In this document: piece by piece, positions 1 to 64,000 of the stretch
Layout of the letters: every line of letters starts with the position of its first letter
How positions within the stretch are numbered: position 1 is the stretch's first letter
Origin: Bacteroidota bacterium
GTDB lineage: Bacteria; Bacteroidota; Bacteroidia; UKL13-3
Assembly (NCBI GenBank): GCA_027488905.1
Contig: JAIYAT010000020.1
Coordinates: 246,490 to 310,489 of the forward strand
Length of the DNA: 64,000 bases
Direction: 5' to 3'
The notes under the pieces: model-generated
What the model saw: only the letters and a program-made list of their open reading frames with translations
Databases searched by the model: none
Told to the model about the DNA's origin: nothing
Made by a program: the position numbers and the translations under genes

Positions 1-3000
1 GAAACACCTGAAGCTTGTATAAAATTATTATCGCTTCCGGTTGTACTAGATATCCATTGATAAGTGAACACTCCTGAGGCACCTGTTGGTGTTGAACCCA
101 AAAGGCCAGAAGGTGCATTTCCACTACAAATAGTTTGGTTTGAACCAATTGTATTATTAGCAATTGGAGAAACTATTGTCATTTTAATTGCAGCACTCGT
201 ATTCGATGGACAAACGCCTGCAGATACCGCTCTTCTGTACCAAGTATCCGTAATTAAGGCTCCAGGAATAAAATCTTTATCTGTACTAGTCCCTGATGCG
301 TTTGTAAAACCTGACGACGGACCGCTAGTGCTTATTTCCCATTGGAATAGATATGTTCCATTTCCTCCAGAAGGAGTTGTACCTGTTAAAGAGAATGGAA
401 TAGTTCCATTTATAACATCTTGACTTGAGCTTATACTGTTATTTGAAATAATTGAATTAACAGTAATTTCTATTGCGGCAGAAGTATCAAAACCTCCACT
501 TGAACTAACCACACGCTTAAACCATGTGGTAGTAGTTCTCACCCCAGGATTGTAGCTTGAACCAATGTTAACGCCACTTGCAAATACAAAACCTGAAGAT
601 GCAGAAGTTGTGCTACTCAACCATCTATAACTAAAGGCCCCATTTCCACCTGCTGGGATAGTTCCAGTTAATTGTGTTGCAGTGCTTCCTGTGCATATGG
701 TCTGATTTGAACTTATAATGTTATTAGTGATTATAGGATTAACTGTAATTTCAATGATACCACTAGTATCACTTGGACATACACCAGCTGAAACTATCCT
801 TCTAAAGTAAGTTGTATCATTCAATACTCCAGGATAATAAACTCTATTGGTATTTGTACCAGTGGCTGAACCAAAGATTGAAGTTGGCGTTCTGCTAATC
901 CAAGCAAAACTATAAGTTCCATTTCCTCCTAAAGGAATTGAACCATTAATCGAATCTGCACTAAAACCTGTGATAATTTGCTGCGCACCAGTAATAGTAT
1001 TATTACTAATTAATGGATTTACAGTTACCAAAACCGAAGAAGAAGTATCACGGCATTGACCTGAAGTTACCAATCTTCTAAGCCATGTATTTTGTGTTAA
1101 GGTAAATGGATAGTTATAATCTTGCAATGAAGTAGTTCCAAAACTCACACTAAACCCAGAGGTAGCACTTGTTGTACTTCTCAACCATTGGTAATTATAA
1201 CTTGAATTACCACCAGTAGGAACAGAACCTGTAAATGCTGCAGGTATTGTTCCTGTGCAAATGGTTTGATTGCCCGAAACTGTATTATCCGCTAAACCAG
1301 GATTCAAGGTAAAAGTCATGGTATCTGTTTGGGCTCCTGGAACACAGCTTGTGGTGATATTACAGAAGTATTGTCCTTCTTGACCAGCAGCAGAAGAGAT
1401 AATAGTAAGTGTATCATTATCTACTCCGGCATAACTAGCACCATTTGAAAGGTTAACAAAAGTTGAGCATGAGTTGCATTTAAATAACCATTGATAATTT
1501 AACCCAGGACCGCTTGCGTTAGTTATAATTCTACTATTTGAACCGGTACATCCTGTTTGGCTTGCTAAGGTTGTATTGGTAACACCTAGTGGTTGATTTC
1601 CAATTTGGAACGCCCCTAATGCCGTTTGGCCATTTAAAACAAAATTTGTATTTGTTGGAGTACCAAAAGGTGTAATATTGGTACTCCAAGTTGAATTGGT
1701 ATACCTATAAGCAACATAAGTGGCAGGAGTTACACCTGCATCATTATCTCCAGCTCCATAAGTAAAGTTGGCATTATAAGTTAATGGTAAAACTGTGTTT
1801 GAACCAAATTCAAAATACCTATTTACAGAGGCATTCGCATTTAAACAGGTTAAATCAATTTCCGGATGATCACCTGCAACAGACTTCCATTTTGCATAAC
1901 CCGCTGTAGATACAGTTGGATAGGTTAGAGTTATTGGCGCGTATTGAACGCCAGTACCTGTGAAGAAAGTTTGTGCTACATTAGCACCTGTTGCAAAATA
2001 ACGCTCTAAATAACCATCCACAAAACCATTGGTTCTGCTAATAGCCGACCCATTGAGCATGGTTATTTTTCCTGTAGTTGCAAACCTACCATTGGTTAAT
2101 ATTAAACTACCAGAAAAAGATAAACTATCTATAGTTGAAGTTATAACCGCACCTGAAACCGTATTATTAATAGTAATGTTTCTGGTGTTTGCGGATGGCA
2201 TTTGAAACACACCTGTGCTACCTACAATATTAACGGTATATTCTTCATACTCCCCAAAACTAACTGCCATAGTTGGGCCAGTGATTGTGCCTTCATTACA
2301 AAGCACCCTCATACGAGTATTTCCACTAATAGCAGTAATAGGCACGGTAAAGGTTCCAGATTGAGTATGATTTCCAGCAACAATTCCACCTAAATGTATT
2401 TGTTCACCAGCATCTGTAAATACCCCATTTTGATTATAATCAATCCAAATTGCCATGGCATTTTGCCAGCTTCCACCTGTTTGAATTGAAGAAACAGAAA
2501 AACCATGTAAAACCCCAGCATTAAGGTTATACGGACCGTAACCGGTAAAGTTTGAATAAGAACCTGTAACGCTGCCACTACCAGCGACTCCTATAGTACC
2601 TGACAAACTATTAACTGCTGTAGTATTATTTAAAATAGTGGTTGCCCCTTGTGTAATTGTAATATTCCCTACATCTTCATCTGAAGTTGGATTTGAAACT
2701 GAAGGAGGTAAACTATATGGAGATGGCCCTCTAGGTACTAAATTCCTAAATACACCAGTTCCACTGATAGTTTGAGAGCTTTGTGGCACAAATATACCAG
2801 CACTTCCAAGCAATAGCGGTGATAAACCCTCATTTGTTAAAATACCATTATTAACGATATTACCACCCACCTCAAAAGGTACTGCAACCGAATTAACATG
2901 CCTAAATTCTGATCCAGAATTAATGGTTAAATTTCCTTTAATGTATGTACCATAAATGGTGGAGTTACCAGCAGAAGTTGCTCCAAAACGGTTAAGGCCA

Positions 3001-6000
3001 TTTCCTCCATTTACTACTAAATTCTGCAAAGGACAATTGTTTGAAAAAGCCCCATAGGTTTCAACTGCAAATCCACTAGCTATACCAGGAGTAGTGCTAA
3101 TGCCATCTCCTAATTGAAAGGTATGGGTTCCAGAAAAACTTGTGTAAAAACTTTGTGTTTGGAAATAAATTGATTGGTTTGTAAGCGTTGCAGAGCTCAA
3201 GGATTCATGATGAGGATCCACAATTACAATAGAACCACCATTAAACAAACAACCATTGGATAAACTATTATGATTTAAATGAAACAATGGGTTACCACTT
3301 GCCACACTGGTACTAGCTACACCAGAATTTCCATCTATGGTAATCACACCACCTGTTTGTACAAATGGCCCTTGTATTACCATGTTACCATTGATATTTA
3401 AGCTACCACCACTTATGGAATCTCTGCTAGTAGAACTAGAGGATACAAGAAAGCGACTAAAATTATTTCCCAAACCAACATTTACGGTACCACCAGTTTG
3501 TTTGTATGCACCACCATTGTTAATAGTTAATCCTATTAAACTTCCACCAATTAGGTTAGATGTTCCGCTATTTATTTCAAATGCACCTGTTAAGCTAAGA
3601 TTGGCCGCATTAAGTGTAGCTCCATTTATTATTATTGATGAGCCTGCATTGGAAGTAATACCTCCAAAAACACTAAGTGTATTTGAATTTGCTATTAATA
3701 TTCCTCCTGAATTTAGGGTCAAACTAAATGCACCAAAAGAAGTACCACCTACTAAATTAACTGTATGAGAAATGGTAACATTATTGAGTTCAGTTGGAAC
3801 CGTATTTGTATTCCAAATGGTTGGATCAGCCCAATTACCATTTGCTATCGTAAAAATTGGAGTTATTGAATTAAAGTTAGAAACATGACCCGCAAAATAA
3901 TGTGTGTTTGCAAGCTCAGTTAAACTCGAAAATGCTCTTTGAGCTTGCGGATTTGCTGCAGTACCAGTTCCACTTATATGCAAACCACTTACCGATGAGG
4001 CCTGCATAATTCTTAGATCTGATATTGTATTTACGATATTTGGCAAACTATCTCCCCTTAGGGCAAGATTTATATTTATACCTGATGCAATTGCTAAAGC
4101 TGCCGCGCCATTTGCATTTGCTGTGCCTACTGTCCATGATGCATTTCCTTGGTTATTGATAGGATATCCATTATCTATAACTAGGGTAATTGGACTTATG
4201 CCAGTTCCAAAATTATGAGAAGCCTCAAAAATACCACCTGCAGAAAGTGCTGATGCTGTTGAGCTATAAAGAAACAAATGACGCAGATAATTACCATTAA
4301 AAAATGGAAAGTGCCCTGGAGAACCAGTAAAAGCAGATGTTGGGAAATTGCTTGTGCTCATCCAACGCCTAAATTTACCTGTAGTGCTTGTAAAACCACC
4401 AGCGCTCCAAGATAATGTTCCGGTAAGCGTAGTGGTGCTATCGCCTAGTGTTAAATTATTTGTACCTAGATTTACTCTATTAACTACACCTGATGTTGTT
4501 GAAAAAGAGATGTTATTTATAACCCTTAATCCATCAACCTCCCAATTAATTCCTGCTAGATTACTATTAAAAAACGAAACATTTAAGAGATTACCTCTTC
4601 CAAGCATGGCTAAGCCATTTGTAGCTGTTGTAGCAGGATTTATATTTACAATTGCACCAGTTCCAGTGCCACCGCTAAGTGTTACAGGGCTTGTAGGTAG
4701 AACAGAATAATCACCATTAGTGAAGTGCACCCAATTATTTATTCCACCTGAACCATCAACTCCAGTAACTAAAATTTGAGCTTGAGTGCTGGCTGTTCCA
4801 CCAGTGAATGTTAAGGTATCTCCAATCATATAACCTGTTCCAGCAACAGAAGTAGATGTTACTCTAAAAGCCCTTGTAGTAAATAGACCAGTACCTGATA
4901 ACGTTTGAGAGAGGGCAGATAAATTGCCTGTACCTCTTCTAAAATTAAGTGATGCTCCTCCAACCATGGCACCATTATTTTCAAAGTTTCCAGAAATATT
5001 TAAGGCAACTCCTGCTGCATCAACACCCATAAATCTTAGTTCCGAACCAGCATTTATGGTTAAATTTGTAGCACTTAGATTGCCAAAAGGTGATGAAGAA
5101 ATTGATCCCACATTTACAAACCTTCTGCTCGCATTACCACCATTTATGATGACATTACCCAAAACATGGTTGCTTGACATATTCACTTGAAAACCGCCCG
5201 CATGCCCACTTGCTTGGGTACTACTTCCATCGCCAAACCTTAAAGTATTACCTACCCATTCGTTAGCAATGGTTGCAGAAGAGGTAAATGCAAAACCAGT
5301 TCCATGCTGTAACAATGGATCAACAATGGTTATAGTTCCACCATTTACAGTTCCACCTAGCGTTGTTGCCACATTAAACACATTTAAATTTGGCGCCAAA
5401 GAAGTTGCAATCACCCCAGAGTTAGGGTCGATATTCATGTTACCGCCGCTCATATTAAATGTACCACCTGCAAAAGCGATGTTTCCATTGATGTTAAAAG
5501 TTCCACCTGTTTGGGTTAAAGTAGCACCTGCTTGGTGATTCACCAAACGATCACCACCTCCAGCAGGACCTAAAGTAACAACACCAGCAGTTATATTTAA
5601 CAAACCATTATTTGGAATTAAAATACCAGATTGTGTACCTCCTCCAATGGTTACATTTGCTCCAGTTAGGTTTACACTACCAGATGCTGTAAGAGAAGCC
5701 GTAATGTTCAAATCATTTGCTGGGGCATTTAAAGTTGCACCATTTTGAACATTTAAACTTATGATGTTTGAATTAGTATTTAGCGCAACAGTGTGCCCAG
5801 ATTTTATTTTTACATTATCATTTGTACCCGGAATTGAAGTACCGCCATCCCAAATGGCAGGGTCATTCCAATTACCAGAAGCAATAGTTACACGCTCAAA
5901 TAAATTGGTAACATTTGCCCCAATTCTAAAGGTGTTATTTAAATCAGCTTGACTAGCTAATAACCTATTGGCCTGCGGCTGTGTAGCCACTAATCCAGAA

Positions 6001-9000
6001 CCTGATGCATAAGTTCCAGGAGCCGCAGTAGCAGCTAAAGTAATACTTATATCTGCTGGTGAAGGAGGAGCTAAAAGCCCGTATCCAAAGATTCTAATAC
6101 TTACTGCACCTGTTGAAACTAGTCCGCCTCCTGTGCTTACTTGCCAAGTTCCGCTTGTTACTCGATTTATACTTAATGGACCATCTGTAAATGCTGTTAC
6201 TGTATTTAAGCCTGCGGTTGGCGTATGAACTACAGAAACATATCCGCCGGTGGTAACAGAACTAGCCAAAGGCCAGAAGAATCCAAAATAACGCACATCC
6301 GAATTTGTACCTACTGGACATAATCCGCCAAATGCATTTGGAATATTAGGTGCCGCATTGGCCTGAATCCAACGTGTAACTGCACCTGTAGTTTTAACCC
6401 TAGCCCCAATTGAAAAAGACGGGAAACCTGGATTTACAGATGGAGTTGCAGTGGTAAGTGGATCTCTAAAACCATGGGCAAAATTATTTGATCCAAAATC
6501 AATTAAACTTGAACCTAAAGTTAATGAACTAGAAACGGTATTAAAATTATTTGCCGCATTCACCTGCCCTGAAACTGCAGCCATATTAATACCGTTTGCA
6601 TTGCTATTGGCTATGGTTAAATTAGTAAACATTGCCACTGGTATTGGACTGATTACAGAAGAGCATGTTTGGCTCAAACCTGAACCACCATTCATAACAT
6701 GTGCTGAGGTATTGTCATAAGAACCTGTTAAAGCACCCATATTCGAAACAAAACCTCCAGTTACATTTCCGCTGCTTACACTTGTAACATAAAATTCAAT
6801 TGGTGAGCCTGAAGTTCCACTTGGTTGAATTTGAAGTATATCTCCCACCGCATAACCAGTGCCACTAGCAAAACCGCTGATGGAAGGTATAGAATTCCTA
6901 AATGTTCCAGAACCAGTTACATTTTGTGCTAAACTGTTTATTGCACCAGACAATGAGAAACTCAATGTTCCAGTATTAATCATCTCGCCATCGTTAATGA
7001 GATTTCCAGCTAAACCCAAAGTTCCTGAATTTCTCAACTGACTTCCAGCTGATATGGTAATATTATTTCTTACCCAAAGAATACTTGTGTTAATAACGCG
7101 TCTGTTTAATGTATTACCTGAGTTAATTATTAAATTTCCAATTCGAACCCCTGAAGTTGAAATATTAAAACCAAAATCAGCAGTTAAATTCGTTCCATTA
7201 AAGGCCGCTTGAGTGGAACTTGATCCATCTCCAAAAGTTAAATTTAGGTTTGGCCAAACAAAATTGACACCTCCCAAAAATTGAAAGGCATTTCCTGAGG
7301 TACCAATAGGTGGATCGATAATATTTAAATTACCACCAACCACATTCACCGCACCTGTAGTTCCAATTAAACATAAGGTATTTCCCGAAGTAACACTATT
7401 TGCAATACTTCCATCATTGCCATCAACATTAATTGTGCCTGATAAAAACGTAAAAGCTGAATTTGCAGCATTTGCAACTGTCATTCTTCCATTGACGTTT
7501 AAAGTAGCACCATCAATTAATAAACTTCCATTTGCATCTAATAAACTGTTGTTTAATGACCCAATAGTAAGCGTATTTCCAGTTGCATTTAAGGCACCAC
7601 CTGTGTTAATTGTTAAGTTATTACAAGAGGCTGAAGTGGGCAAGGTAGTATTTAAAGCAACGGTGTGACCTTCTTGAATAATTACATTTTCTGAGGCAGT
7701 AGGAACAGAATTGGCCAACCAAGTGGCAGGCGTATTCCAATTTCCACTAGCAGCTGTAACTGAAGCTAAATCGGTATTTGGCGCACAAATGGACCAACTG
7801 TTAATTAAACCAGCAAATGGTATAAATGACCTATTTGCCTGTATCGTTGTAGTAGTACCTGTACCATTAGATAATGAACCTGGCGCTATTAATCCTGTGC
7901 TTAAACACATAGATGTGGTAGTTATATTAGAAGGTAAAACAGCCATATTGCCTTGAATCCTTGTAGTGAGTGTTGGACCAGCAGTATAGGTTATAGCAGT
8001 TGGCATTGTAATTACCCAATCAGATTTGGTTACCCTATTATAAATATTTGTCTCTACGAAGCCAGGCGTAGTTGTGATTCCAGCGGTATCAAAATGTTGT
8101 GCCGAATAAATACCCGGTGTAGTTACAGAAGGAGTTGCACTATAAGCAAATGTAAAATACCTATGTCTGAACCCACTTTGGGCAACCATCGGAAATACGC
8201 CTAAACTTGGAGACCCCCCACTTGCAACGATGGCAGTTGGGAAAGAGGTAGTACCAGTGCCTGGCGAAGCAACAGTAGTAACAGATAATGAGGAAATTAC
8301 TCTTCTAAAACTACCAGTGGTATTTATAAAACCTCCTAATGCAGTTGTAGAAGGTGTTGCCCACGCCAATAAGCCACCATGCATGGTTGGCGCTGTGGTT
8401 ATGTTTAAAGTTCTTCCTAATATAAAATTGTTTTCATCTAATTTTACAATACCATTAACTAAAGATAATCTTTCAATCACCAAATTATTTATATCCCATT
8501 CAATTGGATTCACAACTGGCAATTGTGTAGAGTTTCCAGATTGTGACCCAACAACTAAAGCAGAAATATGAGCTGTTCTATTTAAATAGGTAAATGTAGT
8601 TATCGAAGCACCTGTGCCACTACCTCCACTAATTGCGAATGGAGAAATTGGTAAGGTAGTGTAATCTCTTCCTGGATCTGAAATTCCCCAACTCCCTATT
8701 CCACCAGTTGCTGTTATACTCGCAACAAAAAGACGAATTGGACTTGCTGAGGTTCCATTGGTAATAGTAATTACATCACCTACTTGATAATTAGCTCCAG
8801 CATTCCAACCTGTTGGAATGGCCGATAGTTGATTTGACCAATTACCTGTTCCACTTATAGTTTGATTGAAAATTGAAGCAACTTCTGTGGTTCCTGAAAG
8901 CATCGCTAATTTGATTCCACCCTCAGTCAAAATAGTACTAGGTGTTGTCGTTTGCAAGGTGGTAATTAATCCGTTATTAACTAAATTACCTGCCACCGTG

Positions 9001-12000
9001 ATACTTTCAGAAAAAGTACTAGTTTGACGCAACTCTGAATTTGCATTAACTGTTAAATTAATACATTCAAAACCTGAAGAAGAGCCTGTAGGAGTGGTAC
9101 AAAAACGAGCTCCATTGCTGGTATTCCCAATATTTTGACCGTTAATTATAAGGTTTCCCAACATCAACCTTCCAGAACTAATAAAAGTTCCAATATTAAA
9201 TCCAGGCGTTGCACCAGATTTATTTAAACCTGTAGTTCCTCCAATCACCAATGTATTTCCCGCCCAAACATTACTTGGTGATGAAGACCTATAGGCAAAA
9301 CTATATATAGATGTATTTGTATTTAAAAAATGTGGATCCACAATTGTAATGGTTCCCCCGTTTACAAGAACAGTTCCTGTGCTAAAGTTACCTAAAGTAG
9401 CATGACCAATAGAGAATAAATCTACAGTATTGAGCACACTGCCACTTGCTGTTCCATTGTTACCATCAATATTTATAAACCCGCCTCCCATTACAAATGA
9501 AGCTCCATTTAAAATGGCCATGTTTCCATTTACATTAATGGTTGCTGTGTTAGAAATATTTAATGAACCAGAAACTAAAAATGAGCGATTGCCTCCACCA
9601 TTTGGACCAATGTATAACGAATCTGAGCTAGCATTTAATACTCCTCCATTGTTTATAGTTAAGTTATTCGCAAAATAAGGTTGTACACCTCCAGAAAGCC
9701 CAATGGTATGTCCACTTTGGATAATAACATTTTGATTAGAATTTGGAACAAGCCCAGTAGACCATGTACTTGGATTTCCCCAATCTCCTGAAGCGATAGA
9801 GGTAACAGTAGTAACTTCTGAACCATAGTTGGCATTTTGAGCTGCCATGTAAAAGGATGACAAGAGAGCAGAAATTGTTGGCACCCTTAATCTATTAGCC
9901 ACTGGGTTAGCAGATGATGTTCCAGTTCCTACGCCAACAAATCCTACCAAAGTTCTACCATCTGGTCCAGATAAGGTAACATCTACTAAAGAATTAATTG
10001 TTTGCAAAGCATTTGAACCCTGAATTCTCAAACTAACGTTTTGGCCAGAAGCCAACACTGGTGTGTTTGAAGGGGAAGAAATACTCCAGTTACAATTGGT
10101 TCTGCGATGCAATACCATATGTCTCCAAATTCTATGTGTACCTATTCCAGTTCCGGTCCAAGTAAGTGCAGTTCCACCTCTTGTGGCAGAAATCTGAATA
10201 GTGTTACCCGCAACACTTACTACATAATAATTGGAATTTGAAGTTAAGCCCGTTGGCAAAGTACCACCACTTCTTAACCTTACAGTATCTCCTACTACCA
10301 ATGGATAATCTGCCATGCTAGAAACCACAATATTTGGAGACGTAATGGTAGTTACCTGAAATGATGTGGTATCCAATTGATTAGGTTCAATTGGTGTTTG
10401 GGTAAGATTAGAGGTTCCTGTTGTAGCATCATGTTGCACCCCAATTAACCCTCCTGTACTTAGTGCTGTGGCCGAACTAAAATACAACCAAACATGCCTA
10501 TTGGTAAGAGGGGCACCCATTGGAAAATGACCTACACTGCCATTGAAAGCAGAGGTTGGCAGCCCTGAAGTTGGAAACCACCTGTAAAACAACCCTGACG
10601 AATTAGTTATGATATTTCCTGCCGAATAGCTGTAAGAACCTGGTGTGGCAACAGCAGTTCCTAAGGTTAAATCATTTGCGCCAAGGGTAATATCACCACT
10701 TGTCATGGTAAGTGTATCTACAACTAATGATTTAGACAAGGTAACACCTAGAGGATTATTCACTAAAAACCTTCTTAAATTTAGGCTTGACCCAACTGGA
10801 ACTTCATTGCCAGTCCCCATTGAAATTGCATTTCTGCTTTGAATATATTGCAAATGCATGTTTCCAGCAGAAACGTTAAAGGTTGGTGTTGAATTAAACG
10901 TTCCTGCGTCAAAATTTGTTAACCCCGACCCAACAATTACAAAAGGATTGTGTCCTGGTAAAGACCTGCCAATTGTTAGCACATTACCAGAACCCATGCT
11001 TACATTTCCAAAACTTAATTGAACCTGCGTAAAAGTTAGATTTTTGTTTAAAGTTACCCCAGAAAGATTAGCTACTTGTAACCCAAAAATATTCTCTATA
11101 TCCCCTAAACCTCCAACTTGTTGTTGACCCGATAAGCCGTCTAAAATTAAGGTACCTAATAATGAGGTAGTATTTCCAGGCTCAGCGCCCATTAATTTTC
11201 CTCCTGCGGCAATGTTGATATTACCTCTCACAGATAAGTTAAAGCCTGTAGTTGCATTTCCAGTAAACAAGTATCCATTAGATTCTATAGTTAAATTGTT
11301 TTGAACCAAAGAAGCGCCAGTTAATCTTGCCATCCTAGAAGGAAAAGCATCCACCCTATTGTTTATTACTAAATTCCAAACTGGAAATCCTAGGTTCAAA
11401 CCGAAACCACAGTTATTGGCAAATGGCCCTCCAGTTTGAGTACTTATAGCATCTCCAATTTGAAGCGTACCTCCAGTAATTACCTTACTACCTCCTGCTG
11501 GCAAAGCAACTGTAGTTAAACCTGCCACAGGTATTGGATTGCGAATAAGGATTGTCCCTCCTGTCCATAAAACGGTTTGTAATGAACCTAAAGAAAATTG
11601 ATTAAATGAAGTGTTACTGGCAACCAATGGATTGGCATCATCAATATTAATCGTTCCACCAGTCATAGTAAACATAACACTTGTAGCATTAGAGTTACCC
11701 CAAAGTAAGCCGGCATAACAGTTTAAAGTTCCACCATTGATAACTAGCGCTGCACTTGAACCATTTGAAAAAATAATATCTGTATTTCCCCCAGAACCAT
11801 AGGTAAAAGTTCCTGCATCAATCCTAAGTTCACCAGAAATATTACTCTGGCCGCCATTAGAAGCAGTAAAAGGTGTATTTTGAGAAATTAACGCATTTGG
11901 GTGATTAATCCATAAGCGGCCTGCTGCTCCTACCATAGAAACTGATCCAGCATAAGGAAAAACGGTAATACCCACATTAACTTTTATAGTTCCAGCATTG

Positions 12001-13694
12001 ATATTTAATTTGTTTTGTGAACCAACTGCCGGAGCAATTGTAAAAATTGAATTCAATTCATAGGTAGGATTTAAGTCTCTGTGTAAGGCCACATTTCCTT
12101 TTGTAAAGGTTAAAGAAAAGAAATCCATTGTTCCTGTCCCACTCAGTTGGCCATTTAAATAACCATTTACAGTAAGACTAACCCCCCCAGAGGTGTTTAA
12201 GTCTAAGTTTCCATTAACCGTAATATTGCCTTCGTTCATGGCTAAACCAGAAGCTCCACCAACGGTCAAAGCATGTGTGGTAAGACTTCCTGCCCCAGCT
12301 GTAAAGGATCCTCCTGAGTTAACTATTAAATTGCCATTTACTGTTAAAGATGCAGTTACGGCTTCAGAATATTCCAAAGTTCCACTAACGGTAAGATTTC
12401 TACAATTTAAATTGCTATTGTCTAAAGTAACACCTGAACCTGCTGGAATAATAACATTCTCTAAGTTTGTTGGCACAACCCCGCCTACCCATGTAGTGCT
12501 GCTCGACCAAAATCCACCCAAGGCTGTTGCCGTAATGGTGCTTCCTCCAAGTGTGATGGCATTTCCAGTAGCAGCAACAGAACTATAAGATTCCTTCCTA
12601 GCATAAACCTGCCAATGGTAGGTAGTTCCTGCTCGTAAAGGAGCTACATTTAAAGTATTAAGGGTATTAGTATTTGCCAAAACAGAAGTAAACCAAGAGT
12701 AAGAAGCTCCGGCATTGTCTGAAATATAAATATCAAATCCTGTTTCGTTATTAGAATTATCATTCCATTGCAAAAACATCCCGTCTGAAGAAATCCCAGT
12801 CAATACCAAATTAGTTGGAGATGCAGGCTCAACTGGTGTAAAACGATAAAACCTTCTATTTGGATCGGCACTGCTACTTAAACTGCTTATTGGCCCTGAG
12901 GTTGAACGTGAAAAAGAAAAAGGTGTTAAATTTGGCGGATTAACTTGCTCTGTATGTGAAGTTATATCAATTAATTTTTGAATAGTTGCTGTAGCAGTAT
13001 TAAAACCAACTATGAAATTACCCAATCCATTTAAGTTGTCAACAAACATATTCCCATACACATATTCAACAACTCCAGTGCGCTCATACAAACGCAATTG
13101 CCATGTACTTAAATTAGATGAATTTATGGTGGTTGAATTTTGTGATAAACGCATATTTTGAAATTCAACCACTAAACATCTATTTGGAAAAGATCCTATT
13201 AATTTACTGTGAATTTTTCCATTGCTTGCAGGCCCCATTCCACTGATTAAACCACCCGCACTGCTAACTCCAAATGGAGACAAGGTATTTGTTATAGTGC
13301 CATAAAAATTTGTTGGTGCTGGCACATTAAACCCCAATTGAACAATACCAGCTTGGTTAAGACCTAACTGGTTAATTTTCGTCCCCATAAAATAGAAGTC
13401 GAATCCTATATTTACCACTGGTGAAGAAGCGGCTGTTCTGCCACCCTCAACCAATGTGGTAGTTCCAGATGTCATATCAACCGCGTTCGAATTCATGTCT
13501 AAACCCAAAGAACCATTATTATTGGTGCTGTAGGAATAATTAACAAGATTTGCTTGACCCCAAACTTGCGTGAAAGAAATTAACAGCATGGCAATAAGCA
13601 AAACAAAAGAATGCCATTTTCGAAAATCTGCTCGAGAAGTAGGGCTTAAAATGCTAGCATGAACTAATGGGAATTGCCAATTAAGTTTAGCCAT
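1..13694 (-). CDS. Giant secreted/cell-surface repeat protein (partial; C-terminus lies beyond the window start). Over 4,560 codons. It has an N-terminal signal peptide and an FN3-like domain, followed by very long Gly/Thr/Asn/Ser-rich beta-strand repeats
   Basis: The minus-strand ATG is at 13692-13694 (MAKLNWQFPLVHASILSPTSRADFRKWHSFVLLIAMLLISFTQVWGQ...). The ORF track shows no minus-strand stop-terminated ORF anywhere in 1-14122, so this frame stays open to position 1. Hand translation near 12600-12720 gives GFDIYISDNAGASYSWF...LRAGTTYHWQVYA, which is FN3-like. Every listed plus-strand ORF in 64-12588 is an antisense artefact of the repeats. Confidence 0.7.
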   Translation of the reverse strand, partial: MAKLNWQFPLVHASILSPTSRADFRKWHSFVLLIAMLLISFTQVWGQANLVNYSYSTNNNGSLGLDMNSNAVDMTSGTTTLVEGGRTAASSPVVNIGFDFYFMGTKINQLGLNQAGIVQLGFNVPAPTNFYGTITNTLSPFGVSSAGGLISGMGPASNGKIHSKLIGSFPNRCLVVEFQNMRLSQNSTTINSSNLSTWQLRLYERTGVVEYVYGNMFVDNLNGLGNFIVGFNTATATIQKLIDITSHTEQVNPPNLTPFSFSRSTSGPISSLSSSADPNRRFYRFTPVEPASPTNLVLTGISSDGMFLQWNDNSNNETGFDIYISDNAGASYSWFTSVLANTNTLNTLNVAPLRAGTTYHWQVYARKESYSSVAATGNAITLGGSTITATALGGFWSSSTTWVGGVVPTNLENVIIPAGSGVTLDNSNLNCRNLTVSGTLEYSEAVTASLTVNGNLIVNSGGSFTAGAGSLTTHALTVGGASGLAMNEGNITVNGNLDLNTSGGVSLTVNGYLNGQLSGTGTMDFFSLTFTKGNVALHRDLNPTYELNSIFTIAPAVGSQNKLNINAGTIKVNVGITVFPYAGSVSMVGAAGRLWINHPNALISQNTPFTASNGGQSNISGELRIDAGTFTYGSGGNTDIIFSNGSSAALVINGGTLNCYAGLLWGNSNATSVMFTMTGGTINIDDANPLVASNTSFNQFSLGSLQTVLWTGGTILIRNPIPVAGLTTVALPAGGSKVITGGTLQIGDAISTQTGGPFANNCGFGLNLGFPVWNLVINNRVDAFPSRMARLTGASLVQNNLTIESNGYLFTGNATTGFNLSVRGNINIAAGGKLMGAEPGNTTSLLGTLILDGLSGQQQVGGLGDIENIFGLQVANLSGVTLNKNLTFTQVQLSFGNVSMGSGNVLTIGRSLPGHNPFVIVGSGLTNFDAGTFNSTPTFNVSAGNMHLQYIQSRNAISMGTGNEVPVGSSLNLRRFLVNNPLGVTLSKSLVVDTLTMTSGDITLGANDLTLGTAVATPGSYSYSAGNIITNSSGLFYRWFPTSGLPTSAFNGSVGHFPMGAPLTNRHVWLYFSSATALSTGGLIGVQHDATTGTSNLTQTPIEPNQLDTTSFQVTTITSPNIVVSSMADYPLVVGDTVRLRSGGTLPTGLTSNSNYYVVSVAGNTIQISATRGGTALTWTGTGIGTHRIWRHMVLHRRTNCNWSISSPSNTPVLASGQNVSLRIQGSNALQTINSLVDVTLSGPDGRTLVGFVGVGTGTSSANPVANRLRVPTISALLSSFYMAAQNANYGSEVTTVTSIASGDWGNPSTWSTGLVPNSNQNVIIQSGHTIGLSGGVQPYFANNLTINNGGVLNASSDSLYIGPNGGGNRSFLVSGSLNISNTATINVNGNMAILNGASFVMGGGFINIDGNNGTASGSVLNTVDLFSIGHATLGNFSTGTVLVNGGTITIVDPHFLNTNTSIYSFAYRSSSPSNVWAGNTLVIGGTTGLNKSGATPGFNIGTFISSGRLMLGNLIINGQNIGNTSNGARFCTTPTGSSSGFECINLTVNANSELRQTSTFSESITVAGNLVNNGLITTLQTTTPSTILTEGGIKLAMLSGTTEVASIFNQTISGTGNWSNQLSAIPTGWNAGANYQVGDVITITNGTSASPIRLFVASITATGGIGSWGISDPGRDYTTLPISPFAISGGSGTGASITTFTYLNRTAHISALVVGSQSGNSTQLPVVNPIEWDINNLVIERLSLVNGIVKLDENNFILGRTLNITTAPTMHGGLLAWATPSTTALGGFINTTGSFRRVISSLSVTTVASPGTGTTSFPTAIVASGGSPSLGVFPMVAQSGFRHRYFTFAYSATPSVTTPGIYSAQHFDTAGITTTPGFVETNIYNRVTKSDWVITMPTAITYTAGPTLTTRIQGNMAVLPSNITTTSMCLSTGLIAPGSLSNGTGTTTTIQANRSFIPFAGLINSWSICAPNTDLASVTAASGNWNTPATWLANSVPTASENVIIQEGHTVALNTTLPTSASCNNLTINTGGALNATGNTLTIGSLNNSLLDANGSLLIDGATLNVNGRMTVANAANSAFTFLSGTINVDGNDGSIANSVTSGNTLCLIGTTGAVNVVGGNLNIIDPPIGTSGNAFQFLGGVNFVWPNLNLTFGDGSSSTQAAFNGTNLTADFGFNISTSGVRIGNLIINSGNTLNRRVINTSILWVRNNITISAGSQLRNSGTLGLAGNLINDGEMINTGTLSFSLSGAINSLAQNVTGSGTFRNSIPSISGFASGTGYAVGDILQIQPSGTSGSPIEFYVTSVSSGNVTGGFVSNMGALTGSYDNTSAHVMNGGSGLSQTCSSVISPIPVAMFTNLTIANSNANGINMAAVSGQVNAANNFNTVSSSLTLGSSLIDFGSNNFAHGFRDPLTTATPSVNPGFPSFSIGARVKTTGAVTRWIQANAAPNIPNAFGGLCPVGTNSDVRYFGFFWPLASSVTTGGYVSVVHTPTAGLNTVTAFTDGPLSINRVTSGTWQVSTGGGLVSTGAVSIRIFGYGLLAPPSPADISITLAATAAPGTYASGSGLVATQPQANRLLASQADLNNTFRIGANVTNLFERVTIASGNWNDPAIWDGGTSIPGTNDNVKIKSGHTVALNTNSNIISLNVQNGATLNAPANDLNITASLTASGSVNLTGANVTIGGGTQSGILIPNNGLLNITAGVVTLGPAGGGDRLVNHQAGATLTQTGGTFNINGNIAFAGGTFNMSGGNMNIDPNSGVIATSLAPNLNVFNVATTLGGTVNGGTITIVDPLLQHGTGFAFTSSATIANEWVGNTLRFGDGSSTQASGHAGGFQVNMSSNHVLGNVIINGGNASRRFVNVGSISSSPFGNLSATNLTINAGSELRFMGVDAAGVALNISGNFENNGAMVGGASLNFRRGTGNLSALSQTLSGTGLFTTRAFRVTSTSVAGTGYMIGDTLTFTGGTASTQAQILVTGVDGSGGINNWVHFTNGDYSVLPTSPVTLSGGTGTGAIVNINPATTATNGLAMLGRGNLLNVSFFNSNLAGINWEVDGLRVINNISFSTTSGVVNRVNLGTNNLTLGDSTTTLTGTLSWSAGGFTSTTGKFRRWMSTSNFPTSAFTGSPGHFPFFNGNYLRHLFLYSSTASALSAGGIFEASHNFGTGISPITLVIDNGYPINNQGNASWTVGTANANGAAALAIASGININLALRGDSLPNIVNTISDLRIMQASSVSGLHISGTGTAANPQAQRAFSSLTELANTHYFAGHVSNFNSITPIFTIANGNWADPTIWNTNTVPTELNNVTISHTVNLVGGTSFGAFSLTLNSGGILIANSNTLSVFGGITSNAGSSIIINGATLNAANLSLTGAFEINSGTSNLIGGSLIGLTINNGGAYKQTGGTVNVGLGNNFSRFLVSSSSTSRDSISGGSLNINGNMVIQGPFVQTGGVITIDGNSGVASTSVASGNPLFHLNHNSLSNGCLFNGGSIVIVDPHHESLSSATLTNQSIYFQTQSFYTSFSGTHTFQLGDGISTTPGIASGFAVETYGAFSNNCPLQNLVVNGGNGLNRFGATSAGNSTIYGTYIKGNLTINSGSEFRHVNSVAVPFEVGGNIVNNGILTNEGLSPLLLGSAGIFVPQSSQTISGTGVFRNLVPRGPSPYSLPPSVSNPTSDEDVGNITITQGATTILNNTTAVNSLSGTIGVAGSGSVTGSYSNFTGYGPYNLNAGVLHGFSVSSIQTGGSWQNAMAIWIDYNQNGVFTDAGEQIHLGGIVAGNHTQSGTFTVPITAISGNTRMRVLCNEGTITGPTMAVSFGEYEEYTVNIVGSTGVFQMPSANTRNITINNTVSGAVITSTIDSLSFSGSLILTNGRFATTGKITMLNGSAISRTNGFVDGYLERYFATGANVAQTFFTGTGVQYAPITLTYPTVSTAGYAKWKSVAGDHPEIDLTCLNANASVNRYFEFGSNTVLPLTYNANFTYGAGDNDAGVTPATYVAYRYTNSTWSTNITPFGTPTNTNFVLNGQTALGAFQIGNQPLGVTNTTLASQTGCTGSNSRIITNASGPGLNYQWLFKCNSCSTFVNLSNGASYAGVDNDTLTIISSAAGQEGQYFCNITTSCVPGAQTDTMTFTLNPGLADNTVSGNQTICTGTIPAAFTGSVPTGGNSSYNYQWLRSTTSATSGFSVSFGTTSLQDYNYPFTLTQNTWLRRLVTSGQCRDTSSSVLVTVNPLISNNTITGAQQIITGFSADSINGSIPLGGNGTYSFAWISRTPTSIFGSATGTNTNRVYYPGVLNDTTYFRRIVSAGVCPSDTSGIIEITVNPIITNNIISSNQTICTGSTATQLTGTIPAGGNGAFSYRWLSSTTSASSGFVFASGVNIGSSYNPGVRTTTTWFKRVVSSSGGFDTSAAIEITVNSIISNNSISSSQDVINGTIPFSLTGTTPSGGNGTYLFQWEISTSGPSSGFTNASGTSTDKDFIPGALITDTWYRRAVSAGVCPSNTSAAIKMTIVSPIANNTIGSNQTICSGNAPSGLLGSTPTGASGVFTYQWISSTTGSDNNFIQASGV

Positions 13695-14122
13695 TTGATT
13701 GTTATAGCTGAATGACTCTTTTAACTTTTTGAGATTAAAAAAGTGATGCAACCTAACATTACTAACTCTTGAATTTTGATGATTCATATAGGTTTGATTT
13801 AGTTAATTTTCTATTTCAAACCAGGCAATAAGATTCCCAGAAGCCCTAAAGCTAAATTGATTATCAAGATTTTATGTAAAATCTACTTAAATGTTTAAAT
13901 CAATTGTAAAGTTCTCTCGATAGGCGTCTTTTCTCTTTATTGTCTAGTTTTTTGATATATGAACATAAAGAAGGTCAAGAACTTTGACAACTACTTAACA
14001 ACCTAACAATTAGTAGAATTATGCGAATGGCATAAAATACTCTGTTAACAATTACTTTACTTACTTAAAATACTAAATATTTTCTTAATTCAAGTTAAAA
14101 TGAAATTAAAATTAGGTAATTT

Positions 14123-15040
14123 TTAAGAATCCAACTCCCAAAGCATCACATTTTTATCATCACTAACTGATAAAAATTTATCTTTTGACATCCAGGCAAT
14201 TTTGTTGATAGAATTTACATGCGCTTGATGCCGCTGCTTGTCCATAACCCTTACCAATTCAAAGCTTTCAGCATCCCATATCTTAATGGTTTTATCCATG
14301 CTAGAAGTTAAAAATAGATTATAAACAGGATTAAATGCGATGGAATGTACATGCAAATTATGCGCTGCTACCGAATTTACTAAGGAAAAGCCATTCTTTA
14401 CATCCCAAAAATTTAACATTGCATCTCTTCCACCACTTAACAAAAAATCTCCTTTTAAATCGAAGGCTAAAGAAAAGACTGAATTGCTGTGCGCTGCAAT
14501 TTTGGGTTGAACCAAATGTAAATCTTCATCATATACATAAATATGAAAATCGCTTGAACCCAATGCCATCAAACCTTTGCTAGGATGAATAGCAATGCAC
14601 CTGATACTTTTATTGGATAAGGTTATTAACCTTTCAAATGCTAAACTTTGCGAGTCATACAAACTTATGCTTCCATCTCCCCCGGCCACAATCACACTAT
14701 TCCCCCACTTTTTGATATCAAAAACACCTCTGGTATGCGTAGTGAGTAGCTTCAATTCTGCTTTGTTTTGCAAATCTATCACATGCAAATTCCCTGATGC
14801 CGCGCCAATCCACAAATAATTGGATCCTTCATCATAAAACAAACTATAAACAGGCTCGGTTAATTTGGCAATCAAACGCCCCTGATTGGGTTCAGCTTCA
14901 CTCCAAGCAATCACCATTCCATCAGCAGCTCCTGAATAAATTAGGTTTTGCTTTGTATTTATTCCTAAAGCATAAATACTACCTGTGTGACCACTAAAAT
15001 TTATTAGCCTTCTGGCATTTATTCTATTCTTTGTTTGCAT
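14123..15040 (-). CDS. WD40-repeat protein
   Basis: 305 aa with recurring ...IAWS / KIWD / NFWD / MLWE dipeptide-terminated repeats typical of WD40 beta-propellers. Confidence 0.6.
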   Translation of the reverse strand: MQTKNRINARRLINFSGHTGSIYALGINTKQNLIYSGAADGMVIAWSEAEPNQGRLIAKLTEPVYSLFYDEGSNYLWIGAASGNLHVIDLQNKAELKLLTTHTRGVFDIKKWGNSVIVAGGDGSISLYDSQSLAFERLITLSNKSIRCIAIHPSKGLMALGSSDFHIYVYDEDLHLVQPKIAAHSNSVFSLAFDLKGDFLLSGGRDAMLNFWDVKNGFSLVNSVAAHNLHVHSIAFNPVYNLFLTSSMDKTIKIWDAESFELVRVMDKQRHQAHVNSINKIAWMSKDKFLSVSDDKNVMLWELDS

Positions 15041-15082
15041 CTTGGTTCAAAAATGAGTTTTAATTTTTAAACTTGCAGTAAG

Positions 15083-15739
15083 ATGCCTTTAATTGACCAA
15101 ATATTAATTAGTGAAAATAACCTTATTGCAATTTGGCATATTACGGAGTCTACAGAAGATTTAAAACTTCAGCTAACAGAACAATATTCGGAAGCCGAAA
15201 AAGAAACGCGGATTAACGGAGCAAACGCAATGCATTGGCTTGCAAGCAGATGTTTAATTCAAGAGGTCTTTAGAGGAAATAAATTAAGGTTAGAAAAAGA
15301 CAATAACAACCATCCTACACTTTACGTAAACAATGTCAAATGGCATATTTCAATTACGCATGCTGCGGATAAAGCTGGAATTTATATTAGTAAAAACAAG
15401 CAAATTGGTATCGATTTAGAGCTTGTAGATGCTAGAATTCTTAGGGTCAGCCCAAAATTTATGAACGAAAAAGAACTTGAATTTGCTGGAAACCCTAATC
15501 AAGTTGCAGAGATGACCCTCATTTGGAGTGCCAAAGAATCTTTATATAAGCTGTATAATAAAAAAGAACTCGATTTTAAAAACCACTTAGTCATCGAGCC
15601 TTTTAATTCGGTTCAAACCGAAAAATTCTTTATAGGGAATATTCTAAAAGATTATATCCACAGAAAACAGAAAATACATTTTAAATTTTATGAGCAAGTT
15701 GTGCTCACTTATACTTCAGAAGACGATGCAGAAAATTGA
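15083..15739 (+). CDS. 4'-phosphopantetheinyl transferase (Sfp-type)
   Basis: Carries the PPTase signature motifs QIGIDLELVD (G-x-D-x-E) and WSAKESLYK (W/F-S-x-KE-S-x-x-K). Confidence 0.6.
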   Translation: MPLIDQILISENNLIAIWHITESTEDLKLQLTEQYSEAEKETRINGANAMHWLASRCLIQEVFRGNKLRLEKDNNNHPTLYVNNVKWHISITHAADKAGIYISKNKQIGIDLELVDARILRVSPKFMNEKELEFAGNPNQVAEMTLIWSAKESLYKLYNKKELDFKNHLVIEPFNSVQTEKFFIGNILKDYIHRKQKIHFKFYEQVVLTYTSEDDAEN

Positions 15740-16133
15740 ACATATTGGCATAGCCGTAGCAAATGCTGAAAAATCTATCGACTTGTTTAACAAGCTTTTC
15801 AACACCACACCCTACAAAACAGAACCTGTAGAAAGCGAATATGTTAACACCATCTTTTATCAAATTGGACCTAACAAAATCGAACTTTTGGAAGCCACCA
15901 ATGCCCAAAGCACAATTGCTAAGTTTATTGAAAAAAAAGGAGAAGGCATTCACCATATTGCATTTGCGGTTGAAGACATTTATGCAGAACTCAAAAGACT
16001 AAAGGAAGAAGGTTTTACCTTAATTCATGAAACGCCAAAAAAAGGTGCTGATAATAAACTTATTGCTTTTGTGCACCCTAAAGACACAAATGGTGTGTTA
16101 ATAGAATTATGTCAAGAAATCCCTAGCCTTTAA
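15723..16133 (+). CDS. Methylmalonyl-CoA epimerase-like VOC (glyoxalase) family protein
   Basis: MQKIEHIGIAVANAEKSIDLF...GEGIHHIAFAVEDIYAELKRLKEEGF...NGVLIELCQE, the typical MCE/VOC fold signature. The likely start is the internal Met at 15723 of ORF 15690..16133, slightly overlapping the PPTase stop. Confidence 0.65.
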   Translation, partial: TMQKIEHIGIAVANAEKSIDLFNKLFNTTPYKTEPVESEYVNTIFYQIGPNKIELLEATNAQSTIAKFIEKKGEGIHHIAFAVEDIYAELKRLKEEGFTLIHETPKKGADNKLIAFVHPKDTNGVLIELCQEIPSL

Positions 16134-16447
16134 TACCTAAGTTCGTCTAACAAACTTCTAAATTCATTTTTTGTCTTAGTGTCCTTGCTGTTTTTTAAAA
16201 TTTCTAATCCTTTTTCTAAAAAATTACAGGCTTTTTCGGTTTGACCCAAATTTGAGTAAACCATAGCTATCTGGTAAAGTGTAGCTACATGTTCAGTATT
16301 GATTTCCAACGTTTTATTGAACCAAATTAGGGCATTTTCGGTATTTGAATCTCCCAAATATTCCAAAGCAATGGCATAAGTTAGGAAAGTATCTACCTTA
16401 TTTTCCTCGAACATTTGTAAGAGTTTTGCTAATCGTTCTTGGTTCAT
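16130..16447 (-). CDS. Tetratricopeptide-repeat protein
   Basis: 105 aa with TPR-like A/L/Y helical repeats (ALEYLGDSNTENALIWFNKTLEIN..., YQIAMVYSNLGQTEKACNFLEKGLEI). Confidence 0.5.
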   Translation of the reverse strand: MNQERLAKLLQMFEENKVDTFLTYAIALEYLGDSNTENALIWFNKTLEINTEHVATLYQIAMVYSNLGQTEKACNFLEKGLEILKNSKDTKTKNEFRSLLDELRY

Positions 16448-16543
16448 TTCAGATTCTTAAATATTGGATTATTTTTGCGCACCCAAAACTAATAGAATCT
16501 TAGGGCTTAAAAAAAACCTAAGGCAACTAAATCTGAAAAGAAT

Positions 16544-17281
16544 ATGAAAGTACTGGTTTGTATCAGCAATGTTCCCGACACTACCACCAAGGTAACATTC
16601 ACAGAAAACAACACAAAATTTAACACACAAGGTGTTCAATTTATCATCAATCCGTATGATGAATTAGCGCTTACCAAAGCACTAGAATTAACAGAGAAAT
16701 CTGGCGGAACGGTTACTGCTATTAATGTTGGCTTAGCAGATGCTGAACCTAGCATTAGAAAAGCCTTAGCCATTGGTGCACATGATGCAGTTAGAATAAA
16801 TGCAGAGCCTGTAGATGCCTTTTTTGTGGCTGCAGAAATTGCCAATTATGCAAAAAATGAGAATTTCGACCTTATCCTAGCTGGTCGCGAAAGCATTGAT
16901 TACAATGGTGGTTTAGTTGCTGGCTTATTAGCAGAAATGTTAAATATGCCTAGTGTAAACGTAATTACTGCAATTGAAGTTAATGGAGATACTGTAAGCT
17001 TAGAAAGAGATATTGATGGCGGAAGAGAGAAACTAGAATGTAAACTTCCATTGGTAGTTAGCGCTCAAAAAGAATTAACAGAACCAAGAATTCCAAATAT
17101 GCGTGGCATTATGGCAGCGCGCACCAAGCCTTTAAAAGTAGTAGAAGCTAACACAGCGCAAGCAAACTCACAAACCTTAAGCTTTGAATTGCCAGCAGCA
17201 AAAGGAGCTTGTAAAATGATCTCAGTTGAAGAAGCTGGGAAATTAATAGAATTGCTTCACTCAGAAGCCAAAGTAATTTAA
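16544..17281 (+). CDS. etfB: Electron transfer flavoprotein beta subunit
   Basis: MKVLVCISNVPDTTTKV...INPYDELALTKALEL...DLILAGRESIDYNGG, the canonical EtfB pattern, immediately followed by etfA. Confidence 0.85.
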   Translation: MKVLVCISNVPDTTTKVTFTENNTKFNTQGVQFIINPYDELALTKALELTEKSGGTVTAINVGLADAEPSIRKALAIGAHDAVRINAEPVDAFFVAAEIANYAKNENFDLILAGRESIDYNGGLVAGLLAEMLNMPSVNVITAIEVNGDTVSLERDIDGGREKLECKLPLVVSAQKELTEPRIPNMRGIMAARTKPLKVVEANTAQANSQTLSFELPAAKGACKMISVEEAGKLIELLHSEAKVI

Positions 17282-17298
17282 AGCATAAAATATCGAAT

Positions 17299-18267
17299 AT
17301 GAACATATTAGTATTTGCAGAAAATCAAGAAGGAAACTTCAAAAAATCTGTCTTTGAAGCCATTTCTTTCGCAAGCCAAATAAGCGAAGGAAAAGTAATG
17401 GTTGCCTCTATAGGCAAAGTTGACGAGGCTAAATTAGCCGAGTTAGGAAAATATGGCGCCAACAAAGTTTACCATTACCAACAAGAATATTTAAATCAAT
17501 TCAATGGCGAGTTATATAGCAAAGTAATTGCCCATGCTGCTAAATCTTGTAATGCAGATGTCATTGTTATTTCCAATACTTATAGTGGTAAAATGGTTGC
17601 GCCTCGCGTTGCTGCGCAACTAAATGCAGGGATAGCCTCAGGCGTTATCTCTTTACCGGATACCCAAGCTGGTTTTAAAGTTAGAAGAAGCGTATTTTCT
17701 GGAAAAGCATTTGCTGATGTTGCCATTAACACCTCAGTAAAAGTACTTGCAATTACACCAAATTCTTTCACAATAAATGAAATTGACAATACCTGTTCTG
17801 TAGAAGCAGCTGATGCTGGCTTAAATGCTACAGATGCCAAAACTAAATCTATTGAAATTGCTAGGGCCAGTGGAAAAATTCCATTGACAGAAGCAGAATT
17901 AGTGGTTAGCGCTGGCAGAGGAATGAAAGGTCCTGAAAATTGGAACTTAGTTGAAGAATTGGCCGATATTCTTGGAGCAGCCACTGCTTGTTCTAAACCC
18001 GTAAGTGACATGCATTGGAGACCGCATAGCGAACATGTTGGTCAAACTGGTATTACCATTAAGCCTAACTTGTATATTGCCATTGGTATCAGTGGTGCTA
18101 TTCAACACCTTGCTGGTGTTAGCTCAAGTAAGGTAATTGTTGCCATCAACAAAGATCCAGAAGCACCTTTCTTTAAGGCTGCAGATTATGGCATAATTGG
18201 AGATGCCTTCGAAATCTTACCTAAAATAACTGAGGCAGCAAAAGCTTTCAAATCTCAGCAGGCATAA
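17299..18267 (+). CDS. etfA: Electron transfer flavoprotein alpha subunit
   Basis: 322 aa. The C-terminal FAD-binding region (VSAGRGMKGPENW...AIGISGAIQHLAGV...) is typical of EtfA. The gene is operonic with etfB. Confidence 0.85.
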   Translation: MNILVFAENQEGNFKKSVFEAISFASQISEGKVMVASIGKVDEAKLAELGKYGANKVYHYQQEYLNQFNGELYSKVIAHAAKSCNADVIVISNTYSGKMVAPRVAAQLNAGIASGVISLPDTQAGFKVRRSVFSGKAFADVAINTSVKVLAITPNSFTINEIDNTCSVEAADAGLNATDAKTKSIEIARASGKIPLTEAELVVSAGRGMKGPENWNLVEELADILGAATACSKPVSDMHWRPHSEHVGQTGITIKPNLYIAIGISGAIQHLAGVSSSKVIVAINKDPEAPFFKAADYGIIGDAFEILPKITEAAKAFKSQQA

Positions 18268-18283
18268 GCTGAAATCCTTATTA

Positions 18284-18314
18284 AAACGGCTGTACTGAAG
18301 TGCAGCCGTTTTTG
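18284..18314 (+). terminator. Rho-independent terminator after etfA
   Basis: aacggctgtactgaagtgcagccgtttttgttt: a GC stem (with one G-U wobble) followed by a T-run. Confidence 0.55.
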
Positions 18315-18424
18315 TTTATTTGACTTCAAATCAATTTAATTTTCTGGCCAAAACATTTTTGGGATAACTTGTGCTTGGTTCGTCGTTCTATTTTACTTAA
18401 TTCGTTATCCCAAAAAAAAATTGA

Positions 18425-19015
18425 ATGAATAGGGTAAAACTTAGCGTAGCAGCTGTAAGCACTGGTCAAACCAGTGGCTCATACACACTTATACTAGCTG
18501 AAGAAAACAGCAATAGGAAACTTCCTGTTGTAATTGGAAGCTTTGAAGCCCAAGCCATAGCCTTAGAAATTGAAAAAGTGGTTCCTTTTAGGCCAATGAC
18601 CCACGACTTATTTATTAACTTCTTTGGTCTTTTTGATATAACCATGCATGAAGTGGTTATCTATAATTTACTTGAAGGTGTTTTCCATGCCAAAATGGTA
18701 TGCGAATTTCAAGGTGAAATTAAAGAATTAGACGCTAGAACCTCCGATGCAATTGCCTTAGCCGTTCGGTTTAAATGCCCTATTTATACTTATGAGGACA
18801 TTATGGACGCAGCTTCTGTAGAATTTAATGATGAATTACATGAAGCCACCGAAGCACCGGCTCAAAAACCAAAAAGCAAACCAGCCGAAGAACCAAGAGA
18901 ATACACCAAAATGACCCTCGAACAATTGCATACCTTACTTGAAAAAGCCCTCTCAGTGGAAGATTATATTAAGGCTGCAAAAATTAGGGATGAGATTCAA
19001 CGGAGACAAAAATAA
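18425..19015 (+). CDS. Bifunctional nuclease (DUF151) family protein with a C-terminal UVR domain
   Basis: ...LPVVIGSFEAQAIALEIE... core typical of DUF151. The C-terminus MTLEQLHTLLEKALSVEDYIKAAKIRDEIQRRQK resembles a UvrB/UvrC interaction (UVR) motif. Confidence 0.6.
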   Translation: MNRVKLSVAAVSTGQTSGSYTLILAEENSNRKLPVVIGSFEAQAIALEIEKVVPFRPMTHDLFINFFGLFDITMHEVVIYNLLEGVFHAKMVCEFQGEIKELDARTSDAIALAVRFKCPIYTYEDIMDAASVEFNDELHEATEAPAQKPKSKPAEEPREYTKMTLEQLHTLLEKALSVEDYIKAAKIRDEIQRRQK

Positions 19016-19017
19016 TT

Positions 19018-20298
19018 ATGGAAAACACTACTGGTTTCATTGGCATTGCGGTTATTCTTGGAATAGCATTTTTACTTTCTAATAACCGTAAAGCCATAAA
19101 TTATAGATTGGTAGTTAGCGGCCTTGCCTTACAAACAGGTTTGGCACTTTTTATTCTTAAAACTAAAATTGGTTCAAACATCTTCTCTTATTTAGGTAAT
19201 AAAATAGAACTTCTCCTCAAACTTGCAGATAAAGGTGGTGAATTTGTGTTTGGTGGACTCATGAAACCAGAATTATTAAAGCCCATTTTTGGCGACCAAT
19301 ACAGTTTTCTGTTTATGTTCAAAATTATGCCTACTATTATTTTTGTGGCAGTTTTGGTGAGCATGGCTTATCACATTGGGTTGATGCAAATCATTGTTTC
19401 TTTCTTTGCTAGAATTGTACATTTCTTAATGCGAGTGAGCGGCAGTGAAGCACTTTCTAATGTTGCAAGTGCTTTTGTTGGGCAGGTTGAAGCGCAAATT
19501 ATGATTAAACCCTACCTAAATACCATGACCATGAGCGAACTTTTAGCCAGCATGAGTGGCAGTATGGCTTGTATTGCTGGAGGGGTTATGGCTGTTTATA
19601 TTTCTATGGGAGTCCCTGCTCCATACCTACTTGCAGCTAGCATTATGGCCGCGCCAGGCGCTTTGGTAATTTCTAAAATTGTTTGGCCAGAAACTGAAGA
19701 ATCGCCAACTAAAGGCGATATTAAACTTGAAGTAAAAAAATCTCATGCCAATCTGCTAGATGCTATAAGTCATGGCGCTTCTGATGGATTAAAAATATCA
19801 CTCAACGTTATAGCCATGTTAATTGGATTCATCGCCATCATCGCTTTAGCAGACGTAATTCTTGGGAAAGTAGGCACTATTTTGGCCGGAATTGGACTAT
19901 CACTCGATTTTGTTGGCATACAAATGGCTTCCTTAAGCCTAGACCAAATCTTTGGAAGCTTCTTTTCTATGTTCGCATGGGCAATGGGGGTTCCTCAGCA
20001 AGATATTCAAACCGTAGGCTCACTTATGGGAAACAAGTTGGTCATAAATGAATTTGTAGCGTATGCTAAGTTAACACCTATGATTAGTGCTGGCTCATTA
20101 GCCCCAAAATCAGTGGTAATTGCTAGCTTTGCTTTGTGCGGGTTTGCTAATTTTAGCTCTATTGCCATTCAGGTAGGTGGCATTGGAGAACTTGCACCTT
20201 CAAGGCGTGCCGACCTAGCCAAGCTTGGATTTAAAGCGCTTATATGTGGTACTTTGGCTTCTTACCTGAGTGCTACACTTGCAGGCATTATGATGTAA
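19018..20298 (+). CDS. nupC: Concentrative nucleoside transporter, NupC family
   Basis: 426 aa polytopic membrane protein. The N-terminus GFIGIAVILGIAFLLSNNRKAINYRLVVSGLALQ and the overall organisation match the CNT/NupC family. Confidence 0.75.
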   Translation: MENTTGFIGIAVILGIAFLLSNNRKAINYRLVVSGLALQTGLALFILKTKIGSNIFSYLGNKIELLLKLADKGGEFVFGGLMKPELLKPIFGDQYSFLFMFKIMPTIIFVAVLVSMAYHIGLMQIIVSFFARIVHFLMRVSGSEALSNVASAFVGQVEAQIMIKPYLNTMTMSELLASMSGSMACIAGGVMAVYISMGVPAPYLLAASIMAAPGALVISKIVWPETEESPTKGDIKLEVKKSHANLLDAISHGASDGLKISLNVIAMLIGFIAIIALADVILGKVGTILAGIGLSLDFVGIQMASLSLDQIFGSFFSMFAWAMGVPQQDIQTVGSLMGNKLVINEFVAYAKLTPMISAGSLAPKSVVIASFALCGFANFSSIAIQVGGIGELAPSRRADLAKLGFKALICGTLASYLSATLAGIMM

Positions 20299-20304
20299 TT
20301 TTAA

Positions 20305-20775
20305 TTAATTGAGTGTCGGAAATTCTGATTCACTAACATACTTATCATGCTCATTTAAAGAAAACAATAAATGAGACAAGCCATTGCTGATAAATAAATA
20401 TGGTACTTTAAAAACAGTGTTATACGTGCAAACCTGTATTAAAGTTTCAGTTGTTAAAGCCACTTCTGGCGCCTTACACTCGATTAACATGAATGGCTTT
20501 GATTGCTTGTCAAAAACTAAAACATCAAATCGCTTGCGTTTAGTATTGTAAACCAAACTTCTTTCTACCGCAATTAAACTTGCAGCAAAGTTTTTGGTTT
20601 GAACCAAAAAGGCTAACACATGCTGACGCACCCATTCCTCTGGCGTTAATACAACCCACTTTCTTCGAAATGCATCATAAATCTTTAAACTATCTTCTTT
20701 GCGTTCAATCCTAAATTCATAGCTGGGAAAGTTCAACTGCATGAAACAACTATTTAATAATGGCAAAATTGCCAC
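20305..20775 (-). CDS. Stand-alone type I restriction enzyme HsdR N-terminal-domain-like protein (PD-(D/E)xK fold)
   Basis: 156 aa; ...FDVLVFDKQSKPFMLIECKAP... resembles the HsdR_N-type nuclease core. No cognate M/S genes lie adjacent. Confidence 0.45.
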   Translation of the reverse strand: MAILPLLNSCFMQLNFPSYEFRIERKEDSLKIYDAFRRKWVVLTPEEWVRQHVLAFLVQTKNFAASLIAVERSLVYNTKRKRFDVLVFDKQSKPFMLIECKAPEVALTTETLIQVCTYNTVFKVPYLFISNGLSHLLFSLNEHDKYVSESEFPTLN

Positions 20776-22852
20776 TTTGAACCTCGCCCGACTTTAAGTC
20801 TTTTACAGTAAATAAATACACTCCCGATGAAAGTTGTGTTTTGCTATCACTTAGCAAATCCCAAGCATGTTCTCCTCCACTCATGGTGGTTTTCTCTGCA
20901 TTGCCAAATGTGCTAGACCAACCCACATTGTCGCCGGCATAGGTATCAGATTGGTGGTTCAAAGTTGCTACTAAATCTCCACTAGCAGAATAAATATGAA
21001 TTTCGCAACGAGCAGGTAAATTATTAAAATACAGTTTTCTTGTTCTAGAGGTATTTCCATCCCAAGCGGCTGTAGTGCTATACGGATTTGGATAAACCCC
21101 TACTTTTTTCGCATTCGCGCCAAAGTTATTGACTGAAGTTCCAGGGAAAACACGGTTCTCATTTTCAGTAAAAGAGGACTCTAAAGGGTCAACTGAAATT
21201 CTTTTATCACCTTCGTCAATTGCTGTAACAACAATCAAATATTGCCACCCATTAGACAAGTTATTAAGGGTGTATTTGTAATAATATTTAGTGGTATCCC
21301 CCTCAAAAGTTACTGGCTTTTCTAGTGCAATTGCAGTAAAACCATTGTTGAACCCAACATCATTTCCAGCAGAATCCCATTGACCAATTCGATTTGCATC
21401 ATCAATCAGGTTCAGATTTAAATCATCTCCAATATTGGTTCTGTACAAACGATACCCTTCAAAATCCAAAGTTCTAGAAATTGGGTCAACCGAATACTCG
21501 GCAGACTTATCCCAAAAAACTTCAATTTTACTATCACTAGCGATAATCTTAGTTTTAGGTGAATTTGGAGGTTCAGACAATAGATATCTGTCTAGTTTTC
21601 CGTTTTGGTTCAAATCTAAAGCTGGATCATATGTACCATCTTCATTAACATCTTCCCCTAAAAAGGTACTTCGAGTTCTTTTAAAAGCTGCTAATAATTC
21701 TGCCTCAGATGCTGGCGTTGTTATAATGTAATTGCTATTGCTTGGAAGTTTAGAAATGGGTTCCTTTTGTTTTGCACAAACAAAAGCAATGGTATAGTTA
21801 AAGGATTCTCCAGGCTCAACACTTACCAATGGCCCATTAGAAAGCAATTGCAACCAATTTGCAGGTGTTCCTACAATGGGTCCATCAGCAGCATACAAGA
21901 TGCTTGAATCAATATTGGTGCTTAATTTTAGGTATCTTTCTTGCTCAGTGCCTGGTGTATTCCAAGGAGAGGCAATAGAATTAAAATTCCAAAAATTAAA
22001 ATTACACTTTGGTGCTGGAAGTCCGGCCTTGATGAACGTATCTGGTTTATTTGGATTAAAAAACATGCCTCTCCAATCCATTCCTAAAAACTGAATTGCG
22101 CCATAAGACTTAGTAAAATCAATATCATCCCCAAAACTTTGATAAGCATAAAAAGACATGTAATCTTTACTTATGCCATTTCTACCCTTGTTAAAGAAAG
22201 CTGTACCAGCATCGCGGGTATAATTTACATTGCGCACCACCATATCTGCAAAAGCTCCTAAATAAACTGAATCCCAGCGATTTTGAGAAGAATTGGTAAT
22301 TTTAAAATTACAAATCACAAAGAAATCAGCAAAGGGGAAGTTCCACGAATAAGTCTCAAGTTCGACAACCGCACCAAGCGGATTTTGGTGACCAGAAATT
22401 GGGATGGAAGTGCCAGGAATTACCACAAAAGAATCTGTAAAACTCATTATTAAATCTTGGTGAGAAGTAGCACTACTCGAGAAATTACTACTATTTGGAA
22501 GTTTAGACCGCTCTTTAATAGTACTTGTTTGTGTAAATTCAAAACCTTGTCCACCTGTACTATATCCAGCGCTTGCATCTACAGAACTGGTGCTCACACG
22601 CATTTGTCCATTTACCAAAGCGCCAATCCAAATGCCAGCTTCAAATAAATGTTCAATGCCAGAACCGCGAGGGAAAGCTAAGGAAGGCGGACCTTGGGTA
22701 TTGCTTCTAACTGTTGGTCTACCAAAAGTTGCATAATTATTAATGGTAAGACCAATTCTACCAACATTGGTGAAACGGCTTTGTGCAGGTACCTGCGAAA
22801 TGGCTACAAACGAAATGATTGCCAAAAATATGGTGATAAAGAATCTGGTCAT
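20750..22852 (-). CDS. Secreted protein with a T9SS C-terminal sorting domain
   Basis: Signal peptide MTRFFITIFLAIISFVAISQ. The C-terminus ...YPNPYSTTAAW...GVYLFTVKDLKSGEVQSGNFAIIK is a T9SS type-A CTD pattern. Confidence 0.6.
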   Translation of the reverse strand: MTRFFITIFLAIISFVAISQVPAQSRFTNVGRIGLTINNYATFGRPTVRSNTQGPPSLAFPRGSGIEHLFEAGIWIGALVNGQMRVSTSSVDASAGYSTGGQGFEFTQTSTIKERSKLPNSSNFSSSATSHQDLIMSFTDSFVVIPGTSIPISGHQNPLGAVVELETYSWNFPFADFFVICNFKITNSSQNRWDSVYLGAFADMVVRNVNYTRDAGTAFFNKGRNGISKDYMSFYAYQSFGDDIDFTKSYGAIQFLGMDWRGMFFNPNKPDTFIKAGLPAPKCNFNFWNFNSIASPWNTPGTEQERYLKLSTNIDSSILYAADGPIVGTPANWLQLLSNGPLVSVEPGESFNYTIAFVCAKQKEPISKLPSNSNYIITTPASEAELLAAFKRTRSTFLGEDVNEDGTYDPALDLNQNGKLDRYLLSEPPNSPKTKIIASDSKIEVFWDKSAEYSVDPISRTLDFEGYRLYRTNIGDDLNLNLIDDANRIGQWDSAGNDVGFNNGFTAIALEKPVTFEGDTTKYYYKYTLNNLSNGWQYLIVVTAIDEGDKRISVDPLESSFTENENRVFPGTSVNNFGANAKKVGVYPNPYSTTAAWDGNTSRTRKLYFNNLPARCEIHIYSASGDLVATLNHQSDTYAGDNVGWSSTFGNAEKTTMSGGEHAWDLLSDSKTQLSSGVYLFTVKDLKSGEVQSGNFAIIK

Positions 22853-23023
22853 AATGAATTACAAATATGGTATAATCTAGGCATTTGCTTCAAAAAATTA
22901 GTGTTAACAAATATTTTTCTAATGAAACCTGGCTTTCAACTTTAACTCAATATTAATTCGATGTAAAATCCACTAACATAAAAAATAAAGCTTTATTTTT
23001 GAACCGCAAAAAAAACCATTTGT

Positions 23024-25477
23024 ATGAAAAAATTTCTTCTAAGTTTAGGCCTTGGCTCACTTGGATTCTTGGCACAAGCACAAAATCCTTATCCAATTGT
23101 TCCTATTCAAACCGTTCAGTTTGTAAATGACGCAAAACTTTCGGCAACATTCCCTAATGATTCAGCAGATTACGTAAATCCTATTTTTAACAATGCTACC
23201 TATACAGACACTGTTAGATTTGATGGATATGTAATGTTTGACCCAAGGTTTTATGGCCTTAGTACATCTAGAAAAGCGACTGTTTTAATGACTGATACAG
23301 TTAGCGGACCTTGGAAAGGTGTTGAGGTTATGTGTGAACCTGCAGGAACCGGCAGAAATTTGGCCACTTTAATTAATGAAACTAAGTTTTATGATAACCT
23401 AAAGCCAGGCACTAAGGTTAGAGTAACAGGCGTAATACGCACCTTTAGAGGTACCCCGCCTGCTGGGACCAGACAAGGTCAAAGTCAAGTAAACATGATT
23501 GCCGCCAATCCTTTATGGGAAAATGGCGTTGAATTACAAGACCTAAATTCTTATAAAGTTCGTCCTGTTGAGTTGAAAATTGATTCTTTAATGACTGGTA
23601 ACGCAAGTTCAGGACAGGTTCAACAAAAAGTTAAAGGTGAAAAATGGGAAGGTTCTTATGTAGAATTAAAGAATGTCACCGTATTTTCAAGAACTCCAAG
23701 CGGAAGCCGTTTTTTCTGGAGCGTTGCAGATGACCAAGGTAATGCCATTGACGTAGGTGATTTCTCAGGTTGGTTCAGAAATGATAATAATACAGATTCA
23801 GTATTGCCTGCGGGTAGGTTCACACCGCCATTAATTGGCACAAGAATCAGCTACATTAGAGGTATTATTGTAGAAAGTGCTATTTCTGGACAGTATCGTT
23901 TTACAATTAATCCTTTGATGCCAAATGATCTTGGACCAAGTGCCTATACACCACCAACCGTTGCTAGCCGTGAGCGCACACCAGTGAATGCAAAGTCAAC
24001 AGACTCAGTTGCTGTTTTGGTGAAAATTAGCCAAGGTACTACCCGAGTGAGCAATGTTAAGTTGTTTCATACCATTGGATATACTTCAACTACTTTTGAT
24101 TCAATCACTTTAACAAGAAACACTTTCCCTAATGATACCATGATTTGGTTTGGTTATATTCCTGCTAGACCCAATAATTCAGTAGTTAAATATTTTATTC
24201 GTCCAACAGATATCAATGGTTCATTTACCAACTCTCCAGACGCATTTGGTACATTTAATGCCTATAGAGTTAACGATAATGGCATTAAAACCATTCAAGA
24301 TTTACAATTCTCTCCTTATCCAAACAACCAAACTATTTGGAACAATGATTCAATCACTGGAGTTGATATTAGAGGCGTAGTTACTGCTACCAATATGGTT
24401 CAAGGAACTACCAATATATTAACCGTTCAAAACGGTAATAGCTTAAATAGTGCAATCATTGTAAACAGAAGACCAAATGATGCAACTACTTCTTGGAGAG
24501 TTGGCGATTCAGTTTCAATTACAGGATTCAGAATAATTGAAAGTTTTGGTATGACTACTTTAAACAATGTACAAGGTAATGTTATCAATGGAAACGGAAC
24601 CATGCCAGCATTTGTAAATGTAAACATTGATACCATTGCTGCAATTTCTGCTAGTGCAACCCGTCGTCCAGAGCTTGCACCTTACGAAGGAATGTTAATG
24701 AAATTCGATAATGTTTTTGTAGTAAACACAAATGCAGATGCACCTTCAAACTTTGGAGAATTTGTGATAAACACAGACAAAACAAAGACTACAGGTTTAC
24801 GCATCGATGATATCAGCACACGTTTACCAGATAATTTTAACACTAACTTAGTGTTGGGTCAAACCATGAGCAAAGTTCAAGGTATTTTAACCTTAACCTT
24901 TAGCAACTGGAAATTACAGCCAAGAGATAGCAACGACTTAGACTTTAGCGGTGCACCAGATACAGAAAAACCAGTAATTACCTTAAAAGGTAAAAACCCA
25001 GATTCAGTTTTAGTTAATACTATGTATACAGAAGCTGGTGCAACTGCAATAGATAACAAAGACGGAGATATCAGCAGCAGCATCGTAATTACAGGAACTG
25101 TAGATAATACTAAATTGGGCACTTATACTTTAACCTATAAAGCTACAGACAAAGCTGGTAATAGAGATTCAATTACAAGAACCGTAATTGTTTATTCGTC
25201 AGTAGGTGTTAACGAAAACGAATTGGTATTTTCTCAAACTAGTATTTACCCTAACCCTGCTACAGACAATATTAATGTTAGTGTTAAAGGAATCAAAACA
25301 TTGCCATTAACAGTTTCATTAATGGATATTAGCGGAAGAACTTTAAGCAGCGAAACATATAACAGCGCTTCGGTTCAAACCACTATTAATACAACTGAAT
25401 TACAAAATGGTATTTATTTTATTCAATTAAGCAGCAATGCAGGCAGTAAAACTGTTAAAGTATTAGTTAGCAAATAA
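23024..25477 (+). CDS. Large secreted protein with an Ig-like (DUF5011-like) domain and a T9SS C-terminal sorting domain
   Basis: Signal peptide MKKFLLSLGLGSLGFLAQAQ. ...ITLKGKNPDSVLVNTMYTEAGATAIDNKDGDISSSIVITGTVDNTKLGTYTLTYKATDKAGN is Ig-like. The C-terminus ...SIYPNPATDNINVSVKG...GIYFIQLSSNAGSKTVKVLVSK is a T9SS CTD. Confidence 0.65.
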   Translation: MKKFLLSLGLGSLGFLAQAQNPYPIVPIQTVQFVNDAKLSATFPNDSADYVNPIFNNATYTDTVRFDGYVMFDPRFYGLSTSRKATVLMTDTVSGPWKGVEVMCEPAGTGRNLATLINETKFYDNLKPGTKVRVTGVIRTFRGTPPAGTRQGQSQVNMIAANPLWENGVELQDLNSYKVRPVELKIDSLMTGNASSGQVQQKVKGEKWEGSYVELKNVTVFSRTPSGSRFFWSVADDQGNAIDVGDFSGWFRNDNNTDSVLPAGRFTPPLIGTRISYIRGIIVESAISGQYRFTINPLMPNDLGPSAYTPPTVASRERTPVNAKSTDSVAVLVKISQGTTRVSNVKLFHTIGYTSTTFDSITLTRNTFPNDTMIWFGYIPARPNNSVVKYFIRPTDINGSFTNSPDAFGTFNAYRVNDNGIKTIQDLQFSPYPNNQTIWNNDSITGVDIRGVVTATNMVQGTTNILTVQNGNSLNSAIIVNRRPNDATTSWRVGDSVSITGFRIIESFGMTTLNNVQGNVINGNGTMPAFVNVNIDTIAAISASATRRPELAPYEGMLMKFDNVFVVNTNADAPSNFGEFVINTDKTKTTGLRIDDISTRLPDNFNTNLVLGQTMSKVQGILTLTFSNWKLQPRDSNDLDFSGAPDTEKPVITLKGKNPDSVLVNTMYTEAGATAIDNKDGDISSSIVITGTVDNTKLGTYTLTYKATDKAGNRDSITRTVIVYSSVGVNENELVFSQTSIYPNPATDNINVSVKGIKTLPLTVSLMDISGRTLSSETYNSASVQTTINTTELQNGIYFIQLSSNAGSKTVKVLVSK

Positions 25478-25512
25478 TCTTTCGGGTTGAACCAAAAGGT
25501 TTTCAGTATAGA

Positions 25513-25541
25513 AAGGCCCCGCTTCGCGGGGCCTTTTTTGT
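25513..25541 (+). terminator. Rho-independent terminator
   Basis: aggccccgcttcgcggggccttttttg: a perfect 8-bp GC stem with a ttcg loop followed by a T-run, directly after the 23024..25477 CDS. Confidence 0.8.
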
Positions 25542-25643
25542 TGTAATTTATCCGTTTATAATCGGATAAAAACGTTTAGCATACGGCTACACATTTTAGG
25601 CAGTTTACATTTGACATACATTTTTAAACCTAAACAAAACCGT

Positions 25644-25994
25644 ATGACAAACCTCAGAAACAGTGTGCGCCTCATTGGCCACCTTGGGCAAAATCCAGAA
25701 ATCAAAACCACTGTAAATGGCAAAAAAGTAGCAAACTTTTCCTTAGCCACCAACGAAACCTACACCAATGCCGATGGCAAAAAAGTAAGTGAAGCCATGT
25801 GGCACCTTATTGTTGCTTGGGGAAAACAAGCAGAATTCTCTGAGAAATACCTTGAAAAAGGCAAGGAAGTTGCCATTGAAGGAAAACTCTCCGTAAGAGA
25901 TTATGTAGATAAAAATGGCAATAAGAAATATGTAACCGAAATTGTAGTAAACGATATCCTAATGATAGGCGCAAAAGATAAAAAAGCCTCCTGA
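25644..25994 (+). CDS. ssb: Single-stranded DNA-binding protein
   Basis: MTNLRNSVRLIGHLGQNPEIKTTVNGKKVANFSLATNETYTNADGKKVSEAMWHLIVAWGKQAE..., the classic SSB OB-fold N-terminus. The start was chosen at the internal Met of ORF 25611..25994. Confidence 0.8.
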   Translation: MTNLRNSVRLIGHLGQNPEIKTTVNGKKVANFSLATNETYTNADGKKVSEAMWHLIVAWGKQAEFSEKYLEKGKEVAIEGKLSVRDYVDKNGNKKYVTEIVVNDILMIGAKDKKAS

Positions 25995-26207
25995 AAACCA
26001 ACACCTGCAAAACCGATTTCTCATTCATTTGAGAAGTTGGTTTTTGTTATTTATTTTAACATTTATTGGATATTTAAATATACATTTTTTCACATATAAT
26101 TGCTTTTCAATATTTTAAACTTGGTATAACTTGTGGATAGTATTATAAACCAAGGGTAAAAATAACCCCTAAAGCAAACTAAATTTGAAACATAAAATCA
26201 GAAGAAA

Positions 26208-27239
26208 ATGAGTGTAGACGCAAAAGAAAAATTGAAGGCCCTGCAGCTAACAATTGATAAGCTAGATAAAACCTATGGTAAGGGAACTGTAATGCGCATG
26301 AGCGATCAAAAGGTAGTTGATATTGAAGCCTTATCAACTGGCTCGCTATCCTTAGATGTTGCCTTAGGAATTGGTGGTTACCCACAAGGTAGAATCATTG
26401 AAATATACGGACCAGAATCTTCTGGTAAAACAACCTTGTCTATGCATGCCATTGCAGAAGCTCAGAAAAAAGGTGGCATTGCAGCATTTGTGGATGCAGA
26501 GCATGCTTTCGATAGAAACTATGCAGAAAAATTAGGGATAGACATCGAAAACCTTATCATCTCTCAGCCAGACGATGGTGAACAAGCACTTGAAATTGCA
26601 GATGCCTTAATTCGCTCTGGTGCAATTGATATTATTGTGATTGACTCAGTAGCTGCATTGGTACCTAAAGCCGAATTAGAAGGTGATATGGGTGAAAGCA
26701 AAATGGGTTTACAAGCAAGGTTGATGAGTCAAGCCCTTAGAAAACTTACGGGTACCATCAATAAAACTGGTTGTATCTGCATTTTCATTAACCAATTGCG
26801 TGATAAGATTGGTGTTATGTTTGGCAGCCCAGAAACCACTACAGGGGGTAATGCCTTAAAGTTTTATTCTTCTGTTCGTTTAGACATTCGTCGTATTGGT
26901 CAAATTAAAGATGGAATGGATATTATTGGTAACAGAACAAAAGTGAAGGTTGCCAAAAACAAAGTTGCACCGCCATTTAGAACCGTAGAATTTGATATCA
27001 TCTACGGAGAGGGTATTTCAAAATTAGGCGAGATAATTGACTTAGGTGTGGACTTAGAAATCATTAAAAAATCTGGTTCATGGTTTAGCTACAATGAAAC
27101 CAAATTAGGGCAAGGTAGAGATGCCGTTAAACAACTGCTAACCGATAACCCAGAGTTATGCCAAGAAATTGAAGGCTTAATAAGGGCTAAAGCTGCTGGA
27201 GGAGAAATCTTTAAATCTAAAGCAGGCGATGCCGAATAA
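26208..27239 (+). CDS. recA: Recombinase RecA
   Basis: ...[26 protein letters not shown]... (Walker A) and [37 protein letters not shown] are unmistakable RecA signatures. Confidence 0.95.
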
Positions 27240-27261
27240 ATAAGATTCGATTGATTACAAA

Positions 27262-27296
27262 AAAGCGGCTTTCTCCAAGGAGAAAGCCGCTTTTCA
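27262..27296. terminator. Bidirectional rho-independent terminator between convergent recA and the yceI-like gene
   Basis: aagcggctttctccaaggagaaagccgctttt: a 12-bp perfect stem with flanking T/A runs. Confidence 0.75.
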
Positions 27297-27327
27297 TTTA
27301 TATGATTCCGATTATTCCGATTGAAAA

Positions 27328-27870
27328 CTAACCCTTTTTAACCAACAACATATCAACTTTCACATCGATTTCTTCAGCAATTTTTGCCGTAACAACTGTT
27401 GGCACTGTAATTTTATGATCGGCTACCTTTACTTTGAAGTTACTCACCAATTGAATTTTACCATCCTTTATAGTTAAAGTTCCAGCAATGGTTCTGTTTT
27501 GTTCTACACCATGTATATTTAAAATTCCAGTTGCAGTAACCGCATATTCTCCATCTTTGGTGTAATCAATTTTCTCATTGATTTTACCTTTGAAAGTACT
27601 CTTTGGATTTTTATCGCTTTCCATGTACTTCTCGTTAAAGTGCTCTTGCATGAGTTTATTCTCAAATTCAAAAGACATATTAGTTATAGCGATTGCTATG
27701 TCATTGGTCTCAGCTCTTAACACAGCTAATACGGTTGTGTTTTCTGCTTTGATATCTTCAATGGGTGTCTTAGAAAAAAATCCAACTTTGCCACCTGCAG
27801 TTGAATACATTTGGGCATTGGCTAAAAATCCTAATCCAACCATTGCCATACTTAACATTACTTTTTTCAT
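27328..27870 (-). CDS. YceI-like periplasmic/lipid-binding protein
   Basis: 180 aa with a signal peptide and typical YceI-family length and beta-rich composition (...KVGFFSKTPIEDIKAENTTVLAVL...). Confidence 0.55.
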   Translation of the reverse strand: MKKVMLSMAMVGLGFLANAQMYSTAGGKVGFFSKTPIEDIKAENTTVLAVLRAETNDIAIAITNMSFEFENKLMQEHFNEKYMESDKNPKSTFKGKINEKIDYTKDGEYAVTATGILNIHGVEQNRTIAGTLTIKDGKIQLVSNFKVKVADHKITVPTVVTAKIAEEIDVKVDMLLVKKG

Positions 27871-27989
27871 ATTTTTTACTTTTTACCAATAATTTTATTG
27901 GCGTGTATAATTTTAATTGTGAACTATTGAACCATAATGATGCCAAATTTAAATAAACTTAAATTAACTCATTTGGTTCAAACCGAAAC

Positions 27990-28889
27990 CTACTTTTTCT
28001 TTTTATCAAATGAAAAAGTACGTGCAATATTAAACCCTAAACGCACACCGCCATTAGACCAACTGCTTACTGTTTCTGTAACCATGTGTTGCTCCAACAT
28101 GCCGCGTCCATTGCTAACCATTAACTGAAACACATGTCCTCCTGTTTCAATGTCAAATCCAGCGGCAAGGTAGTTGTAGCGCTTATTGCCTTCTATAGAT
28201 AATTTATCTTTGCCATTTAGCATTGGGTAATACTCAAAATTAAATCTGAAACTTCTGTTCAATTTTATACTCCCTCCCATTCCTAAAGAGAAAATAGTAT
28301 TTGGGTCGTCTATTAATCTTACCAAATTATAATGAACAATAGTGGGTGCAAGTTGCAAACTCAAATTGTCTCCCATTTTGCGAGCTATAATCATTTGATT
28401 GAAATACGACATGCGAGAGGTGAAATAATTGTTGCGGTCTGGATTGACCCATGTAAGCGTATTGACTGCTAAATTTCCATAATAATTAAGCGTAATGGGT
28501 ACACCTCCTTTACCTTTACTTTGCTTTAGCAGTTTTACTTTTAAGTTAGCATCATAAGATTTACCTACAGAACTTCTGGCAAAGCCAAGTTGAATGCGGT
28601 CTGTGAGGCCATAATCAAAAACCAGTCTTATGTTGGCTTGATCCAAACCCCAAAGTTCGTAAGCCCCGCCATTGATTTCACCAAAACGATGAAGAATAAC
28701 AAAGTTAAGATGCTTTTTAGCTAAATGCTCATTGCTTTGCCCGTTTAGAACACGCGTTGATTTAAAGGTAGCAAAAACAGGTACAGGCTTAGACGGATTA
28801 TCATTTTCGAGCATTTGCAATAAATCATCTTGAGCAGATGATAAAAATCCAATCATTAGCAAACTTATAGTGAGTAGTATTCTTTTCAT
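27990..28889 (-). CDS. Hypothetical outer-membrane beta-barrel-like protein
   Basis: Signal peptide MKRILLTISLLMIGFLSSAQ. Alternating hydrophobic beta-strand pattern and a C-terminal aromatic residue (…RTFSF…). Last gene of the minus-strand CxxCH cluster. Confidence 0.35.
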   Translation of the reverse strand: MKRILLTISLLMIGFLSSAQDDLLQMLENDNPSKPVPVFATFKSTRVLNGQSNEHLAKKHLNFVILHRFGEINGGAYELWGLDQANIRLVFDYGLTDRIQLGFARSSVGKSYDANLKVKLLKQSKGKGGVPITLNYYGNLAVNTLTWVNPDRNNYFTSRMSYFNQMIIARKMGDNLSLQLAPTIVHYNLVRLIDDPNTIFSLGMGGSIKLNRSFRFNFEYYPMLNGKDKLSIEGNKRYNYLAAGFDIETGGHVFQLMVSNGRGMLEQHMVTETVSSWSNGGVRLGFNIARTFSFDKKKK

Positions 28890-28894
28890 AACGT

Positions 28895-29230
28895 TTAATT
28901 ATTAGGTGCTCCAGCGTCGAGCCAACGTTTCAACTTTGCCAAATCTGTGGCACCTAAAGCACCTGAAGGTGGCATGTCCTTTTTTACTAAAACCCGATTG
29001 TTAAATTTCCCATTGTCAACCACCGTTTTTAGTCCGCTATAAGTCATGTAAGAAGCGTGGCAACTTGCACCGCATTTAGCGTCTAGTAAGGGTTTAACAA
29101 AAGCCGAGTAAGTTACAGCAGTGGTGTCTGTATTGTTAAATTCATTTGGATACAATAGTTCTTCTTTGTCTTTGTAACAAGATTGAAGAAAGGCCAAAAG
29201 AACAAATACTGATATTAATTTATATTTCAT
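28895..29230 (-). CDS. Small secreted c-type cytochrome-like protein (PSCyt1-like motif)
   Basis: Signal peptide. CGASCH (CxxCH) followed by ...KKDMPP...LAKLKRWLDAGAPN, which matches the CxxCH...MPP...W(I/L)xxGA arrangement of planctomycete-type cytochrome c domains. Confidence 0.45.
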   Translation of the reverse strand: MKYKLISVFVLLAFLQSCYKDKEELLYPNEFNNTDTTAVTYSAFVKPLLDAKCGASCHASYMTYSGLKTVVDNGKFNNRVLVKKDMPPSGALGATDLAKLKRWLDAGAPNN

Positions 29231-29232
29231 AT

Positions 29233-29697
29233 TTAATCGATACTTAATTGCGGTGTTGAAACGCCATGACAGCTATTGCAGCTTCCACCATTAAAGGCAG
29301 AACCCATGGAAATAGTTTTATCATTTAAAGTGATGCTTGGGTAGGCACCACCCTTAAAATTTAGAATTTGATTGGTGTAAAAATTACCCAAATCATCCGC
29401 AACAAGGCGTTTGATTAAGTTGCCTTGGCGGCCTGGTTTTTCCCAAATTTCGACAATGGCATTTTTTTGAGGCCTTCCATTTGACTGAAAGGTGGTTCCT
29501 GAAATGGTCCACCAGCCAGCTTGTTCTGCTTCATTTCCATTCACATTATGGCAACTTCCACAATTCCTTCCAGCATTATGACTTTCATCTCCACCAAGTT
29601 CAGACTCTTTAGGATTGGCTTGGAGTTCTTCAAAATGTGAACAGGAAATCCAAAACATGATGGTTAAGAAACTAATTAGAACAGTTATATATTTCAT
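29233..29697 (-). CDS. Lipoprotein with two CxxCH haem-binding motifs
   Basis: The likely start is MKYITVLISFLTIMFWISC (lipobox-like). Motifs CGSCHN and CNSCHG. Confidence 0.4.
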   Translation of the reverse strand: MKYITVLISFLTIMFWISCSHFEELQANPKESELGGDESHNAGRNCGSCHNVNGNEAEQAGWWTISGTTFQSNGRPQKNAIVEIWEKPGRQGNLIKRLVADDLGNFYTNQILNFKGGAYPSITLNDKTISMGSAFNGGSCNSCHGVSTPQLSID

Positions 29698-29699
29698 AT

Positions 29700-30404
29700 T
29701 TATTGAGGACAAGCATTTGCGGCCCAAAGTTGCAAGATTCTTTTGTTACACGCATTTAATGGTGTTCCGCCTTTTGGCATTGTTCCACCTAAAACACTTC
29801 CTACCACATTTCCATTAAGTGTAAATTGTTTGGCACTGGCATAAGTATCTAATATCACATTTCCACTAGAATTGTTAGCATTATGACAACCTACACAATT
29901 TGCGGTAAGCAACTTACTAACTTGCTTGGTGTAGGTAACATTTAGTGTATCGCAGCTACTTGAATTACAATCTACTTTTTTAGCTCCTTGGTTTATCCAT
30001 TTTGCAATAAGTGCAATTTGTGTAGCACTTAATTTTGCATTTGGTGGAGGTGGCATTATTTTATCTGGCTTTGTTTCTGTTATTACTTCATACAATTCAC
30101 TTTTCCCAGGATTGAATGGTGTAATTCTGCCAGAAGCCATTACATTGGTATAAGAATTTAATATAATTCCTTCGGCGGCAGTGCCAGAATCATGGCATCC
30201 ACTCATGGCGCAATTAGAATTTAAAATGGGTAATATGTCTTTGTCAAAATAGACAATGTTGGAGTCACAAGGTGTGGGATTATTATTCCCCGTAGTATCT
30301 GTTGGCTTAGTGGTTGGGTTAACAATTTCTGTTTTGTGTTGACAGGCTTCCAGAATAACTAAAAAGCCGAAAACTGTGAGTGTTATGAGTAGTAAATTTT
30401 TCAT
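29700..30404 (-). CDS. Lipoprotein with a PSCyt1-like cytochrome c domain plus a second CxxCH
   Basis: MKNLLLITLTVFGFLVILEAC.... ...SGCHDSG...ELYEVITETKPDKIMPPPPNAKLSATQIALIAKWINQGA is a PSCyt1-like signature. A second motif CVGCHN is present. Confidence 0.45.
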   Translation of the reverse strand: MKNLLLITLTVFGFLVILEACQHKTEIVNPTTKPTDTTGNNNPTPCDSNIVYFDKDILPILNSNCAMSGCHDSGTAAEGIILNSYTNVMASGRITPFNPGKSELYEVITETKPDKIMPPPPNAKLSATQIALIAKWINQGAKKVDCNSSSCDTLNVTYTKQVSKLLTANCVGCHNANNSSGNVILDTYASAKQFTLNGNVVGSVLGGTMPKGGTPLNACNKRILQLWAANACPQ

Positions 30405-30607
30405 TATTTAAATATTATTAATACTTAATTGAGTGTTGTGATTATAAAGGATATCGACCCTATTTCAAATTTTCTGATGCTATTGATAATTTTCTAATAT
30501 GTATATCGATATTAAGAACTTACGTCAAAGTTAATGAGATTAGGAAAAAAAATAACTGATTAAAAACATAAAATCGAAGCTATTCAATTGTTTCAAACCA
30601 AAACCTC

Positions 30608-31342
30608 CTAATTATTAAACTTACTGGCGTTGATAAATTCGTTTAATTCTTTGCAATCAGATTTTCCAAGTAAGCTTTTGTTTCCTTCCCAAAGTGCTTT
30701 CCCCTGATAAATAAAAACAATATGGTCGCCCATGTCAAATACACTTTTGATATCATGTGAATTGATGATGGTGGTAATATTGTATTCCTCTGTAATTTCT
30801 AAGATTAACTCGTCTATCACTCTAGAGGTAATAGGATCAAGTCCGCTATTGGGTTCATCACAAAACAAGTATTTAGGATTTAGCGCAATGGCACGGGCAA
30901 TGCCCACACGCTTCTTCATCCCACCACTGATATTAGAAGGAAATAGCTTATTTACATTTTCTAATCGTACCCTTTGTAAACAAAAATTAACACGTTCCTG
31001 TATTTCTGCTGCAGATTTTTGAGTAAACATTTGCAGCGGGAATGCCACATTATCCTCCACAGAAAGCGAATCAAACAAGGCCCCACCCTGAAACAACATT
31101 CCGATTTCTTGCCTAAGGTCTTTTTTTGCCTGATAGTCTAATTTTAAAAAGTCGCGCTTATCAAAACTTATACTGCCTGATTCGGGAGTTAACAAGCCCA
31201 CCATGCATTTCATTAAAACACTTTTTCCGCCCCCGCTTGCTCCTATCACAAAGCTACATTTACCTGGTTCAAATTTGGCCGAAATTCTATCTAGAACCTT
31301 TTTACCATTGAACTCCTTAACTATACTGCCAATTTCTATCAT
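30608..31342 (-). CDS. mlaF: ABC transporter ATP-binding protein, MlaF-like
   Basis: Walker A GASGGGKS, ABC signature ISGGMKKRVGIARA, Walker B LFCDEP. 244 aa, adjacent to the MlaE-like permease. Confidence 0.8.
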   Translation of the reverse strand: MIEIGSIVKEFNGKKVLDRISAKFEPGKCSFVIGASGGGKSVLMKCMVGLLTPESGSISFDKRDFLKLDYQAKKDLRQEIGMLFQGGALFDSLSVEDNVAFPLQMFTQKSAAEIQERVNFCLQRVRLENVNKLFPSNISGGMKKRVGIARAIALNPKYLFCDEPNSGLDPITSRVIDELILEITEEYNITTIINSHDIKSVFDMGDHIVFIYQGKALWEGNKSLLGKSDCKELNEFINASKFNN

Positions 31343-32112
31343 TATTTATAAAGCATTAATTGGGTGAGGATATAGTCAAAAAAGATGATAGCAATGCAGC
31401 TTTGAACCACTGCCTTGGTGCTGGCAGAACCTACTTCTAAAGCACCTCCTTGGGTTTGATAACCATGATACGCTGAAATGGAGGAAATTAAAAAGGCAGA
31501 AGTAACGGCTTTTGTTAAGGCATGCGTTACGTAAAATCCATCAAAGGTTTCTCTTAAGCCAGCTACATAAACATCTACCGAAACTATTTGGGTAAAAAAG
31601 CAGGAAATTCCCCCTCCCAAGTTTGATAAAAACATACTGTAAGTTACCAAAGCGGGTATAGCAAACAAAGCCGCTAAAATCTTAGGTAAACCTACATAGT
31701 TTGCAGAATTCAATCCCATAATTTCTAGTGCATCTATTTGTTCACTTACCTTCATGGTGCCAATCTCAGAGGCAATGTTTGAACCAATTTTACCAGCCAT
31801 TACCAAAGCTGTAATCGTAGGCGAAAACTCCAAAATATTGGCATCCCTAACAATTCTACCTAAAATGGTCATTGGCACCAAACTGCCTTGCAGCTGACTT
31901 CCAAACTGAATTACGGCTACTGCTCCTATAAAAACCGAGATTATAGAAACAATGCCAAAGGAGTCGTTACCCATTTTATAAACCTCTGTTAACAGGGCTC
32001 TCCTAAACATTTTACCTTTATCTGGAACCCTAAAGCAAGATCTCAGAAAAAGTAAATAGCTACCAAAAAACTCCAAAAATTTCATGGTCGAAATATACCT
32101 GATTCGCTGCAA
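31342..32112 (-). CDS. mlaE: ABC transporter permease, MlaE-like
   Basis: 256 aa polytopic permease of MlaE size and topology, translationally coupled to the MlaF-like ATPase. Confidence 0.7.
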   Translation of the reverse strand: MQRIRYISTMKFLEFFGSYLLFLRSCFRVPDKGKMFRRALLTEVYKMGNDSFGIVSIISVFIGAVAVIQFGSQLQGSLVPMTILGRIVRDANILEFSPTITALVMAGKIGSNIASEIGTMKVSEQIDALEIMGLNSANYVGLPKILAALFAIPALVTYSMFLSNLGGGISCFFTQIVSVDVYVAGLRETFDGFYVTHALTKAVTSAFLISSISAYHGYQTQGGALEVGSASTKAVVQSCIAIIFFDYILTQLMLYK

Positions 32113-32184
32113 ACTTCAAGAACCTTTGCCAAATTTGATTAATTTAGTGAACTCAAATAAAAAAGATAAATTTGCCCAATACTC

Positions 32185-32904
32185 ATGGATAAAAAACAGC
32201 ACCCAGCCTTGTTAATCACAGGTTGCACCAAAGGAATTGGCTTAGCAATTGTTAAAGAATTTGCCGCAAAAGGCTTTAATATCGCGGGTTGCGCCAGAAA
32301 TACGCAAGACCTATCAGACCTATATATTAGCCTTTCTACCCAATATTCCTCACAACATTTCTTAATGGAAACCTGCGATGCAGCCAATATTGATGAACTT
32401 AAACAATTTGCAGCCGACGCCCTAAAAGAATTTGGCAGCATTGAGGTTTTAATTAACAATGCCGGACTTTTTGAACCAGGAAACATTTTAGATGAACCCG
32501 AAGGTCAATTTGAAAAGCTATGGCAGGTAAATCTCACTTCTGCTTATCATATGTGCCGCGCAGTGGTGCCAAGCATGGTTCAAAATAAAAATGGCCATGT
32601 ATTTAATATTTGCTCAGTTGCAAGTATCAAAGCATACCCCAACGGCGGCTCCTATAGTATCAGTAAATTTGGTTTGTTCGGTTTGAACCAAACCCTTCGG
32701 GAAGAAGTTAAGCAGCACAATGTTCGCGTAACTGCCATTTTACCCGGAGCTACTTACACCCAAAGTTGGGCCTCCTCAGACATGCCCGAAGAACGCTTTA
32801 TGACCGCAGAAGACATTGCCAAAATTGTTTGGAGTAGTTATGAACTTTCTGAAAGATCAAATGTTGAACAAATTATTATCAGACCCATGCTTGGGGATAT
32901 TTAG
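32185..32904 (+). CDS. Short-chain dehydrogenase/reductase (SDR)
   Basis: N-terminal TGCTKGIGLAI (TGxxxGIG Rossmann). NNAG motif (LINNAG). Catalytic S...YxxxK (YSISKFG). Confidence 0.8.
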   Translation: MDKKQHPALLITGCTKGIGLAIVKEFAAKGFNIAGCARNTQDLSDLYISLSTQYSSQHFLMETCDAANIDELKQFAADALKEFGSIEVLINNAGLFEPGNILDEPEGQFEKLWQVNLTSAYHMCRAVVPSMVQNKNGHVFNICSVASIKAYPNGGSYSISKFGLFGLNQTLREEVKQHNVRVTAILPGATYTQSWASSDMPEERFMTAEDIAKIVWSSYELSERSNVEQIIIRPMLGDI

Positions 32905-32918
32905 AGAAATTTAACCAA

Positions 32919-34877
32919 ATGAATCAACTACCATTATTTACAGATAGCCTAGTAAAGTACCAAAGGAGAAAAACCATTACTGCTCAAATTGGCGATTTAG
33001 CTTTGGGCAGTGAACACCCCATTAGAATACAAAGCATGACCACCACAGATACCATGGATACTGATGGGTCTGTTGCGCAAATCATTAGAATGGTTGAAGC
33101 AGGTTGTGAGTTGGTAAGGCTTACTGCTCCTAGTATCAAAGAAGCTCAAAACTTAGTAGCCATAAAAAAATCTCTTCATGATAAAGGTATCTATGTTCCT
33201 TTAGTGGCAGATATTCATTTTACACCAAATGCAGCAGAATTGGCAGCACGCATTGTAGAAAAAGTAAGAATCAACCCTGGGAACTACGCAGATAAGAAGA
33301 AGTTTCAAGTGATAGATTATACAGATGCCGATTACCAAGCAGAAATAGAACGCATCAGAGAAAAGTTTATTCCGCTTGTAAAAATTTGTAAAGAATATGG
33401 CACTGCCATGCGCATTGGCACTAACCATGGTTCACTTAGCGACCGTATTCTAAGTAAATACGGCGATACGCCGCTTGGCATGGTAGAAAGTGCCATGGAA
33501 TTTTTGAGAATCTGCGAAGACGAAGGTTATAAAAACATAGTGCTTTCTATGAAGGCCAGTAACCCGCAAGTAATGGTTCAGGCCTATCGGCTTTTGGTTC
33601 AAACCATGAACCTAAACAACATGCATTACCCTTTGCACTTGGGCGTAACAGAAGCGGGAGATGGCGATGATGGTCGAATTAAATCTGCTTTAGGAATTGG
33701 CGCTTTGTTGGAAGATGGCATTGGGGACACTATCCGGGTTTCGTTAACAGAAGACCCAGAATTTGAAGTACCCGTAGCCCAACGATTAGCCAACCGATAT
33801 ACTAACAGGGCAAATCATGCAGTGATTCAGCCTGCATCAACCCTTTTCGAAAAAGAACCACAATTATTCTATAGCTACCAAAAAAGACAAACCAAAGAAG
33901 TTTATAATTTTGGCGCAGGACATGTGCCAAGGGTAATTGCCAATTTTAGCGAATCGCCATTAAAACATGAAGATTTAGCAAAGGTAGGATTTGAGTATTT
34001 ACCAGAAACCGATAAGTGGAGCATGTCTGAATTGGGTGCCGATTTTGTTTATTTGGGCAATAAGGCGTGTGAGTTTATGCTTCCGGTTGGACTAAAAGCT
34101 ATTTATGATTTAGGAACTTGGCAATTACAAACAGACAAAACCAATGCCTTTCCATTGGTTACGTTGGACGAATTTAAAACTGGAAATGCCTTTTCAAGTA
34201 CCTTAAACTTTCTACATTTAAACACATCAGACTTTTCATCAACCGATTGGGTTCAAAAAGTAAAAAGTCTTTCTTCTTTCGTTTTGATCCTAGAAAGTCA
34301 TCATGAGGCGGCAATGCCAGATTTACGAAATGCCTTTGCTTTACTGAAAGAAAATGAAATCAACTTACCCGTGGTGATTGCTTTGAATGAAAACCATGGA
34401 AATTCGGCAATATCTCTTGATTTAACAATGTTATACAGTTCAACTGATTTGGGCAGCTTGTTAATTGATGGCATGGGAGACGGTGTGTTTTTTATGAAAA
34501 GTACACAAGATAAAAAACGCTTAAATGATATTTCTTTTGGTATTCTTCAAGCTGCAAGAGTAAGAATAAGCAAAACTGAATACATCAGTTGCCCTAGCTG
34601 CGGCCGCACTTTATTTGATTTGCAGGAAACCACTGCCATGATTAGGAAAAGAACAGACCATTTAAAAGGCGTAAAAATTGCCATCATGGGTTGTATTGTG
34701 AACGGCCCAGGAGAAATGGCAGATGCAGATTATGGTTATGTAGGTTCAGGCGTTGGAAAAATCACTTTGTATAAAGGAAAAGAAGTGGTAAAGAAATCGG
34801 TAAATGCAGGTGAAGCAGTGGATGAGCTAATAGAATTGATAAAATCTGATGGAAATTGGGTAGAAACTAAAAACTAA
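32919..34877 (+). CDS. ispG: 4-hydroxy-3-methylbut-2-enyl diphosphate synthase (long-form GcpE/IspG)
   Basis: ...IQSMTTTDTMDT...VRLTAPS...HFTPNAA...RINPGNY N-terminal TIM-barrel signature. C-terminal SCPSCGRT...GCIVNGPGE [4Fe-4S] cluster motif. 652 aa with the central insertion typical of Bacteroidota. Confidence 0.9.
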   Translation: MNQLPLFTDSLVKYQRRKTITAQIGDLALGSEHPIRIQSMTTTDTMDTDGSVAQIIRMVEAGCELVRLTAPSIKEAQNLVAIKKSLHDKGIYVPLVADIHFTPNAAELAARIVEKVRINPGNYADKKKFQVIDYTDADYQAEIERIREKFIPLVKICKEYGTAMRIGTNHGSLSDRILSKYGDTPLGMVESAMEFLRICEDEGYKNIVLSMKASNPQVMVQAYRLLVQTMNLNNMHYPLHLGVTEAGDGDDGRIKSALGIGALLEDGIGDTIRVSLTEDPEFEVPVAQRLANRYTNRANHAVIQPASTLFEKEPQLFYSYQKRQTKEVYNFGAGHVPRVIANFSESPLKHEDLAKVGFEYLPETDKWSMSELGADFVYLGNKACEFMLPVGLKAIYDLGTWQLQTDKTNAFPLVTLDEFKTGNAFSSTLNFLHLNTSDFSSTDWVQKVKSLSSFVLILESHHEAAMPDLRNAFALLKENEINLPVVIALNENHGNSAISLDLTMLYSSTDLGSLLIDGMGDGVFFMKSTQDKKRLNDISFGILQAARVRISKTEYISCPSCGRTLFDLQETTAMIRKRTDHLKGVKIAIMGCIVNGPGEMADADYGYVGSGVGKITLYKGKEVVKKSVNAGEAVDELIELIKSDGNWVETKN

Positions 34878-34962
34878 AGCAACCCTTTTAAGAAATAATG
34901 TGACTAAATTGTATATTCGTGTGAAAGAACTATTTTCGTAAACTTAAAATTCTTCAATAAAA

Positions 34963-36351
34963 ATGAAAAAACTGTTACTATCAGCTATTGCCGCTCTATC
35001 TATTGGAAGTGCTGCTATGGCTCAAAAAATTGACAACCGCAGTGATATTCGTCACAAAGCGGAAAATGTCTATGCAAATCCTTTCAAAAACAGCACCTCG
35101 AATAAAGGTGGAGAACCTGTTTCTGCGTGGTACTCAACCATAGACTTGATTCAAAAAAGTAATGTAGGTACCGCTTTACAAGGGTATGTAGATTTCATGG
35201 TTCATGACTCTTTAAACAAATTTGTAGAAGACGACGGAACTATTCGTTATGGCGGAACAACCTCTATTGGTCATATTTTTGACCCTAAAGATGATTTAAT
35301 CGAATTAACAGATAACCCTAATAACAGATTGTCTCGTTTCAATAGTTACAAGTTAGATAGTATTGCTTTCCGTTATTTATATGTTCGTAACGTAGATAGA
35401 GTTCCTGATGGAATGGGTGGAGACAGACCAGTTGTTGATACTGTTTTTATAACCTATTGGAGAACTAATCAAATAAGCAGAGGTTCTTTGGTAAACCAAC
35501 AAGGTCAAACAGTTGGTATTTTTGCTAGACCTGCTGGAGCTTGGAATTTCAGCAAACGTTTACCTTCTGGATATATTGACATTGATACTGTTTTGCTTTC
35601 TTCAGGTGCAAATGGAATCATGGATACTACTAGAGCTAATAATAACAATGGTTTTGAAAATTCATGGCCAAGTAAAGTTGCTTCTTTTAAAGCACCTAAT
35701 GGCATTAACATTAATGCAGGAAGTGGCACAAGTCAAGATCTTTTAGTAGGATTTGCCTTTACCTTCAAATCTGGTATTCCTGCTGTTGTAGGACAAGATA
35801 CTGCAGTATTCATTTACCAATTAGACCCAGCAACTGCGCCAGCAGGCATGCGCAGAAATAACTATTTTGGTTATGGTTTATTCTTAAATGAAGGTGCAAT
35901 TGGTTATGAAAGTCAATACTATAATACTCCTTTAATGGCCTTAAAAGGACCTTCTTATTCAACTCAGAATTCTTGGGCTGGTTACATCCCTGGACAAGCT
36001 TTCAACCAAGAACGTTTTGCTGAAACTTATTTCCATATTACTGTTGATACTTCTAATGGTAAGCCAGGTGTTGGCTTAACAGAAAATGCAGGTGTAAGTA
36101 TCTTAAGTGTATATCCTAACCCAACTTCAACAAGCGCAACTGTTGCATTCGAAGTTGCAAAAGCTGGTGAGGTAGAAGTTACTTTGGTTAACCTATTGGG
36201 TCAAACCGTAAAATCTTTTGACTACGGTAAAGTAACCAATGGCAAATACGAATTGAAAATGGATTTGAACAATTTAAATGCAGGTATTTACATGGTTAAT
36301 GTAAAAGTTGCTGGTTCAGAAACAACTCAAAAATTAGTTATCACTAAATAA
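34963..36351 (+). CDS. Secreted protein with a T9SS C-terminal sorting domain
   Basis: Signal peptide MKKLLLSAIAALSIGSAAMAQ. The C-terminus ...SVYPNPTSTSATVAFEV...GIYMVNVKVAGSETTQKLVITK is a T9SS CTD. Confidence 0.6.
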   Translation: MKKLLLSAIAALSIGSAAMAQKIDNRSDIRHKAENVYANPFKNSTSNKGGEPVSAWYSTIDLIQKSNVGTALQGYVDFMVHDSLNKFVEDDGTIRYGGTTSIGHIFDPKDDLIELTDNPNNRLSRFNSYKLDSIAFRYLYVRNVDRVPDGMGGDRPVVDTVFITYWRTNQISRGSLVNQQGQTVGIFARPAGAWNFSKRLPSGYIDIDTVLLSSGANGIMDTTRANNNNGFENSWPSKVASFKAPNGININAGSGTSQDLLVGFAFTFKSGIPAVVGQDTAVFIYQLDPATAPAGMRRNNYFGYGLFLNEGAIGYESQYYNTPLMALKGPSYSTQNSWAGYIPGQAFNQERFAETYFHITVDTSNGKPGVGLTENAGVSILSVYPNPTSTSATVAFEVAKAGEVEVTLVNLLGQTVKSFDYGKVTNGKYELKMDLNNLNAGIYMVNVKVAGSETTQKLVITK

Positions 36352-36370
36352 TTAATATTCTAATTTAAAA

Positions 36371-36409
36371 AGCCTGCCATAAATATTTATGGCAGGCTTT
36401 TTTTTGCAT
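36371..36409 (+). terminator. Rho-independent terminator
   Basis: aagcctgccataaatatttatggcaggcttttttttg: a 15-bp stem followed by a T-run. Confidence 0.75.
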
Positions 36410-36582
36410 ATACATTTGCAATAATTTGCTCTAATTATATGGATTAGATGAGCATGTATCCACAAGTAAATGAGCATAATTTAATTTGGCAAAATTCAGG
36501 CATAAGCTCAACTTTGTAGAGTAATTACTAAAACTTAAAGTAATTAGAGTTAACTGAACCATAGAAAAATATAGCCATAGAT

Positions 36583-36774
36583 ATGAAAAAAATGATTAGA
36601 ATTTTTGCAATTGCTTTGTTCTTGCAAATTCCTTTAGTATTAAGCGCTCAACCTGGATTTGAGGATGATGTTGATGATGTTCCATTGGATGGAGGTATTT
36701 CAGTTCTTTTAATGGCAGGTGCTGCTTATGGTGCTAAGAAAATATATCAATCTAAGCAGCTTAAAAACAACTAA
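36583..36774 (+). CDS. Small secreted protein with a PEP-CTERM / GlyGly-CTERM-like tripartite C-terminus
   Basis: 63 aa made of signal peptide (MKKMIRIFAIALFLQIPLVLSAQ), acidic linker (EDDVDDVPLDGG), TM helix (ISVLLMAGAAYGA) and basic tail (KKIYQSKQLKNN). Its own terminator lies at 36796-36830. Confidence 0.35.
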   Translation: MKKMIRIFAIALFLQIPLVLSAQPGFEDDVDDVPLDGGISVLLMAGAAYGAKKIYQSKQLKNN

Positions 36775-36962
36775 TTAAAAAAAATTGCTCTAAAAGAGAA
36801 TAGCTTAGAGAGTTATTCTCTTTTTTTTGGCCTATTTTCAAATTATGCTGATTGTTAAGGTTAAGTAGAATCAAAGTTTTAAACACATTCAATTTGTCTA
36901 TTGTAGCAAAAATAAAAGAACTTAAGCTAGGAGCTTTTCCTTTCATAAATATTCTATTATTT

Positions 36963-38087
36963 ATGGTTTTTATTTTAGGTGCAAACTTCATTGCCCTTGC
37001 TCAAAACATATCTAATAAATTAGAGCAACTCAAAAACAAACCCATTTATAAGGAGATAATTTCTGATGACACTTCTGGTGCACCAAAATTCCTAATCTAC
37101 CCTACTATCGCATACACACCAGAAACTAAATGGGAAATTGGTATTTTTAACTTGTTTTTGTTTCACGCTAAAAGAAATTATCAAAACCGTCTTAATGAAA
37201 TTAACACCTTTACTTTTGTTACTACACAAAAGCAATACGGTTTTTGGCTAGACCACGCAATTTATACAGATAAAGACAATTGGTTCTTTTTAGGCAAAGG
37301 GCGCTTTCAATATTTCCCTTTAAAATATTACGGAATTGGGCCCAATTCACCCAAAAAATATACTGTTGTAAGCAATGGTAGCTTGCAGGTGAGGGAGAGA
37401 ATTCTTCGTAAAATTAAAGAAAACTTTTATGCTGGAGTAGAATTTGACCATCAGCGGATCTTTAATGTATCATTTAATTTAGATAACAGCAAAACTAACT
37501 TTGATTTCCCAGTAGGTGCTAGCGGTTCCGCTAATACAGGCATTGGACTTGGCATAGTTTACGACGATAGGAAAAACGTCTTAAATGTGCGCAAGGGAAT
37601 GTTTGCAGAATTGGCTTACCTAGAATATTCGAAACTACTTTTTAGCGATATCCCCTTCCGCTCTTTTCAATATGATATTAGATATTTTAGAAAAGGATTT
37701 TCAAAGAACCAAGTCTTCGCAGTACAAAGCAATGGTATGACCAATTTGGGGAATGTACCCTTTAACCAATTGGCACTTATGGGCGGCGAAAGCATGATGC
37801 GTGGCTATTACCTTGGCAGATTTAGAGACAAAACCATGATTAACCTACAAGCAGAATACCGCTTTTTGCCACTTCCTTTTTCTAAAACTGTTGGTGCCGC
37901 TATTTTTGCCTCTATTGGGAATGTAGCTGAAACACCTGGTTCAATAAAACTTTCAACCACAAAATTTGCTGGTGGTGCTGGACTTAAATACCTTGTTTTT
38001 AAATCAAAAGATGTTTACGTAAGAGCTGATTTTGCATTTACCAATGAGGGCAATGGCATTTATTTATACATTGGTGAGGCCTTTTAA
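36963..38087 (+). CDS. Omp85/bacterial-surface-antigen (D15)-like outer-membrane beta-barrel protein
   Basis: ...GGESMMRGYYLGRFRDKTMINLQAEYRF...AGGAGLKYLV...ADFAFTNEGNGIYLYIGEAF is a D15 beta-barrel signature. The start was placed at the Met preceding the signal peptide (MVFILGANFIALAQ); the ORF-track start of 36852 gives an implausibly long N-region. Confidence 0.45.
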   Translation: MVFILGANFIALAQNISNKLEQLKNKPIYKEIISDDTSGAPKFLIYPTIAYTPETKWEIGIFNLFLFHAKRNYQNRLNEINTFTFVTTQKQYGFWLDHAIYTDKDNWFFLGKGRFQYFPLKYYGIGPNSPKKYTVVSNGSLQVRERILRKIKENFYAGVEFDHQRIFNVSFNLDNSKTNFDFPVGASGSANTGIGLGIVYDDRKNVLNVRKGMFAELAYLEYSKLLFSDIPFRSFQYDIRYFRKGFSKNQVFAVQSNGMTNLGNVPFNQLALMGGESMMRGYYLGRFRDKTMINLQAEYRFLPLPFSKTVGAAIFASIGNVAETPGSIKLSTTKFAGGAGLKYLVFKSKDVYVRADFAFTNEGNGIYLYIGEAF

Positions 38088-38180
38088 CTAAGCTTGTTAG
38101 CCATAAAAAAAGGCCGATAAATATTATCGACCTTTTCAATTGAATTAGAATCTTAAACCAAAGCCTAAAGGCAAAATAAC

Positions 38181-39638
38181 TTAATCGAATGAAACAAGTG
38201 TAAGTCCTGCAGTAAAGGCTCTCACGTCAGGATTTCCATTGGATGTATTAAAGTAAGGTGTTAAATTATAATTGGCAAATGCCCTGAACCAACCATACCC
38301 AACTCTAACCGTGCCTGTAAGTCTAAATGGGTTGATATTATAATCATCTCTTATTTGTAGATTTTCGTTATATCCATTGGCAGTGCTTTCAAGACGCAAT
38401 TGTGATAATGCATTATAAGAACCTATAACTCCCGCCGCAAAATGAAATCCATTCTTTGACTTGGCTGTTCTTGGTGCAAACTTGAGCATCAATGGCACAC
38501 TGATATTGAAATTGTACATTCTATTTCTGGACATGGGCTTATATCCAGAATCGGCGCTTACTGTAGAGATGTTTGGAATCAAAATTCTTTCTGTGTTAAA
38601 TTCTAAGGTTTGAAATTCCATTCCCAATCCTGTAGTTAAAGCTAATTTGTTACGCACAATTTGTAAATCCTTTTCAAATAGGTTCAAACCGTAAAACCAA
38701 GATTTTGAGATATCTGTTTTTAGAAAATCATACTGGGTTGGAATTGCTTTGCCAAGTTGGTTGTCAGTTAAACCACCCATGCCTAATTCAAAGCCAGCAT
38801 ATACCCCTTTCATTTCTTTCTTTCTAGGCTTTCTTAGTTTACTCATGCCTTCCTCATCATCCTTTTCAATGATGATATCATCTCCTTGATCAATGATGAT
38901 AAACTTCTTTTTTCCAAAGGCAATTCGGGTTGTATCATCGTGATTTTCTCGCTCATCTTTCAAACTTTTACCAGTGGTTGCATCCACAATATTTGCCACA
39001 CCACTCACATTGATTTTTCTGGTTACTGGCTCTCCAGCATAACTTCCTTTTGAAGCACCAGAAGCATCAACATTTAATAGCTCCGAAGCATAAACTTCGA
39101 ACTGCGAAGCGCCAGAGGCCTCTAAATTAAACTGCTTGGTTTTTAAATCGGCAGCATACAATTTAGAAGCACCTGTAAGTTCAACATTAGCAGTATCCGC
39201 AATGCCAGTTAAGGTAACTTTTGAAACACCTGAGGATTCAATAATTAGTTTCTTTACTTCCAAATTCAGATTTACTTTTACCGAACCATTGCATTCAATC
39301 TCTAAGGTTTCACCTTTAATTACACTCCCCTTTTCGCTTGCAATACTCGCTGTGCCATTTAATTCTATTTGTTTTAGGTTCACAAAATAGATGAGCAATG
39401 GCTCAGAAGAAGAAGGCACATTCTTTTTTAACTCAATTTCTAACACCCCATTTTTAATTTCAAATTCATAGGCATTTAAGTCTTTTGAATGACTAGCCTT
39501 TGCTTTGTCGGAGGCTACTAATTTAACCTGAATTGGAACCTCCACTTCAATGGCGTTAAAATCTCCTAAGATAGCTTCTGTTTGTGCATTCGCTCCTAAT
39601 CCAAGTAGCAAAAGCAGCATTACTTTTATGTATTTCAT
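38181..39638 (-). CDS. Secreted DUF4097/DUF2807 (GIN-domain)-like beta-helical repeat protein with a C-terminal beta-barrel-like region
   Basis: Signal peptide MKYIKVMLLLLLGLGANAQ. Repeated ...SG(A/V)S... strands (LTGASKLYAADLKTKQFNLEASGASQFEVYASELLNVDASGASKG). Sits downstream of the ECF sigma/anti-sigma pair, the conserved Bacteroidota triad. Confidence 0.45.
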   Translation of the reverse strand: MKYIKVMLLLLLGLGANAQTEAILGDFNAIEVEVPIQVKLVASDKAKASHSKDLNAYEFEIKNGVLEIELKKNVPSSSEPLLIYFVNLKQIELNGTASIASEKGSVIKGETLEIECNGSVKVNLNLEVKKLIIESSGVSKVTLTGIADTANVELTGASKLYAADLKTKQFNLEASGASQFEVYASELLNVDASGASKGSYAGEPVTRKINVSGVANIVDATTGKSLKDERENHDDTTRIAFGKKKFIIIDQGDDIIIEKDDEEGMSKLRKPRKKEMKGVYAGFELGMGGLTDNQLGKAIPTQYDFLKTDISKSWFYGLNLFEKDLQIVRNKLALTTGLGMEFQTLEFNTERILIPNISTVSADSGYKPMSRNRMYNFNISVPLMLKFAPRTAKSKNGFHFAAGVIGSYNALSQLRLESTANGYNENLQIRDDYNINPFRLTGTVRVGYGWFRAFANYNLTPYFNTSNGNPDVRAFTAGLTLVSFD

Positions 39639-39649
39639 AATTTATATAT

Positions 39650-40687
39650 TTAATTTTTTTGGTAAGTCACGCGTTCATAGGAGAAGAACTTTGATACAAA
39701 TGCCACTCTTCTTCTCGGGTCATCTTCTTTGGCATAAGTCTCCATGCTTATGCCGGTGGTTTTATTAAGAATATCTAAGGCTAAATACCCTGCACCCCCT
39801 TTACTTATGGTATCAGCAGCAGCCAATGCTTGTGGAGGTATATTTCTCTTTACTTGCTGAACCAACCACTCACTTGGCTTTAAAAACTTTGGTGAAAGTA
39901 TAGGTTCAGCTACGATGGCATTCGCTAAGGTTGAAAGCGAAACCAATTCCAGTTCGGGCAAGGCTAACTTTACCGAACTTGCCTTTAAGCTTAATGGATT
40001 TATGCTATGCTGATTTAGTACTTCTGTTGAAACAATTAACTTCTCTATAGTTTGCGTGTTCGATTGCTGGCGCACCTTAGCGTCCTCGATGGTTTTCACT
40101 TGAGGATAGGTTTTCGGTTCACTAATCCTTGTAGGGCCTGTTTCTGAGTTAGTTGCTGCTAAAATAGGTTTTACCTCTTGCTGCTTTTTTAGCAGTACCC
40201 ATGAACCATATCCAAACAATAACAAGGTTGCTGCCAAGGTTATCCATTGCATAGGTAACAAGGCTATGCGCTTTCCATCTTTACGTTTGAGTTTGTCTTT
40301 CCCTTTAAATTCAATTTGCGAAGGCTGCAGTTTAGTAAGTTCAAACAAGGCATACGCCTTTTTAACAGCAGGTTGAATGGCAATTTCTCTTTCAACTTCT
40401 TTAACTTCTTGTGGCGTTAAATCACCTTCTATTAAGGCAATCAGTTGTGTTTCTTGGGCAGGCGTTAAGGTGTTAATTGCTTCCTTTTTCAGGTAAGAAA
40501 AATCCAGACTTGCATTACTTATTTCTAAAGCCAAATCGGCTTGAGATAATAAGTCAAATTCCGCCTTTATATGAGGATGCAAGGCAAGAAAATCCATTAA
40601 CAAAGCCGTTTCCGCTTCATTTAGCAAGCCTTCCAAATGGTTAATTAACCATTCCTCGTAGTTTGATAGGTTAGGTAAATTGCTCAT
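39650..40687 (-). CDS. Anti-sigma factor (single-pass membrane protein)
   Basis: 4-bp overlap with the upstream ECF sigma gene. One TM segment (WITLAATLLLFGYGSWVLL). Typical position and organisation. Confidence 0.55.
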   Translation of the reverse strand: MSNLPNLSNYEEWLINHLEGLLNEAETALLMDFLALHPHIKAEFDLLSQADLALEISNASLDFSYLKKEAINTLTPAQETQLIALIEGDLTPQEVKEVEREIAIQPAVKKAYALFELTKLQPSQIEFKGKDKLKRKDGKRIALLPMQWITLAATLLLFGYGSWVLLKKQQEVKPILAATNSETGPTRISEPKTYPQVKTIEDAKVRQQSNTQTIEKLIVSTEVLNQHSINPLSLKASSVKLALPELELVSLSTLANAIVAEPILSPKFLKPSEWLVQQVKRNIPPQALAAADTISKGGAGYLALDILNKTTGISMETYAKEDDPRRRVAFVSKFFSYERVTYQKN

Positions 40688-41169
40688 AAAACGTTTTCTA
40701 AACTCCCTAAATAATTCTTCATGGCCAACCTTGCGCGGTAGATATACACCTTTACCTGACTTTCATTTAAGCCGGTGATGTCCCCTATTTCTTCGTAGCT
40801 ATACCCTTCATAATCTCTCAACAACACAACATGTCTTTGTATATCACTTAAAGTCTCTAAGGCTTTATTTAATACCTTTTTCAAATCGGTGTATTTGTTT
40901 TCGGTTTGAACCAACTCCACATGATGGTCTTCCATCACAGCAGAATGTTTTTCCTTGCGAATTTTGTCAATCATGGTATGGTATCCTGCGGTAAACAAAT
41001 AGCTTTTCGACTTTTGAAAGTCTACCTGCTCTACCTTTAACCAAAGCTTTTCGAACGTATCTTGCACCACATCTCTAGCTGCATCATTATCCTTGAGGTT
41101 TTTCGCCACAAAGCGAAACAAACCATCAGCATATTGATCCACACAAGTATTATAATCGGCAACTGTCAT
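40684..41169 (-). CDS. RNA polymerase ECF-type sigma-70 factor
   Basis: Region 2 ...VVQDTFEKLWLK... and region 4 ...YEGYSYEEIGDITGLNESQVKVYIYRARLAMKNYL. 161 aa. Confidence 0.8.
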   Translation of the reverse strand: MTVADYNTCVDQYADGLFRFVAKNLKDNDAARDVVQDTFEKLWLKVEQVDFQKSKSYLFTAGYHTMIDKIRKEKHSAVMEDHHVELVQTENKYTDLKKVLNKALETLSDIQRHVVLLRDYEGYSYEEIGDITGLNESQVKVYIYRARLAMKNYLGSLENVL

Positions 41170-41252
41170 CTCTCGGGTTAAAGGGATTTGTGCATGTGAC
41201 GCACGAACTGAGGAGAATGTTACAAAAAATATTTAAGATTTTTAGGAAAAGC

Positions 41253-41339
41253 GCTTTTGGCTTCTGGCAGCTGGCTTCTGGCGGGTCTTTCAAAGCGCTT
41301 CTGGCTTCTGGCAGCTGGCCTCTGGCGGTTCTTTCACGT
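41253..41339. repeat. Two tandem copies of a ~43-bp repeat (GCGCTT(T/C)TGGCTTCTGGCAGCTGGC(T/C)TCTGGCGG(G/T)TCTTTCA)
   Basis: Direct reading of the sequence. Lies immediately 5' of the 22-bp array. Confidence 0.8.
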
Positions 41340-41351
41340 TATACCAAGCTC

Positions 41352-41670
41352 CTACCCAAATGGTGGGAAGCTACTACCCAAATGGTGGGGACCTACTACC
41401 CAAATGGTGGGAAGCTACTCCACAAGAGGTGGGAAGCTACTCCATAAATGGTGGGGACCTACTACCCAAATGGTGGGAAGCTACTACCCAAATGGTGGGG
41501 ACCTACTACCCAAATGGTGGGAAGCTACTACCCAAGTGGTGGGAAGCTACTACCCAAGTGGTGGGAAGCTACTACCCAAGTGGTGGGAAGCTACTACCCA
41601 AATGGTGGGAAGCTACTCCATAAGAGGTGGGGAGCTACTACCCAAATGGTGCGAAGCTACTCCACAAGAA
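41352..41670. repeat. Tandem array of about 14 copies of a 22-bp unit (consensus CTACTACCCAAATGGTGGGAAG). No spacers, non-coding
   Basis: Head-to-tail copies with variants (GGGAAG/GGGGAC; CCCAAATGG/CCCAAGTGG/CCACAAGAGG/CCATAAATGG). The period is not a multiple of 3, so all three plus frames read the same low-complexity peptides (ORFs 41190..41854 are artefacts). Confidence 0.9.
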
Positions 41671-41973
41671 GTTTAGAGCAAGAGGGAGGAGAAAGAGTGC
41701 TTCTGGCCACTGGCAGCTAGCATCTAGCAGCCATAGAGCAAAGCCCCCGGTCGCCGAACAGAGTCCCGGTCGCCGAGCGGAGCCGAGGCGCCGAGCACAT
41801 AGAAAGAGAAGGAGAAAGAGAAAGAGTGTTATAGAAAGAGCAAGAGTACATTAATACCCAGCACGACGCCAACTGCCAAAAGCCAAACGCTAATAGCTAA
41901 TAGCTAACCGCCAGCAAATTTGGTATTCTAAAATAAACCCCATAACTTGTACTACCCTTAAATTTCTTTAGCA

Positions 41974-42486
41974 ATGAACGATAAAATTACCCTAGACCGC
42001 ATTAAATTAATGCATCCCTTGCTTCGCGCAGAAGTAACAGAAATGTACCATGAAATTTGTTTGGCCTTAACTGGCAAAGCCATTTGCAGGTTTGCGTATA
42101 CCCTAAGAACCTTTAAAGAGCAAGACGAATTATTTGCCATTGGCCGAACCAAGCCCGGCAAAAAAGTTACCAATGCCAAAGGAGGCCAAAGCTACCATAA
42201 CTATGGCTTGGCGTTTGACATTGTATTGTTAGTAGACACCAAAGGAAATGGCAAGTTCGACAAGGCGAGTTGGGAAACCAATGTAGACTTTGACCGCGAT
42301 GGCCGAGCAGATTGGCATGAAGTAGTTAGCATCTGCAAACGCTATGGCTGGGAATGGGGTGGCGACTGGAAATTCACCGACCTCCCACACTTCCAAAAAA
42401 CCATGGGAAAATCTGTCGTGCAATTAAAACAGTTGTTAGATGCCGGTAAGTTAGCTGTCAAAAACACTACTTATCCTTTGTTATAA
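41974..42486 (+). CDS. Peptidase M15 (D-Ala-D-Ala carboxypeptidase / phage-endolysin-like L-Ala-D-Glu peptidase) family protein
   Basis: ...GQSYHNYGLAFDIVL... (S-x-H-x-x-G-x-A-x-D zinc site) and ...GWEWGGDWKFTDLPHFQ (D-x-x-H) are M15 metallopeptidase signatures. A terminator-like hairpin lies at 42516-42545. Confidence 0.65.
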   Translation: MNDKITLDRIKLMHPLLRAEVTEMYHEICLALTGKAICRFAYTLRTFKEQDELFAIGRTKPGKKVTNAKGGQSYHNYGLAFDIVLLVDTKGNGKFDKASWETNVDFDRDGRADWHEVVSICKRYGWEWGGDWKFTDLPHFQKTMGKSVVQLKQLLDAGKLAVKNTTYPLL

Positions 42487-42678
42487 TTAAGTATAAAAGC
42501 GCTTTGGGGTGGGTTTGAACCGAGGCCAAACCTTTTACTTTTCACTTAAACAAAAAATACCCATTTATGGGTATAGATAGGTGAAGGGGATTGGGTAGGT
42601 TTGTTTAAATAAGTGATTTAGTTTTGGGTACTGAAGAGTTAAGGGCAAGCTTATTATTTTGCAACAAAAAAAACAAAA

Positions 42679-42930
42679 ATGAACATACATACCTTAAAGC
42701 TACTTCTCGAAAGTATGAGATACGAAATCAAGGATAGAAAATCCTATCTTGAATCTTTAAAAAAGCTTACTACAGAAAAAAGGGGAAATGCAACTAATGA
42801 TTCTTTACATCAAGAAGTTTTAGGAATAGTTAAAGATTTGGAAAATGAGCAATACTCATTTGAAGAGAAAGAAGAACTTGAAGCAATAAAATCCGAATTG
42901 ACTAAAATATTAAACAATAAAAACAAATGA
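42679..42930 (+). CDS. Small hypothetical coiled-coil protein
   Basis: 83 aa, charged and helical; immediately precedes and may be coupled to 42932..44659. Confidence 0.3.
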   Translation: MNIHTLKLLLESMRYEIKDRKSYLESLKKLTTEKRGNATNDSLHQEVLGIVKDLENEQYSFEEKEELEAIKSELTKILNNKNK

Positions 42931-42931
42931 A

Positions 42932-44659
42932 ATGAAAAATAAATTTTTACTATTTGCAATTTTGATAACCTTAGTTTCTGTAAGTAAATCCTACTCTCAA
43001 ACTAATTTATTTCTTCAAGACACAATTGTTTATTGTAATCAAGATAGCGCAAACATTCAATTAAGCGCTTCTTATAATCTTGTGGCTTGGGAAAAATTAG
43101 GTTCATCTGGATTAATATTAAATAATCAATTGATAGCACGTGAATCTGGCTTTTACTATGTAGCTGTGGCAGATTCCAATTTAGGTGATACAACAATTTG
43201 TTTTAGTACTTCTGACGTTTCTATGTCAGCATTGGTAAATGTACCAATTGGTTATATTATTACAAATGTAATTGCAGGTTATTATGGTACGCCAATCTCA
43301 AATTGCAGTAATCCGCTTCCTGGCTCTTGTCACTTTGATGCGACAAATATTATTAAGAAGGGATTTGTAGGAAAAAAAAGCTTTCAATATTACCAAGGTT
43401 TACATCCAGACATGTGCACAGGTATAGTAAAATCATTATATGTTAAGTTAAGGTGTATGAAATTTATTCAAGATTCAATTTATATCTCGTTAATAAAACA
43501 ACCAACGATTTATTCTCAAATTCCTGATACTATAATTTGTTCTAATAGCAAAGTTTCATTAACATTACCTGCCTTAATTTGTGATACGACTTTTATACCT
43601 GTCGATACGCTAAATCTATCTGTTACATCAAATAATGATGTCTATTCTATATCTACAAAATCTGGTAGGTTATACCAAATAAAAGTATCAAATGCGGTTT
43701 CCTATGGAGGAGGTTCGGGTAATCAAGCTGATGGAGCCTATATAAATATTACAGCTAGTCCACTTGAAAACATAACTTGGCGAATAAATGGAATGCAATT
43801 TGGCACCCTTCCTGATTTTCGACCGATTCCAAACGGTTATAACCCTTCCCACGAATATTACTTTTTTTTAATAGGAAATGGTGAACCATTTGTATTTAGA
43901 GCAAATGATTGTTGCTTAGGGGATAATTCTGGTCAATTTCAATTTGTTTTAAGCGAAGTATTGGTAAATGAACAATGTGACTTAAACTACATATGGTCTA
44001 ATGGCAATATTGGTAATTCTGCAACTTTAACTCCATCAAAGATTCCTTATATTGTATCATTAAGTAATGGTAGTAATATTTGCTCAATCGACACTTTTTT
44101 TGTTACTGCCGCCCAAAACTCAATTAATTCTCAACCTCAAAATCAAAGTGCTTTTATAAGCAATAGCGTTCTGTTTAAAGTAGCGTCTTCGGATTTAAAC
44201 GCCAATTTTCAATGGCAAACAGACCTAGGTGTTGGTTTTCAAAATTTGAATAGTGTTGGACAATACACCGGAACAACAAACGACACACTAACTGTTTCTT
44301 ACATTACGATGAGTAATAACAATCAACCTTTTCGGTGTATAGTTACTTCTGGTCCTTGTTATGACACATCAAACGTTGCTTTTTTAACTGTGAACAACAA
44401 AGTGGGTATATACGAAAACTCAAAAGACAATTTATTCTCTGTGTTTCCAAATCCTGCTCAAAGCGTAATTAATGTAAAGGCAGATAACAAACTTATTGGT
44501 GAAGTTTATTCCATTTATGATACCATAGGAAGAGTTGTCTTGACTGGAAAACTCAACAATCAAAACACAACAATAGAATTATGGAATTTATCAGGAGGGC
44601 TTTATTTGTTAAGTGTTGGAGAAAATACGAAGAAGTCAATTAAATTATTTAAGGAATAA
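42932..44659 (+). CDS. Secreted protein with a T9SS C-terminal sorting domain
   Basis: Signal peptide MKNKFLLFAILITLVSVSKSYSQ. The C-terminus ...SVFPNPAQSVINVKADNKLIGEVYSIYDTIGRVV...GGLYLLSVGENTKKSIKLFKE is a T9SS CTD. Confidence 0.6.
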   Translation: MKNKFLLFAILITLVSVSKSYSQTNLFLQDTIVYCNQDSANIQLSASYNLVAWEKLGSSGLILNNQLIARESGFYYVAVADSNLGDTTICFSTSDVSMSALVNVPIGYIITNVIAGYYGTPISNCSNPLPGSCHFDATNIIKKGFVGKKSFQYYQGLHPDMCTGIVKSLYVKLRCMKFIQDSIYISLIKQPTIYSQIPDTIICSNSKVSLTLPALICDTTFIPVDTLNLSVTSNNDVYSISTKSGRLYQIKVSNAVSYGGGSGNQADGAYINITASPLENITWRINGMQFGTLPDFRPIPNGYNPSHEYYFFLIGNGEPFVFRANDCCLGDNSGQFQFVLSEVLVNEQCDLNYIWSNGNIGNSATLTPSKIPYIVSLSNGSNICSIDTFFVTAAQNSINSQPQNQSAFISNSVLFKVASSDLNANFQWQTDLGVGFQNLNSVGQYTGTTNDTLTVSYITMSNNNQPFRCIVTSGPCYDTSNVAFLTVNNKVGIYENSKDNLFSVFPNPAQSVINVKADNKLIGEVYSIYDTIGRVVLTGKLNNQNTTIELWNLSGGLYLLSVGENTKKSIKLFKE

Positions 44660-44671
44660 TTTTAAACGAAC

Positions 44672-45112
44672 ATGACATCAGAAGAACTTAGAAAAATTTT
44701 CAATCAAAAGAAACAGAAAATAGAAAGAACTGTTAGCAAGAAAGGAATCGTAAAAGAAAAACTTGTTGAAGGCTTCGAAAAAACAACTTTTGAAGAATTT
44801 CAAACTTGGTTTAAAATTTCTAAATATCAAGATGGTTGTAATTACTGCGGTACAAGTTCTATAAGCACACATAAGCTATTCAATGATGCTATTTCAGGTG
44901 CAAGACATAATTGGACTAGGGGAGGAAAAAGAGGAAAAAGACTTGAATTAGACAGAGTTGATCCCTCCAAAAAATATGATGAACTTCAAAATCTTGTATG
45001 GTGTTGCTATTGGTGTAATAATGCCAAATCAAACTTTTTCACTAAAGTTGAATTTGAACCAATTGCAAAGGAGATTGGAAAAGCAATAAAGAAAATGATA
45101 GAACAGCATTGA
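44672..45112 (+). CDS. HNH endonuclease-like protein
   Basis: CNYCG...H...N...WCCYWCNNAKSN: two Cys pairs flanking His/Asn in an HNH-like zinc-finger arrangement. Sits at the left edge of the defence island. Confidence 0.5.
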   Translation: MTSEELRKIFNQKKQKIERTVSKKGIVKEKLVEGFEKTTFEEFQTWFKISKYQDGCNYCGTSSISTHKLFNDAISGARHNWTRGGKRGKRLELDRVDPSKKYDELQNLVWCCYWCNNAKSNFFTKVEFEPIAKEIGKAIKKMIEQH

Positions 45113-45271
45113 GACAGAAAATCAGCCAATAACAATAATAATAAATTGTCTATTCAACAACTTGTATACCCAATTGAGATAAAAAACCTGCCTAAGTTAA
45201 CCCCAATAACCACCAGTAGCCAACATATCTACAATAATTCGTATTTTGCTGCAAAGAATTTGAACGAATAA

Positions 45272-47683
45272 ATGATAGATAAAAAGTCCCTTTCTGAAAG
45301 AGATATATGCACCAAGTTTATTACCCCTGCGGTTGAGAAAGCGGGATGGAATAGACTGACGCAGTTATTGGAGGAAGTTTCGTTCACGGATGGAAAAATT
45401 TATGTGAGAGGTAAACTGACTGCAAGAGGAAATAAAAAACGAGCCGATTATATTCTGTATTACAAACCCAATATTCCTATTGCCATCATTGAGGCCAAAG
45501 ACAACAAGCATTCTGTTAGAGCGGGTATTCAACAGGCTTTGGATTATGCTCAAATACTTGATATCCCTTGTGTTTTTAGTAGCAATGGGGATGGCTTTTT
45601 GTTTCACGACCGTACCGCTACAGATGGTAATATTGAAACTGAAATTGGCTTAGATGATTTTCCAAGTCCCGAACAACTTTGGGAGAAATACAAAATTTAC
45701 AAAGGCATCGCAACGCCATCCGCTGAAAAGATTGCTTCACAAGATTATTATTTTGATGGTTCAAACCGAAAACCAAGATACTACCAACAAATTGCAGTAA
45801 ACAGAACTGTGGAAGCCATTGCCAACGGACAAAATCGTATTATTTTGGTAATGGCAACAGGTACTGGAAAAACTTATACTGCTTTTCAAATCATTCACAG
45901 ACTTTGGAAAAGTGGTGCAAAAAAACGCATTCTGTTTTTGGCCGACCGTAACGCATTAATTGACCAGACTCGCAGAGGCGACTTTAAACATTTTAAGGAT
46001 AAAATGACGGTGGTAAAGCACCGACAAATTGATAAGAGCTATGAAATCTATTTGGCATTATACCAAGGCTTATCTGGTACTGATGAGGATGCAAATGTGT
46101 ACAAACAATTTTCACCAGACTTCTTTGACTTGATTGTTATTGACGAGTGCCACCGAGGAAGTGCAAAGGAAGACAGCAGTTGGAGAGAAATTTTATCCTA
46201 TTTCAAAAACGCAACACATATTGGTTTAACTGCTACGCCAAAAGAAACCAAAGAAACAAGCAATACAGAATATTTTGGCGACCCAGTTTATACTTATTCC
46301 TTAAAACAAGGAATTGACGATGGTTTCCTTGCTCCCTATCGCGTAGTTAGAATTGGATTGAATATAGATGCTGAGGGTTGGCGTCCCGACCAAGGTAAAA
46401 CAGATAAAGATGGAAACGAAGTTGAAGATAGGGTTTATAACCGCAAGGACTTTGACCGAAATTTAGTAATAGAAGAACGCACAGAATTGGTTGCAAAAAA
46501 ACTCACTGAGTTCTTAAAAGGCTATGATCGTTTTGCAAAAACCATTGTGTTTTGTGTAGACATTGACCATGCTGAACGCATGCGAACGGCTTTGGCCAAA
46601 CATAATGCTGATTTGGTGGCAGAGAATTACAAGTATGTCATGCAAATTACAGGCGACAATGATGAAGGCAAACGAGAATTAGATAACTTCATCAACCCCG
46701 AAGAAAAATATCCTGTGATTGCCACTACCTCTGAATTAATGACAACAGGTGTGGATGCACAAACCTGTAAAGTAATTGTATTGGATGCCAATATCAATTC
46801 AATGACCAAGTTCAAACAAATCATTGGCAGAGGCACTCGCATCAATGAAGAATATGGTAAGCTTTATTTCACCATTCTTGATTTTAGAAACGCAACCGAT
46901 TTGTTTGCCGACAAAGATTTTGATGGTGACCCAATTCGTGTAAAGCCTGTTTCGCAAGACGAAGATTTATCATTGGTAGTAATTGAAGAAGAAGAAAATT
47001 CAGTAACCGTTTTAGACGAAGCCACAGGTGAGGAAGTGGTATTTGAAAAAGTTAAAATCCGCTATCCAGATGGCTCACCACTTGATGGAAATTGGGTAGC
47101 AAGAGATAAAAAGGGTTATAGAGAAAAAGTGTATGTAAACGGTGTGGATGTATCTGTTTTGGTGAGCCGTGAAATGTATTTCGACCAACACGGTAAACCC
47201 ATCACAAGCAGTTTAAAAGACCATACCAAAGATATTATCAAAGAAAAGTTTGCTTCGCTCGACGACTTTTTAAATAAGTGGAATTCCACCGACCGCAAAG
47301 AAGCCATCATTGCAGAATTGCAAGAACAAGGAGTAATGGTAGAACCCTTGTATGATGCCGTAAATAAAGAAGTGGATTTGTTTGATTTGATTTGTCATGT
47401 GGCTTTTGACCAACCCCCATTAACAAGGAGAGAAAGAGCCAACAACGTAAAGAAGCGAAACTACTTTACCAAATATGGCGAACAGGCCAAAAAAGTATTG
47501 GAAGCCTTATTAGATAAATATGCTGATGAAGGCATTACCAATATTGAAAATATAGAAGTGTTAAGAATTAATCCATTTGATTCTTTTGGATCACCTTTGG
47601 AAATCATCAACGAGTTCGGAAGTAAACAAAATTACTTTGCTGCCATCAAAGAACTGGAGACAGAACTATACAAACAGGCCTAA
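45272..47683 (+). CDS. hsdR: Type I restriction enzyme R subunit (short form, 803 aa)
   Basis: N-terminal PD-(D/E)xK nuclease region (ADYILYY...IAIIEAKD). SF2 helicase motifs (MATGTGKT Walker A; VIDECHR DEAH box; GLTATP motif III; later TTSELMTTGVD/QIIGRGTR motifs V/VI). Confidence 0.85.
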   Translation: MIDKKSLSERDICTKFITPAVEKAGWNRLTQLLEEVSFTDGKIYVRGKLTARGNKKRADYILYYKPNIPIAIIEAKDNKHSVRAGIQQALDYAQILDIPCVFSSNGDGFLFHDRTATDGNIETEIGLDDFPSPEQLWEKYKIYKGIATPSAEKIASQDYYFDGSNRKPRYYQQIAVNRTVEAIANGQNRIILVMATGTGKTYTAFQIIHRLWKSGAKKRILFLADRNALIDQTRRGDFKHFKDKMTVVKHRQIDKSYEIYLALYQGLSGTDEDANVYKQFSPDFFDLIVIDECHRGSAKEDSSWREILSYFKNATHIGLTATPKETKETSNTEYFGDPVYTYSLKQGIDDGFLAPYRVVRIGLNIDAEGWRPDQGKTDKDGNEVEDRVYNRKDFDRNLVIEERTELVAKKLTEFLKGYDRFAKTIVFCVDIDHAERMRTALAKHNADLVAENYKYVMQITGDNDEGKRELDNFINPEEKYPVIATTSELMTTGVDAQTCKVIVLDANINSMTKFKQIIGRGTRINEEYGKLYFTILDFRNATDLFADKDFDGDPIRVKPVSQDEDLSLVVIEEEENSVTVLDEATGEEVVFEKVKIRYPDGSPLDGNWVARDKKGYREKVYVNGVDVSVLVSREMYFDQHGKPITSSLKDHTKDIIKEKFASLDDFLNKWNSTDRKEAIIAELQEQGVMVEPLYDAVNKEVDLFDLICHVAFDQPPLTRRERANNVKKRNYFTKYGEQAKKVLEALLDKYADEGITNIENIEVLRINPFDSFGSPLEIINEFGSKQNYFAAIKELETELYKQA

Positions 47684-47749
47684 ATAAGGTTAATAATCCC
47701 TCAAAATGAAATTTGCAATTATCAAATCTGATTATATATTTGCCATCAA

Positions 47750-47800
47750 CATGCTCACCCCGCTTCCCGTAGAACAGCGCGCTCAGGGTGAGCTTTTTAT
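47750..47800 (+). terminator. Rho-independent terminator between hsdR and the Abi gene
   Basis: gctcaccccgcttcccgtagaacagcgcgctcagggtgagctttttattttt: a stem gctcaccc/gggtgagc followed by a T-run. Confidence 0.65.
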
Positions 47801-47812
47801 TTTTATAGAGGT

Positions 47813-48709
47813 ATGAGTAAAATTAACTACAATAAGCCTCCTCTTTCCTATACAGATCAAATTATCCAGCTAAAACAGCGTGGACTAATTATTAGCAACG
47901 AGCCTAAAGCACTTCACTTACTTGAGAATATCAGTTACTATAGGCTAAGTGGATATTGGTTTCCCCTTCTAGCTGATAAATTTGCTCATCAGTTCAAACC
48001 TAATTCCACTATTGAAACAGCTTTTAATTTATACTGTTTTGACAGAGAATTGCGTCAACTAATGCTTGCCGAAACTGAAAAAATTGAAGTGGCCATCCGA
48101 GCCAAATTGAGTTACGTTTTTTCGCATGCAAACGGCCCTTTTTGGTTTCAGAACCCAACTAATTTCACTAATCCTGGGAAGCATGCTACCTCATTTGCTA
48201 AAATTGAAGAGGAGTTTCAACGAAGTGATGAAGAGTTTATACATGCCTTTAAGGCAAAATACAATAATCCAATACCTCCCAGTTGGATGACATTGGAAAT
48301 AACATCATTTGGCACCTTATCCATTTTGTACAAGAACCTGAGACCTACCCATCAAAAGCGAGAAATTGCGCACTATTTTGGGTTGCCAGATAAAGTTTTT
48401 GAAACCTGGATTCACAGCATCGTTTACCTTCGTAATGTGTGTGCACACCACACCCGTTTGTGGAATAGAGCCATGAGTATTCAACCACAAATCCCAAGAT
48501 CACCGAGAAAACAATGGTTAAATAATGTAAATGTAGCTAATAACAGAACTTATTTTATTTTAAGTATGGTCGCCTATTTATTGCAAACCATAAATCCAAA
48601 CAATCGGTTTACTGATAAATTTAAAGCGCTTTTACACAAATATCCAAACGTAGATACCAGAGCACTAGGCTTCCCAATTGACTGGGAAAATGAACCACTT
48701 TGGAAGTAA
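47813..48709 (+). CDS. Abi_2 (AbiD/AbiF-like) abortive-infection family protein
   Basis: ...LENISYYRLSGYWFP... and ...YLRNVCAHHTRLWN match the conserved Abi_2-family motifs. Inserted between hsdR and hsdM. Confidence 0.7.
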   Translation: MSKINYNKPPLSYTDQIIQLKQRGLIISNEPKALHLLENISYYRLSGYWFPLLADKFAHQFKPNSTIETAFNLYCFDRELRQLMLAETEKIEVAIRAKLSYVFSHANGPFWFQNPTNFTNPGKHATSFAKIEEEFQRSDEEFIHAFKAKYNNPIPPSWMTLEITSFGTLSILYKNLRPTHQKREIAHYFGLPDKVFETWIHSIVYLRNVCAHHTRLWNRAMSIQPQIPRSPRKQWLNNVNVANNRTYFILSMVAYLLQTINPNNRFTDKFKALLHKYPNVDTRALGFPIDWENEPLWK

Positions 48710-48721
48710 CAAACAAATCAT

Positions 48722-50158
48722 ATGAGCAACATATCAGGCATCATAAAAAGCATTCAAAACATCATGTGGCAAGACACTGGCTTAAATGGCGATGCACAAC
48801 GCATTGAGCAATTGGGCTGGATGCTTTTTTTGAAAATATTTTCGGACAAAGACAAAGAATTAGAGTTACTAGACGACAAATACACCTCCCCCATCCCTGA
48901 TAAATTTCATTGGGTAAAAGAAAAAGGAAATTGGGCAGGTGATGATGAAGGAATGACAGGCGATGAATTGTTGGAGTTTGTAGACAGACAATTGTTTCCT
49001 GCCCTGCGCAATTTGGATTTGAGCACAGGGAACCAACGTGCAGTGATCGTACGAGAGGTTTTTGAAGGCAATAACAACTATATGAAAAGCGGCATCAACA
49101 TTCGCAAGGTGTTGAACAAGCTCAACGAAATTGATTTTAACATTGCCAAAGACCGCCATGCTTTTGGCGAATTGTATGAAACCATTTTAAAGGAATTGCA
49201 AAGTGCTGGAAAAAGTGGTGAGTTTTATACGCCACGTGCCATTACGCAGTTCATTACCGAAACCATAAATCCACAATTGGGTGAAAAAGTATTGGACCCT
49301 GCTTGCGGAACGGGCGGCTATTTGACTTGTGCCATTGAGCATTTAAAGAAACAAGCCAAAAATGTGCAAGAACGCAAAAGCATTGAAGACAATATTGCAG
49401 GTTGGGAATACAAACCTTTACCCTATCTGCTGGCAACAACCAATCTCATTTTACACGACATAGAAATACCCAACATCAAATTTGGCGATGCCTTAGACCA
49501 ACCCTTGAGTAACTTTACCGAAAAGCATCGGGTAAATGTAATATTGGCAAATCCACCATTTGGTGGCATTGTAGCCAATAACAACGAAACTAATTTCCCA
49601 CAAACGTATCGTACCAAGGAAAGTGCCGACTTGTTTTTGATCCTAATGATTCATTTACTAAAACAAGATGGACGAGCAGGAATTGTATTGCCCGATGGCA
49701 GTTTAACAGGCGATGGCGTAAAGCAACGCATTCGCCAAAAATTATTGGAAGATTGCAACCTGCATACCATTATCCGTTTGCCTAATTCTGTGTTTCAGCC
49801 TTATGCAATGGTGGCTACCAACTTATTATTTTTTGACAAAGGTTTGCCCACCAAAGACATTTGGTACTATGAGCACCGCATGCCTGAAGGTTACAAATCC
49901 TACAACAAAACAAGACCCATACAAGCCAAAGAGTTTGAACCCATAACCCAATGGTGGAACAAGCGCACCGAAAGCGATATTGCCTGGAAAGTAAATATTA
50001 AAACCATCATCCAAAGAGGCTATGATTTGGATATAAAAAACCCAACCAAACCCGAAGAGGAAAAGGAATACAACAGTGCCGAATTGATGGAAATGCTACA
50101 CACTTCATTTGAGAAAAGTAATTTCTTGTTGAACCAATTAAAACAAGCGGTGAAATGA
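48722..50158 (+). CDS. hsdM: Type I restriction-modification N6-adenine DNA methyltransferase subunit
   Basis: N-terminal HsdM domain (IMWQDTGLNGDAQRIEQLGWMLFLKIF). SAM-binding LDPACGTGG. Catalytic ILANPPFG. Confidence 0.9.
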   Translation: MSNISGIIKSIQNIMWQDTGLNGDAQRIEQLGWMLFLKIFSDKDKELELLDDKYTSPIPDKFHWVKEKGNWAGDDEGMTGDELLEFVDRQLFPALRNLDLSTGNQRAVIVREVFEGNNNYMKSGINIRKVLNKLNEIDFNIAKDRHAFGELYETILKELQSAGKSGEFYTPRAITQFITETINPQLGEKVLDPACGTGGYLTCAIEHLKKQAKNVQERKSIEDNIAGWEYKPLPYLLATTNLILHDIEIPNIKFGDALDQPLSNFTEKHRVNVILANPPFGGIVANNNETNFPQTYRTKESADLFLILMIHLLKQDGRAGIVLPDGSLTGDGVKQRIRQKLLEDCNLHTIIRLPNSVFQPYAMVATNLLFFDKGLPTKDIWYYEHRMPEGYKSYNKTRPIQAKEFEPITQWWNKRTESDIAWKVNIKTIIQRGYDLDIKNPTKPEEEKEYNSAELMEMLHTSFEKSNFLLNQLKQAVK

Positions 50159-51462
50159 GATTAGAATTTATTGAATTGCCTTTTCTCAGTTTAGGAACAT
50201 CAGGCAAGATTAGAACAGGTTCTGGCTTTAATTCTAGTGATTTTACAACTGAGGGAGTTCCCCTTATAAAAATTGGCAATATCAAAAACAACTTAATAGA
50301 TATCAATGATTGCTCATTTATTTCAGAAAACAAGAAGAAAATAAACTTAACCAAAGAAGATGATTTGTTAATTGCAATGCGAGGAGCCACAAGTGGTAAA
50401 CTTGGTATTGTTTCTAGCCAATTTGCTGACTGCTTTTATGTTGGAAGTATTGGTAATCTTGGAAAAATAAATGAAAAATTGATTTATCGTCCATTTATAA
50501 AATATATTGAACAACAATTATATGATATATTAAAGACCGAAGCAAAAGGAACTGCTACTCCAATGGTTTCAATTGGAATGTTAGAAAAATTCAAATTAAT
50601 TATTCCCAAAACGAAGGAACAACAAGAATATTTATTTGAACTTCTTGAAAGCAGAAAAAGACAAGTTGGCAAACTCTCCACCGAACTCACCCACCAACTC
50701 ACCCTCGTAAAAAAGCTCCGACAGCAATTATTGCAAGATGCAGTGCAAGGCCGTTTCGACTTCGCTCAGGGACCAGAGGAAGACGAACCAGCAAGTGAAT
50801 TGCTAAAAAAGATAAAAGCCGCCCTTCGACAAGCTCAGGGTACGAAAAAAATTAAAGAACTACCACCCATCAAACCCGAAGAAATTCCATTTGAAATACC
50901 TGAAAATTGGGTATGGTGTAGGTTGGGGGAGATAATCACACTAATATCTGGTCAAGACCTAACTCCTTCTGAGTACTCTGACAAAGACAATTTCGGTCTA
51001 CCTTATGTCACAGGTGCAAGTAATTTAGATAAGGGTAATGTAATTTTAAATAGATGGACGAATAATCCAAAATCAATTGCAATTGAAAGTGATTTATTAT
51101 TGACATGTAAAGGTTCAGGTGTTGGGAAAATGGCGATATTAAAAGAGAAGAAGGTGCATATTGCCCGACAAATAATGGCTCTACGAAGTAGCTTCATACC
51201 AAATGAATTTTTAAAAACCTTTTTGGAACTACAGGTTGAAAACTTCAGAGGGAAAGCTAAAAGCTTAATTCCTGGTATTGATAGAGATATTGTATTGACT
51301 TTAACATTTCCGCTTCCTCCATTAGCCGAACAACACCGCATCGTTCAAAAATTAGATGAATTGATGCAGTATTGCAATGAGATGGAAGCAAGCATCAAAC
51401 AAAGCCAAGCGCAAAATGAGAAGTTATTGCAACAGGTTTTGAGGGAGGCGTTGAGGAAATAA
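50155..51462 (+). CDS. hsdS: Type I restriction-modification specificity subunit
   Basis: 4-bp overlap with hsdM. Two target-recognition domains separated by conserved helical spacers (…LVKKLRQQLLQDAVQG… and C-terminal …LAEQHRIVQKLDELM…QVLREALRK). Confidence 0.85.
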   Translation: MRLEFIELPFLSLGTSGKIRTGSGFNSSDFTTEGVPLIKIGNIKNNLIDINDCSFISENKKKINLTKEDDLLIAMRGATSGKLGIVSSQFADCFYVGSIGNLGKINEKLIYRPFIKYIEQQLYDILKTEAKGTATPMVSIGMLEKFKLIIPKTKEQQEYLFELLESRKRQVGKLSTELTHQLTLVKKLRQQLLQDAVQGRFDFAQGPEEDEPASELLKKIKAALRQAQGTKKIKELPPIKPEEIPFEIPENWVWCRLGEIITLISGQDLTPSEYSDKDNFGLPYVTGASNLDKGNVILNRWTNNPKSIAIESDLLLTCKGSGVGKMAILKEKKVHIARQIMALRSSFIPNEFLKTFLELQVENFRGKAKSLIPGIDRDIVLTLTFPLPPLAEQHRIVQKLDELMQYCNEMEASIKQSQAQNEKLLQQVLREALRK

Positions 51463-51486
51463 CCAGTTGAGGTTTAAAAAAAATAT

Positions 51487-52092
51487 ATGCCAATATCAGT
51501 TCAAAAATTAGAAGACACCTTTCAATTAAAATATTTAAAAAGTATTAAATGGGGGAGCACATTTGTTGAAAATAAAAATGGTGTCTATATTATATCTTCG
51601 AGTAAAGACAAAGATTTCTTACCTAAGCATGATGTTGAGATTGTTATCAATGATAAACAGATTGATTTATGGTTAGCTAATGCACCAAACATACTTCTAA
51701 ATGAAAAGACACCTTCCAAAACAGATTTAATAAATCAGCTAAAGAATTTTTGGTTACCTGATGAAACAATACTTTATATAGGAAAAGCTGAAAAGCAAAC
51801 ATTATCAGAAAGAATAGGTCAGTTCTTCAATCATAAATTTGGCAAAAAAAGCCCTCATAAAGGTGGTTATTGGTTAAAACTTTTAAAAAATATAAATGAC
51901 CTTAACATTCATCTATATGAAACTAAGGAATCCCACATTATTGAAGAAGAAATCTTAAAAAAGTTTATAGAACAAGTCTCGGAACCAACAAAATTAAAAT
52001 TAATTGATAAGAACTTATATTTACCATTTGCAAATTTGCAATTACGCTCTGGAGTAATTAAATCACATGGACTTAAATATCATTACCAATGA
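51487..52092 (+). CDS. Hypothetical protein (possible divergent GIY-YIG-like nuclease)
   Basis: 201 aa, 25 bp after hsdS. Carries GVYIIS ... ILYIGKAEKQTLSERIGQFFNH, reminiscent of GIY ... YIG-x-NLxxRlxxH, but the GIY-YIG spacing is much longer than canonical, so this is weak. Confidence 0.3.
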   Translation: MPISVQKLEDTFQLKYLKSIKWGSTFVENKNGVYIISSSKDKDFLPKHDVEIVINDKQIDLWLANAPNILLNEKTPSKTDLINQLKNFWLPDETILYIGKAEKQTLSERIGQFFNHKFGKKSPHKGGYWLKLLKNINDLNIHLYETKESHIIEEEILKKFIEQVSEPTKLKLIDKNLYLPFANLQLRSGVIKSHGLKYHYQ

Positions 52093-52181
52093 AATGTATA
52101 AAATGTAAAATAAAGTGAAACAGAAATTAATAGGAATTGCCTGAGTTTACAAAAGTGGAGTTGACAAAATAAAAATAGCCT

Positions 52182-53279
52182 ATGAATAATAAACAAGCAA
52201 ACATATGTTTTTTATTGGGAGCCGGAGCTAGCTACCAGGCCTTGCCAGTTGTAAATGAGATTCCTAGAGAACTAGAAAAGATGATGGAATTTATTGTGAT
52301 TTTTGAGTTAAACAAATCTGCTCTAACCTATGATCCAATAAGAGACCAGTTAAATAATTTTTATTCAAAGTTAGAAGAAATAAAAAAGCACAGTTCTATA
52401 GATACATTAGCAAGGAAGTATTGGCTAAAAAGAGAAACATGTGAACATGGTACAAGCGAATATGTTTATTGGAATAAAGAATATGAATACATCAAAAGGA
52501 TTATAAGTTGTTTATTAACCTACCGTCGCTTAACTATAACTACATTATCTGATAATTTTTCAAATGAAATTACAACATTTGATAACAAGCAAAGGATGGC
52601 CTTTAAGCTTGATCCAAGATATGATAGTTTATTGGCATCTATACTAACCCCTAAGTTGCGCTTGCCAGAAAACATTAGCATTATATCTTGGAATTATGAT
52701 TTACAATTAGAACAGGCCTTTTCCTTTTATGAAGGCCAATCCGATTTAATTGAAGTTGGAAAGAAATTAAACATAGGTTACGAAACCCATGAGGAAAGTT
52801 CAATTATTAAATTAAATGGAACTGCTTGGTTTAATCCAGCAGGTTCAATACAGGCGTTTTATGAATACAACACAGAATCACATAACGTATTTTGGAATGC
52901 ATTAAAAGATTCTCACGATCCTAACATAAAAACAGGGATTAAGTTTTCTTGGGAACAGGACGAAATAATTTCACATTATAGAGAACTTGCAGCAAAAAAA
53001 ATAACTGAGGCAGACTTTGTTATTGTAATTGGGTATTCTTTTCCAATTTTTAATAGAGAAACAGATATTCAAATATTTTCAAAATTACCATCAAGTGCTA
53101 AATTAATCATACAAGGTCCTGAAGAACAAGGAAACAGAATTGTGAGTCAAATGGACAGTATTAAGAAAGGTTTGAGTAAAAAAACGAGTGTCGTTTCCAA
53201 CCTTGACCAATTTTACTTACCTAACGAATATTGGCAACCAAATAACTTGAGTTCAGCTAAAATCTATTCAGTTTTTTAA
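52182..53279 (+). CDS. SIR2-like (SIR2_2 / PF13289-type) domain protein, candidate NADase defence effector
   Basis: N-terminal ICFLLGAGASYQA (xLGAGAS NAD-binding). IISWNYDLQLEQAF (NYD motif). C-terminal DFVIVIGYSFPIFN (IGYS motif). At the position of the usual KLHGS catalytic His the sequence reads KLNGT. Confidence 0.6.
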   Translation: MNNKQANICFLLGAGASYQALPVVNEIPRELEKMMEFIVIFELNKSALTYDPIRDQLNNFYSKLEEIKKHSSIDTLARKYWLKRETCEHGTSEYVYWNKEYEYIKRIISCLLTYRRLTITTLSDNFSNEITTFDNKQRMAFKLDPRYDSLLASILTPKLRLPENISIISWNYDLQLEQAFSFYEGQSDLIEVGKKLNIGYETHEESSIIKLNGTAWFNPAGSIQAFYEYNTESHNVFWNALKDSHDPNIKTGIKFSWEQDEIISHYRELAAKKITEADFVIVIGYSFPIFNRETDIQIFSKLPSSAKLIIQGPEEQGNRIVSQMDSIKKGLSKKTSVVSNLDQFYLPNEYWQPNNLSSAKIYSVF

Positions 53280-53395
53280 GATTCAATTTAAGTTAAATTA
53301 ATAGAATTTATATATTCTAAGGAAATACAAGAAACAATTTCATTGATAGTAGTTAATTTAGCGAAAAATATTAGAAATGGAAATAGATTTATAAA

Positions 53396-53740
53396 GATAT
53401 TGGGGGCAGAGGGTCGAAATGTTACGTTTTGCAAAATTTTACCACGTCTAGGAAATACGCTAGCTGGGAAAGTCAATACTATTTTCCAAATTTTCCTGTA
53501 AAGGAAACAATGAGGAAAGTGTTATCAACAGATTAATAACTGTTGAAGCCTTGAAGTTGTGTTTGCGGATGTATTTTCTGAGCATATATAATGTGTTTAT
53601 GGATTTAAGTACAAAGATAACAATTTCTATACCTGAATTGAGTAGCGTTGCCTCCCTTATAAAAGGGTTAAAGCTTCGACAGAGCATGTACATTTCAAAC
53701 CTGCTACATACTATTTTACTAGTATCTGCCCCCTTTTTTT
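53396..53740 (+). ncRNA. Candidate structured ncRNA (retron msr/msd-like or DRT-associated) between the SIR2 and RT genes
   Basis: A ~470-bp non-coding gap. The GC-rich 9-nt inverted repeat GGGGGCAGA (53402-53410) / TCTGCCCCC (53725-53733) brackets ~315 nt and ends 18 nt before the RT start codon, like retron a1/a2 repeats. Internal hairpins include ttttcctgtaaaggaaa and cccttataaaaggg. The small ORFs 53288..53742 look spurious. Confidence 0.3.
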
Positions 53741-53751
53741 AACTTGATAAA

Positions 53752-55275
53752 ATGGAATTAGAAAAGTGGTTTAAAACAAAAAAGTATCCTCATATAGGTT
53801 TACCAATAACAATCAAAGATTATTATTGGGTAAAAGAATATGTTGAAAATTTTGATAAAGTTCGATGCCATAGTTTTCTTCCATTAATACATAAAATTAT
53901 TTTACAAAGAAGATTCAGAGCAGACAATTCTTTACCAGATAGAAACCCAAGTGGAAAGAGGAAAAGATTTATTGACAAGCCAAAAGTTCGAGATATTTTC
54001 TTCGCTTCACATTTAGATTCTTTAGTATTTTCAAAGTACAACGAAATATTGGCAACTGCATATGAAAGTTATATTGAAAATAAGAATTTCAATGAATCTG
54101 TAGTTGCATACCGAAAAATTTCAATTTCAAAGGGTTCTGAAAATAATAAATGCAACATTGATTTTGCAAAAACTACTTTTGAATTTATTCAAAAGAACAA
54201 TACAAAAAATCTTACTGCTATTGTTTCAGACGTTACTGATTTTTTCCCAAGTCTGAATCATAAAATCTTAAAAAAACAATGGACAAGTGTTTTAAACGAA
54301 ACTACTTTACCCAAAGACCATTATAATATATTTAAGGCTATAACTAATATCAAATACATTGAAGGCGACCAGTTATTTGAAAGTTATGGCAAAACTATGA
54401 TTGTTGAAAATGGTGTTCCAAACTCTTCAACTAAAACTACTTTTAAAAGGAAGGAAATAAAAAGTAGTAAACATTTTAAAGAAAAAAATTCCGTTGCTTA
54501 TTGTGAAAAGGATGAATTCCTAAAGAACAATTTAAATTTAATTAAATCAAAAAACAACATAGTTGGAATACCTCAAGGAAGTCCAATCAGTGCAACATTG
54601 GCAAATATCTATATGTTGGAGTTTGATCAAGAAATATTTGATATTGTTTCTTCAATTGGTGGATTTTACCAAAGATATAGTGATGATTTAATTATTATTT
54701 GTGAGCAACAATTTGAAGATGATATTATTAAACTAATCAGAGATAAAATTGATAACCTTGTTGATTTGAAAATAGAACCAAAAAAGACTAAGATCTTTCG
54801 TTTTGAGGAAGTAAAAGGTAAATTTATTGGATTTGAAATTGATGAAAAAACTAAAGCACCAAATCATAATAAAACACTGGCTTATTTAGGATTCTCATTT
54901 GACGGACAAAGGGTTTTGATAAAAACTTCTGGTTTTTCAAAGTTCTATAGAGCAATGAAAAGCTCGTTTAAAAAATCAACTTCTTTAGCAATACATAGTA
55001 AAAATCCCGACAGAAGTTTATTCAAGTCAAGGCTATACAAGCGATTTACCCATAGAGGAGCAAAACGAAAACTTATTTATAGACCATCAAAGGCAGACAA
55101 AAAAGTTTATGAAAAAACGAAAGAGTATTATTGGGGAAATTATCTTAGCTATATAAACAAAGCAAATGAATCAATGAAATCAATAAACGGTGACAATATT
55201 ATCAAAAGGCAAAGCAGAAAGTTTTGGAAGAAATTTAATGACTTAATGAAATTTCATGAATCAAGACTTAAATAA
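53752..55275 (+). CDS. Reverse transcriptase (defence-associated / retron-like RT)
   Basis: RT motif 1-2 RKRFIDKPKVRDIFFASHLDSLV. Motif 3 AIVSDVTDFFPSLNH. Motif 4 GIPQGSPISATLANIYMLEFD. Motif 5 YQRYSDDLIIIC (YxDD). Motifs 6/7 LKIEPKKTKIFRF. About 90 aa insertion between motifs 3 and 4. C-terminal ~140 aa extension. Confidence 0.85.
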   Translation: MELEKWFKTKKYPHIGLPITIKDYYWVKEYVENFDKVRCHSFLPLIHKIILQRRFRADNSLPDRNPSGKRKRFIDKPKVRDIFFASHLDSLVFSKYNEILATAYESYIENKNFNESVVAYRKISISKGSENNKCNIDFAKTTFEFIQKNNTKNLTAIVSDVTDFFPSLNHKILKKQWTSVLNETTLPKDHYNIFKAITNIKYIEGDQLFESYGKTMIVENGVPNSSTKTTFKRKEIKSSKHFKEKNSVAYCEKDEFLKNNLNLIKSKNNIVGIPQGSPISATLANIYMLEFDQEIFDIVSSIGGFYQRYSDDLIIICEQQFEDDIIKLIRDKIDNLVDLKIEPKKTKIFRFEEVKGKFIGFEIDEKTKAPNHNKTLAYLGFSFDGQRVLIKTSGFSKFYRAMKSSFKKSTSLAIHSKNPDRSLFKSRLYKRFTHRGAKRKLIYRPSKADKKVYEKTKEYYWGNYLSYINKANESMKSINGDNIIKRQSRKFWKKFNDLMKFHESRLK

Positions 55276-55468
55276 AGTGCCAATGCCAAAGCCATACATT
55301 TGCAAACCACAAAAGCCAGCCTTAATGCCAAAGCAACAAGGTAACGTACTCCTTCCCAACCGCAATACAGGATAAATTGAAGGCGAGTCTTTAATAAAAC
55401 CTGAAAGTATTGTAGTTGAATTAAAAAAAATAATATTTAAATTCATTACTTGCAATTTTTTATTTCTT

Positions 55469-56116
55469 TTGATTTTAAATCCTCATTATAATAAAGCAAT
55501 GACAAACAGGTCAGAAACCCTATGGGATAAGTCAAATATCTCCTTACTAAATTACCAAAAATTCATCAACAAAAAAGCAGATAAGTACCAACTTACAATT
55601 ATAGATTTGTTTTACATTTCTAACTTTAAAGGTGGGAATTCTACCATCAATGAAAGTGAAGAATTGATAAATAAGAAATTATTAAAATATAGTGAGCAAA
55701 TGAGGGAAATAGATAGTGATTTTGGTTCAACGCACCTTAAAGAACTTTCTAATGAATCACTGAATTCATTATGCAGGCAGGCAAAAGATATTCTGAAGAA
55801 TGGAGATGAAAATGATTTTGCCATAGATGGCTTTAAATCTTCCTTTATCGCTACTTTATTGCATGTGTATTTCCCAAATTTACTGCCAATACTAGATAGA
55901 AGGCTTTTGATAAACCTTGGTTTGGTAGAAGGAAGTGACCTAAACAATGCAAGACAAGTAAAAAATATTGGTGAATTTTACGAAAGGCTGATTAGGAAAT
56001 TTTACGATATCCAAGTTCAATCAGATAAATCAATTAGAGAAATTGATAGAGAATTTTTTATTATACAATTGCCAGATTGGGCAACAAAACCTAACAACTC
56101 AAAAAATGATGAATGA
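55469..56116 (+). CDS. Hypothetical protein downstream of the RT
   Basis: 215 aa, very AT-rich ORF with no recognisable motifs. Possible accessory component of the RT locus. Confidence 0.35.
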   Translation: MILNPHYNKAMTNRSETLWDKSNISLLNYQKFINKKADKYQLTIIDLFYISNFKGGNSTINESEELINKKLLKYSEQMREIDSDFGSTHLKELSNESLNSLCRQAKDILKNGDENDFAIDGFKSSFIATLLHVYFPNLLPILDRRLLINLGLVEGSDLNNARQVKNIGEFYERLIRKFYDIQVQSDKSIREIDREFFIIQLPDWATKPNNSKNDE

Positions 56117-56399
56117 TTACAGGAAGTTTTTATTAGAAGCTATCAAAGGACTTAAAGAGTCGCAGGAACTAATTTTTTCCAATGCCATTAACGTGGCAAT
56201 GAGTAGCGAGATGAAAGAATACGATGAACTTTTTGAATTGGGCGATAAATATGTATTTGACATCAAACAATTTGAAGATTCAAAAGATGCCAATGTTCAA
56301 CATTTAGTTACTTTGGTTAAATCTTTAAATTCGACATGTGATTCAATTATTAATATTAATGCGATCACAGATGAGGAACTTGAATCGATTGAAGAATAA
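56105..56399 (+). CDS. Small hypothetical acidic protein
   Basis: The likely start is MMNDYRKFLLEAIKG, overlapping the upstream stop by 11 nt (translational coupling). Internal start of ORF 56043..56399. Confidence 0.3.
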
Positions 56400-56420
56400 T
56401 TTTAATTGAAAACCTTAAAT

Positions 56421-56712
56421 AATGCCCCAGCGGGGCAACCTGTTTGTAGAACCGAAATAATCACAATTTAATTAGCTCCGTAGGAGCGACCTGTTAATAA
56501 TTACCAACAAACAGAACGCTCCTATAGAGCTGTAAAAGCAATAATTTATAATATGCCCCATCGGGGCTAATTGTTTGTAGAACCGAATCAATCACAATTT
56601 AATTAGCTCCATAGGAGCGGCCTGTTAATAATCCCCAATAAACAGAACGCTCCTATGGAGCTTTGTTTAAATACAAATCCTTTCCTACAAACAGGATGCT
56701 CCTATGGAGCTT
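56421..56712. repeat. Two tandem ~113-bp hairpin-rich repeat units (56421-56532 and 56552-56665) plus a partial third (56681-56712)
   Basis: The units are about 85% identical. Each contains the GC hairpins gcccc(a/t)(g/t)cggggc and (a/c)gctcc(g/a)taggagc(g) / cgctcctat(a/g)gagc, and the inverted pair ctgtttgtag...caaacag. Confidence 0.85.
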
Positions 56713-56923
56713 TTAAAAACGCATCTTACACGGTTTATTACCTATTGTTTCAGCCCACAACCACCCCAAAACCTTTGGTAGAAACTGTTTGGTTCAAACA
56801 AATTGGCGCTTTAGCTTTTCACATTTCTATGATTTAATTTTCAGGTTTTTAGGACAGTGAGAGGAGCGGTTTTAGCAATCTAGCTTAATTTGCATTAGGG
56901 GCAATTGTAAGAAGTCCATGGTC

Positions 56924-56993
56924 GATAGTCGATAGTCCATGGTAGCAGTGAATTGAACTATCGTCTATGGACTATCGACTATTGTCTATTGAC
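56924..56993. repeat. ~70-bp imperfect palindrome with internal direct repeats (tcgatag x2)
   Basis: gtccatggtcgatagtcgatagtccatggtagcag...ctatcgtctatggactatcgactattg: about 18 bp of the arms are exactly complementary (atggactatcgactat). Confidence 0.7.
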
Positions 56994-57257
56994 TTTGGTA
57001 CCATTTATTTTACAAAAAGGTTCTTTCAAAAATATGACCGTACCATTGATCAAATGGTGCAAGCCGCCAGAAGTGGCAAGCAAAATATTGTTGAAGCTAG
57101 CATGGCCTCTTGCACGTCTAAAGAAATGGAAATAAAATAAGCTAAACAAATAGTGACCAATGCGACTGCGGCGCAGTGGTGGCCACAGTCCCTAGAATTA
57201 GAAAACTACCAAAACTAATTAGCACGTAATAATAAGCAAAAAAAATAAACCCCCACC

Positions 57258-60200
57258 CTATTTCACCTCATACACCACAAACTTAATGCGCTCTTGGCTG
57301 CCTTCTTTTGTGGTAAGGGTTAGCATATAGTTACCTGCTTTTAGGTGGCCTAGCTCGAAGTTTTGGCTTTGGTTCAACCCGAAATACTTATTGCCTTCCC
57401 AAGCTAACCTACCCGCAATATCATAAACTGCCAATTTACAATCTCCAAGTTCATTTAGTGCCTTCACATAAAAGCTTCCGTCATTTGGGTTAGGATACAA
57501 TTGTAATCCTTGTTGCGCAAGGGCTTGGTTCAAGCCAACCGGATTAGGATTACAAATTGAATCGTCTACTACTTTTACCACCAAACTAAATGAATCGCGG
57601 CAACCCGCATCCGAAACACTGGTTAAGGTTACTTTGTAATTACCCACCTGATTATACTTTTTACCATAAATGGAAGTGTTCAAAACATCTGTGTTTCCAT
57701 CTCCAAAATCCCAAGTGGTGCCATTGATAAATCCTGAACCTATGAGGTAAGAAGCATTTACAAAATTATAGTTTTGAGTAAGCAAACATTCTACGGTATC
57801 TAAGGTTACAAAGCGCGAAACTGGTTTTGGTTTACCTGTATTATTTACTTGTAAAAACAAGGTATCAGAAATACTGCTGCAACCTTTTGCATCAATTGCG
57901 GCCAATACTACCGGGAAATTACCCGTAAAGGCATAGGCATGAAATACACTCGAATTTTTAACCAAAGGGGTTGAATACCCATCCCCAAAATCCCATAAAT
58001 ACTCAACGGCATTCGAACTTAAGGCATTAAATCTATATCCAGTATTACAAGGTGCACCCGTTTGTAAGGTAAAGGTAATGGCAGCACCCGGACCAGATTG
58101 GTCAATCACATTAATGTTTTTGCTAATCAACCTGCGACATCCATTGCTTAAGGCAACTTCTAACACAACTGGGAATACTCCGCCATTCTTATAAGTATGA
58201 CTAACATCGGTTGCAATGGAATCCTTACCATCTCCAAAAGTCCAAAAGTAGGAAGCGTTTAAGGTCGACTCGAAACTCAAGTTGGGTTCAAACTGAACTG
58301 TTTTAACACATGGCAATTGTGTGGCAACAAAATCTCCATTAACATCAGAGATGATAAAATTGGAAGAGAAGGTATCTGAACACAAGTTTTCAACTGCAAC
58401 TACTTTTAAGGTATGTTTTCCTTCACTTAAGCCATTTAAAACAAATGAGGTTCCTAACACTTGTGGGGCATTATTGTCTAAAATAAAATAAGTGTCTGTC
58501 ATGCCTGTACTTAAATTTACAAGCTGCCTGCTGTTTGAGCAAGTATCTGTAATGGCTAAACTAAAATCTGCTTTAGGACCATCAAAACCATACAAGGTAT
58601 CTAAAGAAGATAAAGAAGAACACAAGCCTTTTTTGGTTACCAATAACTGAACATACCCCGTATCTGTTTTGTCAAAGGCTACTCTTTGAACCCTCGTGCT
58701 GGAGTCTGTCCAATATTTTCTGTCTCCTAACCATAAGTAGGTGTAATCAGCGCCATTAACTAAAGGTGTGAGTGTAAATACATTTTGGCAATTGTTGGCT
58801 TGAACCAAGAAAGATGAATTGGGAGAATTAACAATTTCAATATTCTCTTGATACGTAAAAGTATCATTGATGGTAAGGCTAACTGCATAAACACCATCTG
58901 CTGCATACGTGTGTGAAGGAGAAGCTAAATTTGAAGTATCCCCATCTCCAAAGCGCCATTTGTAGGAAGTGGCTAGTATGGATGAATCTAAAAATTGAAC
59001 TGTTCTGTTGTTACAATTAAAACCCGTTACGTTAAAATTTGCTACCGGAATAGGCAATACTTCTATATTGGCAATGGCAGTATCCATGCAACCTGTAGAA
59101 CCTACCACGGCCAACATAACTTGGTATTTCCCAGGATTTGCAAACCTCCTATTAAAGACAAAAGAGTTTACCGAATCAATGGTACCATCCCCAAACAACC
59201 AACGATTAGAAACTACCCAACCAATGCCCAAAGAAGAACTGTTATTTAAGAAGTTAAAAGAATGGTCCACAAAATTTTGAATAGGGTCATTTGGCAAGAA
59301 AGAAGCAATTGGACCATAACTGCCAAATGGTAAGTTGATAGTTCTGGAAACCGTGCTGATACAACCATTTTTATTAGCAATTAAAATCACCGCTAAATCT
59401 CCTGTATCAGAAAATGTTTTAACAGGGCTCAAACGATTGTCGGATGTACCATCAGGGAAATTCCAAGTAAAGCGCATGGCGGTATCTGCGGCGCTTAAAT
59501 TGCTAAACTTAATTCTATTGCTGCAAGAATTTGGTGCAATGCCATAGGTAAAATCTATTGGCAATTGGGTTGAACCAAGTCCGGCAACAATAGGCTTCTT
59601 AATACTAACCGCACAACCACTTTCTGAGGTAGTGGTTAGAATTACGGTATCCACTCCAGGATTGATAAAATTAAACACTGGATTGGTAGCATTTGAACCT
59701 CCTTTTATGGGCGAACCAAACTGCCAAGCATAACTCATTCTAGCCAAAACATTGGTAGTGGAGAGGTTTTGAAAACTCACTAATTGATTGCAATTACTTG
59801 CTATAAATTCAAAATTTGGGGTAGGTATAGAAATATTAATAACATCTGCAACGGTATCTGCGCAATTGCCATTGTACACCGCCATTCTAATTAAATGGTA
59901 ACCAAAAGAAAGGTTATTAAGTGCAGCACTAGCACCTATTGAAACATAAGGCGCACCATCTAAACTATACGTATAAGATAACAAGCCAGGACTACTTAAG
60001 TTATTTATCACCCTGTTAGTAGAGCAATAGGTTTGCCCCACAGGAGGAACAACCTCAAAAGCTGCTGTGGCAGAAGGCACAAAAACAGCCGCATTAAAGG
60101 TTAAGGGAGTTGCATTGATTGGGCATCTTCCATTAGAGGCAACTTGAAGGGTAACGGTTTTTAATCCAGCACTACTATAACCCCTGCTGGGCACCCTGAG

Positions 60201-63200
60201 GAAAGTGTCACTTCCAAAACTGCCACTTGAAAATCCCCAATGGTAGTTGTATTGATTACTAATTGGCGCGCCAAAAAATGAATATACATTGTCACATGCC
60301 GCAACCGCAGATAGTGTTCCAACTACTGGCGTGGTAGCAACCGTAACCATTCTTTCACTGGAATCGGTTCCGTTAATGATTAACCTAACCCTGTAAATGC
60401 TATCCTTTGCATAAAGATGGGCTGGGCTGGCCAAGGTGGAAGAATCGCCATCGCCAAAATACCATTTGTAGGAAACCACCAAGGTGGAAGAATCTCTAAA
60501 TTGAACCAAGCGATTGCTGCAGGCGTTTTGAACAAAACCAAATTTTGAGGATACCACTGGGTAAACATTGATATTGGCTGTATAAGTATCTATGCAACCT
60601 AAGGTATTGGTTGCGCTTAAAGAGATTAAGTAATTGCCTGGAGAAGCGTACCTTTTGTCGTAGATAGAGCTGTTAGTTGAATCTAAAGTTCCATCTCCTA
60701 AATTCCATTTATACTTAATGTTCCAAGCATTATTCCCTAAGTGTGAACTGGTATTTACAAAAGAAAAATTGTGATTATTTATAGGCATGCTCACTTGGTT
60801 CAAACTAAACCTTGCGGCTGGACCAAAAGCGCCAGAATCTATTTGAATGATTTTAGTGGCAGTAGAACTACAACTACCATTGCTAACCGTTAGGTTAACT
60901 GTATAGGTTCCTAACTTAGCAAAACCATGTATTGGGTTTGCGAGGTTACTAGTAGTGGTATCGCCAAAATCCCAAGCATAAGAGAACCCAGTACCCGTGG
61001 TATTGGTAAATTGAATGATGCTTTTACAGGTTGTGCTTGCCAGACTAGTGTTAAAACTAGCATTTGGACCAGTACCCGTTCCCACCACAACTCTTCTTCC
61101 AATGGTGGCAGAACAACCACTAGTACTGGTTAAGGTTAAGAAGGCAGAATCTGCTCCCGAAACCCCAAAGTTAAAACTTGCATTTGGCGTATTGGCAGTT
61201 CCTTTGAGTGGTCTCCCAAAAAACCATTGGTAGCTTAACGCACCATTGTCTGTGCTAGAAGAGGTGGTTAAAAAATTAACTTGTTGGTTGCAAGAACTAG
61301 GAATTGCAATAAAGGATGGTATTGGAGCGCTAATGGTGAAAGGGAAATAAAGGGTATCAGAACAAAAGCTTTTGCTGCCCACCACCTGAATGAGGTGAGT
61401 GCCTGGTGTAAGTGCATTAACCGTGTCTAGGGCATTCAAAGTATCGAAAGGGCCATTGTCTATGCGCCACAAATAAAGGTTTGCGCCTACCCCATCGTTT
61501 CTAATGATTCGCGTTGTTGCACATAAGTTGTTATTTGGTGCATACACAACGGCTTTGGTAGAAAATCCATTTGGAGCGATGGTGGGTGTAAAAATAAGTT
61601 GCGAAGGAGAAATAGGACATTTGCCCTTATTGAAAACTGTTAGTGCTACACCCGTTGGGCCAGGCGTAGTATAGGAGCGTGTCGGAATTCTAAGGGTGGT
61701 ATCACTGCCTGTTCCGCCCGTAAATTGCCAATGATAGGTATAATTGTTTCCAGCAGGTGCGCCAAAGAAATTATATTCATAAGCACAATTTACTTGGTAA
61801 CTGATAGCAGCAACAGGCGCATGATTAATAATCTCGATGTTTTTACCCGCGGTAAGGTTTCCATTGATGGTGAGTTTAACCAAATAAATAGAATCTTTTA
61901 AATAGGTATGCACGGGGTTTCTTTGGGTTGAGGTATCGCCATCGCCAAACTCCCAAAGCCAAGAACCAGCAAAGTAAGAAGAATCTAAAAATTGAATGGT
62001 TCTGTTATTGCAACTAGGCGCTTGAAACCCAAACCTTGCATATACGTTTGGTTCAACCCGAACCCCTTTGTAAATAGTGTCTTTGCAACCCAAATTGTTG
62101 GTGGCAATTAAACGTACCCAATAATTTCCAGTATCAGGATACACTTTGTTATAGACAAAAGTATTGCTCGAAAAACTTCCATCGCCAAACTCCCATTGGT
62201 AATTGCTATTAAAGCCTGCACCGAGGTGTTTGCTGCTATTGGCAAAATCAAAAGATTGATTGGTGAAAAGTTGCGTATCTTGGTTAATACTAAAATTAGC
62301 AAACGGTCCTCTGGCTGCAGAATCTACCCTTATGGTTTGCAAGGAAGCGGTTGTACAAGTGCCATTGAAAGCGTATAAAATCACCAAGTAATTTCCAGTA
62401 TCTGCATAAGATTTAGCAGGATGGGTTGAAGTGCTAAAGGTGCTATCCCCAAAGTTCCATAAGTAAGAAGTAGCGCCATTGCTAGAAGTATTGGTAAATT
62501 GAATACGATTGTTACAAGGCTGATTGGCCTGCCAAACAAAGGATGGATTTGGTGTGGTGCCATTGCTTATGCTGATGGCTTTTCGGACGGTATTTGAACA
62601 GCCATTTGCGGCAGTTACAGTCAACGTAACCGTATCAATACCTCCGCTTCCAAAATTAAACAAAGGGTTAGGCAAAGTAGAAGTACCTTTTTGGGGTGAA
62701 CCAAAAGTCCAAAGGTAACTCAATGCTAAAGGCTCTTCGGCAAATGAGGTATTGGTAAATTGAACCGTGGCATTACACGTGCTCGCTTGCTCGTTAAAGG
62801 CAGCCGTGGTATTAGAAATCACAAAACTTGTTACCGCGGTATCAAAGCAAATTCCATTGTGTGCGGCTAAACGTAGGTGGTAAGTTCCTTTACTTAATCC
62901 ATTTAAATTGAAAGACGCAGTAATGGGTAAAAACGGACCGCCATTTACACTTAAAGTATAAGCAGATAGGCCGCTGCTGCTTGTATTGGTTATAATTCTA
63001 CTATTAGAACAAAAGTTATTTCCTGGTGCACTCACTGCAATTCCTGCTACCACAATTGGGGCATAAAGGTTCGGTTTGAACCTAAGCGCATTTGAAGCAA
63101 CTGAACAACGATTACCAGCCGTAAGGATAAGTTGTACTTGAGCTGTATCAGCAAGGAGATATTTTCGCGTGGCAAGTCTTGAGGAAGAATCAGAACCCGG

Positions 63201-64000
63201 CAATCCACCATTAAATATCCAACGATAAGAATAATAACTGCCAGAAGGAGCCCCATTAAAGGTATATTGAAAATTACAATCGGTGCTAGCGGTAAGACTT
63301 GGTGCAGTTGGGGTTGCAAAAACTGATATACTTCTAGTTGTTGCTATGGTTCCATTGATGGTTAAACTTACCAAGTACACAGAATCTTTAGAATAGGTTT
63401 TAGTAGGATTCTTTAAAGTAGAAGTAGTACCATCCCCAAAATTCCAGAGGTAAGTAGTTGCAATAAGAGAAGAATCATAGAATTGAACCGTACGGTTGCT
63501 ACAAGAATTGAGGTTGAACCCATACCTAGGCAAGGGCGTATTTACCACTAACATGGAATAACTTTGTTGCACCAAGCAAGTTGGCGAAGCCATTCCTTGA
63601 ACTGTAAAAAAGTAATTGCCTGTGGTATTGCTCGTTCCTGAAATTGCGCCAGTACTTGGATTTATAAGTAAACCCGTTGGCAGCGCACCCGAGGAAATGC
63701 TCCAAGAAAGCTGACTTAATTGTGGGGCATTTAAGTTAAAGTTATAAGGAATTCCGGCCACAGCATCATGCACGTAATTGGGTTGAATGCTTAAGCCATC
63801 ACAAGAAACCGAAGCTACTAATGGCACAATGACATCTGCAGCACCGGATGATTTTATGGTTGCTGTGCCATTGATGATACCGCCATTTGTATTTGAAAAA
63901 CATCTAACATAAATGGTTTGGTTTACGATACCACTTATCGGTGAGATGTTCAACGTATCGGTAAAACCAAAATCTCGGTTCAAGGATATTTGAAAACCAG
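57258..64000 (-). CDS. Giant PKD-repeat cell-surface protein with a T9SS C-terminal sorting domain (partial; N-terminus lies beyond the window end)
   Basis: At least ten PKD-type repeats with the W/Y-x-FGDG-x-x-S core (WNFGDGTTS, WEFGDGDTS, WDFGDGNTD, ...). The C-terminus LYPNPNDGSFYVKALNELGDCKLAVYDIAGRLAWEG...GNYMLTLTTKEGSQERIKFVVYEVK is a T9SS CTD. The ORF is open to position 64000. Confidence 0.8.
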   Translation of the reverse strand, partial: GFQISLNRDFGFTDTLNISPISGIVNQTIYVRCFSNTNGGIINGTATIKSSGAADVIVPLVASVSCDGLSIQPNYVHDAVAGIPYNFNLNAPQLSQLSWSISSGALPTGLLINPSTGAISGTSNTTGNYFFTVQGMASPTCLVQQSYSMLVVNTPLPRYGFNLNSCSNRTVQFYDSSLIATTYLWNFGDGTTSTLKNPTKTYSKDSVYLVSLTINGTIATTRSISVFATPTAPSLTASTDCNFQYTFNGAPSGSYYSYRWIFNGGLPGSDSSSRLATRKYLLADTAQVQLILTAGNRCSVASNALRFKPNLYAPIVVAGIAVSAPGNNFCSNSRIITNTSSSGLSAYTLSVNGGPFLPITASFNLNGLSKGTYHLRLAAHNGICFDTAVTSFVISNTTAAFNEQASTCNATVQFTNTSFAEEPLALSYLWTFGSPQKGTSTLPNPLFNFGSGGIDTVTLTVTAANGCSNTVRKAISISNGTTPNPSFVWQANQPCNNRIQFTNTSSNGATSYLWNFGDSTFSTSTHPAKSYADTGNYLVILYAFNGTCTTASLQTIRVDSAARGPFANFSINQDTQLFTNQSFDFANSSKHLGAGFNSNYQWEFGDGSFSSNTFVYNKVYPDTGNYWVRLIATNNLGCKDTIYKGVRVEPNVYARFGFQAPSCNNRTIQFLDSSYFAGSWLWEFGDGDTSTQRNPVHTYLKDSIYLVKLTINGNLTAGKNIEIINHAPVAAISYQVNCAYEYNFFGAPAGNNYTYHWQFTGGTGSDTTLRIPTRSYTTPGPTGVALTVFNKGKCPISPSQLIFTPTIAPNGFSTKAVVYAPNNNLCATTRIIRNDGVGANLYLWRIDNGPFDTLNALDTVNALTPGTHLIQVVGSKSFCSDTLYFPFTISAPIPSFIAIPSSCNQQVNFLTTSSSTDNGALSYQWFFGRPLKGTANTPNASFNFGVSGADSAFLTLTSTSGCSATIGRRVVVGTGTGPNASFNTSLASTTCKSIIQFTNTTGTGFSYAWDFGDTTTSNLANPIHGFAKLGTYTVNLTVSNGSCSSTATKIIQIDSGAFGPAARFSLNQVSMPINNHNFSFVNTSSHLGNNAWNIKYKWNLGDGTLDSTNSSIYDKRYASPGNYLISLSATNTLGCIDTYTANINVYPVVSSKFGFVQNACSNRLVQFRDSSTLVVSYKWYFGDGDSSTLASPAHLYAKDSIYRVRLIINGTDSSERMVTVATTPVVGTLSAVAACDNVYSFFGAPISNQYNYHWGFSSGSFGSDTFLRVPSRGYSSAGLKTVTLQVASNGRCPINATPLTFNAAVFVPSATAAFEVVPPVGQTYCSTNRVINNLSSPGLLSYTYSLDGAPYVSIGASAALNNLSFGYHLIRMAVYNGNCADTVADVINISIPTPNFEFIASNCNQLVSFQNLSTTNVLARMSYAWQFGSPIKGGSNATNPVFNFINPGVDTVILTTTSESGCAVSIKKPIVAGLGSTQLPIDFTYGIAPNSCSNRIKFSNLSAADTAMRFTWNFPDGTSDNRLSPVKTFSDTGDLAVILIANKNGCISTVSRTINLPFGSYGPIASFLPNDPIQNFVDHSFNFLNNSSSLGIGWVVSNRWLFGDGTIDSVNSFVFNRRFANPGKYQVMLAVVGSTGCMDTAIANIEVLPIPVANFNVTGFNCNNRTVQFLDSSILATSYKWRFGDGDTSNLASPSHTYAADGVYAVSLTINDTFTYQENIEIVNSPNSSFLVQANNCQNVFTLTPLVNGADYTYLWLGDRKYWTDSSTRVQRVAFDKTDTGYVQLLVTKKGLCSSLSSLDTLYGFDGPKADFSLAITDTCSNSRQLVNLSTGMTDTYFILDNNAPQVLGTSFVLNGLSEGKHTLKVVAVENLCSDTFSSNFIISDVNGDFVATQLPCVKTVQFEPNLSFESTLNASYFWTFGDGKDSIATDVSHTYKNGGVFPVVLEVALSNGCRRLISKNINVIDQSGPGAAITFTLQTGAPCNTGYRFNALSSNAVEYLWDFGDGYSTPLVKNSSVFHAYAFTGNFPVVLAAIDAKGCSSISDTLFLQVNNTGKPKPVSRFVTLDTVECLLTQNYNFVNASYLIGSGFINGTTWDFGDGNTDVLNTSIYGKKYNQVGNYKVTLTSVSDAGCRDSFSLVVKVVDDSICNPNPVGLNQALAQQGLQLYPNPNDGSFYVKALNELGDCKLAVYDIAGRLAWEGNKYFGLNQSQNFELGHLKAGNYMLTLTTKEGSQERIKFVVYEVK

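Follow-up and report, generated by a model that had tools for sequence, protein, structure and literature searches.

Why does one short DNA word recur along a 64,000-nucleotide stretch of a Bacteroidota genome (hereafter the window), on both strands and in genes as well as between them? The 14-mer GGTTCAAACCGAAA had been proposed to be strongly over-represented here, and counts against dinucleotide-preserving shuffles bear this out: five exact copies are present where 0.01 are expected, and 21 copies with up to two mismatches where 0.66 are expected (shuffle maximum 4). This corresponds to about one exact copy per 13 kb and, for the 12 copies with at most one mismatch, to one per 5.3 kb, while the window contains 13 occurrences of the 10-mer core GGTTCAAACC. 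Most of the positions originally given were right to within about 15 bp (15606 becomes 15610, 38695 becomes 38681 as a GTAA variant, 45772 becomes 45758, 62045 becomes 62050, and 63060 becomes 63069), but 58245 was off by some 40 bp (58285). The CAACCC variants (25480, 57371, and 62050) are real, the quoted reading frames GSNRK in hsdR and SVQTEK in the phosphopantetheinyl transferase are correct, and a supposed terminator copy at 42516 turned out to be a 3-mismatch relative only. All copies are compiled in Table 1.

Table 1. Copies and look-alikes of the 14-mer in the window (L130 is the species of about 79.5 % identity; other L numbers are further compared loci).
Position	Strand	Copy	Context	Remarks
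133..146	−	2 mismatches	Sense, giant ORF	
11393..11406	+	Exact	Antisense in giant minus-strand ORF (1–13787), codon phase FGLN	
14500..14513	−	2 mismatches	Sense, WD40 gene (LVQPKI)	
15610..15623	+	Exact	Sense, 4'-phosphopantetheinyl transferase gene (SVQTEK)	
16234..16247	−	1 mismatch, GGGTCAAACCGAAA	Sense, small TPR gene	Identical at orthologous position of L130 (79 % DNA identity)
20592..20605	−	1 mismatch (..CCAAAA)	Sense, stand-alone HSDR_N_2 gene (LVQTKN)	Conserved in L001, L005, L008, and L130; 1-mismatch form in sister lineage L132
21607..21620	+	2-mismatch look-alike	Coincides with peptide LDLNQ	Probably not a true member
25480..25493	−	1 mismatch (CAACCC variant)	Intergenic, 2 bp past stop of T9SS Ig-like protein gene	Precedes the strong terminator hairpin of that gene; kept in every strain and in L130
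27975..27988	+	Exact	Intergenic, 1 bp past stop of DUF5777 gene	Identical in L130
30590..30603	+	2 mismatches	Intergenic, 4 bp past stop of ABC ATPase gene	1 mismatch in L002, L005, and L130
32676..32689	−	1 mismatch	Antisense, short-chain dehydrogenase gene (FGLNQT)	
34277..34290	−	2-mismatch look-alike	ispG	Weak, probably chance
36198..36211	+	2 mismatches	Sense, T9SS-sorted protein (LGQTV)	
38681..38694	+	1 mismatch (GTAA variant)	Antisense, DUF2807 gene	
39929..39942	+	2-mismatch look-alike, GGTTGAAAGCGAAA		Weak, probably chance
40899..40912	−	Exact	Sense, ECF sigma factor gene (LVQTEN)	
45758..45771	+	Exact	Sense, type I hsdR (GSNRK, minority codon phase)	Sole copy in 11-kb low-GC defense island
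57371..57384	+	1 mismatch (CAACCC variant)	Antisense, 2246-aa ORF	
58285..58298	+	2 mismatches	Antisense, 2246-aa ORF	
62050..62063	+	2 mismatches (CAACCC...C)	Antisense, 2246-aa ORF	
63069..63082	−	1 mismatch (final C)	Sense, 2246-aa ORF	

Aligned on the 10-mer core, the sites show the 14-mer to be part of a longer word of about 17 nt and some 25 bits, T-T-n-GGTTCAAACC-G-A-A-A; this word (TTnGGTTCAAACCGAAA) occurs about once per 5 kb. On the 5' side of the core, T is found at position −2 in 95 % and at position −3 in 62 % of the sites, and positions +1 to +4 on the 3' side are G (74 %), A (80 %), A (77 %), and A (71 %); outside these 17 nt, the flanks show zero information and no conservation. 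The description of the core as an inverted repeat holds loosely, the extended word being an imperfect palindrome (TTTTGGT-TCAA-ACCGAAA), but the hairpin that it can form is weak and limited to one of the two strands.

Since the flanks carry no information, the word is neither a MITE nor another dispersed repeat. That it is a relic of some repeat, mobile or dispersed (MITE, REP, or IS end), or reflects a recurring protein motif is effectively refuted for the true copies and has next to no probability left: orthologues differ from the copies by point substitutions rather than insertions, about 70 % of the copies are genic, occupying several frames and both strands, and among the genome-scan matches listed, a second copy is found in none of at least 120 viral loci (1.08 Mb). 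Some weak look-alikes do fit a protein-driven origin. The LDLNQ peptide at 21607 is kept in all relatives, including lineages free of the motif, so that this look-alike is probably protein-driven, and GGTTCAAACCATGAACC in ispG at 33596, a weak and likewise protein-driven look-alike, is conserved even in motif-free lineages. In L049, two copies form a pair inside a local duplication of 108 bp.

The signal instead resides at the level of DNA, as had been proposed. Sites split evenly between strands (26 plus, 28 minus), genic ones are sense (21) or antisense (17), and intergenic DNA contains 30 % of the sites vs 11 % of the sequence, an approximately threefold enrichment (p = 2e-4). The codon phase G-GTT-CAA-ACC-GAA-A is used by 30 of the 38 coding copies, on either strand, and the phase containing the stop TGA by none of the 38. 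In this favoured phase, the CG dinucleotide does not fall within the codons CGA, CGG, and CCG, which we assume to be rare in these genomes. Such behaviour in coding DNA is as published for the DNA uptake sequences of Neisseriaceae (DUS, e. g., ATGCCGTCTGAA) and Pasteurellaceae (USS, AAGTGCGGT core with AT-rich flanks), which are likewise lineage-specific, short, and hugely over-represented, occur on both strands, are genic yet enriched between genes, and show biased reading frames with avoidance of the stop-containing one.

A motif of the Chi, KOPS, or AIMS type, guiding RecBCD/AddAB or FtsK along the replichores, had been considered as well; it would share with the word a frequency near one per 5 kb, similar to that of Chi in E. 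coli, and an apparent affiliation with the core genome. These polar motifs are, however, 5–8 nt long and strongly co-oriented with replication, whereas the word is orientation-neutral. Compared within 8-kb loci and within the window, neighbouring sites share their orientation in 11 of 30 cases (11 same vs 19 opposite, at most one mismatch) or, including 2-mismatch sites, in 21 of 54 (21 vs 33), which is incompatible with a strand skew of 75–90 % (p ≤ 0.004; for 75 %, p = 0.004 and p = 0.0004, respectively), and the shorter core TTGGTTCA is also symmetric in every locus. The independent orientation of neighbours effectively refutes a polar motif, which we regard as highly improbable. DUS and USS also lack replichore skew, a property judged here from the orientation of neighbouring sites.

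Six sites are kept at orthologous positions in strains of 94, 88, and 85 % identity and in the species L130 (about 79.5 %), between which and the window species 54 % of the four-fold degenerate sites have changed. At intergenic sites, 5 of 42 positions differ vs an intergenic background of 38 % (p = 1.6e-4), and at sites with at most one mismatch, 4 of 70 vs 20.5 % overall (p = 5e-4). All six sites compared are common to both species, without any lineage-specific site, turnover, or gain among them; conserved positions between related species are again a feature of DUS and USS. With the direction of substitutions polarised by sister lineages, two coding sites are derived toward the word through amino-acid-changing substitutions, comprising L/M→F and V→T beside synonymous changes in the short-chain dehydrogenase and M→L and E→T in the T9SS-sorted protein. 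Non-synonymous changes toward the word would be hard to attribute to weak selection on individual sites and would be expected under a drive.

This bears on the main rival reading, which we consider rather unlikely, namely that the word is bound by an abundant chromosomal protein with sequence specificity (a nucleoid-occlusion, condensin-loading, ParB/Noc-like, or nucleoid-associated protein, or a 'self'-recognising defense system), with each site under ordinary selection. An information-rich, partly palindromic word of 17 nt would be expected of an operator, and the strict positional conservation, the neutral orientation, and the fairly regular spacing in the window (5 of 11 gaps within 4.2–4.9 kb) are consistent with it. 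The sites of Noc (NBS), SlmA (SBS), MatP (matS), and ParB (parS) are similarly specific words of 14–18 nt that often lie in genes, are read in double-stranded form, and keep their positions. They are, however, true palindromes, number tens per genome, and are regionally distributed, whereas the imperfectly palindromic word lies on many contigs with several hundred copies per genome, an extrapolation from sampled loci that total about 300 kb and were mostly picked for having a copy. Moreover, selection on each redundant site should be too weak for changes such as E→T and V→T in conserved proteins, and no candidate protein is linked to the word.

Substitutions toward the word, including costly ones, may also suggest a sequence-specific repair or gene-conversion bias, in which a very-short-patch-like mismatch endonuclease or a methyltransferase-linked system turns near-matches into the word, with no reader beyond the repair enzyme; the lineage specificity of the word and a shorter related word in sister lineages would agree with this. 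HIP1 of cyanobacteria (GCGATCGC), which has been discussed along similar lines, offers a precedent, being a hyperabundant DNA-level word that occurs within and outside coding DNA, keeps its positions from genome to genome, and lacks a known function despite evidence of selection (PMC5861425). It is, however, a perfect 8-nt palindrome found once per 0.3–1 kb, i. e., about ten times denser than the asymmetric 17-nt word. No Vsr-like or orphan methyltransferase gene is linked to the word, and known repair biases act on contexts of 4–6 nt with modest enrichment; a 17-nt asymmetric target would be unprecedented to our knowledge, and we deem this explanation improbable.

The word is restricted to certain lineages. 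The window stems from a MAG species of uncultured freshwater Bacteroidota, and the enrichment extends to at least nine further MAG species of freshwater Bacteroidota, each represented by several contigs among the genome-scan matches listed, and most 8-kb stretches from these species carry additional near-copies; every other genome among these matches is represented by a single one. Syntenic sister lineages (RecA 94–95 % identical, DNA about 70 %) are without the 14-mer and instead show an excess of the overlapping TGGTTCAG (20 vs 3.0 expected), which resembles a dialect, as is known from DUS and USS. The latter are also rare in recently acquired islands and viral contigs; here, the low-GC defense island (45.3–56.4 kb) holds one site vs 3.7 expected, a non-significant depletion (p = 0.12).

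We tentatively favour, at somewhat below an even chance, the reading that the word is a DNA-uptake-enhancing sequence or a similar self-DNA tag kept by sequence-biased drive. The original interpretation is partly supported in this respect: all sequence-level features tested appear uptake-like, but about 240 kb of sequence is free of inverted pairs at close spacing that would form a terminator, whereas such pairs are a hallmark of about half of DUS/USS. The word would constitute a lineage-specific 'self' signature in a group of uncultured freshwater Bacteroidota, accumulated and maintained by drive and not by per-site function, most likely through preferred uptake of word-carrying fragments in natural transformation. 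In this scheme, the double-stranded word would be recognised by a DNA receptor at the cell surface or in the periplasm, conspecific fragments tagged with it would enter via ComEC and be recombined by RecA, and word-bearing alleles would then displace word-free ones. The reader would accordingly be a DNA-uptake receptor, presumably different from those of Neisseriaceae and Pasteurellaceae despite the same mode of action, and the hosts would be naturally transformable.

Unlike DUS and USS, the word is unrelated in sequence, belongs to Bacteroidota and not Proteobacteria, exceeds their cores in length, and is 4–10 times sparser than uptake sequences in N. meningitidis or H. influenzae; the lower density, the greater length, the missing terminator pairs, and the lack of site gain among the six sites count against an uptake sequence. 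We know of no self-recognition uptake sequences beyond the relatives of Neisseria and Haemophilus and, for those transformable Bacteroidota that have been studied, of no type IV pilus/ComP-type receptor. Natural transformation is known in Bacteroidota (Riemerella), where the uptake machine is pilus-independent and poorly understood, which makes an undiscovered uptake specificity plausible. Homologous exchange between lineages does occur, as indicated by a tract of 97–98 % identity within a background of 85–88 %.

The exact 14-mer GGTTCAAACCGAAA occurs five times in the window, where dinucleotide-preserving shuffles lead one to expect 0.01, which bears out the over-representation claimed in the original prediction. 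Allowing up to one mismatch raises the count to 12 sites, a density of one per 5.3 kb; allowing up to two gives 21 sites against 0.66 expected and a shuffle maximum of 4, and the 10-mer core GGTTCAAACC is found 13 times. Words from a local 22-bp tandem repeat are the only ones in the window that an order-3 Markov model ranks as more exceptional than GGTTCAAAC (20 occurrences against an expectation of 1.3) and GGTTCAAACCG (8 against 0.04). The positions originally proposed mostly lie within about 15 bp of the sites located here, although the one at 58245 was some 40 bp off (true site 58285), and the peptides quoted for individual copies match the translated reading frames.

Aligning 65 copies from the window and from related loci on the 10-mer core revealed conserved flanks, with T at position -2 in 95% and at -3 in 62% of the copies on the 5' side, and, at +1 to +4 on the 3' side, GAAA at frequencies of 74, 80, 77 and 71%, respectively. 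Because these 65 copies carry zero information beyond those positions, the unit is about 17 nt long, TTnGGTTCAAACCGAAA, and holds approximately 25 bits. Tolerated variants comprise A8 to C (CAACCC), G11 to A, and substitutions among the final A's. The palindromic symmetry of the word is imperfect (TTTTGGT-TCAA-ACCGAAA), its reverse complement being different, and in this asymmetry, as in its density of about one per 5 kb, the word departs from HIP1-type elements, which are perfect short palindromes present at least once per kb; a HIP1-type palindrome was therefore rejected. An origin from a tRNA T-arm or another structured RNA gained no support, as the window contains neither tRNA genes nor Rfam matches.

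An exact look-up of RecA retrieved the same locus, at 98% DNA identity, in the MAG GCA_027487655.1; several metagenome assemblies from freshwater also contain it, at 100, 94, 88, and 85% identity. A scan for the 14-mer over a collection of 185,579 species genomes, in which an estimated 4,400 or so chance matches are expected collection-wide, yielded at least 116 stretches. Among the matches listed, 27 of the 116 stretches belong to nine freshwater Bacteroidota MAGs (JAIYCU, CANKQY, JAIOYZ, CAILJQ, JAWXAZ, CAYUDC, JAUYMZ, JBILJL, and JBIKKC), with the identical word enriched in at least nine MAG species; most 8-kb stretches of these nine hold extra near-exact copies, and nearly all the other listed stretches have just the one copy that retrieved them. 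As a control, 120 viral contigs from IMG/VR (1.08 Mb) among the matches listed contain one exact copy each and no second site at up to one mismatch, and an association with phages was dropped given that these viral loci are all single-copy.

Relatives were also sampled via RecA, that is, without selecting for the motif. The locus obtained in this motif-blind manner from the JAIYCU species (RecA 97%, DNA 79.5% identical) has 5 sites in 21 kb. Just 0 or 1 14-mer site occurs in each of three sister lineages that share the synteny (RecA 94-95%, DNA about 70% identical), and the loci of three more distant relatives have none. This distribution suggests that enrichment of the 14-mer is roughly genus-level. 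In the sisters, the overlapping word TGGTTCAG gives a modest signal of 20 observed against 3.0 Markov-expected occurrences, about 5.6 times the control density, in a count that covers just 63 kb and includes some shared orthologous sites; enrichment of TTGGTTCAG in the sister lineages may tentatively be viewed as a 'dialect'.

The genomic context was evaluated in 218.6 kb from the motif-bearing clade, which hold 54 sites at up to one mismatch. These divide into 26 on the plus and 28 on the minus strand. ORFs contain 38 of them, 21 in sense and 17 in antisense orientation, and the other 16 are intergenic, more than the 11% share of non-coding DNA would predict (p = 2e-4). Several intergenic copies lie 0-32 bp downstream of a stop codon. 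Within ORFs, 30 of the 38 copies use the phase G/GTT/CAA/ACC/GAA/A, read as VQTE in sense and as FGLN in antisense, and none of the 38 uses the phase that contains TGA. The favoured phase places the CpG between codons and thus outside CGA, CGG, and CCG, codons that we assume to be rare here.

Chi/KOPS-like polarity, which had been offered as one possible explanation, does not withstand a comparison of adjacent sites within each locus, where the direction of replication is constant. Neighbours are co-oriented in 11 of 30 cases at up to one mismatch and in 21 of 54 when two-mismatch sites are included, neither of which differs from 50%, and the data are incompatible with skews of 75-90% (p = 0.004 to 5e-8 at up to one mismatch, 4e-4 to 2e-12 at up to two). 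The shorter core TTGGTTCA is symmetric in orientation too. A polar motif of the KOPS, Chi, or AIMS type, for which strong co-orientation with the direction of replication would be needed, is accordingly excluded.

A role in terminator hairpins is unsupported. The predicted hairpin is weak on the motif-sense strand (-4.9 kcal/mol) and essentially absent on the complement (-1.7 kcal/mol), and base frequencies in the flanks speak little for a paired stem. The copy at 25480 follows a stop codon and precedes a strong terminator, which it adjoins rather than forms part of. Throughout about 240 kb, no terminator-forming inverted-repeat pair was found, and the nearest pair in opposite orientation is 376 bp apart. 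Site pairs less than 210 bp apart are all in direct orientation (4 of 4). Two such copies, 108 bp apart, lie inside a local duplication at another motif-bearing locus (L049), each unit of which carries the palindrome AATTCAGAATTC(T/A)GAATT ahead of the motif.

Six sites recur at orthologous places in every strain as well as in the 79.5%-identical species, with no differences other than point substitutions. That species and the one in the window differ at 54% of their four-fold degenerate sites and share 62% identity in intergenic DNA. Against this background, three intergenic copies differ at just 5 of 42 positions (p = 1.6e-4), and in copies at up to one mismatch just 4 of 70 positions have changed, where the overall divergence is 20.5% (p = 5e-4). 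When substitutions were polarised with the motif-free sister lineages as outgroups, the copy in a dehydrogenase gene was found to be derived via synonymous changes together with L/M to F and V to T, and that in the gene of a T9SS protein via M to L and E to T, the latter requiring three nucleotide changes. Such amino-acid-changing substitutions toward the word suggest that a DNA-level force pushed these sequences in its direction, at some cost to the proteins. In a separate comparison, the strain-level locus L005 shares a tract of 97-98% identity with the window within a background of 85-88%, inside the conserved gene for a 700-aa protein, where the strain-level locus L008 is 84% identical; the alignment indicates a recent homologous recombination between diverged lineages.

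The same data speak against an origin by dispersal. The idea that all copies trace to one MITE, REP, or other dispersed repeat family, which had been named as a possible refutation, is excluded by the logo of the flanks together with alignments of orthologues: there is no information outside the 17 nt, orthologues differ by point substitutions, and 70% of the copies are coding. That the signal resides in the DNA and is not a protein motif, as originally proposed, is upheld for the true copies by the occurrence of both orientations, several reading frames, and intergenic sites. We do accept a protein-motif origin for a few weak look-alikes. One of them, TTGGTTCAAACCATGAACCAA in ispG, is kept even in lineages without the motif; this resemblance is protein-constrained and swells the tally of 10-mer cores.

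After exclusion of the polar and mobile-repeat readings, the word presents itself as an orientation-neutral, core-genome, lineage-specific, and actively maintained element. A sequence-biased drive could account for such maintenance, either through biased uptake followed by recombination or through biased repair. As hundreds of individually dispensable sites are conserved, some of them created through amino-acid changes, we infer that a drive is more plausible than selection at each site. The first form, an uptake sequence or self-tag, is by analogy a serious candidate, to which we attach a little less than an even chance. Repair or conversion bias as the producer of the word, which would be the second form, is held to be distinctly improbable. 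A chromosomal DNA-binding protein might instead read the word; we deem this unlikely, and the balance falls to other explanations.

Like the uptake sequences of Neisseriaceae (DUS) and Pasteurellaceae (USS), the word is used in both orientations without replichore polarity and in both coding and intergenic DNA, with intergenic enrichment, frame bias, and avoidance of the stop-containing frame. DUS and USS reach hundreds to thousands of copies per genome; extrapolating the densities of the window, and assuming a genome of about 3.5 Mb, there would be approximately 270 exact and 650 near-exact copies here. DUS and USS are furthermore shared by related species with dialects, and in the present case the same word stands at orthologous sites across 79% identity, while the TGGTTCAG signal of the sisters may tentatively correspond to such a dialect. 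In contrast, the word is longer than the classic DUS and USS and its density is lower, and it lacks the terminator-forming inverted pairs that are frequent among them and which, according to a paper on uptake sequences, make up about half of uptake-enhancing sequences (DUES). DUS and USS raise DNA uptake or transformation via a specific receptor (ComP; ComN predicted). Depletion in foreign DNA was assessed on a defense island in the window, where scarcity of the word is suggestive only (1 site against 3.7 expected, p = 0.12; 8-mer core 2 against 6, p = 0.06). Among genes that bear on transformation, the window shows only recA and a small ssb. The uptake-like reading of the original prediction gains from orientation neutrality and from the coding and intergenic pattern and loses from the absence of terminator pairs. 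The testable sequence-level hallmarks of DUES all seem to be present or compatible, except for these pairs, and the word may work like an uptake sequence without being a demonstrated member of the class; the absence of terminator pairs, one of its defining features, is among the reasons for not claiming membership.

A 2025 survey confines uptake sequences to Neisseriaceae and Pasteurellaceae, the two proteobacterial families for which sequence-selective uptake is documented, and in our literature search neither the 14-mer nor any uptake sequence of Bacteroidota turned up in a paper. Natural transformation does occur in this phylum, namely in Riemerella, by a pilus-independent mechanism that involves outer-membrane and surface proteins, and a sequence-selective uptake receptor in the Bacteroidota studied here is therefore conceivable. 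We put forward tentatively, as a possibility about which we are somewhat doubtful, that a DNA-uptake (self-recognition) sequence is here encountered for the first time outside the Proteobacteria, in the form of a 17-nt tag that the pilus-independent, SusC/D-like DNA import machinery of Bacteroidota would read. If the uptake reading is true, natural transformation would be species-selective in abundant uncultured freshwater Bacteroidota, and uptake sequences would have arisen independently at least three times. With the same footprint in uncultured Bacteroidota of lakes and ponds, uptake selectivity would reach a new phylum, and a new type of receptor would be implied since transformation in Riemerella is pilus-independent. 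The 17-mer TTTGGTTCAAACCGAAA offers a concrete bait (pull-down, DAP-seq) on the way to such a receptor, and the word could serve as a simple marker by which recently acquired DNA is told from native DNA in these MAGs. Even with a chromosomal protein as the reader, or with a repair bias in its place, a word of 17 nt that occupies hundreds of sites and alters proteins would still be an unexplained genome-shaping force.

Coordinates of motif copies and neighbouring features (window positions unless a locus is named; L126 and L132 are sister lineages)
Feature	Position	Strand	Details
Exact 14-mer	11393, 15610, 27975, 45758	+	
Exact 14-mer	40899	-	
Orthologous motif sites	16234, 20592, 25480, 27975, 30590, 32676		all strains and the second species
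Giant ORF	1-13787	-	>4595 aa, extends past the window
HSDR_N_2 gene and 700-aa protein gene	20305-22852	-	145 aa and 700 aa, tightly coupled
High-identity tract with L005	about 21200-22200		
Weak look-alikes	21607, 33596		
TTGGTTCAAACCATGAACCAA in ispG	33594-33612; L132 17318; L126 17675		
Terminator	25510-25538		
ssb	25644-25994		116 aa
recA	26208-27239		
44-bp repeat	41248-41336		2 copies
22-bp tandem repeat AAGCTACTACCCAAATGGTGGG	41346-41661		14.4 copies
Defense island	45272-56400		about 11 kb, G+C 0.30-0.36
Drt2-type reverse transcriptase	53752-55275		339 bits (NCBIfam curated cut-off 390)
131-bp repeat	56422-56662		1.8 copies, 89% matches
Giant ORF	57258-63998	-	2246 aa
Direct motif copies in L049	380-560		
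7-bp tandem arrays in L126	1213-1290, 8982-9060, 16752-16990		intergenic; CGTAAAT, CGTAATT, CATCGTA

The window (G+C 37%) encodes, among others, T9SS-sorted proteins, a small ssb followed by recA, ETF, ispG, two giant ORFs, which together fill about one third of it and are probably surface or adhesin proteins, and an island of type I R-M, Abi, and Drt2 genes. This gene content assigns the window to Bacteroidota. In this low-GC defense island, which holds a single motif copy, an Abi_2 gene lies between hsdR and hsdM of a type I system that also includes hsdS, accompanied by the antiviral reverse transcriptase, whose score is below the curated cut-off, and several family-less ORFs. The 131-bp repeat at its right edge may represent an island boundary or an attachment-site duplication. 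The pairing of ssb and recA recurs in close and sister relatives and in the distant relatives L127 and L128 and is absent in the distant relative L129. In the strain-level loci L005 and L006, about 530 bp with small ORFs are inserted just upstream of ssb, adjoining the motif copy at 25480, and on another contig of the species a PIN-domain gene is found upstream of ssb. The stand-alone HSDR_N_2 gene (PD-(D/E)xK-like) and its partner, whose sole family match is a faint hit to the PorZ C-terminal domain, are syntenic in close and sister relatives, with just the 700-aa gene seen in L126; this sister, which is without the 14-mer, carries the 7-bp arrays. Finally, the 22-bp and 44-bp repeats fill a gap of about 800 bp between an ECF sigma factor gene and an M15 peptidase gene, and same-strain short-read assemblies break at the 22-bp repeat, 212 bp upstream of the sigma gene.

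Follow-up and report, generated by a model that had tools for sequence, protein, structure and literature searches.

A conserved Bacteroidota gene cluster of predicted haem lipoproteins, a DUF5777 outer-membrane β-barrel and a YceI-like lipocalin

Three small genes with haem-attachment motifs lie beside a β-barrel gene in a 64,000-nucleotide stretch of a Bacteroidota genome (contig JAIYAT010000020.1; hereafter the window). The initial annotation of this stretch, made from the letters alone, left open whether the three encode real c-type cytochromes of a small periplasmic electron-transfer chain or haem-less structural homologues. If the former holds, the further question is what such proteins would be doing next to an outer-membrane barrel.

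Organisation of the locus

The three consecutive minus-strand ORFs are present as first described, and are referred to here as P1, P2 and P3 (Table 1). The gene next after P3 is, as had been supposed, one for a barrel-like protein; its product matches the Pfam family DUF5777 ('membrane bound beta barrel', PF19089) over the full length of the profile (303.3 bits, positions 1–247 of 247), with a signal peptide ending in ..SSAQ and a start 5 nt past the P3 stop codon. Beyond a 119-nt spacer without a predicted terminator lies yceI, the product of which has a signal peptide and scores 44.3 bits against the Pfam YceI model (cut-off 23.7). Since P1, P2, P3 and the DUF5777 gene are close-packed, with gaps of 2–5 nt, a 203-nt gap precedes P1 and a terminator follows yceI, the five genes form one operon, closed by a strong terminator whose hairpin is common to the convergent yceI and recA genes. 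The region upstream of P1 contains TTGAAA-16-TATAAT (30468..30441), with 11 of 12 matches to a consensus that is that of sigma-70, from which Bacteroidota promoters differ. For P2, the TTG start at 29727 given by the mechanical ORF was rejected, the ATG at 29697 matching the N-termini of homologues.

Table 1 Features of the cluster, in window positions
Feature	Position	Strand	Assignment or basis
Intergenic region, 203 nt, mlaF-like gene to P1	30405..30607	-	Probable operon promoter region
P1, 234-aa putative lipoprotein, predicted dihaem c-type cytochrome	29700..30404	-	Pfam and conservation
P2, 154-aa putative lipoprotein, predicted dihaem module	29233..29697	-	Conservation, AF2 model
P3, 111-aa putative lipoprotein, predicted monohaem class-I c-type cytochrome	28895..29230	-	hhalign, conservation
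DUF5777 outer-membrane β-barrel protein, 299 aa	27990..28889	-	Pfam PF19089
YceI-like periplasmic lipocalin, 180 aa, last operon gene	27328..27870	-	Pfam YceI
15-bp perfect GC-rich hairpin, A and T runs either side	27261..27294	.	Bidirectional intrinsic terminator

Each of the three small proteins begins with a hydrophobic segment that ends in a family-invariant Cys (C21 in P1, C19 in P2 and C18 in P3), which fits their assignment as putative lipoproteins. In the P3 family the mature N-terminus is conserved as C-Y-K-D-K-E-E-L-L-Y-P.

Genes for MlaE (209 bits) and an MlaF-like ABC ATPase do sit upstream of P1, in agreement with the initial annotation. A functional link between the cluster and mlaEF was nevertheless rejected as the main reading: the adjacency is found only in the window's own clade, in which GcpE, an SDR gene, recA and ssb are likewise syntenic with the cluster, and it is missing from the dominant architecture, so the association looks like clade-level synteny rather than function. 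The initial annotation fairly called the arrangement no textbook operon, since neither DUF5777 nor PF19089 is mentioned in the literature searched. Searches on these two names, on PSCyt1 and on YceI together with cytochrome c in Bacteroidetes returned no functional study of the cluster.

Haem sites of P1, P2 and P3

P1 is built of two PSCyt1/FoxE-like domains, the first with the haem site C65-AMSG-C70-H71 (CAMSGCH, Cx4CH) and the second with C170-VG-C173-H174 (CVGCH, CxxCH). The candidate distal Met residues are in M117-P118 and M209-P210, both invariant in the family, and the Cx4CH of the first domain is kept by 119 of 120 homologues. HMM searches place the P1 motifs inside a cytochrome fold, with scores of 43.0 bits for PSCyt1 (cut-off 22), 32.2 for Cytochrome_CBB3 (27) and 23.8 for Cytochrom_C (21.3), and the closest solved relatives, which are the top structural and profile matches alike, are FoxE and PccH.

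P3 has its haem site at C53-GAS-C57-H58 (CGASCH, Cx3CH) and its distal ligand candidate in the invariant M86-P87; across 30 sequences the invariant positions are C53, C57, H58, M86, P87, W103, G107, A108 and P109. P3 itself has no Pfam match, while seven of 30 family members match CBB3 and three match PSCyt1. By profile comparison P3 is a paralogue of the C-terminal domain of P1, the region matched when P3 is aligned with the P1 family in hhalign (probability 99.9). The P3 profile also aligns end-to-end with cytochrome c6 (3dr0, E=0.0046), with C..CH and MP in register and the Met in the region of the axial Met, so that its motif too falls within a cytochrome fold. The initial annotation had given every one of the three proteins one or two CxxCH motifs, which stands for P1 (one, plus the Cx4CH) and P2 (two) but not for P3, where only Cx3CH is found. 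Likewise, the PSCyt1-like succession of haem motif, MPP and W(I/L)xxGA that it read in two of the genes is present in P1 and P3, although only P1 reaches the PSCyt1 threshold directly.

P2 carries two CxxCH sites, CGSCH (C46-C49-H50) and CNSCH (C140-C143-H144), on either side of a transthyretin-like β-sandwich (residues about 62–130). No Pfam or NCBIfam model matches P2 at cut-off, the haem-motif matches being sub-threshold (e.g. Cytochrome_C7, 21.7 against a cut-off of 24.8), and Foldseek returns weak matches only, to the transthyretin / intradiol-dioxygenase sandwich. The AF2 model gives the sandwich a block-mean pLDDT of about 73–90 and the haem loops values below 50. Among 27 homologues neither the two CxxCH motifs nor H40 and M131 vary, and 119–132 of 132 distant representatives retain them; H40 and M131 are candidate distal ligands. 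H21 was rejected as a general haem ligand because it is present in only 27 of these 132 relatives, whereas H40 and M131 are kept. The family comprises 785 representative clusters and includes tandem arrays that carry as many as 10 haem motifs. P2 defines an unmodelled two-haem β-sandwich module that serves as a repeat unit in multihaem proteins.

The window's 62 six-frame ORFs of at least 100 aa (22,463 residues) contain five Cx2-4CH motifs, all of them within the roughly 500 residues of P1–P3, a clustering greater than chance would give. The five Cys...Cys-His sites and the distal Met or His residues are essentially invariant across hundreds of homologues, staying in place in proteins that have otherwise diverged to 35–45% identity: the motifs are retained in 120/120 homologues of P1 and 39/40 of P2, and both Cys in 38/38 of P3. 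In the last family the spacing between the two Cys drifts, being 2, 3 and 4 residues in 16, 7 and 15 of the 38 sequences, yet neither Cys is lost. No site loses either Cys or its His, which favours haem attachment, although the Cx3CH and Cx4CH sites are variants of the canonical motif. The near-invariance of the Cys, His and Met sites, with a P3 spacing that drifts while its Cys stay, makes haem-less homologues very unlikely. It is scarcely credible that P1–P3 are haem-less relatives of cytochromes, or bear their motifs by chance, since the non-canonical Cx3CH of P3 and Cx4CH of P1, the lack of a Pfam match to P3 itself and the low pLDDT of the P2 haem loops, which would speak for this, have to be set against ligands conserved at such divergence and motifs confined to three genes of a 64-kb window.

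Profiles and retained cysteines therefore side with the first of the two options in the initial annotation, and P1–P3 very probably encode real haem-carrying electron-transfer lipoproteins, with five haems in all. No cytochrome c maturation (Ccs/Ccm) gene was found among the window ORFs scanned; we assume that system II, the usual maturation machinery of Bacteroidota, also handles the non-standard Cx3CH and Cx4CH sites. The locus offers natural test cases for haem attachment at such sites.

Distribution and linkage of the cluster

The same uncharacterised gene set recurs on a large scale, in about 590 genome loci, mostly of Bacteroidota, and in at least 588 metagenome loci; besides the haem lipoproteins, YceI and DUF5777, it often includes an OB-fold protein. 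The neighbourhood is conserved reciprocally, with the same partners found from the P1 side and from the DUF5777 side. Among 63 species loci retrieved with P1, P3 is present in 52, DUF5777 in 51 and YceI in 50, and 42 metagenome loci retrieved with DUF5777 contain YceI in 38 cases and an adjoining Cx2-4CH ORF in 39. YceI is missing from four of these 42 and from one fusion locus (L085), so this presumed quinone carrier may be accessory.

The haem modules are also found joined to one another. In a natural fusion of 457 aa (P0305), all three types come together in one protein, as P3-like domain, P2 module and P1-like dihaem unit, the gene being followed by a P3-like gene and then by DUF5777. Other fusions combine P3-like with P1 domains and have three or four haems. 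No fusion of a cytochrome to DUF5777 was seen among the proteins examined.

In 26 DUF5777 sequences, with identities down to 38%, 32 positions never vary, among them H67, H186, D246, E248 and H252 and the run D-x-E-T-G-G-H-V-F-Q. A profile of these 26 sequences found no solved relative in the PDB, and a count of amphipathic periodicity gave six fragmentary segments that are uninformative as to strands.

Across 149 flanking genes surveyed, recurrence was limited to the Por_Secre_tail sorting domain (14, generic) and a LytTR/His_kinase/Y_Y_Y two-component system; iron, oxidase or stress genes did not recur. At a single locus (L089) the cluster directly follows genes for AhpC, a fatty-acid hydroxylase and Fe-SOD. 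Most titled carriers belong to the Saprospiraceae, Chitinophagaceae and Lewinellaceae; we take these to be ordinary aerobic heterotrophs, which suggests a housekeeping rather than a lithotrophic role.

Possible functions and comparison with known systems

YceI lipocalins bind ubiquinone-8 or polyisoprenoids, and are genetically linked or fused to cytochrome b561 in defence against lipid peroxidation (PMC9113575). With moderate confidence, we favour a function for the operon as an envelope electron-transfer module that exchanges electrons with YceI-bound quinone at the outer membrane. P1 (two haems, His/Met) and P3 (one haem, His/Met) would be Sec-exported, lipid-anchored c-type cytochromes, and P2, exported and anchored in the same way, would hold two haems, probably one His/His and one His/Met, flanking its β-sandwich. 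Together the five haems could form a short electron relay, exchanging electrons on one side with periplasmic respiratory carriers and passing them, on the other, to or from a quinone (or quinol) that YceI presents at, or inside, the DUF5777 barrel. YceI would act here as a periplasmic lipocalin of the kind whose homologues hold isoprenoid quinones, and DUF5777 as an outer-membrane barrel with an unusually conserved core rich in His, Asp and Glu, so that a redox-active lipid cofactor at the outer membrane might be kept reduced or oxidised. The module would then correspond, as a c-type system of the outer membrane, to the cytochrome b561–YceI (LcoA-BcnA) pair with which proteobacteria counter lipid peroxidation. 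Within this scheme we infer haem attachment and lipidation, the binding of quinone by YceI, the way in which electrons flow and a physiological role that is either antioxidant or one of extracellular redox, and an antioxidant or outer-membrane lipid role in particular is put forward tentatively.

By analogy, the closest structural relatives of P1 would point towards a different role in extracellular electron exchange, FoxE being a putative Fe(II) oxidase and PccH being needed for electron uptake from electrodes (PMC10654088, PMC13591261). The haem lipoproteins and DUF5777 might make up a small porin-plus-cytochrome conduit for metal redox at or beyond the outer membrane, with P3 possibly surface-exposed, accepting electrons from Fe(II) or some other donor outside the cell, or passing them to Fe(III) or Mn(IV), for example in reductive iron acquisition, along the lines of FoxE, PccH and Cyc2. 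Besides these top matches of P1, the obligate linkage of the cytochromes to an outer-membrane barrel and the P2-type arrays, with haem motifs numerous enough to resemble extended conduits, agree with such a role. The C-Y-K-D-K-E-E of P3 resembles the Bacteroidetes lipoprotein export signal C-X-K-(D/E)2 (PMC5080379), but its acidic motif is two positions off the experimentally optimal position. Neither FoxY (the PQQ protein) nor FoxZ (the transporter) is encoded at the locus, where the neighbours are DUF5777, YceI and MlaEF, and their genes do not recur among the 149 flanking genes, where iron-uptake, TonB-receptor and oxidase genes are not recurrent either. A barrel domain of about 250 residues is also far below the size of an MtrB/PioB-type sheath, the carriers are presumably no lithotrophs but the aerobic heterotrophs named above, and YceI is left without a role; we consider metal redox unlikely.

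Less probable still is that DUF5777 is itself the effector, an outer-membrane enzyme or cofactor-binding barrel (it could be a lipid- or isoprenoid-modifying oxidoreductase) to which the cytochromes supply electrons and YceI delivers a lipid substrate. So many invariant positions, three His, D246 and E248 among them, are unusual in a passive porin, and DUF5777 is the constant partner across all variants of the cluster. Its only Pfam match, however, is to DUF5777, it has no similarity to solved proteins or known outer-membrane enzymes, and the proposal overlaps with the quinone-exchanging electron-transfer module rather than excluding it.

If electrons reach the outer membrane, as the favoured module would have it, a gap would be filled in what is known of the redox protection or use of the Bacteroidota outer membrane; if the proteins are a routine periplasmic electron shuttle, the result is a useful annotation of three 'hypothetical' genes and nothing beyond. 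A bolder proposal, which we likewise consider unlikely, is an unrecognised trans-envelope redox conduit, widespread in Bacteroidota, that would carry electrons into or through the outer membrane by means of lipid-anchored mono- and dihaem cytochromes (one possibly surface-exposed), menaquinone held by YceI and a small DUF5777 barrel that binds a cofactor or ligand. If real, it would differ in mechanism from the Mtr, Pio and Cyc2 conduits and from the b561-YceI system, and would enable ordinary aerobic Bacteroidota to carry out redox reactions at the outer membrane or outside the cell.

Several known systems share parts of this arrangement. The PSCyt1 domain (PF07635) of planctomycete PSD/DUF1549-DUF1553 proteins has the haem motif...MPP...WIxxGA pattern in common with P1, which scores above its threshold; there the domain stands at the N-terminus of large DUF1549/DUF1553 proteins, whereas here small stand-alone lipoproteins have one or two domains, and the haem motif of the first P1 domain is invariably longer by two inserted residues. 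MtrCAB, PioAB and Cyc2 likewise pair c-type cytochromes genetically with an outer-membrane β-barrel. In MtrCAB and PioAB a much larger barrel surrounds a decahaem protein, and Cyc2 is a fusion of cytochrome and barrel; in the present cluster, the small DUF5777 domain is accompanied by separate lipoproteins of one or two haems and by YceI. The similarity of P1 to the dihaem c-type cytochrome FoxE of Rhodobacter ferrooxidans SW2 (PDB 5MAB) is remote (19% identity): FoxE has two CxxCH motifs in place of Cx4CH and CxxCH, is not a lipoprotein, and has its gene in foxEYZ, beside those for a PQQ protein and an inner-membrane transporter rather than for DUF5777 and YceI. PccH of Geobacter sulfurreducens (PDB 4RLR; Pfam PF22297) is a monohaem, soluble, single-domain protein from another phylum, with other gene neighbours.

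Other systems bring together YceI-like proteins and cytochromes. Cbp2D and Cbp2E of Cellvibrio japonicus combine the YceI-like X158 with c-type cytochrome domains (PMC8981238), and so resemble the cluster: YceI-like quinone-binding domains and small monohaem c-type domains are proposed to form an extracytoplasmic electron-transfer chain. The proteobacterial b561 system is the only studied YceI-cytochrome partnership. No cytochrome b561 is encoded in the operon or among the recurrent neighbours, c-type lipoproteins standing in its place, and while LcoA-BcnA of Burkholderia (PMC9113575) relies on an inner-membrane b561, the Bacteroidota cluster has c-type lipoproteins with five predicted haems and an obligatory outer-membrane barrel. 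In both, a YceI-family lipocalin is genetically coupled to an envelope haem protein, and the logic proposed for LcoA-BcnA, in which the cytochrome re-reduces quinone held by the lipocalin, would have a parallel in the cluster described here.

Three predicted haem c proteins in one operon

The initial annotation had described three consecutive minus-strand genes with lipoprotein-like N-termini, and both points were confirmed: P1, P2 and P3 lie head to tail (table), and each product begins with a hydrophobic segment leading up to a Cys that is invariant in its family. Gaps of 2, 2 and 5 nt join them to one another and to a gene for an outer-membrane (OM) β-barrel, DUF5777, while a 119 nt spacer precedes the gene for a YceI lipocalin. 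These genes are a single five-gene operon. The 203 nt between P1 and the upstream MlaE/MlaF-like pair contain a sigma-70-like site (consensus match), and transcription is probably separate from mlaEF.

Features of the window
Feature	Position	Strand	Remarks
P1	29700-30404	-	234 aa
P2	29233-29697	-	154 aa counted from the ATG used by homologues; mechanical ORF from TTG at 29727
P3	28895-29230	-	111 aa
DUF5777 barrel gene	27990-28889	-	299 aa
YceI gene	27328-27870	-	180 aa
Perfect 15-bp hairpin, flanked by A and T runs	27261-27294		after the YceI gene; common to convergent recA
HsdR	45272-47683	+	type I restriction-modification
AbiD/Abi_2 gene	47813-48709	+	inserted between HsdR and HsdM; PADLOC AbiD 270 bits
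HsdM	48722-50158	+	type I restriction-modification
HsdS	50155-51462	+	type I restriction-modification
SIR2-like ORF, weak	52182-53279	+	
DRT2 reverse transcriptase	53752-55275	+	PADLOC Drt2 461 bits

P1 carries CAMSGCH (Cx4CH) and CVGCH (CxxCH), P2 carries CGSCH and CNSCH, and P3 carries CGASCH (Cx3CH) alone, so the earlier count of one or two CxxCH motifs per gene holds for P2 (two) and P1 (one, plus the Cx4CH) and fails for P3. When ORFs of 100 aa or more are taken from all six frames of the window (22,463 residues), these five are the only Cx2-4CH motifs, which rules out chance as their source. The MPP...W(I/L)xxGA signature is also present, and profile searches, suggested at the outset as a check, placed P1 above the curated Pfam thresholds for PSCyt1 (43 bits), Cytochrome_CBB3 (32.2) and Cytochrom_C (23.8). 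Residues C65, C70, H71, C173, H174, M117-P118 and M209-P210 of P1 are invariant in 26 homologues of at least 40% identity, with C170 kept in at least 90%; among the 120 homologues listed all have two motifs, and 119 have Cx4CH before CxxCH. A His two positions beyond the P1 lipid-attachment Cys (C-x-H, residues 21-23; window 30336-30344, minus strand) shows at least 90% conservation across family alignment A1, although Met partners already exist for both haems; its P2 counterpart, H21, is conserved among close relatives only.

P3 itself has no match in a Pfam profile search. It aligns with the C-terminal domain of P1 at an hhalign probability of 99.9, and by sequence is clearly a paralogue of that domain. 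The P3 family profile matches cytochrome c6 end to end, with C..CH and Met-Pro in register (E=0.0046). None of the 38 homologues has lost either Cys or the His, and their spacers are of two, three and four residues in 16, 7 and 15 cases; such drift without loss of Cys or His would be expected of a functional thioether site, not a decayed one. At the mature N-terminus, C-Y-Y/K-D-K/N-E-E-L-L-Y-P (residues 18-28; window 29147-29179, minus strand; alignment A3), 8 of 11 positions are at least 90% conserved among sequences down to 35% identity. This is far above the need of a sorting signal, and the segment may be a barrel-docking peptide or an export signal.

No curated model matched P2 above threshold. 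Its two CxxCH motifs, H40 and M131 show no variation among 27 close homologues, and 119–132 of 132 distant representatives keep them; each module would hold one His/His and one His/Met haem. The AlphaFold model has a confident transthyretin-like β-sandwich (residues 62-130) with a low-confidence haem loop on either side; Foldseek returned weak sandwich matches only. The module family is large (785 representative clusters at E<=1e-3) and lacks a Pfam model, and includes proteins with two to five tandem modules and up to ten haem motifs. Tandem repeats of CxxCH, sandwich and CxxCH, as in the homologues P0199 (702 aa), P0200 (589 aa), P0213 and P0203, whose short contigs reveal no gene context, are a multihaem architecture without a Pfam model.

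Together, the Pfam matches, paralogy and ligand conservation make the haem-less option offered by the initial annotation very unlikely and back, with amended motifs, its alternative of real cytochromes: P1–P3 are three predicted haem c proteins with five conserved ligand sites.

Elsewhere, the window is AT-rich (~37% G+C), with many Bacteroidota hallmarks, T9SS sorting tails among them. A defence island (table) occupies 45272-55275 (plus strand), and G+C is merely 29–30% over 52–56 kb. Within the first 14 kb (1-14100) every complete ORF listed is shorter than 150 aa, suggesting a giant gene that runs off the window start; at the far end lies a 2241-aa ORF (57258-63983, minus strand).

Gene neighbourhood across genomes

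When one genome per species was scanned, 589 loci proved to encode a P1 relative; the best 80 are labelled almost all Bacteroidota or Bacteroidia, with finer labels mainly Saprospiraceae, Lewinellaceae, Chitinophagaceae, Sphingobacteriales and Flavobacteriales. The neighbourhood is conserved: among 63 loci whose downstream sequence extends for 3.2 kb or more, 52 contain a P3-type gene, 51 DUF5777 and 50 YceI. Retrieval from the barrel side confirms this linkage, since metagenome loci found with the DUF5777 profile (42 with enough upstream sequence) have YceI at 38 and an adjacent Cx2-4CH ORF at 39.

The dominant order (36 loci) is P1, P3, a ~135-aa membrane-anchored OB-fold protein, YceI, DUF5777; the window's order, P1, P2, P3, DUF5777, YceI, occurs at 7 loci. 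The OB-fold protein (PF12869, tRNA_anti-like, in loci L001 and L082) is found at 57 of 81 loci; its gene is missing from the cluster in the window and in the 7 loci of the same order, so it and P2 look mutually exclusive. It is a regular cluster member in most lineages (L001 9118-9528, L082 6818-7234 and 55 others), and is absent exactly where a P2-type dihaem gene occurs, window included.

The cytochrome types are also fused to one another in nature. A single polypeptide, P0305 (457 aa), contains a P3-like domain together with a P2 module and a P1-like dihaem unit, and its gene is followed by another P3-like gene and then DUF5777; other fusions combine P3-like and P1 domains into tri- and tetra-haem proteins, and locus L089 has two P2-like genes, a P3-like gene, YceI and DUF5777 without P1. 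What stays constant is therefore the pair of P3-type monohaem cytochrome and barrel, usually with YceI, and additional haem modules are interchangeable. Genetic coupling of the haem proteins is obligatory with the barrel and usual with YceI.

Among 149 flanking genes we found no recurrent oxidase, TonB receptor or iron genes. The Por_Secre_tail sorting domain (14) is generic, and the single recurrent neighbour otherwise is a LytTR response regulator (10) with a PF06580/Y_Y_Y sensor kinase (8–9). A second YceI copy is often present upstream of P1; together with the LytTR-type regulator and a Reg_prop/Y_Y_Y/PF06580 kinase it lies just 5' of P1 in L001 (3582-7653), L082 (8098-9682) and ~10 others, the regulator being absent from the window's clade.

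A putative haem relay and its alternatives

DUF5777 (PF19089) matches full-length at 303 bits; no solved relative was found by profile search, and no paper in a literature search. Its 32 invariant positions (26 sequences, down to 38% identity) include H67, H186, D246, E248, H252 and the run D-x-E-T-G-G-H-V-F-Q, and conservation of this degree would be more usual in a site that binds a ligand or cofactor, or in a catalytic one, than in a passive pore. Crystal structures of YceI-family lipocalins hold octaprenyl compounds or ubiquinone-8, and in Proteobacteria these proteins have links or fusions to cytochrome b561, with which they form a system that keeps peroxidation of membrane lipids in check (PMC9113575). 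We suggest that the three lipoproteins would form a short haem relay, periplasmic or at the outer membrane, exchanging electrons between respiratory carriers and a YceI-held quinone at the DUF5777 barrel; the module would then parallel the b561-YceI pair, but with c-type haem proteins and at the outer membrane.

The main rival reading, extracellular metal redox, differs mainly in the terminal partner and seems unlikely. It draws on the resemblance of P1 to FoxE, a dihaem protein encoded in the foxEYZ operon and a putative Fe(II) oxidase (PMC10654088), which appears to share its motif-Met-motif-Met order, and to PccH, a low-potential periplasmic monohaem cytochrome required for electron uptake from electrodes (PMC13591261); these closest solved relatives are remote, at 19–25% identity, so the likeness indicates fold class, not orthology. 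It also draws on the P3 N-terminus (C-Y-K-D-K-E-E-L-L-Y-P), which is similar to the Bacteroidetes surface-export signal C-X-K-(D/E)2 but shifted by two positions (PMC5080379).

An antioxidant role would fit one anecdotal locus, L089, where the set is beside AhpC, a fatty-acid hydroxylase and Fe-SOD. In this higher-GC genome (272-9047) the cytochrome-YceI-DUF5777 set lies directly 3' of oxidative-stress-type genes: thioredoxin, AhpC/peroxiredoxin, DUF2231, fatty-acid hydroxylase and Fe-superoxide dismutase. A functional link to mlaEF was set aside: the adjacency occurs solely in the clade of the window, in which synteny also extends to GcpE, an SDR gene, recA and ssb, and it is read as inherited synteny.

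The proteins are new members of known folds (class I/PSCyt1-type cytochromes, YceI and an OM barrel DUF), the system is widespread and unstudied, and results so far require no new principle. In Cellvibrio, proteins proposed to transfer electrons extracellularly contain YceI-like domains along with c-type cytochrome domains (PMC8981238). The combination of P1–P3-type cytochromes, YceI and DUF5777, conserved yet undescribed, is best seen as a new version of the known cytochrome-plus-YceI theme.

What the first reader, a model, noticed from the sequence alone, without database searches (positions are those of the whole stretch)
41352..41670. About 14-copy tandem array of a 22-bp non-coding repeat between the divergent ECF sigma and M15 peptidase genes
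A head-to-tail array (consensus CTACTACCCAAATGGTGGGAAG) with unit variants, no spacers (so not CRISPR) and a period incompatible with coding. Iteron-like or regulator-binding arrays, phase-variable minisatellites and replication or partition sites all look like this. Its position in the promoter region of an ECF sigma operon hints at regulatory or contingency function. Each unit contains the quasi-palindrome CCCA-AAT-GGTGGG.
Basis: seen in the sequence. Interest (0 to 1): 0.55.

Follow-up and report, generated by a model that had tools for sequence, protein, structure and literature searches.

The report
Dispersed 22-bp minisatellite repeat element
The 14-copy 22-bp tandem repeat is real, but it is one copy of a small non-coding repeat element scattered through the genomes of a group of uncultured Bacteroidota; it varies in length and presence between close relatives, so it looks like ordinary repeat DNA, not a dedicated switch for the neighbouring sigma factor.

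Summary
The array is confirmed: period 22, 14.4 copies, at 41346-41661, inside a 640-bp GC-rich spacer between an ECF sigma operon and a CwlK-type M15 peptidase gene.

It is not a one-off. The same unit, always ending in the same 43-nt terminal module (CTACTnCATAAAAAGTTTAGAGCAAGAGTGAGGAGAAAGAGTG), occurs at six or seven unrelated intergenic sites in related metagenomic genomes. These sites include one next to a RAYT gene, one after tRNA-Leu, one before rsmI and one before a Xer-like recombinase gene.

- **Copy number varies.** It differs between relatives at the same locus: 14 against 11, and 13 against 7.
- **The array can be absent.** A 96%-identical strain has another cassette in its place, with the sigma and peptidase upstream regions intact.
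- **No sign of coding or structure.** It is not coding, since stops appear in other copies. It has no Rfam match, and its 4-bp hairpin shows no covariation.
- **No mobile-element hallmarks.** There are no terminal inverted repeats or target duplications, and no plasmid or phage match.

The closest known analogue is the BrickBuilt minisatellite element of Porphyromonas gingivalis, which has 23-nt units, but this family lacks BrickBuilt's IS5-like ends.

Best reading: a lineage-specific minisatellite-bearing repeat element that expands by slippage, a passenger in a repeat-rich, recombination-prone spacer. Interest is modest.

The parts
41338..41348 (+). Short 'leader' GTTATACCAAG directly before the first unit
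   Evidence: It is shared with L028 (same locus) and with the unrelated locus L031 (GTTAYACCAAGGGGGTACCC; 30-nt match at 96.7%; sequences). It is absent at L026, L027, L030 and L038.
41349..41656 (+). 14 head-to-tail 22-bp units, consensus CTACTACCCAAATGGTGGGAAG. The unit types run A B A C D A B A E E E A F A', so a 5-unit block (110 bp) is partly duplicated.
   Evidence: (92% identity at offset 110). Invariant positions in 68 internal units from six arrays are C1, T5, A10, A11, G15 and T16.
41657..41699 (+). Conserved terminal module: a degenerate last unit CTACTCCACAAGAAGTTTAGAG plus the purine-rich 21-nt tail CAAGAGGGAGGAGAAAGAGTG
   Evidence: It is present after the array at every locus whose 3' end is held (window, L028, L026, L027, L030/L016, L031), and similarity stops after ...GAGAAAGAGTG (alignment A1). 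L043 has a variant form.
41248..41335 (+). Two 44-bp direct repeats built of heptamers (GCTTCTG GCTTCTG GCAGCTG GC...). This is the left arm of the GC-rich spacer.
   Evidence: family D2; a third, 66%-identical copy lies at 41694-41737, so the leader-array-tail segment is bracketed by direct copies.
41694..41737 (+). Third, diverged copy of the 44-bp heptamer motif, immediately after the tail
   Evidence: D2. It aligns to L019 9692-9731 at 92.5%, which marks the right-hand breakpoint of the array-for-cassette replacement.
41858..41910 (+). Right heptamer arm (GCCAACT GCCAAAA GCCAAAC GCTAATA GCTAATA GCTAACC GCCAGC), inverted relative to 41253-41285
   Evidence: I1: 33-nt arms, 79% complementary, 572 nt apart. 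Arms of the same kind bracket the inserts in L019 and L028.
41229..41870 (.). GC-rich island (52% against 37% for the window) holding the array and the other simple repeats (19-bp CCCGGTCGCCGAGCGGAG x2 at 41746-41782; AGAAAG runs at 41801-41826)
   Evidence: It is the only island of this size in the 64-kb window.
41198..41223 (-). Putative ECF-type promoter of the sigma operon (GTAAC-N17-CGTC on the minus strand), 126 bp from the array
   Evidence: Read from the sequence. It lies in the 75 bp that are the same in the array-less strain L019 and in L028. That it is a promoter is inferred from the general ECF consensus, not tested.
40684..41169 (-). ECF sigma factor gene (context, not part of the element)
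   Evidence: Pfam Sigma70_r2/r4_2 and NCBIfam sigma70-ECF.
41974..42486 (+). M15 / CwlK-type peptidase gene (context, not part of the element)
   Evidence: Pfam Peptidase_M15_4. Homologues are named CwlK by JGI.

Best explanation
The array is the expandable core of a small, non-coding, lineage-restricted repeat element. The element consists of an optional 11-nt leader, N x 22-bp units and a fixed 43-nt terminal module, and it is scattered over intergenic sites in a clade of uncultured (apparently freshwater) Bacteroidota. Its length changes by replication slippage or unequal recombination between units, and whole copies are gained, lost or swapped by recombination among the other short repeats that crowd the same spacers. 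At this locus it is a passenger in a repeat-rich, hypervariable spacer at the edge of a variable defence island. It is not a component of the ECF sigma or peptidase control regions. Shown here: dispersal, the conserved terminal module, copy-number and presence/absence polymorphism, and the lack of coding, of a known RNA family and of structural covariation. Inferred: slippage as the expansion mechanism, past mobility, and the absence of a dedicated function.
For: (1) The same unit and tail occur at unrelated loci: L026 after tRNA-Gly/tRNA-Leu; L027 before rsmI; L016/L030 beside a Y1_Tnp/RAYT gene; L031; L038; and L043, 35 bp before a Xer-like recombinase gene. Further ORF fragments turned up in JGI metagenomes. 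(2) Similarity between loci covers only the array and the 43-nt tail, and the flanks are unrelated. (3) Orthologous loci differ. The window has 14 units and L028 has 11 with other variants. L016 has 13 and L030 has 7, with the 5' flank 322/322 identical. (4) L019 (96.4% identical over 9.3 kb) has a 360-bp cassette in place of window 41285-41689, and L020, L022 and L023 agree. (5) The block duplication inside the array is what unequal exchange produces. (6) The orthologous tail of L028 is only 36/43 identical (read from A1) and its last units are decayed. The adjacent sigma-proximal flank is 94% identical, so there is no sign of extra constraint. (7) The + frames carry stops in L028, L016 and L030. 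There is no Rfam hit. Fold z-scores are -2.3 and -1.6, and there is no covariation. (8) A published precedent of the same build exists in another Bacteroidetes: BrickBuilt, PMC4596501.
Against: Six unit positions are invariant in all 68 internal units across loci and genomes, and the tail is recognisable everywhere. This could reflect selection for a binding site or an RNA, not just recent spread. No transposition hallmarks (terminal inverted repeats, target duplications, a clean empty site) were found, so how the copies dispersed is unexplained. Array lengths in short-read assemblies may be collapsed, so part of the copy-number evidence is soft. Transcription and protein binding could not be tested, and BrickBuilt segments did show promoter activity.
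Confidence: 0.6

Rival explanations
1. Cis-regulatory or contingency element: the array carries or modulates promoters, or insulates the two divergent genes, and changes in unit number tune expression of neighbouring genes.
For: It sits between two divergent genes, and copy number varies between relatives. BrickBuilt segments had bidirectional promoter activity in reporter assays. At L027, L038 and L043 the array lies upstream of a gene.
Against: L019 lacks the array yet keeps both gene-proximal regions. The putative ECF promoter lies 126 bp away, in the conserved part. No sigma-70-type promoter was found in the region, and I saw no Bacteroidetes TTG/TAnnTTTG pair in the unit by eye. At L026 and L030 the array lies downstream of genes or next to other repeats.
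Confidence: 0.14
2. Multivalent binding platform: the DNA (iteron- or centromere-like, two helical turns per unit) or its transcript (a sponge of repeated small hairpins) titrates a protein.
For: The unit has a conserved 14-nt block (GGTGGGAAG|CTACT) alternating with a variable 8-nt block, and six invariant positions. The 22-bp period equals that of the R6K and pPS10 iterons (my knowledge). In the hairpin register, 86% of cells pair.
Against: No rep, par or regulator gene is consistently adjacent, and neighbours differ at every locus. There is no plasmid or phage match. Pair 8-18 is broken in 18 of 34 unit types, G18C variants are uncompensated, and covariation is not above shuffles. Folding is hardly better than for shuffled sequence.
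Confidence: 0.1
3. REP-like substrate of a Y1 (RAYT) transposase: each unit is a mini-hairpin followed by CTAC (GTAG on the other strand), copied and dispersed as single-stranded DNA.
For: L016/L030 carry the array about 500 bp from a Y1_Tnp gene, within its REP cluster. A second RAYT paralogue in the same contig is followed by a head-to-tail 30-bp hairpin array. The lack of terminal inverted repeats and target duplications fits single-strand transposition (my knowledge of the IS200/IS605 and RAYT families).
Against: Only one of about seven loci is next to a RAYT, and none is present in the 64-kb window. The REPs that flank that RAYT are a different family (GCTCCnnnGGAGC and GCCCCnnnGGGGC), which also occurs in the window at 56422-56720 without any array. 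A 4-bp stem is far shorter than known REP hairpins.
Confidence: 0.08
4. Protein-coding: the 22-bp unit is read in all three frames to give a 22-residue repeat protein (SYYPNGGKLLPKWWEATTQMVG).
For: All three + frames are open through the window array (139-aa ORF). Gene callers produced similar ORFs elsewhere.
Against: Starts and N-termini are unrelated between loci, and stops interrupt + frames in L028 (2-3 per frame), L016 and L030. A random 22-mer of this composition avoids stops in all three frames about 20-35% of the time (my estimate). The only Pfam hit is below threshold.
Confidence: 0.02

Closest known systems
BrickBuilt minisatellite-containing MITE of Porphyromonas gingivalis (Klein et al. 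2015, PMC4596501)
   Same: Both come from the phylum Bacteroidota. Both have spacerless head-to-tail units of 22-23 nt with conserved and variable positions. In both, the array is followed by a distinct 'tail' (and sometimes preceded by a 'leader'), and there are many intergenic copies per lineage. Unit number differs between strains at the same locus, some loci lack the element in some strains, and assemblies break at the element. Neither has an Rfam match (searches compared).
   Different: The unit sequences are unrelated (AGAYCATARTATCCTCTCRTRTG against CTACTACCCAAATGGTGGGAAG). BrickBuilt has leaders and tails of up to 285 and 318 nt ending in IS5-like terminal inverted repeats (GAGACCTTTGCA). 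Here the leader is at most 11 nt, the tail is 43 nt, and no terminal inverted repeats or target duplications were found.
PgRS / MITE464 of P. gingivalis (41-nt internal tandem repeats)
   Same: It is a second example of a Bacteroidetes intergenic element with an internal minisatellite.
   Different: It has a different period, repetitive flanks and IS5-type terminal inverted repeats. There is no sequence similarity.
REP/BIME elements and their RAYT (Y1) transposases
   Same: These are short hairpin-containing intergenic repeats with a GTAG/CTAC motif. They lack terminal inverted repeats and target duplications and occur in clusters. One array copy lies beside a RAYT gene.
   Different: The stem here is only 4 bp and poorly conserved. 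The units are strictly head-to-tail and not in alternating orientation. Most copies have no RAYT nearby.
Plasmid iterons and partition centromeres (for example the seven 22-bp iterons of R6K gamma ori, or the sopC repeats of F); from my own knowledge
   Same: They are contiguous direct repeats with a period of about two helical turns.
   Different: There is no adjacent rep or par gene, the context is chromosomal, there are many dispersed copies, 7-14 units is far more than iteron sets have, and there is no plasmid match.
CRISPR arrays
   Same: Both have direct repeats of similar size with a conserved flank on one side.
   Different: There are no spacers at all and no cas genes in the window. 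Rfam CRISPR models give only a chance-level hit, and that hit lies outside the array.
Cyanobacterial STRR heptanucleotide repeats (my knowledge); relevant to the flanking arms, not the array
   Same: The arms around the array are runs of 7-bp units (GCTTCTG / GCCAAAA / GCTAATA) in direct and inverted orientation.
   Different: The phylum and the sequences differ. No functional link has been shown.

Membership tests
BrickBuilt-type minisatellite MITE | Spacerless tandem units of about 23 nt, imperfect within and between copies | tested here: met
   The period is 22, with 83-95% matches in seven arrays and 34 distinct unit types.
BrickBuilt-type minisatellite MITE | Distinct non-repetitive leader and tail flanking the repeats | tested here: inconclusive
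   The 43-nt tail is conserved at all loci whose 3' end is held. The leader is only 11 nt and is present at 2 independent loci. Both are far shorter than in BrickBuilt.
BrickBuilt-type minisatellite MITE | Terminal inverted repeats matching an IS family (IS5-like GAGACCTTTGCA) | tested here: not met
   No match with at most 2 mismatches lies within 600 bp of any array, apart from one chance site. No shared inverted repeat joins the 5' and 3' flanks across loci.
BrickBuilt-type minisatellite MITE | Target-site duplications | tested here: not met
   None is visible at the junctions of L026, L027, L030 or L031. In the window the segment lies between diverged 44-bp direct repeats, which are part of the local heptamer arms and not a target-site duplication.
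BrickBuilt-type minisatellite MITE | Multiple intergenic copies in a restricted host range, with strain-variable unit number | tested here: met
   There are six or seven loci, all intergenic. Counts are 14/11 and 13/7 units at orthologous loci. Among 185,579 species-representative genomes only one array was found.
BrickBuilt-type minisatellite MITE | Sequence homology to BrickBuilt itself | tested here: not met
   The unit consensus printed in the paper shares nothing with this unit on either strand (by eye).
CRISPR array | Repeats separated by unique spacers, with cas genes or a known repeat family | tested here: not met
   Start-to-start spacing is exactly 22 throughout. There is no Rfam CRISPR hit in the array.
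Iteron origin / partition site | An adjacent gene for the cognate Rep or Par protein, and a plasmid or phage context | tested here: not met
   The neighbours are an ECF sigma, an anti-sigma, a DUF2807 protein and an M15 peptidase. Neighbours differ at each locus. There is no match in 72,556 plasmids or 50,697 phages.
Iteron origin / partition site | Specific binding of a protein to each unit | not testable with these tools
   This needs EMSA, a pull-down or ChIP.
REP / RAYT system | A stable imperfect palindrome with an adjacent GTAG, the same family flanking a RAYT gene | tested here: inconclusive
   CTAC follows a 4-bp stem in each unit. One locus lies next to a RAYT, but that RAYT is flanked by another REP family. 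The stem is broken in about half of the unit types.
Structured non-coding RNA | A match to a curated family, or covariation-supported structure | tested here: not met
   No Rfam hit reaches gathering threshold in the window, and the best sub-threshold hit has E = 0.58. The covariation score is reached by 24-95 of 500 shuffles. Fold z-scores are -2.3 and -1.6.
Protein-coding repeat gene | An open frame with start and frame conserved across copies | tested here: not met
   Stops are present in + frames of L028, L016, L030, L027 and L031, and N-termini are unrelated.

The most novel reading that the evidence does not exclude
The leader-array-tail unit is a new kind of minisatellite mobile element that has no terminal inverted repeats and is moved as single-stranded DNA by a Y1/RAYT-type enzyme (a 'tandem REP'). 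Alternatively, the invariant positions of the unit and tail mark a multivalent binding platform, as DNA or as RNA, for a host protein that is still unknown. In either case the family would be functional and not junk. The occurrence of a second, unrelated 22-bp array at the same place in another strain (L035 against L038) would then point to a dedicated mechanism that builds arrays of exactly this period.
Probability: 0.12. Interest if true: 0.55.

Novelty: new variant of a known kind. Interest (0 to 1): 0.3.

Why it matters
The immediate value is corrective. The array should not be read as an ECF-sigma operator, an iteron or a partition site. It also explains why short-read assemblies of this lineage break here.

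Beyond that, it adds a second, independent example, in uncultured environmental Bacteroidota, of the architecture first described for BrickBuilt in an oral pathogen (minisatellite plus fixed terminal module). This example lacks the IS-type ends, which raises the question of how such elements spread.

The arrays are ready-made VNTR markers for strain tracking in metagenomes. The spacer they occupy is a mosaic of heptamer hairpins, REP-like modules and swapped cassettes beside a defence island. That makes it a good place to study recombination-driven turnover of intergenic DNA.

Tried and rejected
1. **My own error.** The multi-unit pattern used for the metagenome and first viral scans had a 9-nt gap where 8 is correct. 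Those negatives are therefore invalid, and the metagenome scan could not be repeated. JGI metagenomes do hold copies (L043 and P0129, P0162, P0165). The corrected viral scan gave 14 single hits, all chance matches in two phage genes.

2. **A hit first dismissed.** I first took the genome-contig hit L016 for chance. It is a true 13-unit array.

3. **Coding.** Rejected.

4. **CRISPR and known RNA families.** Rejected.

5. **Conserved hairpin.** Both registers were tested and neither shows significant covariation.

6. **Plasmid, phage or ICE origin.** There are no matches. The left flank is conserved core synteny.

7. **IS5-like or any shared terminal inverted repeats, and target duplications.** None found.

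8. **Invertible promoter between the 33-nt inverted arms.** All 13 short-read contigs that enter the spacer have the window's orientation, and no invertase gene was seen. This is not supported, though the test is weak.

9. **Link to the DRT2 reverse transcriptase 12 kb away.** DRT2 makes tandem-repeat cDNA. However, the unit has no match near that gene, and arrays occur at loci without it.

10. **Spread of the rest of the GC-rich spacer.** A protein search with the ORF over the rest of the spacer found nothing. BLAST of the spacer against all held loci found only the orthologous loci, so the heptamer arms are not shown to be dispersed.

11. **Apparent 'ORF desert' at 1-14 kb.** This is a single minus-strand ORF of at least 4,600 aa running off the window, not decay.

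Full report
**Observation**

The sequence at 41346-41661 is a spacerless head-to-tail array with period 22, 14.4 copies, 87% matches and no indels. The consensus is CTACTACCCAAATGGTGGGAAG. Eleven sites match that consensus with at most 3 mismatches, against none in 100 shuffles, and no copy lies elsewhere in the window.

The array lies in a 642-bp island of 52% G+C (window mean 37%). That island is the only one of its size in the 64 kb. It sits between an ECF sigma / anti-sigma / DUF2807 operon on the minus strand and an M15 (CwlK-type) peptidase gene on the plus strand. The island is itself a patchwork of simple repeats:
- two 44-bp direct repeats made of GCTTCTG-type heptamers (41248-41335), with a third diverged copy right after the array (41694-41737);
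- a 33-nt inverted partner of these arms at 41858-41890;
- a 19-bp repeat, present twice;
- AGAAAG runs.

Short-read (Logan) contigs of the same strain from more than a dozen runs stop inside the array from both sides, at about 41381 and 41633. The edges are therefore independently confirmed, but the number 14 is not.

**The array is not a one-off**

All three plus-strand frames are open through the array, so gene callers sometimes call an ORF on it. I used that ORF as a probe. It recovered the same array in other contigs:

| Locus | Context |
|---|---|
| L028/L029 | Same sigma-peptidase spacer in a relative about 90-93% identical in the flanks |
| L026 | Downstream of tRNA-Gly and tRNA-Leu, next to a type I restriction system |
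| L027 | Upstream of rsmI |
| L030 and L016 | About 500 bp from a Y1_Tnp (RAYT) gene, behind its REP cluster. L016 is a species-representative MAG whose record title reads Chitinophaga pinensis |
| L031 | A 1-kb contig with unrelated flanks |
| L038 | Contig begins in the array, upstream of a 212-aa gene and rsmI |
| L043 | JGI metagenome contig, array 35 bp upstream of a Xer-like tyrosine recombinase gene |

Several of these contigs come from the same sequencing runs as the window's strain, or from genomes whose MutS and RsmI are at least 90% identical to proteins assembled from those runs. The family therefore belongs to one clade of T9SS-bearing Bacteroidota.

**Anatomy of the element**

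Between independent loci, similarity covers only the array and what follows it. That is a degenerate last unit and a purine-rich 21-mer, together CTACTnCATAAAAAGTTTAGAGCAAGAGTGAGGAGAAAGAGTG, after which the sequences diverge. L043 has a variant of this tail.

On the 5' side, 11 nt (GTTAYACCAAG) are shared by the window, L028 and the unrelated L031. The other loci start abruptly within a unit.

Among 68 internal units from six arrays, C1, T5, A10, A11, G15 and T16 never vary. A 14-nt block (GGTGGGAAG|CTACT) is well conserved, while positions 6-9 and 12-13 vary (ACCC, CCAC, CCAT, ATAC...; AT, GA, GT).

I found no terminal inverted repeats shared across loci, no IS5-like ends and no target-site duplications.

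**Variation between relatives**

- **Sigma-peptidase locus.** The window has 14 units and L028 has 11, with different variants and decayed last units.
- **RAYT locus.** L016 has 13 units and L030 has 7. The 5' flank is 322/322 identical and the 3' flank 98.7% identical. L030's junction is not a simple collapse of L016.
- **Absence in L019.** L019 (GCA_027487655.1) is 96.4% identical to the window over 9.3 kb to the left and about 91-94% to the right, but has no array. Window 41285-41689 is replaced by 360 bp holding a small hairpin element and a 48-codon ORF. The breakpoints lie in the heptamer repeats. Three independent assemblies (L020, L022, L023) span that allele.
- **What stays the same.** The sigma-proximal 75 bp contain a GTAAC-N17-CGTC motif that I read as the ECF-type promoter (inference). 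These 75 bp and the peptidase-proximal region are kept in all three alleles.
- **Order of events.** The more distant L028 shares the array and its leader junction with the window. The simplest history is an old insertion at this locus that was later replaced in L019.
- **Internal structure.** Inside the window array the unit order (A B A C D / A B A E E ...) shows a partly duplicated 5-unit block, which is the signature of unequal exchange.

**What it is not**

- **Not coding.** The ORFs at different loci have unrelated starts, and other copies carry stops in the plus frames.
- **Not a CRISPR array.** There are no spacers.
- **Not a known RNA.** There is no Rfam match.
- **Not a conserved hairpin.** The CCCA/TGGG hairpin pairs in 86% of cells, but its second pair is broken in 18 of 34 unit types. 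G18C variants are uncompensated, and covariation is within the range of shuffles. A shifted register does no better.
- **Not strongly folded.** As RNA, either strand folds only marginally better than shuffled sequence (z = -2.3 and -1.6).
- **Not plasmid- or phage-borne.** There is no match in the plasmid or phage collections, and none in IMG/VR with the corrected pattern.
- **No visible promoter.** No sigma-70-type promoter is predicted in the spacer. That scan does not cover Bacteroidetes promoters.

**Mechanism**

The best-supported reading is a lineage-specific, non-coding repeat element whose 22-bp core expands and contracts by slippage or unequal recombination. It has been seeded at several intergenic sites.

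At this locus it is a passenger in a spacer that accumulates repeats and exchanges cassettes. L028 carries, besides the array, an Abi-like gene flanked by another repeat, and a partial duplicate of the 5' end of the peptidase gene. The spacer borders a variable defence island.

Two further points fit weak or absent constraint:
- The orthologous tail in L028 is only 36/43 identical, read from the alignment, whereas the neighbouring flank is 94% identical.
- The array is dispensable in L019.

I put this reading at about 0.6. What it does not explain is how the copies spread without recognisable ends, and why six unit positions are invariant everywhere. The rivals are a promoter or contingency role, a multivalent binding platform, a RAYT substrate, and coding; they are weighed in the rival-explanations section of this report.

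**Comparison with known systems**

The closest described thing is BrickBuilt of Porphyromonas gingivalis. It has 23-nt spacerless repeats with leader and tail, 19 intergenic copies, strain-variable unit numbers and assembly gaps at its sites, and no Rfam match (PMC4596501).

The present family works like BrickBuilt in all these respects. It fails the test for a MITE, however: no terminal inverted repeats, no target duplications, a very short leader and tail, and no sequence similarity. I therefore file it as a new variant of that kind, not as a member.

The 22-bp period recalls iterons, but none of the defining context is present. One copy lies next to a RAYT, but that RAYT is flanked by a different REP family, and the same REP family occurs in the window (56422-56720) without an array.

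**Caveats**

- My first multi-unit search pattern had a wrong gap length. The metagenome scan is therefore uninformative and could not be rerun.
- Array lengths from short-read assemblies may be under-estimates.
- Transcription and protein binding were not testable with these tools.
- The organism is known only from MAG and metagenome records.

Noticed in passing
window 53280-55275: A 507-aa reverse transcriptase (53752-55275, +) is a DRT2 defence RT (PADLOC E = 1.8e-138). The 472-bp gap upstream folds significantly better than shuffles (z = -3.9), with a long-range GGGGGCAG...CUGCCCCC closing stem. This fits a DRT2 non-coding RNA template. It shares no sequence with the 22-bp unit.
   Followed up: partly
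window 44672-56116: A defence island lies to the right of the peptidase: type I R-M (HsdR 45272-47683, HsdM 48722-50158, HsdS 50155-51462) with an embedded Abi_2 gene (47813-48709), a SIR2-like gene (52182-53279) and DRT2. The gene content between the peptidase and HsdR differs completely in L019 and L028.
   Followed up: partly
window 1-13800 (minus strand): The apparent ORF desert is one giant minus-strand ORF of at least 4,600 aa that runs off the left end of the window. The short plus-strand ORFs listed there are antisense artefacts.
   Followed up: yes
window 56422-56720: A cluster of REP-like modules (131 bp x 1.8; hairpins GCCCCnnnGGGGC and GCTCCnnnGGAGC, plus TGTTTGTAG motifs). It is the same family that flanks the Y1_Tnp/RAYT gene in L016/L030. 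No RAYT gene is present in the window.
   Followed up: partly
window 56913-56998: A hairpin built of heptamer repeats (TCGATAG / TCCATGG arms facing ACTATCG / TCTATGG arms). It is the same design as the GCTTCTG/GCCAAAA arms around the array. Similar heptamer hairpins occur in L031, L035 and L038. They recall cyanobacterial STRR repeats.
   Followed up: no
L035 1-82 (also L039) against L038 1-30: At the same place upstream of a 212-aa gene and rsmI, one strain starts with this 22-bp array and another with an unrelated array of the same period (AACTAGGTTTACCTCGAAACAG x 3.7). The latter is followed by GCGTCTCATTAAGTGTGT, a motif that also follows the tail in L028.
   Followed up: partly
L028 11510-11790 and 12294-12917: The upstream region and first 115 bp or so of the peptidase gene are present twice, separated by about 500 bp of foreign sequence. 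This looks like the scar of an insertion or recombination at the gene's 5' end. An Abi-like / PD-T4-5-like gene (10683-11363) flanked by 60-bp CACAGAT-type direct repeats lies in the same spacer.
   Followed up: partly
L019 9423-9569 (minus strand): A 48-codon ORF in an AT-rich cassette occupies the place of the array in the closest relative. It has no Pfam match.
   Followed up: partly
L016 7002-7088: A head-to-tail 30-bp hairpin array (AACATGGGGTATCGCCCCATGTT..., 2.9 copies) lies immediately upstream of a second RAYT paralogue (L016 6491-6940). Tandem REP arrays therefore exist in this lineage.
   Followed up: partly
proteins P0174 and P0136: Two called ORFs from other ENA contigs back-translate (by hand) to 22-bp arrays that resemble this unit. 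P0174 gives CCACAGATGGTGGAAGGCCACT (18/22 identical to the CCAC variant). P0136 gives CCAAATGGTGGGAGGGGGCATC (same 13-nt core). The family may therefore extend further. Their DNA and source organisms could not be fetched.
   Followed up: partly

Follow-up and report, generated by a model that had tools for sequence, protein, structure and literature searches.

AbiF proteins have been described as the toxins of type III toxin-antitoxin systems, in which a noncoding RNA (ncRNA) encoded upstream blocks the HEPN site of the protein (PMC13064643). One such pair is PbAbiF-AbiFr of a Prevotellaceae bacterium, represented by PDB 8VZ6 (Zilberzwige-Tal et al., 2025, as summarized in PMC13064643 and PMC12737573). 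For the AbiF-RCd22 system of Clostridioides difficile it was reported that most transcripts of the short RNA are terminated, those that read through serving as abiF mRNA (Saunier et al., 2025, PMC12373285). Genes of the Abi2/AbiD/AbiF type were listed as embedded in restriction-modification (R-M) operons as early as 2013 (PMC3710099). Other genes embedded in type I R-M loci include rlo of Campylobacter jejuni (Miller et al., 2005, as cited in PMC11411939), PrrC in EcoprrI and TgvAB in V. cholerae VPI-2, and a survey based on "guilt-by-embedding" has appeared (Payne et al., 2024, bioRxiv 10.1101/2024.01.29.577857). In the type IA system EcoKI the genes follow the order hsdR-hsdM-hsdS, hsdR is followed by a terminator, and hsdM is preceded by a second promoter (PMC12707154).

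Here we describe a type I R-M locus within a window of 64,000 nucleotides of DNA from a Bacteroidota bacterium, in which an Abi_2 gene is physically embedded between hsdR and hsdM. We contend that the hsdR-hsdM junction of an EcoAI-type operon has probably received an insert of about 1.05 kb, a self-contained AbiF type III toxin-antitoxin module. The type III toxin-antitoxin assignment is of a kind already known, as is the embedding of AbiF in R-M operons, and nothing in the locus alters how R-M or Abi systems are understood in general. The features of the locus are as follows.

45272..47683, + strand: hsdR, EcoAI-family (type IB) restriction subunit, 803 aa (NF046051, Pfam, PDB 3H1T_A, motifs)
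47712..47742, + strand: ncRNA promoter of the Bacteroidetes type, with -33 TTTG at 47712-47715, a 19-nt spacer and -7 TATATTTG at 47735-47742
47748..47804, + strand: AbiFr-like structured ncRNA, predicted type III antitoxin, about 55 nt (covariance model R1, covariation)
47813..48709, + strand: abiF, HEPN RNase toxin of the Abi_2 / AbiD-F family, 298 aa (PF07751, PADLOC AbiD, 8VZ6_A)
48722..50158, + strand: hsdM, N6-adenine methyltransferase subunit, 478 aa (N6_Mtase, HsdM_N, PADLOC MTase_I)
50155..51462, + strand: hsdS, specificity subunit with two target-recognition domains, 435 aa (Methylase_S twice, PADLOC Specificity_I)

The open reading frames of hsdR, the Abi_2 gene, hsdM and hsdS lie exactly where originally stated, the position given for the hairpin is also correct, and the same holds for a spacer of 12 nt between abiF and hsdM and an overlap of 4 nt between hsdM and hsdS. 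HsdR matches the NCBIfam equivalog NF046051 restrict_EcoAI, which stands for the EcoAI/FtnUII family, over the whole profile (positions 1-768 of 768) at 1179.4 bits, the cut-off being 550, and it is also matched by ResIII (3e-46), EcoEI_R_C (6e-38), HSDR_N and Helicase_C in Pfam, by REase_I in PADLOC (1186 bits) and by PDB 3H1T_A (E=7e-164). Its PD-(D/E)xK nuclease motif (D59..E74-A-K76) is intact, as are the SF2 translocase motifs GTGKT197 (Walker A), DECH291 (DExH) and QIIGR516 (motif VI). HsdM was identified by N6_Mtase (1e-71) and HsdM_N in Pfam and by PADLOC MTase_I (6e-187), and carries the SAM-binding motif DPACGTG192 and the catalytic motif NPPF277, while HsdS contains Methylase_S in two stretches and matches PADLOC Specificity_I (1e-62). 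Judged by these genes, there is nothing unusual about the type I R-M operon itself: it belongs to the EcoAI family (type IB) and has the normal gene order, sharing with the EcoKI and EcoAI operons the arrangement hsdR-hsdM-hsdS and with EcoAI the family of its HsdR. The original prediction regarded this order as non-canonical and HsdR as a short form, and neither description holds: hsdR precedes hsdMS in EcoKI (PMC12707154) and in 74/74 related loci showing both hsdR and hsdM, and 803 aa is a normal length for a family in which the HsdR homologues, grouped into more than 120 clusters at ≥87% identity, mostly have 795-811 residues. PADLOC also recognized other defence genes in the neighbourhood, namely a DRT2 reverse transcriptase and a weakly SIR2-like ORF, and a tRNA scan for island boundaries found none.

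That the 298-aa protein belongs to the Abi_2 family, a point on which the original prediction had agreed to stand or fall, was borne out by PF07751, which it matches with E=3.4e-58 (197.4 bits, where 25.6 is the gathering threshold) over profile positions 1-184 of 184, and by PADLOC AbiD (4.6e-81). Like PbAbiF it is an Abi_2/HEPN protein of about 300 aa, and the two align end to end (8VZ6_A, E=3.9e-68 over residues 3-298), although they are only 39% identical and the RNA sequences have diverged far. The HEPN motif Rx4-6H is present as R207-NVCA-H212, invariant in 27 homologues and aligned with the RNSCCH motif of PbAbiF. In the Pfam search Abi_2 was the only domain found, and an NTPase domain was not detected. 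A PrrC-type guardian was considered and fits poorly, given this single domain and the many AbiF loci located away from R-M genes (see below); PrrC, which combines a regulatory NTPase domain with an anticodon nuclease, is almost entirely restricted to type I loci, where the R-M complex controls it, whereas the AbiF described here has its own predicted RNA antitoxin and a family found mostly outside R-M loci.

The ncRNA consists of an outer stem (47753-47760/47786-47793), an inner stem (47761-47763/47777-47779), an apical loop (47764-47776), a 3' bulge CGCUCA (47780-47785) and a U-tract (47794-47804), which ends 8 nt before the abiF start. A covariance model of this RNA, R1, scores 82.3 bits (E=9e-22) at 47748-47800, its sole strong match in the window. 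Across 55 homologous loci all pair cells are paired (604/604, 100%) and compensatory changes occur in 7/11 base pairs, a result equalled by 0/500 shuffles, and no slid control exceeds 58%; RNAalifold predicted identical helices. Column identity in the trimmed RNA alignment averages 88%, and the AbiF homologues at those 55 loci are only 48-90% identical to that of the window. Since the single-sequence fold of the intergenic region is not significant alone (z=-1.6), it is the covariation that constitutes the evidence for RNA structure. A further R1 match at 36367-36404 (23.7 bits, both strands) was rejected as a generic terminator hairpin without the conserved core. The Rfam abiF motif RF03085 gave no match, either in the whole window at the gathering score or in 47600-47900 at E<=10, and the Rfam search returned only chance snoRNA-like matches. 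By its sequence the Bacteroidota RNA forms a family different from RF03085 in an analogous position; conservation and covariation are strong across the sampled Bacteroidota loci, yet Rfam 15 is blind to this family.

The promoter consensus for Bacteroidetes, reportedly established by Bayley and colleagues in 2000, consists of TTTG and TAnnTTTG boxes, and the promoter listed above is the only full match to TTTG-N17-23-TAnnTTTG on the + strand within 41-57 kb of the window. The spacing between the RNA core and an exact TAnnTTTG box is constant in 51/55 loci, and the remaining four have near matches. The core is followed by the abiF ATG after only 24-35 nt, which leaves no space for a separate abiF promoter. 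For the ncRNA, the start of transcription, the efficiency of termination and the read-through are predicted properties. A sigma-70 promoter and terminator scan, uninformative for a Bacteroidota genome, gave counts not clearly above shuffled background and saw only a small inner GCUCA/UGAGC hairpin.

The same layout is found at the PbAbiF locus (L168), where a TAccTTTG box precedes a 5' tail, a 6-bp outer stem, a 3-bp inner stem and a loop, followed by a 7-nt 3' bulge, a U-tract, 8 nt and the ATG. Both loci thus share the -7 box, a short 5' tail, a 3' bulge of 6-7 nt, a U-tract and an ATG within about 10 nt. If the PbAbiF RNA starts at ACUAGA, C32 and U38 fall within the bulge, in agreement with PMC12737573. 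R1 found no significant match at the PbAbiF loci, so it is by architecture and position, and not by RNA sequence homology, that the RNA described here is tied to those validated in experiments. The surroundings also differ, as PbAbiF (on a 3.2-kb contig) and its 90%-identical relatives L169 and L170 have no hsd genes nearby, whereas the module here sits in a type I operon. With AbiF-RCd22 the locus has in common an Abi_2 toxin, an upstream ncRNA with a promoter before it and a terminator at its end, and an abiF gene without a promoter of its own, the read-through having been observed in C. difficile and being predicted here; RCd22, however, measures about 100-130 nt, contains two abiF motifs and belongs to a prophage lysis module, in contrast to the single hairpin of about 55 nt without an RF03085 match in an R-M operon.

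By analogy with PbAbiF and the C. difficile AbiF, we infer that the RNA would act as an antitoxin that binds and neutralizes a growth-arresting RNase (PMC12373285, PMC13064643). The RNA would be made constitutively, with most transcripts ending at its own U-tract, and a minority of read-through transcripts would serve as abiF mRNA and here would also carry hsdM and hsdS. Bound to AbiF, the RNA would shut the HEPN active site, probably via the conserved 3' bulge. Phage infection might then lower or displace the RNA, upon which AbiF would cut RNA and the cell would be arrested by abortive infection. The R-M enzyme would act against unmodified incoming DNA, and AbiF would provide an independent second line behind it.

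The distribution of the RNA bears on the question of whose hairpin it is. R1 has a match adjoining abiF in 76/84 AbiF-homologue loci and in 7/7 further cassette loci, and none in the 887 kb covered by 83 related hsdR loci without abiF; in four loci the RNA lies on the strand opposite abiF, which argues that it is an independent gene. The original prediction had taken the hairpin for a strong terminator separating hsdR from the Abi_2 gene. The hairpin is indeed present at 47753-47804, with UUUUUAUUUUU directly after the stem, and since it may also terminate hsdR transcripts that description was not wrong physically, but it belongs to the abi module and is not simply hsdR's. For the annotation of Bacteroidota genomes the lesson is that, where an Abi_2 gene is directly preceded by a GC-rich hairpin and U-tract, the hairpin should be labelled an AbiF antitoxin RNA and not the terminator of the upstream gene. 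On a rival reading the hairpin would be hsdR's terminator and Abi an R-M accessory subunit, co-regulated and functionally coupled with hsdMS and similar to PrrC in that the R-M complex would hold it latent and a phage inhibiting restriction would free it. There is the precedent of PrrC (PMC12707154), abiF lies within 12 nt of hsdM, the embedded AbiFs form one clade that is kept in the cassette down to 72% identity, with seven distinct cassette loci of differing flanks, and AbiF homologues of distant lineages are also located between hsd genes (L071, L078, L079, L084). We nevertheless regard such a subunit as very unlikely: the hairpin tracks abiF and not hsdR, the embedded AbiFs (298-304 aa) are about as long as free-standing ones and have no added domain that could dock on an R-M complex, AbiF already has its own predicted antitoxin, and 62/84 AbiF loci have no R-M-type gene within 8 kb, the pair of RNA and abiF recurring outside an R-M context. 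The remaining 22/84 do have such a gene by jackhmmer, the figure used here, as an earlier phmmer survey with the Hsd proteins of the window had under-counted R-M neighbours (about 11/84).

Because most AbiF loci lie away from R-M genes, the module is autonomous, and its type III assignment follows from the conservation of the RNA, its linkage to abiF, its absence from loci without abiF, the full-length match to PbAbiF and the shared layout. Co-transcription of abi with hsdMS is plausible, given the short gap and the absence of any promoter-like box between abiF and hsdM in the box scan. The original proposal of a co-regulated layered defence, however, implies functional integration with the R-M system, which is contradicted by the autonomy of the module and by the many unrelated cargo genes found at the junction in relatives. 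A stronger form of coupling can be conceived, in which the embedded clade is functionally wired into the operon, hsdM and hsdS being expressed largely by read-through from the antitoxin promoter across a leaky terminator, so that methyltransferase and toxin supply share one control point; the monophyly of the clade and its retention to 72% identity would then reflect selection for this coupling. We consider this wiring unlikely and offer it tentatively. Were it true, phage transcription shut-off or an attack on RNA would free AbiF and shift the R:M ratio simultaneously.

The presence of abi varies among relatives, the gene being kept in other cassette loci and absent from the close relative L165. 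In L165 the flanks, hsdR and hsdM are about 94% identical in DNA (92.6% for hsdM itself), hsdR and hsdM are 6 nt apart and abiF is absent, as expected for a clean insertion. The alignment of hsdS with that of L165 is limited to the conserved spacer and C-terminal regions, which indicates that the HsdS specificity differs. In cargo-free Bacteroidota relatives hsdR and hsdM typically lie 0-7 nt apart or overlap, so the ancestral state was a tight operon without an intergenic promoter or terminator, and, unlike in EcoKI, the intergenic promoter and terminator found here came with the AbiF module. The surroundings of the insert were also scanned for direct and inverted repeats that would betray transposition or site-specific insertion, and only short matches at the level of chance turned up.

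This variability also concerns the purpose of the module. Type III toxin-antitoxin systems can stabilize DNA, and AbiF might serve mainly for the addiction and stabilization of the R-M cassette or defence island through post-segregational killing, and not for phage defence. The island is highly variable among relatives of about 94% DNA identity, so there is turnover to resist, and the embedded clade is stably retained. Yet abiF was found in none of 80 close hsdR relatives, where strong addiction would predict persistence, the neighbours (the DRT2 and SIR2-like genes) are defence genes, and the lactococcal AbiD, AbiD1 and AbiF were discovered as phage-resistance genes (PMC13064643). A role confined largely to addiction thus seems very unlikely to us.

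The hsdR-hsdM junction is a hot spot for cargo, as it holds other genes in 47/74 relatives, belonging to at least 29 unrelated protein clusters. It could be argued that AbiF is a neutral hitch-hiker in such a permissive site, with no functional tie to the R-M genes and with its expression irrelevant to hsdMS. The diversity of the cargo speaks for this, but the module sets a promoter and a terminator-like hairpin between genes that are otherwise 6 nt apart, so an effect on the hsdR:hsdMS transcript ratio is hard to avoid, and we judge purely neutral hitch-hiking to be very unlikely. It overlaps with the preferred reading of an inserted toxin-antitoxin module, in that both treat the module as autonomous. 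As in other embedded-gene loci, an accessory defence gene here lies between hsd genes, and RloA/RloB-like and GmrSD-like cargo occupies the same junction in relatives. The cargo comprises an IS200 transposase, GmrSD/Schlafen, RloA/RloB, Fic, RhuM, PD-(D/E)XK nucleases and many unknowns, 12/29 clusters being without any Pfam match. The junction of this very conserved EcoAI-type system is thus a busy insertion site that yields, by "guilt by embedding", a compact list of candidate defence genes.

The evidence best supports the reading that a standard type IB restriction-modification (R-M) operon carries, at a hot spot for insertions, an AbiF type III toxin-antitoxin module that is autonomous. ORF mapping placed the four genes exactly where the original prediction had put them, with the 12-nt spacer between the Abi gene and hsdM and the 4-nt overlap of hsdM and hsdS:

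45272-47683, + strand, hsdR (803 aa)
47813-48709, + strand, abiF, the Abi_2 ORF (298 aa)
48722-50158, + strand, hsdM
50155-51462, + strand, hsdS

Profile searches identified ResIII (3e-46), EcoEI_R_C (6e-38) and PADLOC REase_I (1186 bits) in HsdR, N6_Mtase (1e-71) in HsdM, and Methylase_S in two stretches of HsdS. The 298-aa protein, whose identity the original prediction had made contingent on PF07751 scoring, matches Abi_2 (PF07751, E=3.4e-58; 197 bits, cut-off 25.6), as well as PADLOC AbiD (4.6e-81). Catalytic motifs are intact in HsdR (D59...E74-A-K76, GTGKT197, DECH291, QIIGR516), HsdM (DPACGTG192, NPPF277) and the Abi protein (R207-x4-H212). HsdR scores 1179 bits against NCBIfam NF046051 (cut-off 550), which assigns it by profile to the EcoAI/FtnUII family at equivalog level, i.e., type IB. 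It had been described as a short form, yet the NF046051 profile is 768 positions long and the members of more than 120 homologue clusters at at least 87% identity are mostly 795-811 aa. The gene order, likewise, is not non-canonical as had been proposed: among 83 fetched loci encoding an HsdR 76-98% identical to that of the window, both genes are visible in 74, and hsdR precedes hsdM in all 74. This is the classical arrangement of EcoKI, in which hsdR is followed by hsdM-hsdS; EcoKI also has a terminator behind hsdR, and its hsdM is preceded by a second promoter (PMC12707154).

The HsdR most similar to that of the window (98% identity) is encoded at the same chromosomal site of a relative, L165 (GCA_027487655.1), and DNA identity between the two is about 94% in the flanks, hsdR and hsdM. 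In L165 abiF is absent and the hsdR-hsdM gap is 6 nt; relative to it, window positions 47675-48721 are cleanly inserted, adding about 1.05 kb.

A review on the Abi systems of lactococci (PMC13064643) and a study of Clostridioides difficile (PMC12373285) describe AbiF proteins as the toxins in type III toxin-antitoxin systems. A small RNA whose gene lies just 5' of abiF, with a promoter and a terminator of its own, serves as the antitoxin, and abiF expression comes from read-through (PMC13064643, PMC12373285). Given this upstream RNA and the full-length match (E=3.9e-68) of the window protein to PbAbiF, the Prevotellaceae AbiF solved with its RNA (PDB 8VZ6), we tested whether the hairpin in the hsdR-abiF intergenic region (GCUCACCC...GGGUGAGC, then UUUUUAUUUUU), originally taken for a terminator, is the antitoxin RNA. 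The sample comprised 84 AbiF loci, taken from GTDB genomes at one per species and supplemented with some metagenome contigs. The 150 nt 5' of abiF are far better conserved than the proteins, which in the aligned set are 48-90% identical to that of the window. Almost every locus shares one layout, namely TAnnTTTG, 5 nt, AACAUG, outer stem, CCGC or CCCC, UUCCCGUnAGAACA, GCG or GGG, CGCUCA, outer stem, U-tract, about 10 nt and ATG. When an 8-bp outer and a 3-bp inner helix were evaluated over 55 sequences, standard pairs were found in 604/604 pair cells, with both-sided changes in seven of the 11 pairs (62 cells). None of 500 shuffles attained the observed pairing and compensation values, pairing fell to 21-58% when the 3' partners were slid, and RNAalifold independently predicted the same two helices.

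A covariance model built here from the Bacteroidota RNAs upstream of abiF homologues (R1) has one strong match in the window (47748-47800, 82.3 bits, E=9e-22). Its matches adjoin abiF in 76 of the 84 AbiF loci and occur in 7/7 further cassette loci; over 887 kb of abiF-less hsdR loci no match was significant (best E=0.22). The predicted hairpin is present in the gap, but its annotation as a terminator gives way to that of a covarying, promoter-driven RNA linked to abiF. Four AbiF loci have the conserved RNA on the strand opposite to abiF and divergent from it, so that it constitutes an independent gene and not a leader:

L036, 4806-4859, opposite strand, conserved RNA
L066, 7903-7956, opposite strand, conserved RNA
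L067, 2014-2067, opposite strand, conserved RNA
L068, 7900-7953, opposite strand, conserved RNA

Here abiF cannot be reached by read-through from the RNA gene, and a different logic of abiF expression must therefore apply. In 51 of 55 loci the RNA is accompanied, at constant spacing, by an exact Bacteroidetes -7 box (TAnnTTTG), and on the + strand of the window from 41 to 57 kb only TTTG-N19-TATATTTG (47712-47742) matches the full promoter. The gap from RNA core to ATG, only 24-35 nt, is too short to hold a second promoter for abiF, and we infer that abiF transcripts would arise when polymerase reads through the terminator of the RNA, as measured for RCd22-abiF in C. difficile (PMC12373285).

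The exact PbAbiF gene was located on a public contig (L168), and its upstream region follows the same plan as the window: TAccTTTG, 5' tail, 6-bp outer stem, 3-bp inner stem, apical loop, 7-nt 3' bulge, U-tract, 8 nt and ATG. Assuming that the RNA starts at ACUAGA, C32 and U38 fall within the 3' bulge, in agreement with the inhibitory bulge described for the PbAbiF RNA (PMC12737573). The RNA sequences have however diverged. R1 gives no score against the PbAbiF RNA, nor does the Rfam abiF motif RF03085 against the window, so that the window RNA is best described as a positional and architectural counterpart of AbiFr, sequence homology being not demonstrable.

All AbiF homologues examined at at least 72% identity to that of the window (six proteins, seven distinct contigs) lie in the same cassette with differing flanks, in the order hsdR-RNA-abiF, hsdM and, where the contig extends far enough, hsdS. 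When 86 sequences were placed in a neighbour-joining tree, the embedded AbiFs grouped as one clade, which points to one acquisition followed by co-inheritance. Outside this clade AbiF is mostly free-standing, and 62 of the 84 loci lack any R-M-type gene within 8 kb. Among the remaining 22 are type IIG-like methyltransferase fusions as well as several independent embeddings in type I loci that are arranged differently (L071, L078, L079, L084). Several free-standing RNA-plus-abiF modules were seen directly 3' of very large (970-1280 aa) methyltransferase-fusion genes, type IIG or related (L004, L005, L015, L018, L031, L033, L066), which suggests that AbiF recurs alongside R-M systems other than those of type I.

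At the hsdR-hsdM junction itself, the two genes abut in 26 of the 74 related loci having both, while 47 carry one to three inserted ORFs belonging to at least 29 unrelated clusters; abiF occurs in 0/83 of the related hsdR loci. Annotated cargo comprises IS200 transposase, GmrSD_N + Schlafen, Schlafen + HATPase_c_4, RhuM, AAA_21 + RloB, FRG, YhcG/DUF1016, HNH, Fic, PDDEXK_3, PDDEXK_4, 23S_rRNA_IVP and DUF4268. The 12 of 29 clusters without a Pfam match (L085-L164) are candidate new defence genes, for example:

L087, 9415-9831, junction ORF
L112, 2999-3826, junction ORF
L097, 9476-10018, junction ORF
L107, 6186-6551, junction ORF
L144, 9384-10034, junction ORF
L102, 4198-4881, junction ORF
L125, 2812-3603, junction ORF

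By analogy with PbAbiF and the C. difficile work, the RNA would be abundant and its terminator leaky, its binding to AbiF would occlude the HEPN site, and AbiF would be freed upon infection. A PrrC-like dependence of AbiF on the R-M complex is unlikely, since AbiF has no extra domain, possesses a predicted antitoxin of its own and is usually found without R-M genes. A consequence peculiar to this cassette is that the 6-nt hsdR-hsdM junction of relatives is replaced by a promoter followed by a terminator-like hairpin, so that transcription of hsdMS probably requires read-through that begins at the hsdR promoter, at the antitoxin promoter or at both.

Abi2/AbiD/AbiF were tabulated as "embedded in R-M operons" in 2013 (PMC3710099), accessory genes inside type I loci (rlo genes, PrrC, TgvAB) have long been known, embedded genes of type I loci were surveyed systematically in 2024 (bioRxiv 10.1101/2024.01.29.577857), and work of 2025 established that AbiF has an RNA antitoxin (PMC13064643, PMC12373285). 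The present analysis adds a corrected hairpin annotation, a covariance model of an RNA that accompanies AbiF in Bacteroidota and is missing from Rfam, and a catalogue of cargo at the hsdR-hsdM junction.

The wider site is bounded in both the window and L165 by the same two genes:

41974-42486, VanY-like gene
57258-63983, - strand, giant PKD-repeat gene

Judged from this comparison, the interval between them (about 42.5-57.2 kb; 4.7-20.3 kb in L165) is a variable defence island. HsdS recognition domains and the remaining cargo differ, L165 keeping hsdR and hsdM with entirely different cargo (DUF1508, KTSC, HATPase_c_3, DUF4365, DUF488, HTH). Just 5' of hsdR in the window, a 146-aa ORF (44672-45112, +) weakly matches PADLOC PtuB (E=2.5e-4) and no Pfam or NCBIfam family. 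Between hsdS and a DRT2-type defence reverse transcriptase gene (53752-55275, +; PADLOC Drt2 1.8e-138; NCBIfam Drt2 339 bits, just below the cut-off of 390) lie genes for a 201-aa protein (51487-52092, +) without a family match apart from a weak GIY_YIG_2 (E=0.0096) and a 365-aa protein (52182-53279, +) with weak SIR2-like matches (PADLOC Aga_SIR2 5.8e-8), both of which may be uncharacterised defence cargo. The 472 nt directly 5' of the DRT2 gene (53280-53751) contain no long ORF and could encode the DRT2 template ncRNA; an Rfam search gave no match there. Finally, a 131-bp tandem repeat (56422-56662, 1.8 copies) contains the GC hairpin TGCCCCAGCGGGGCA, and many more copies of its unit are present in L165 (18307-19542).
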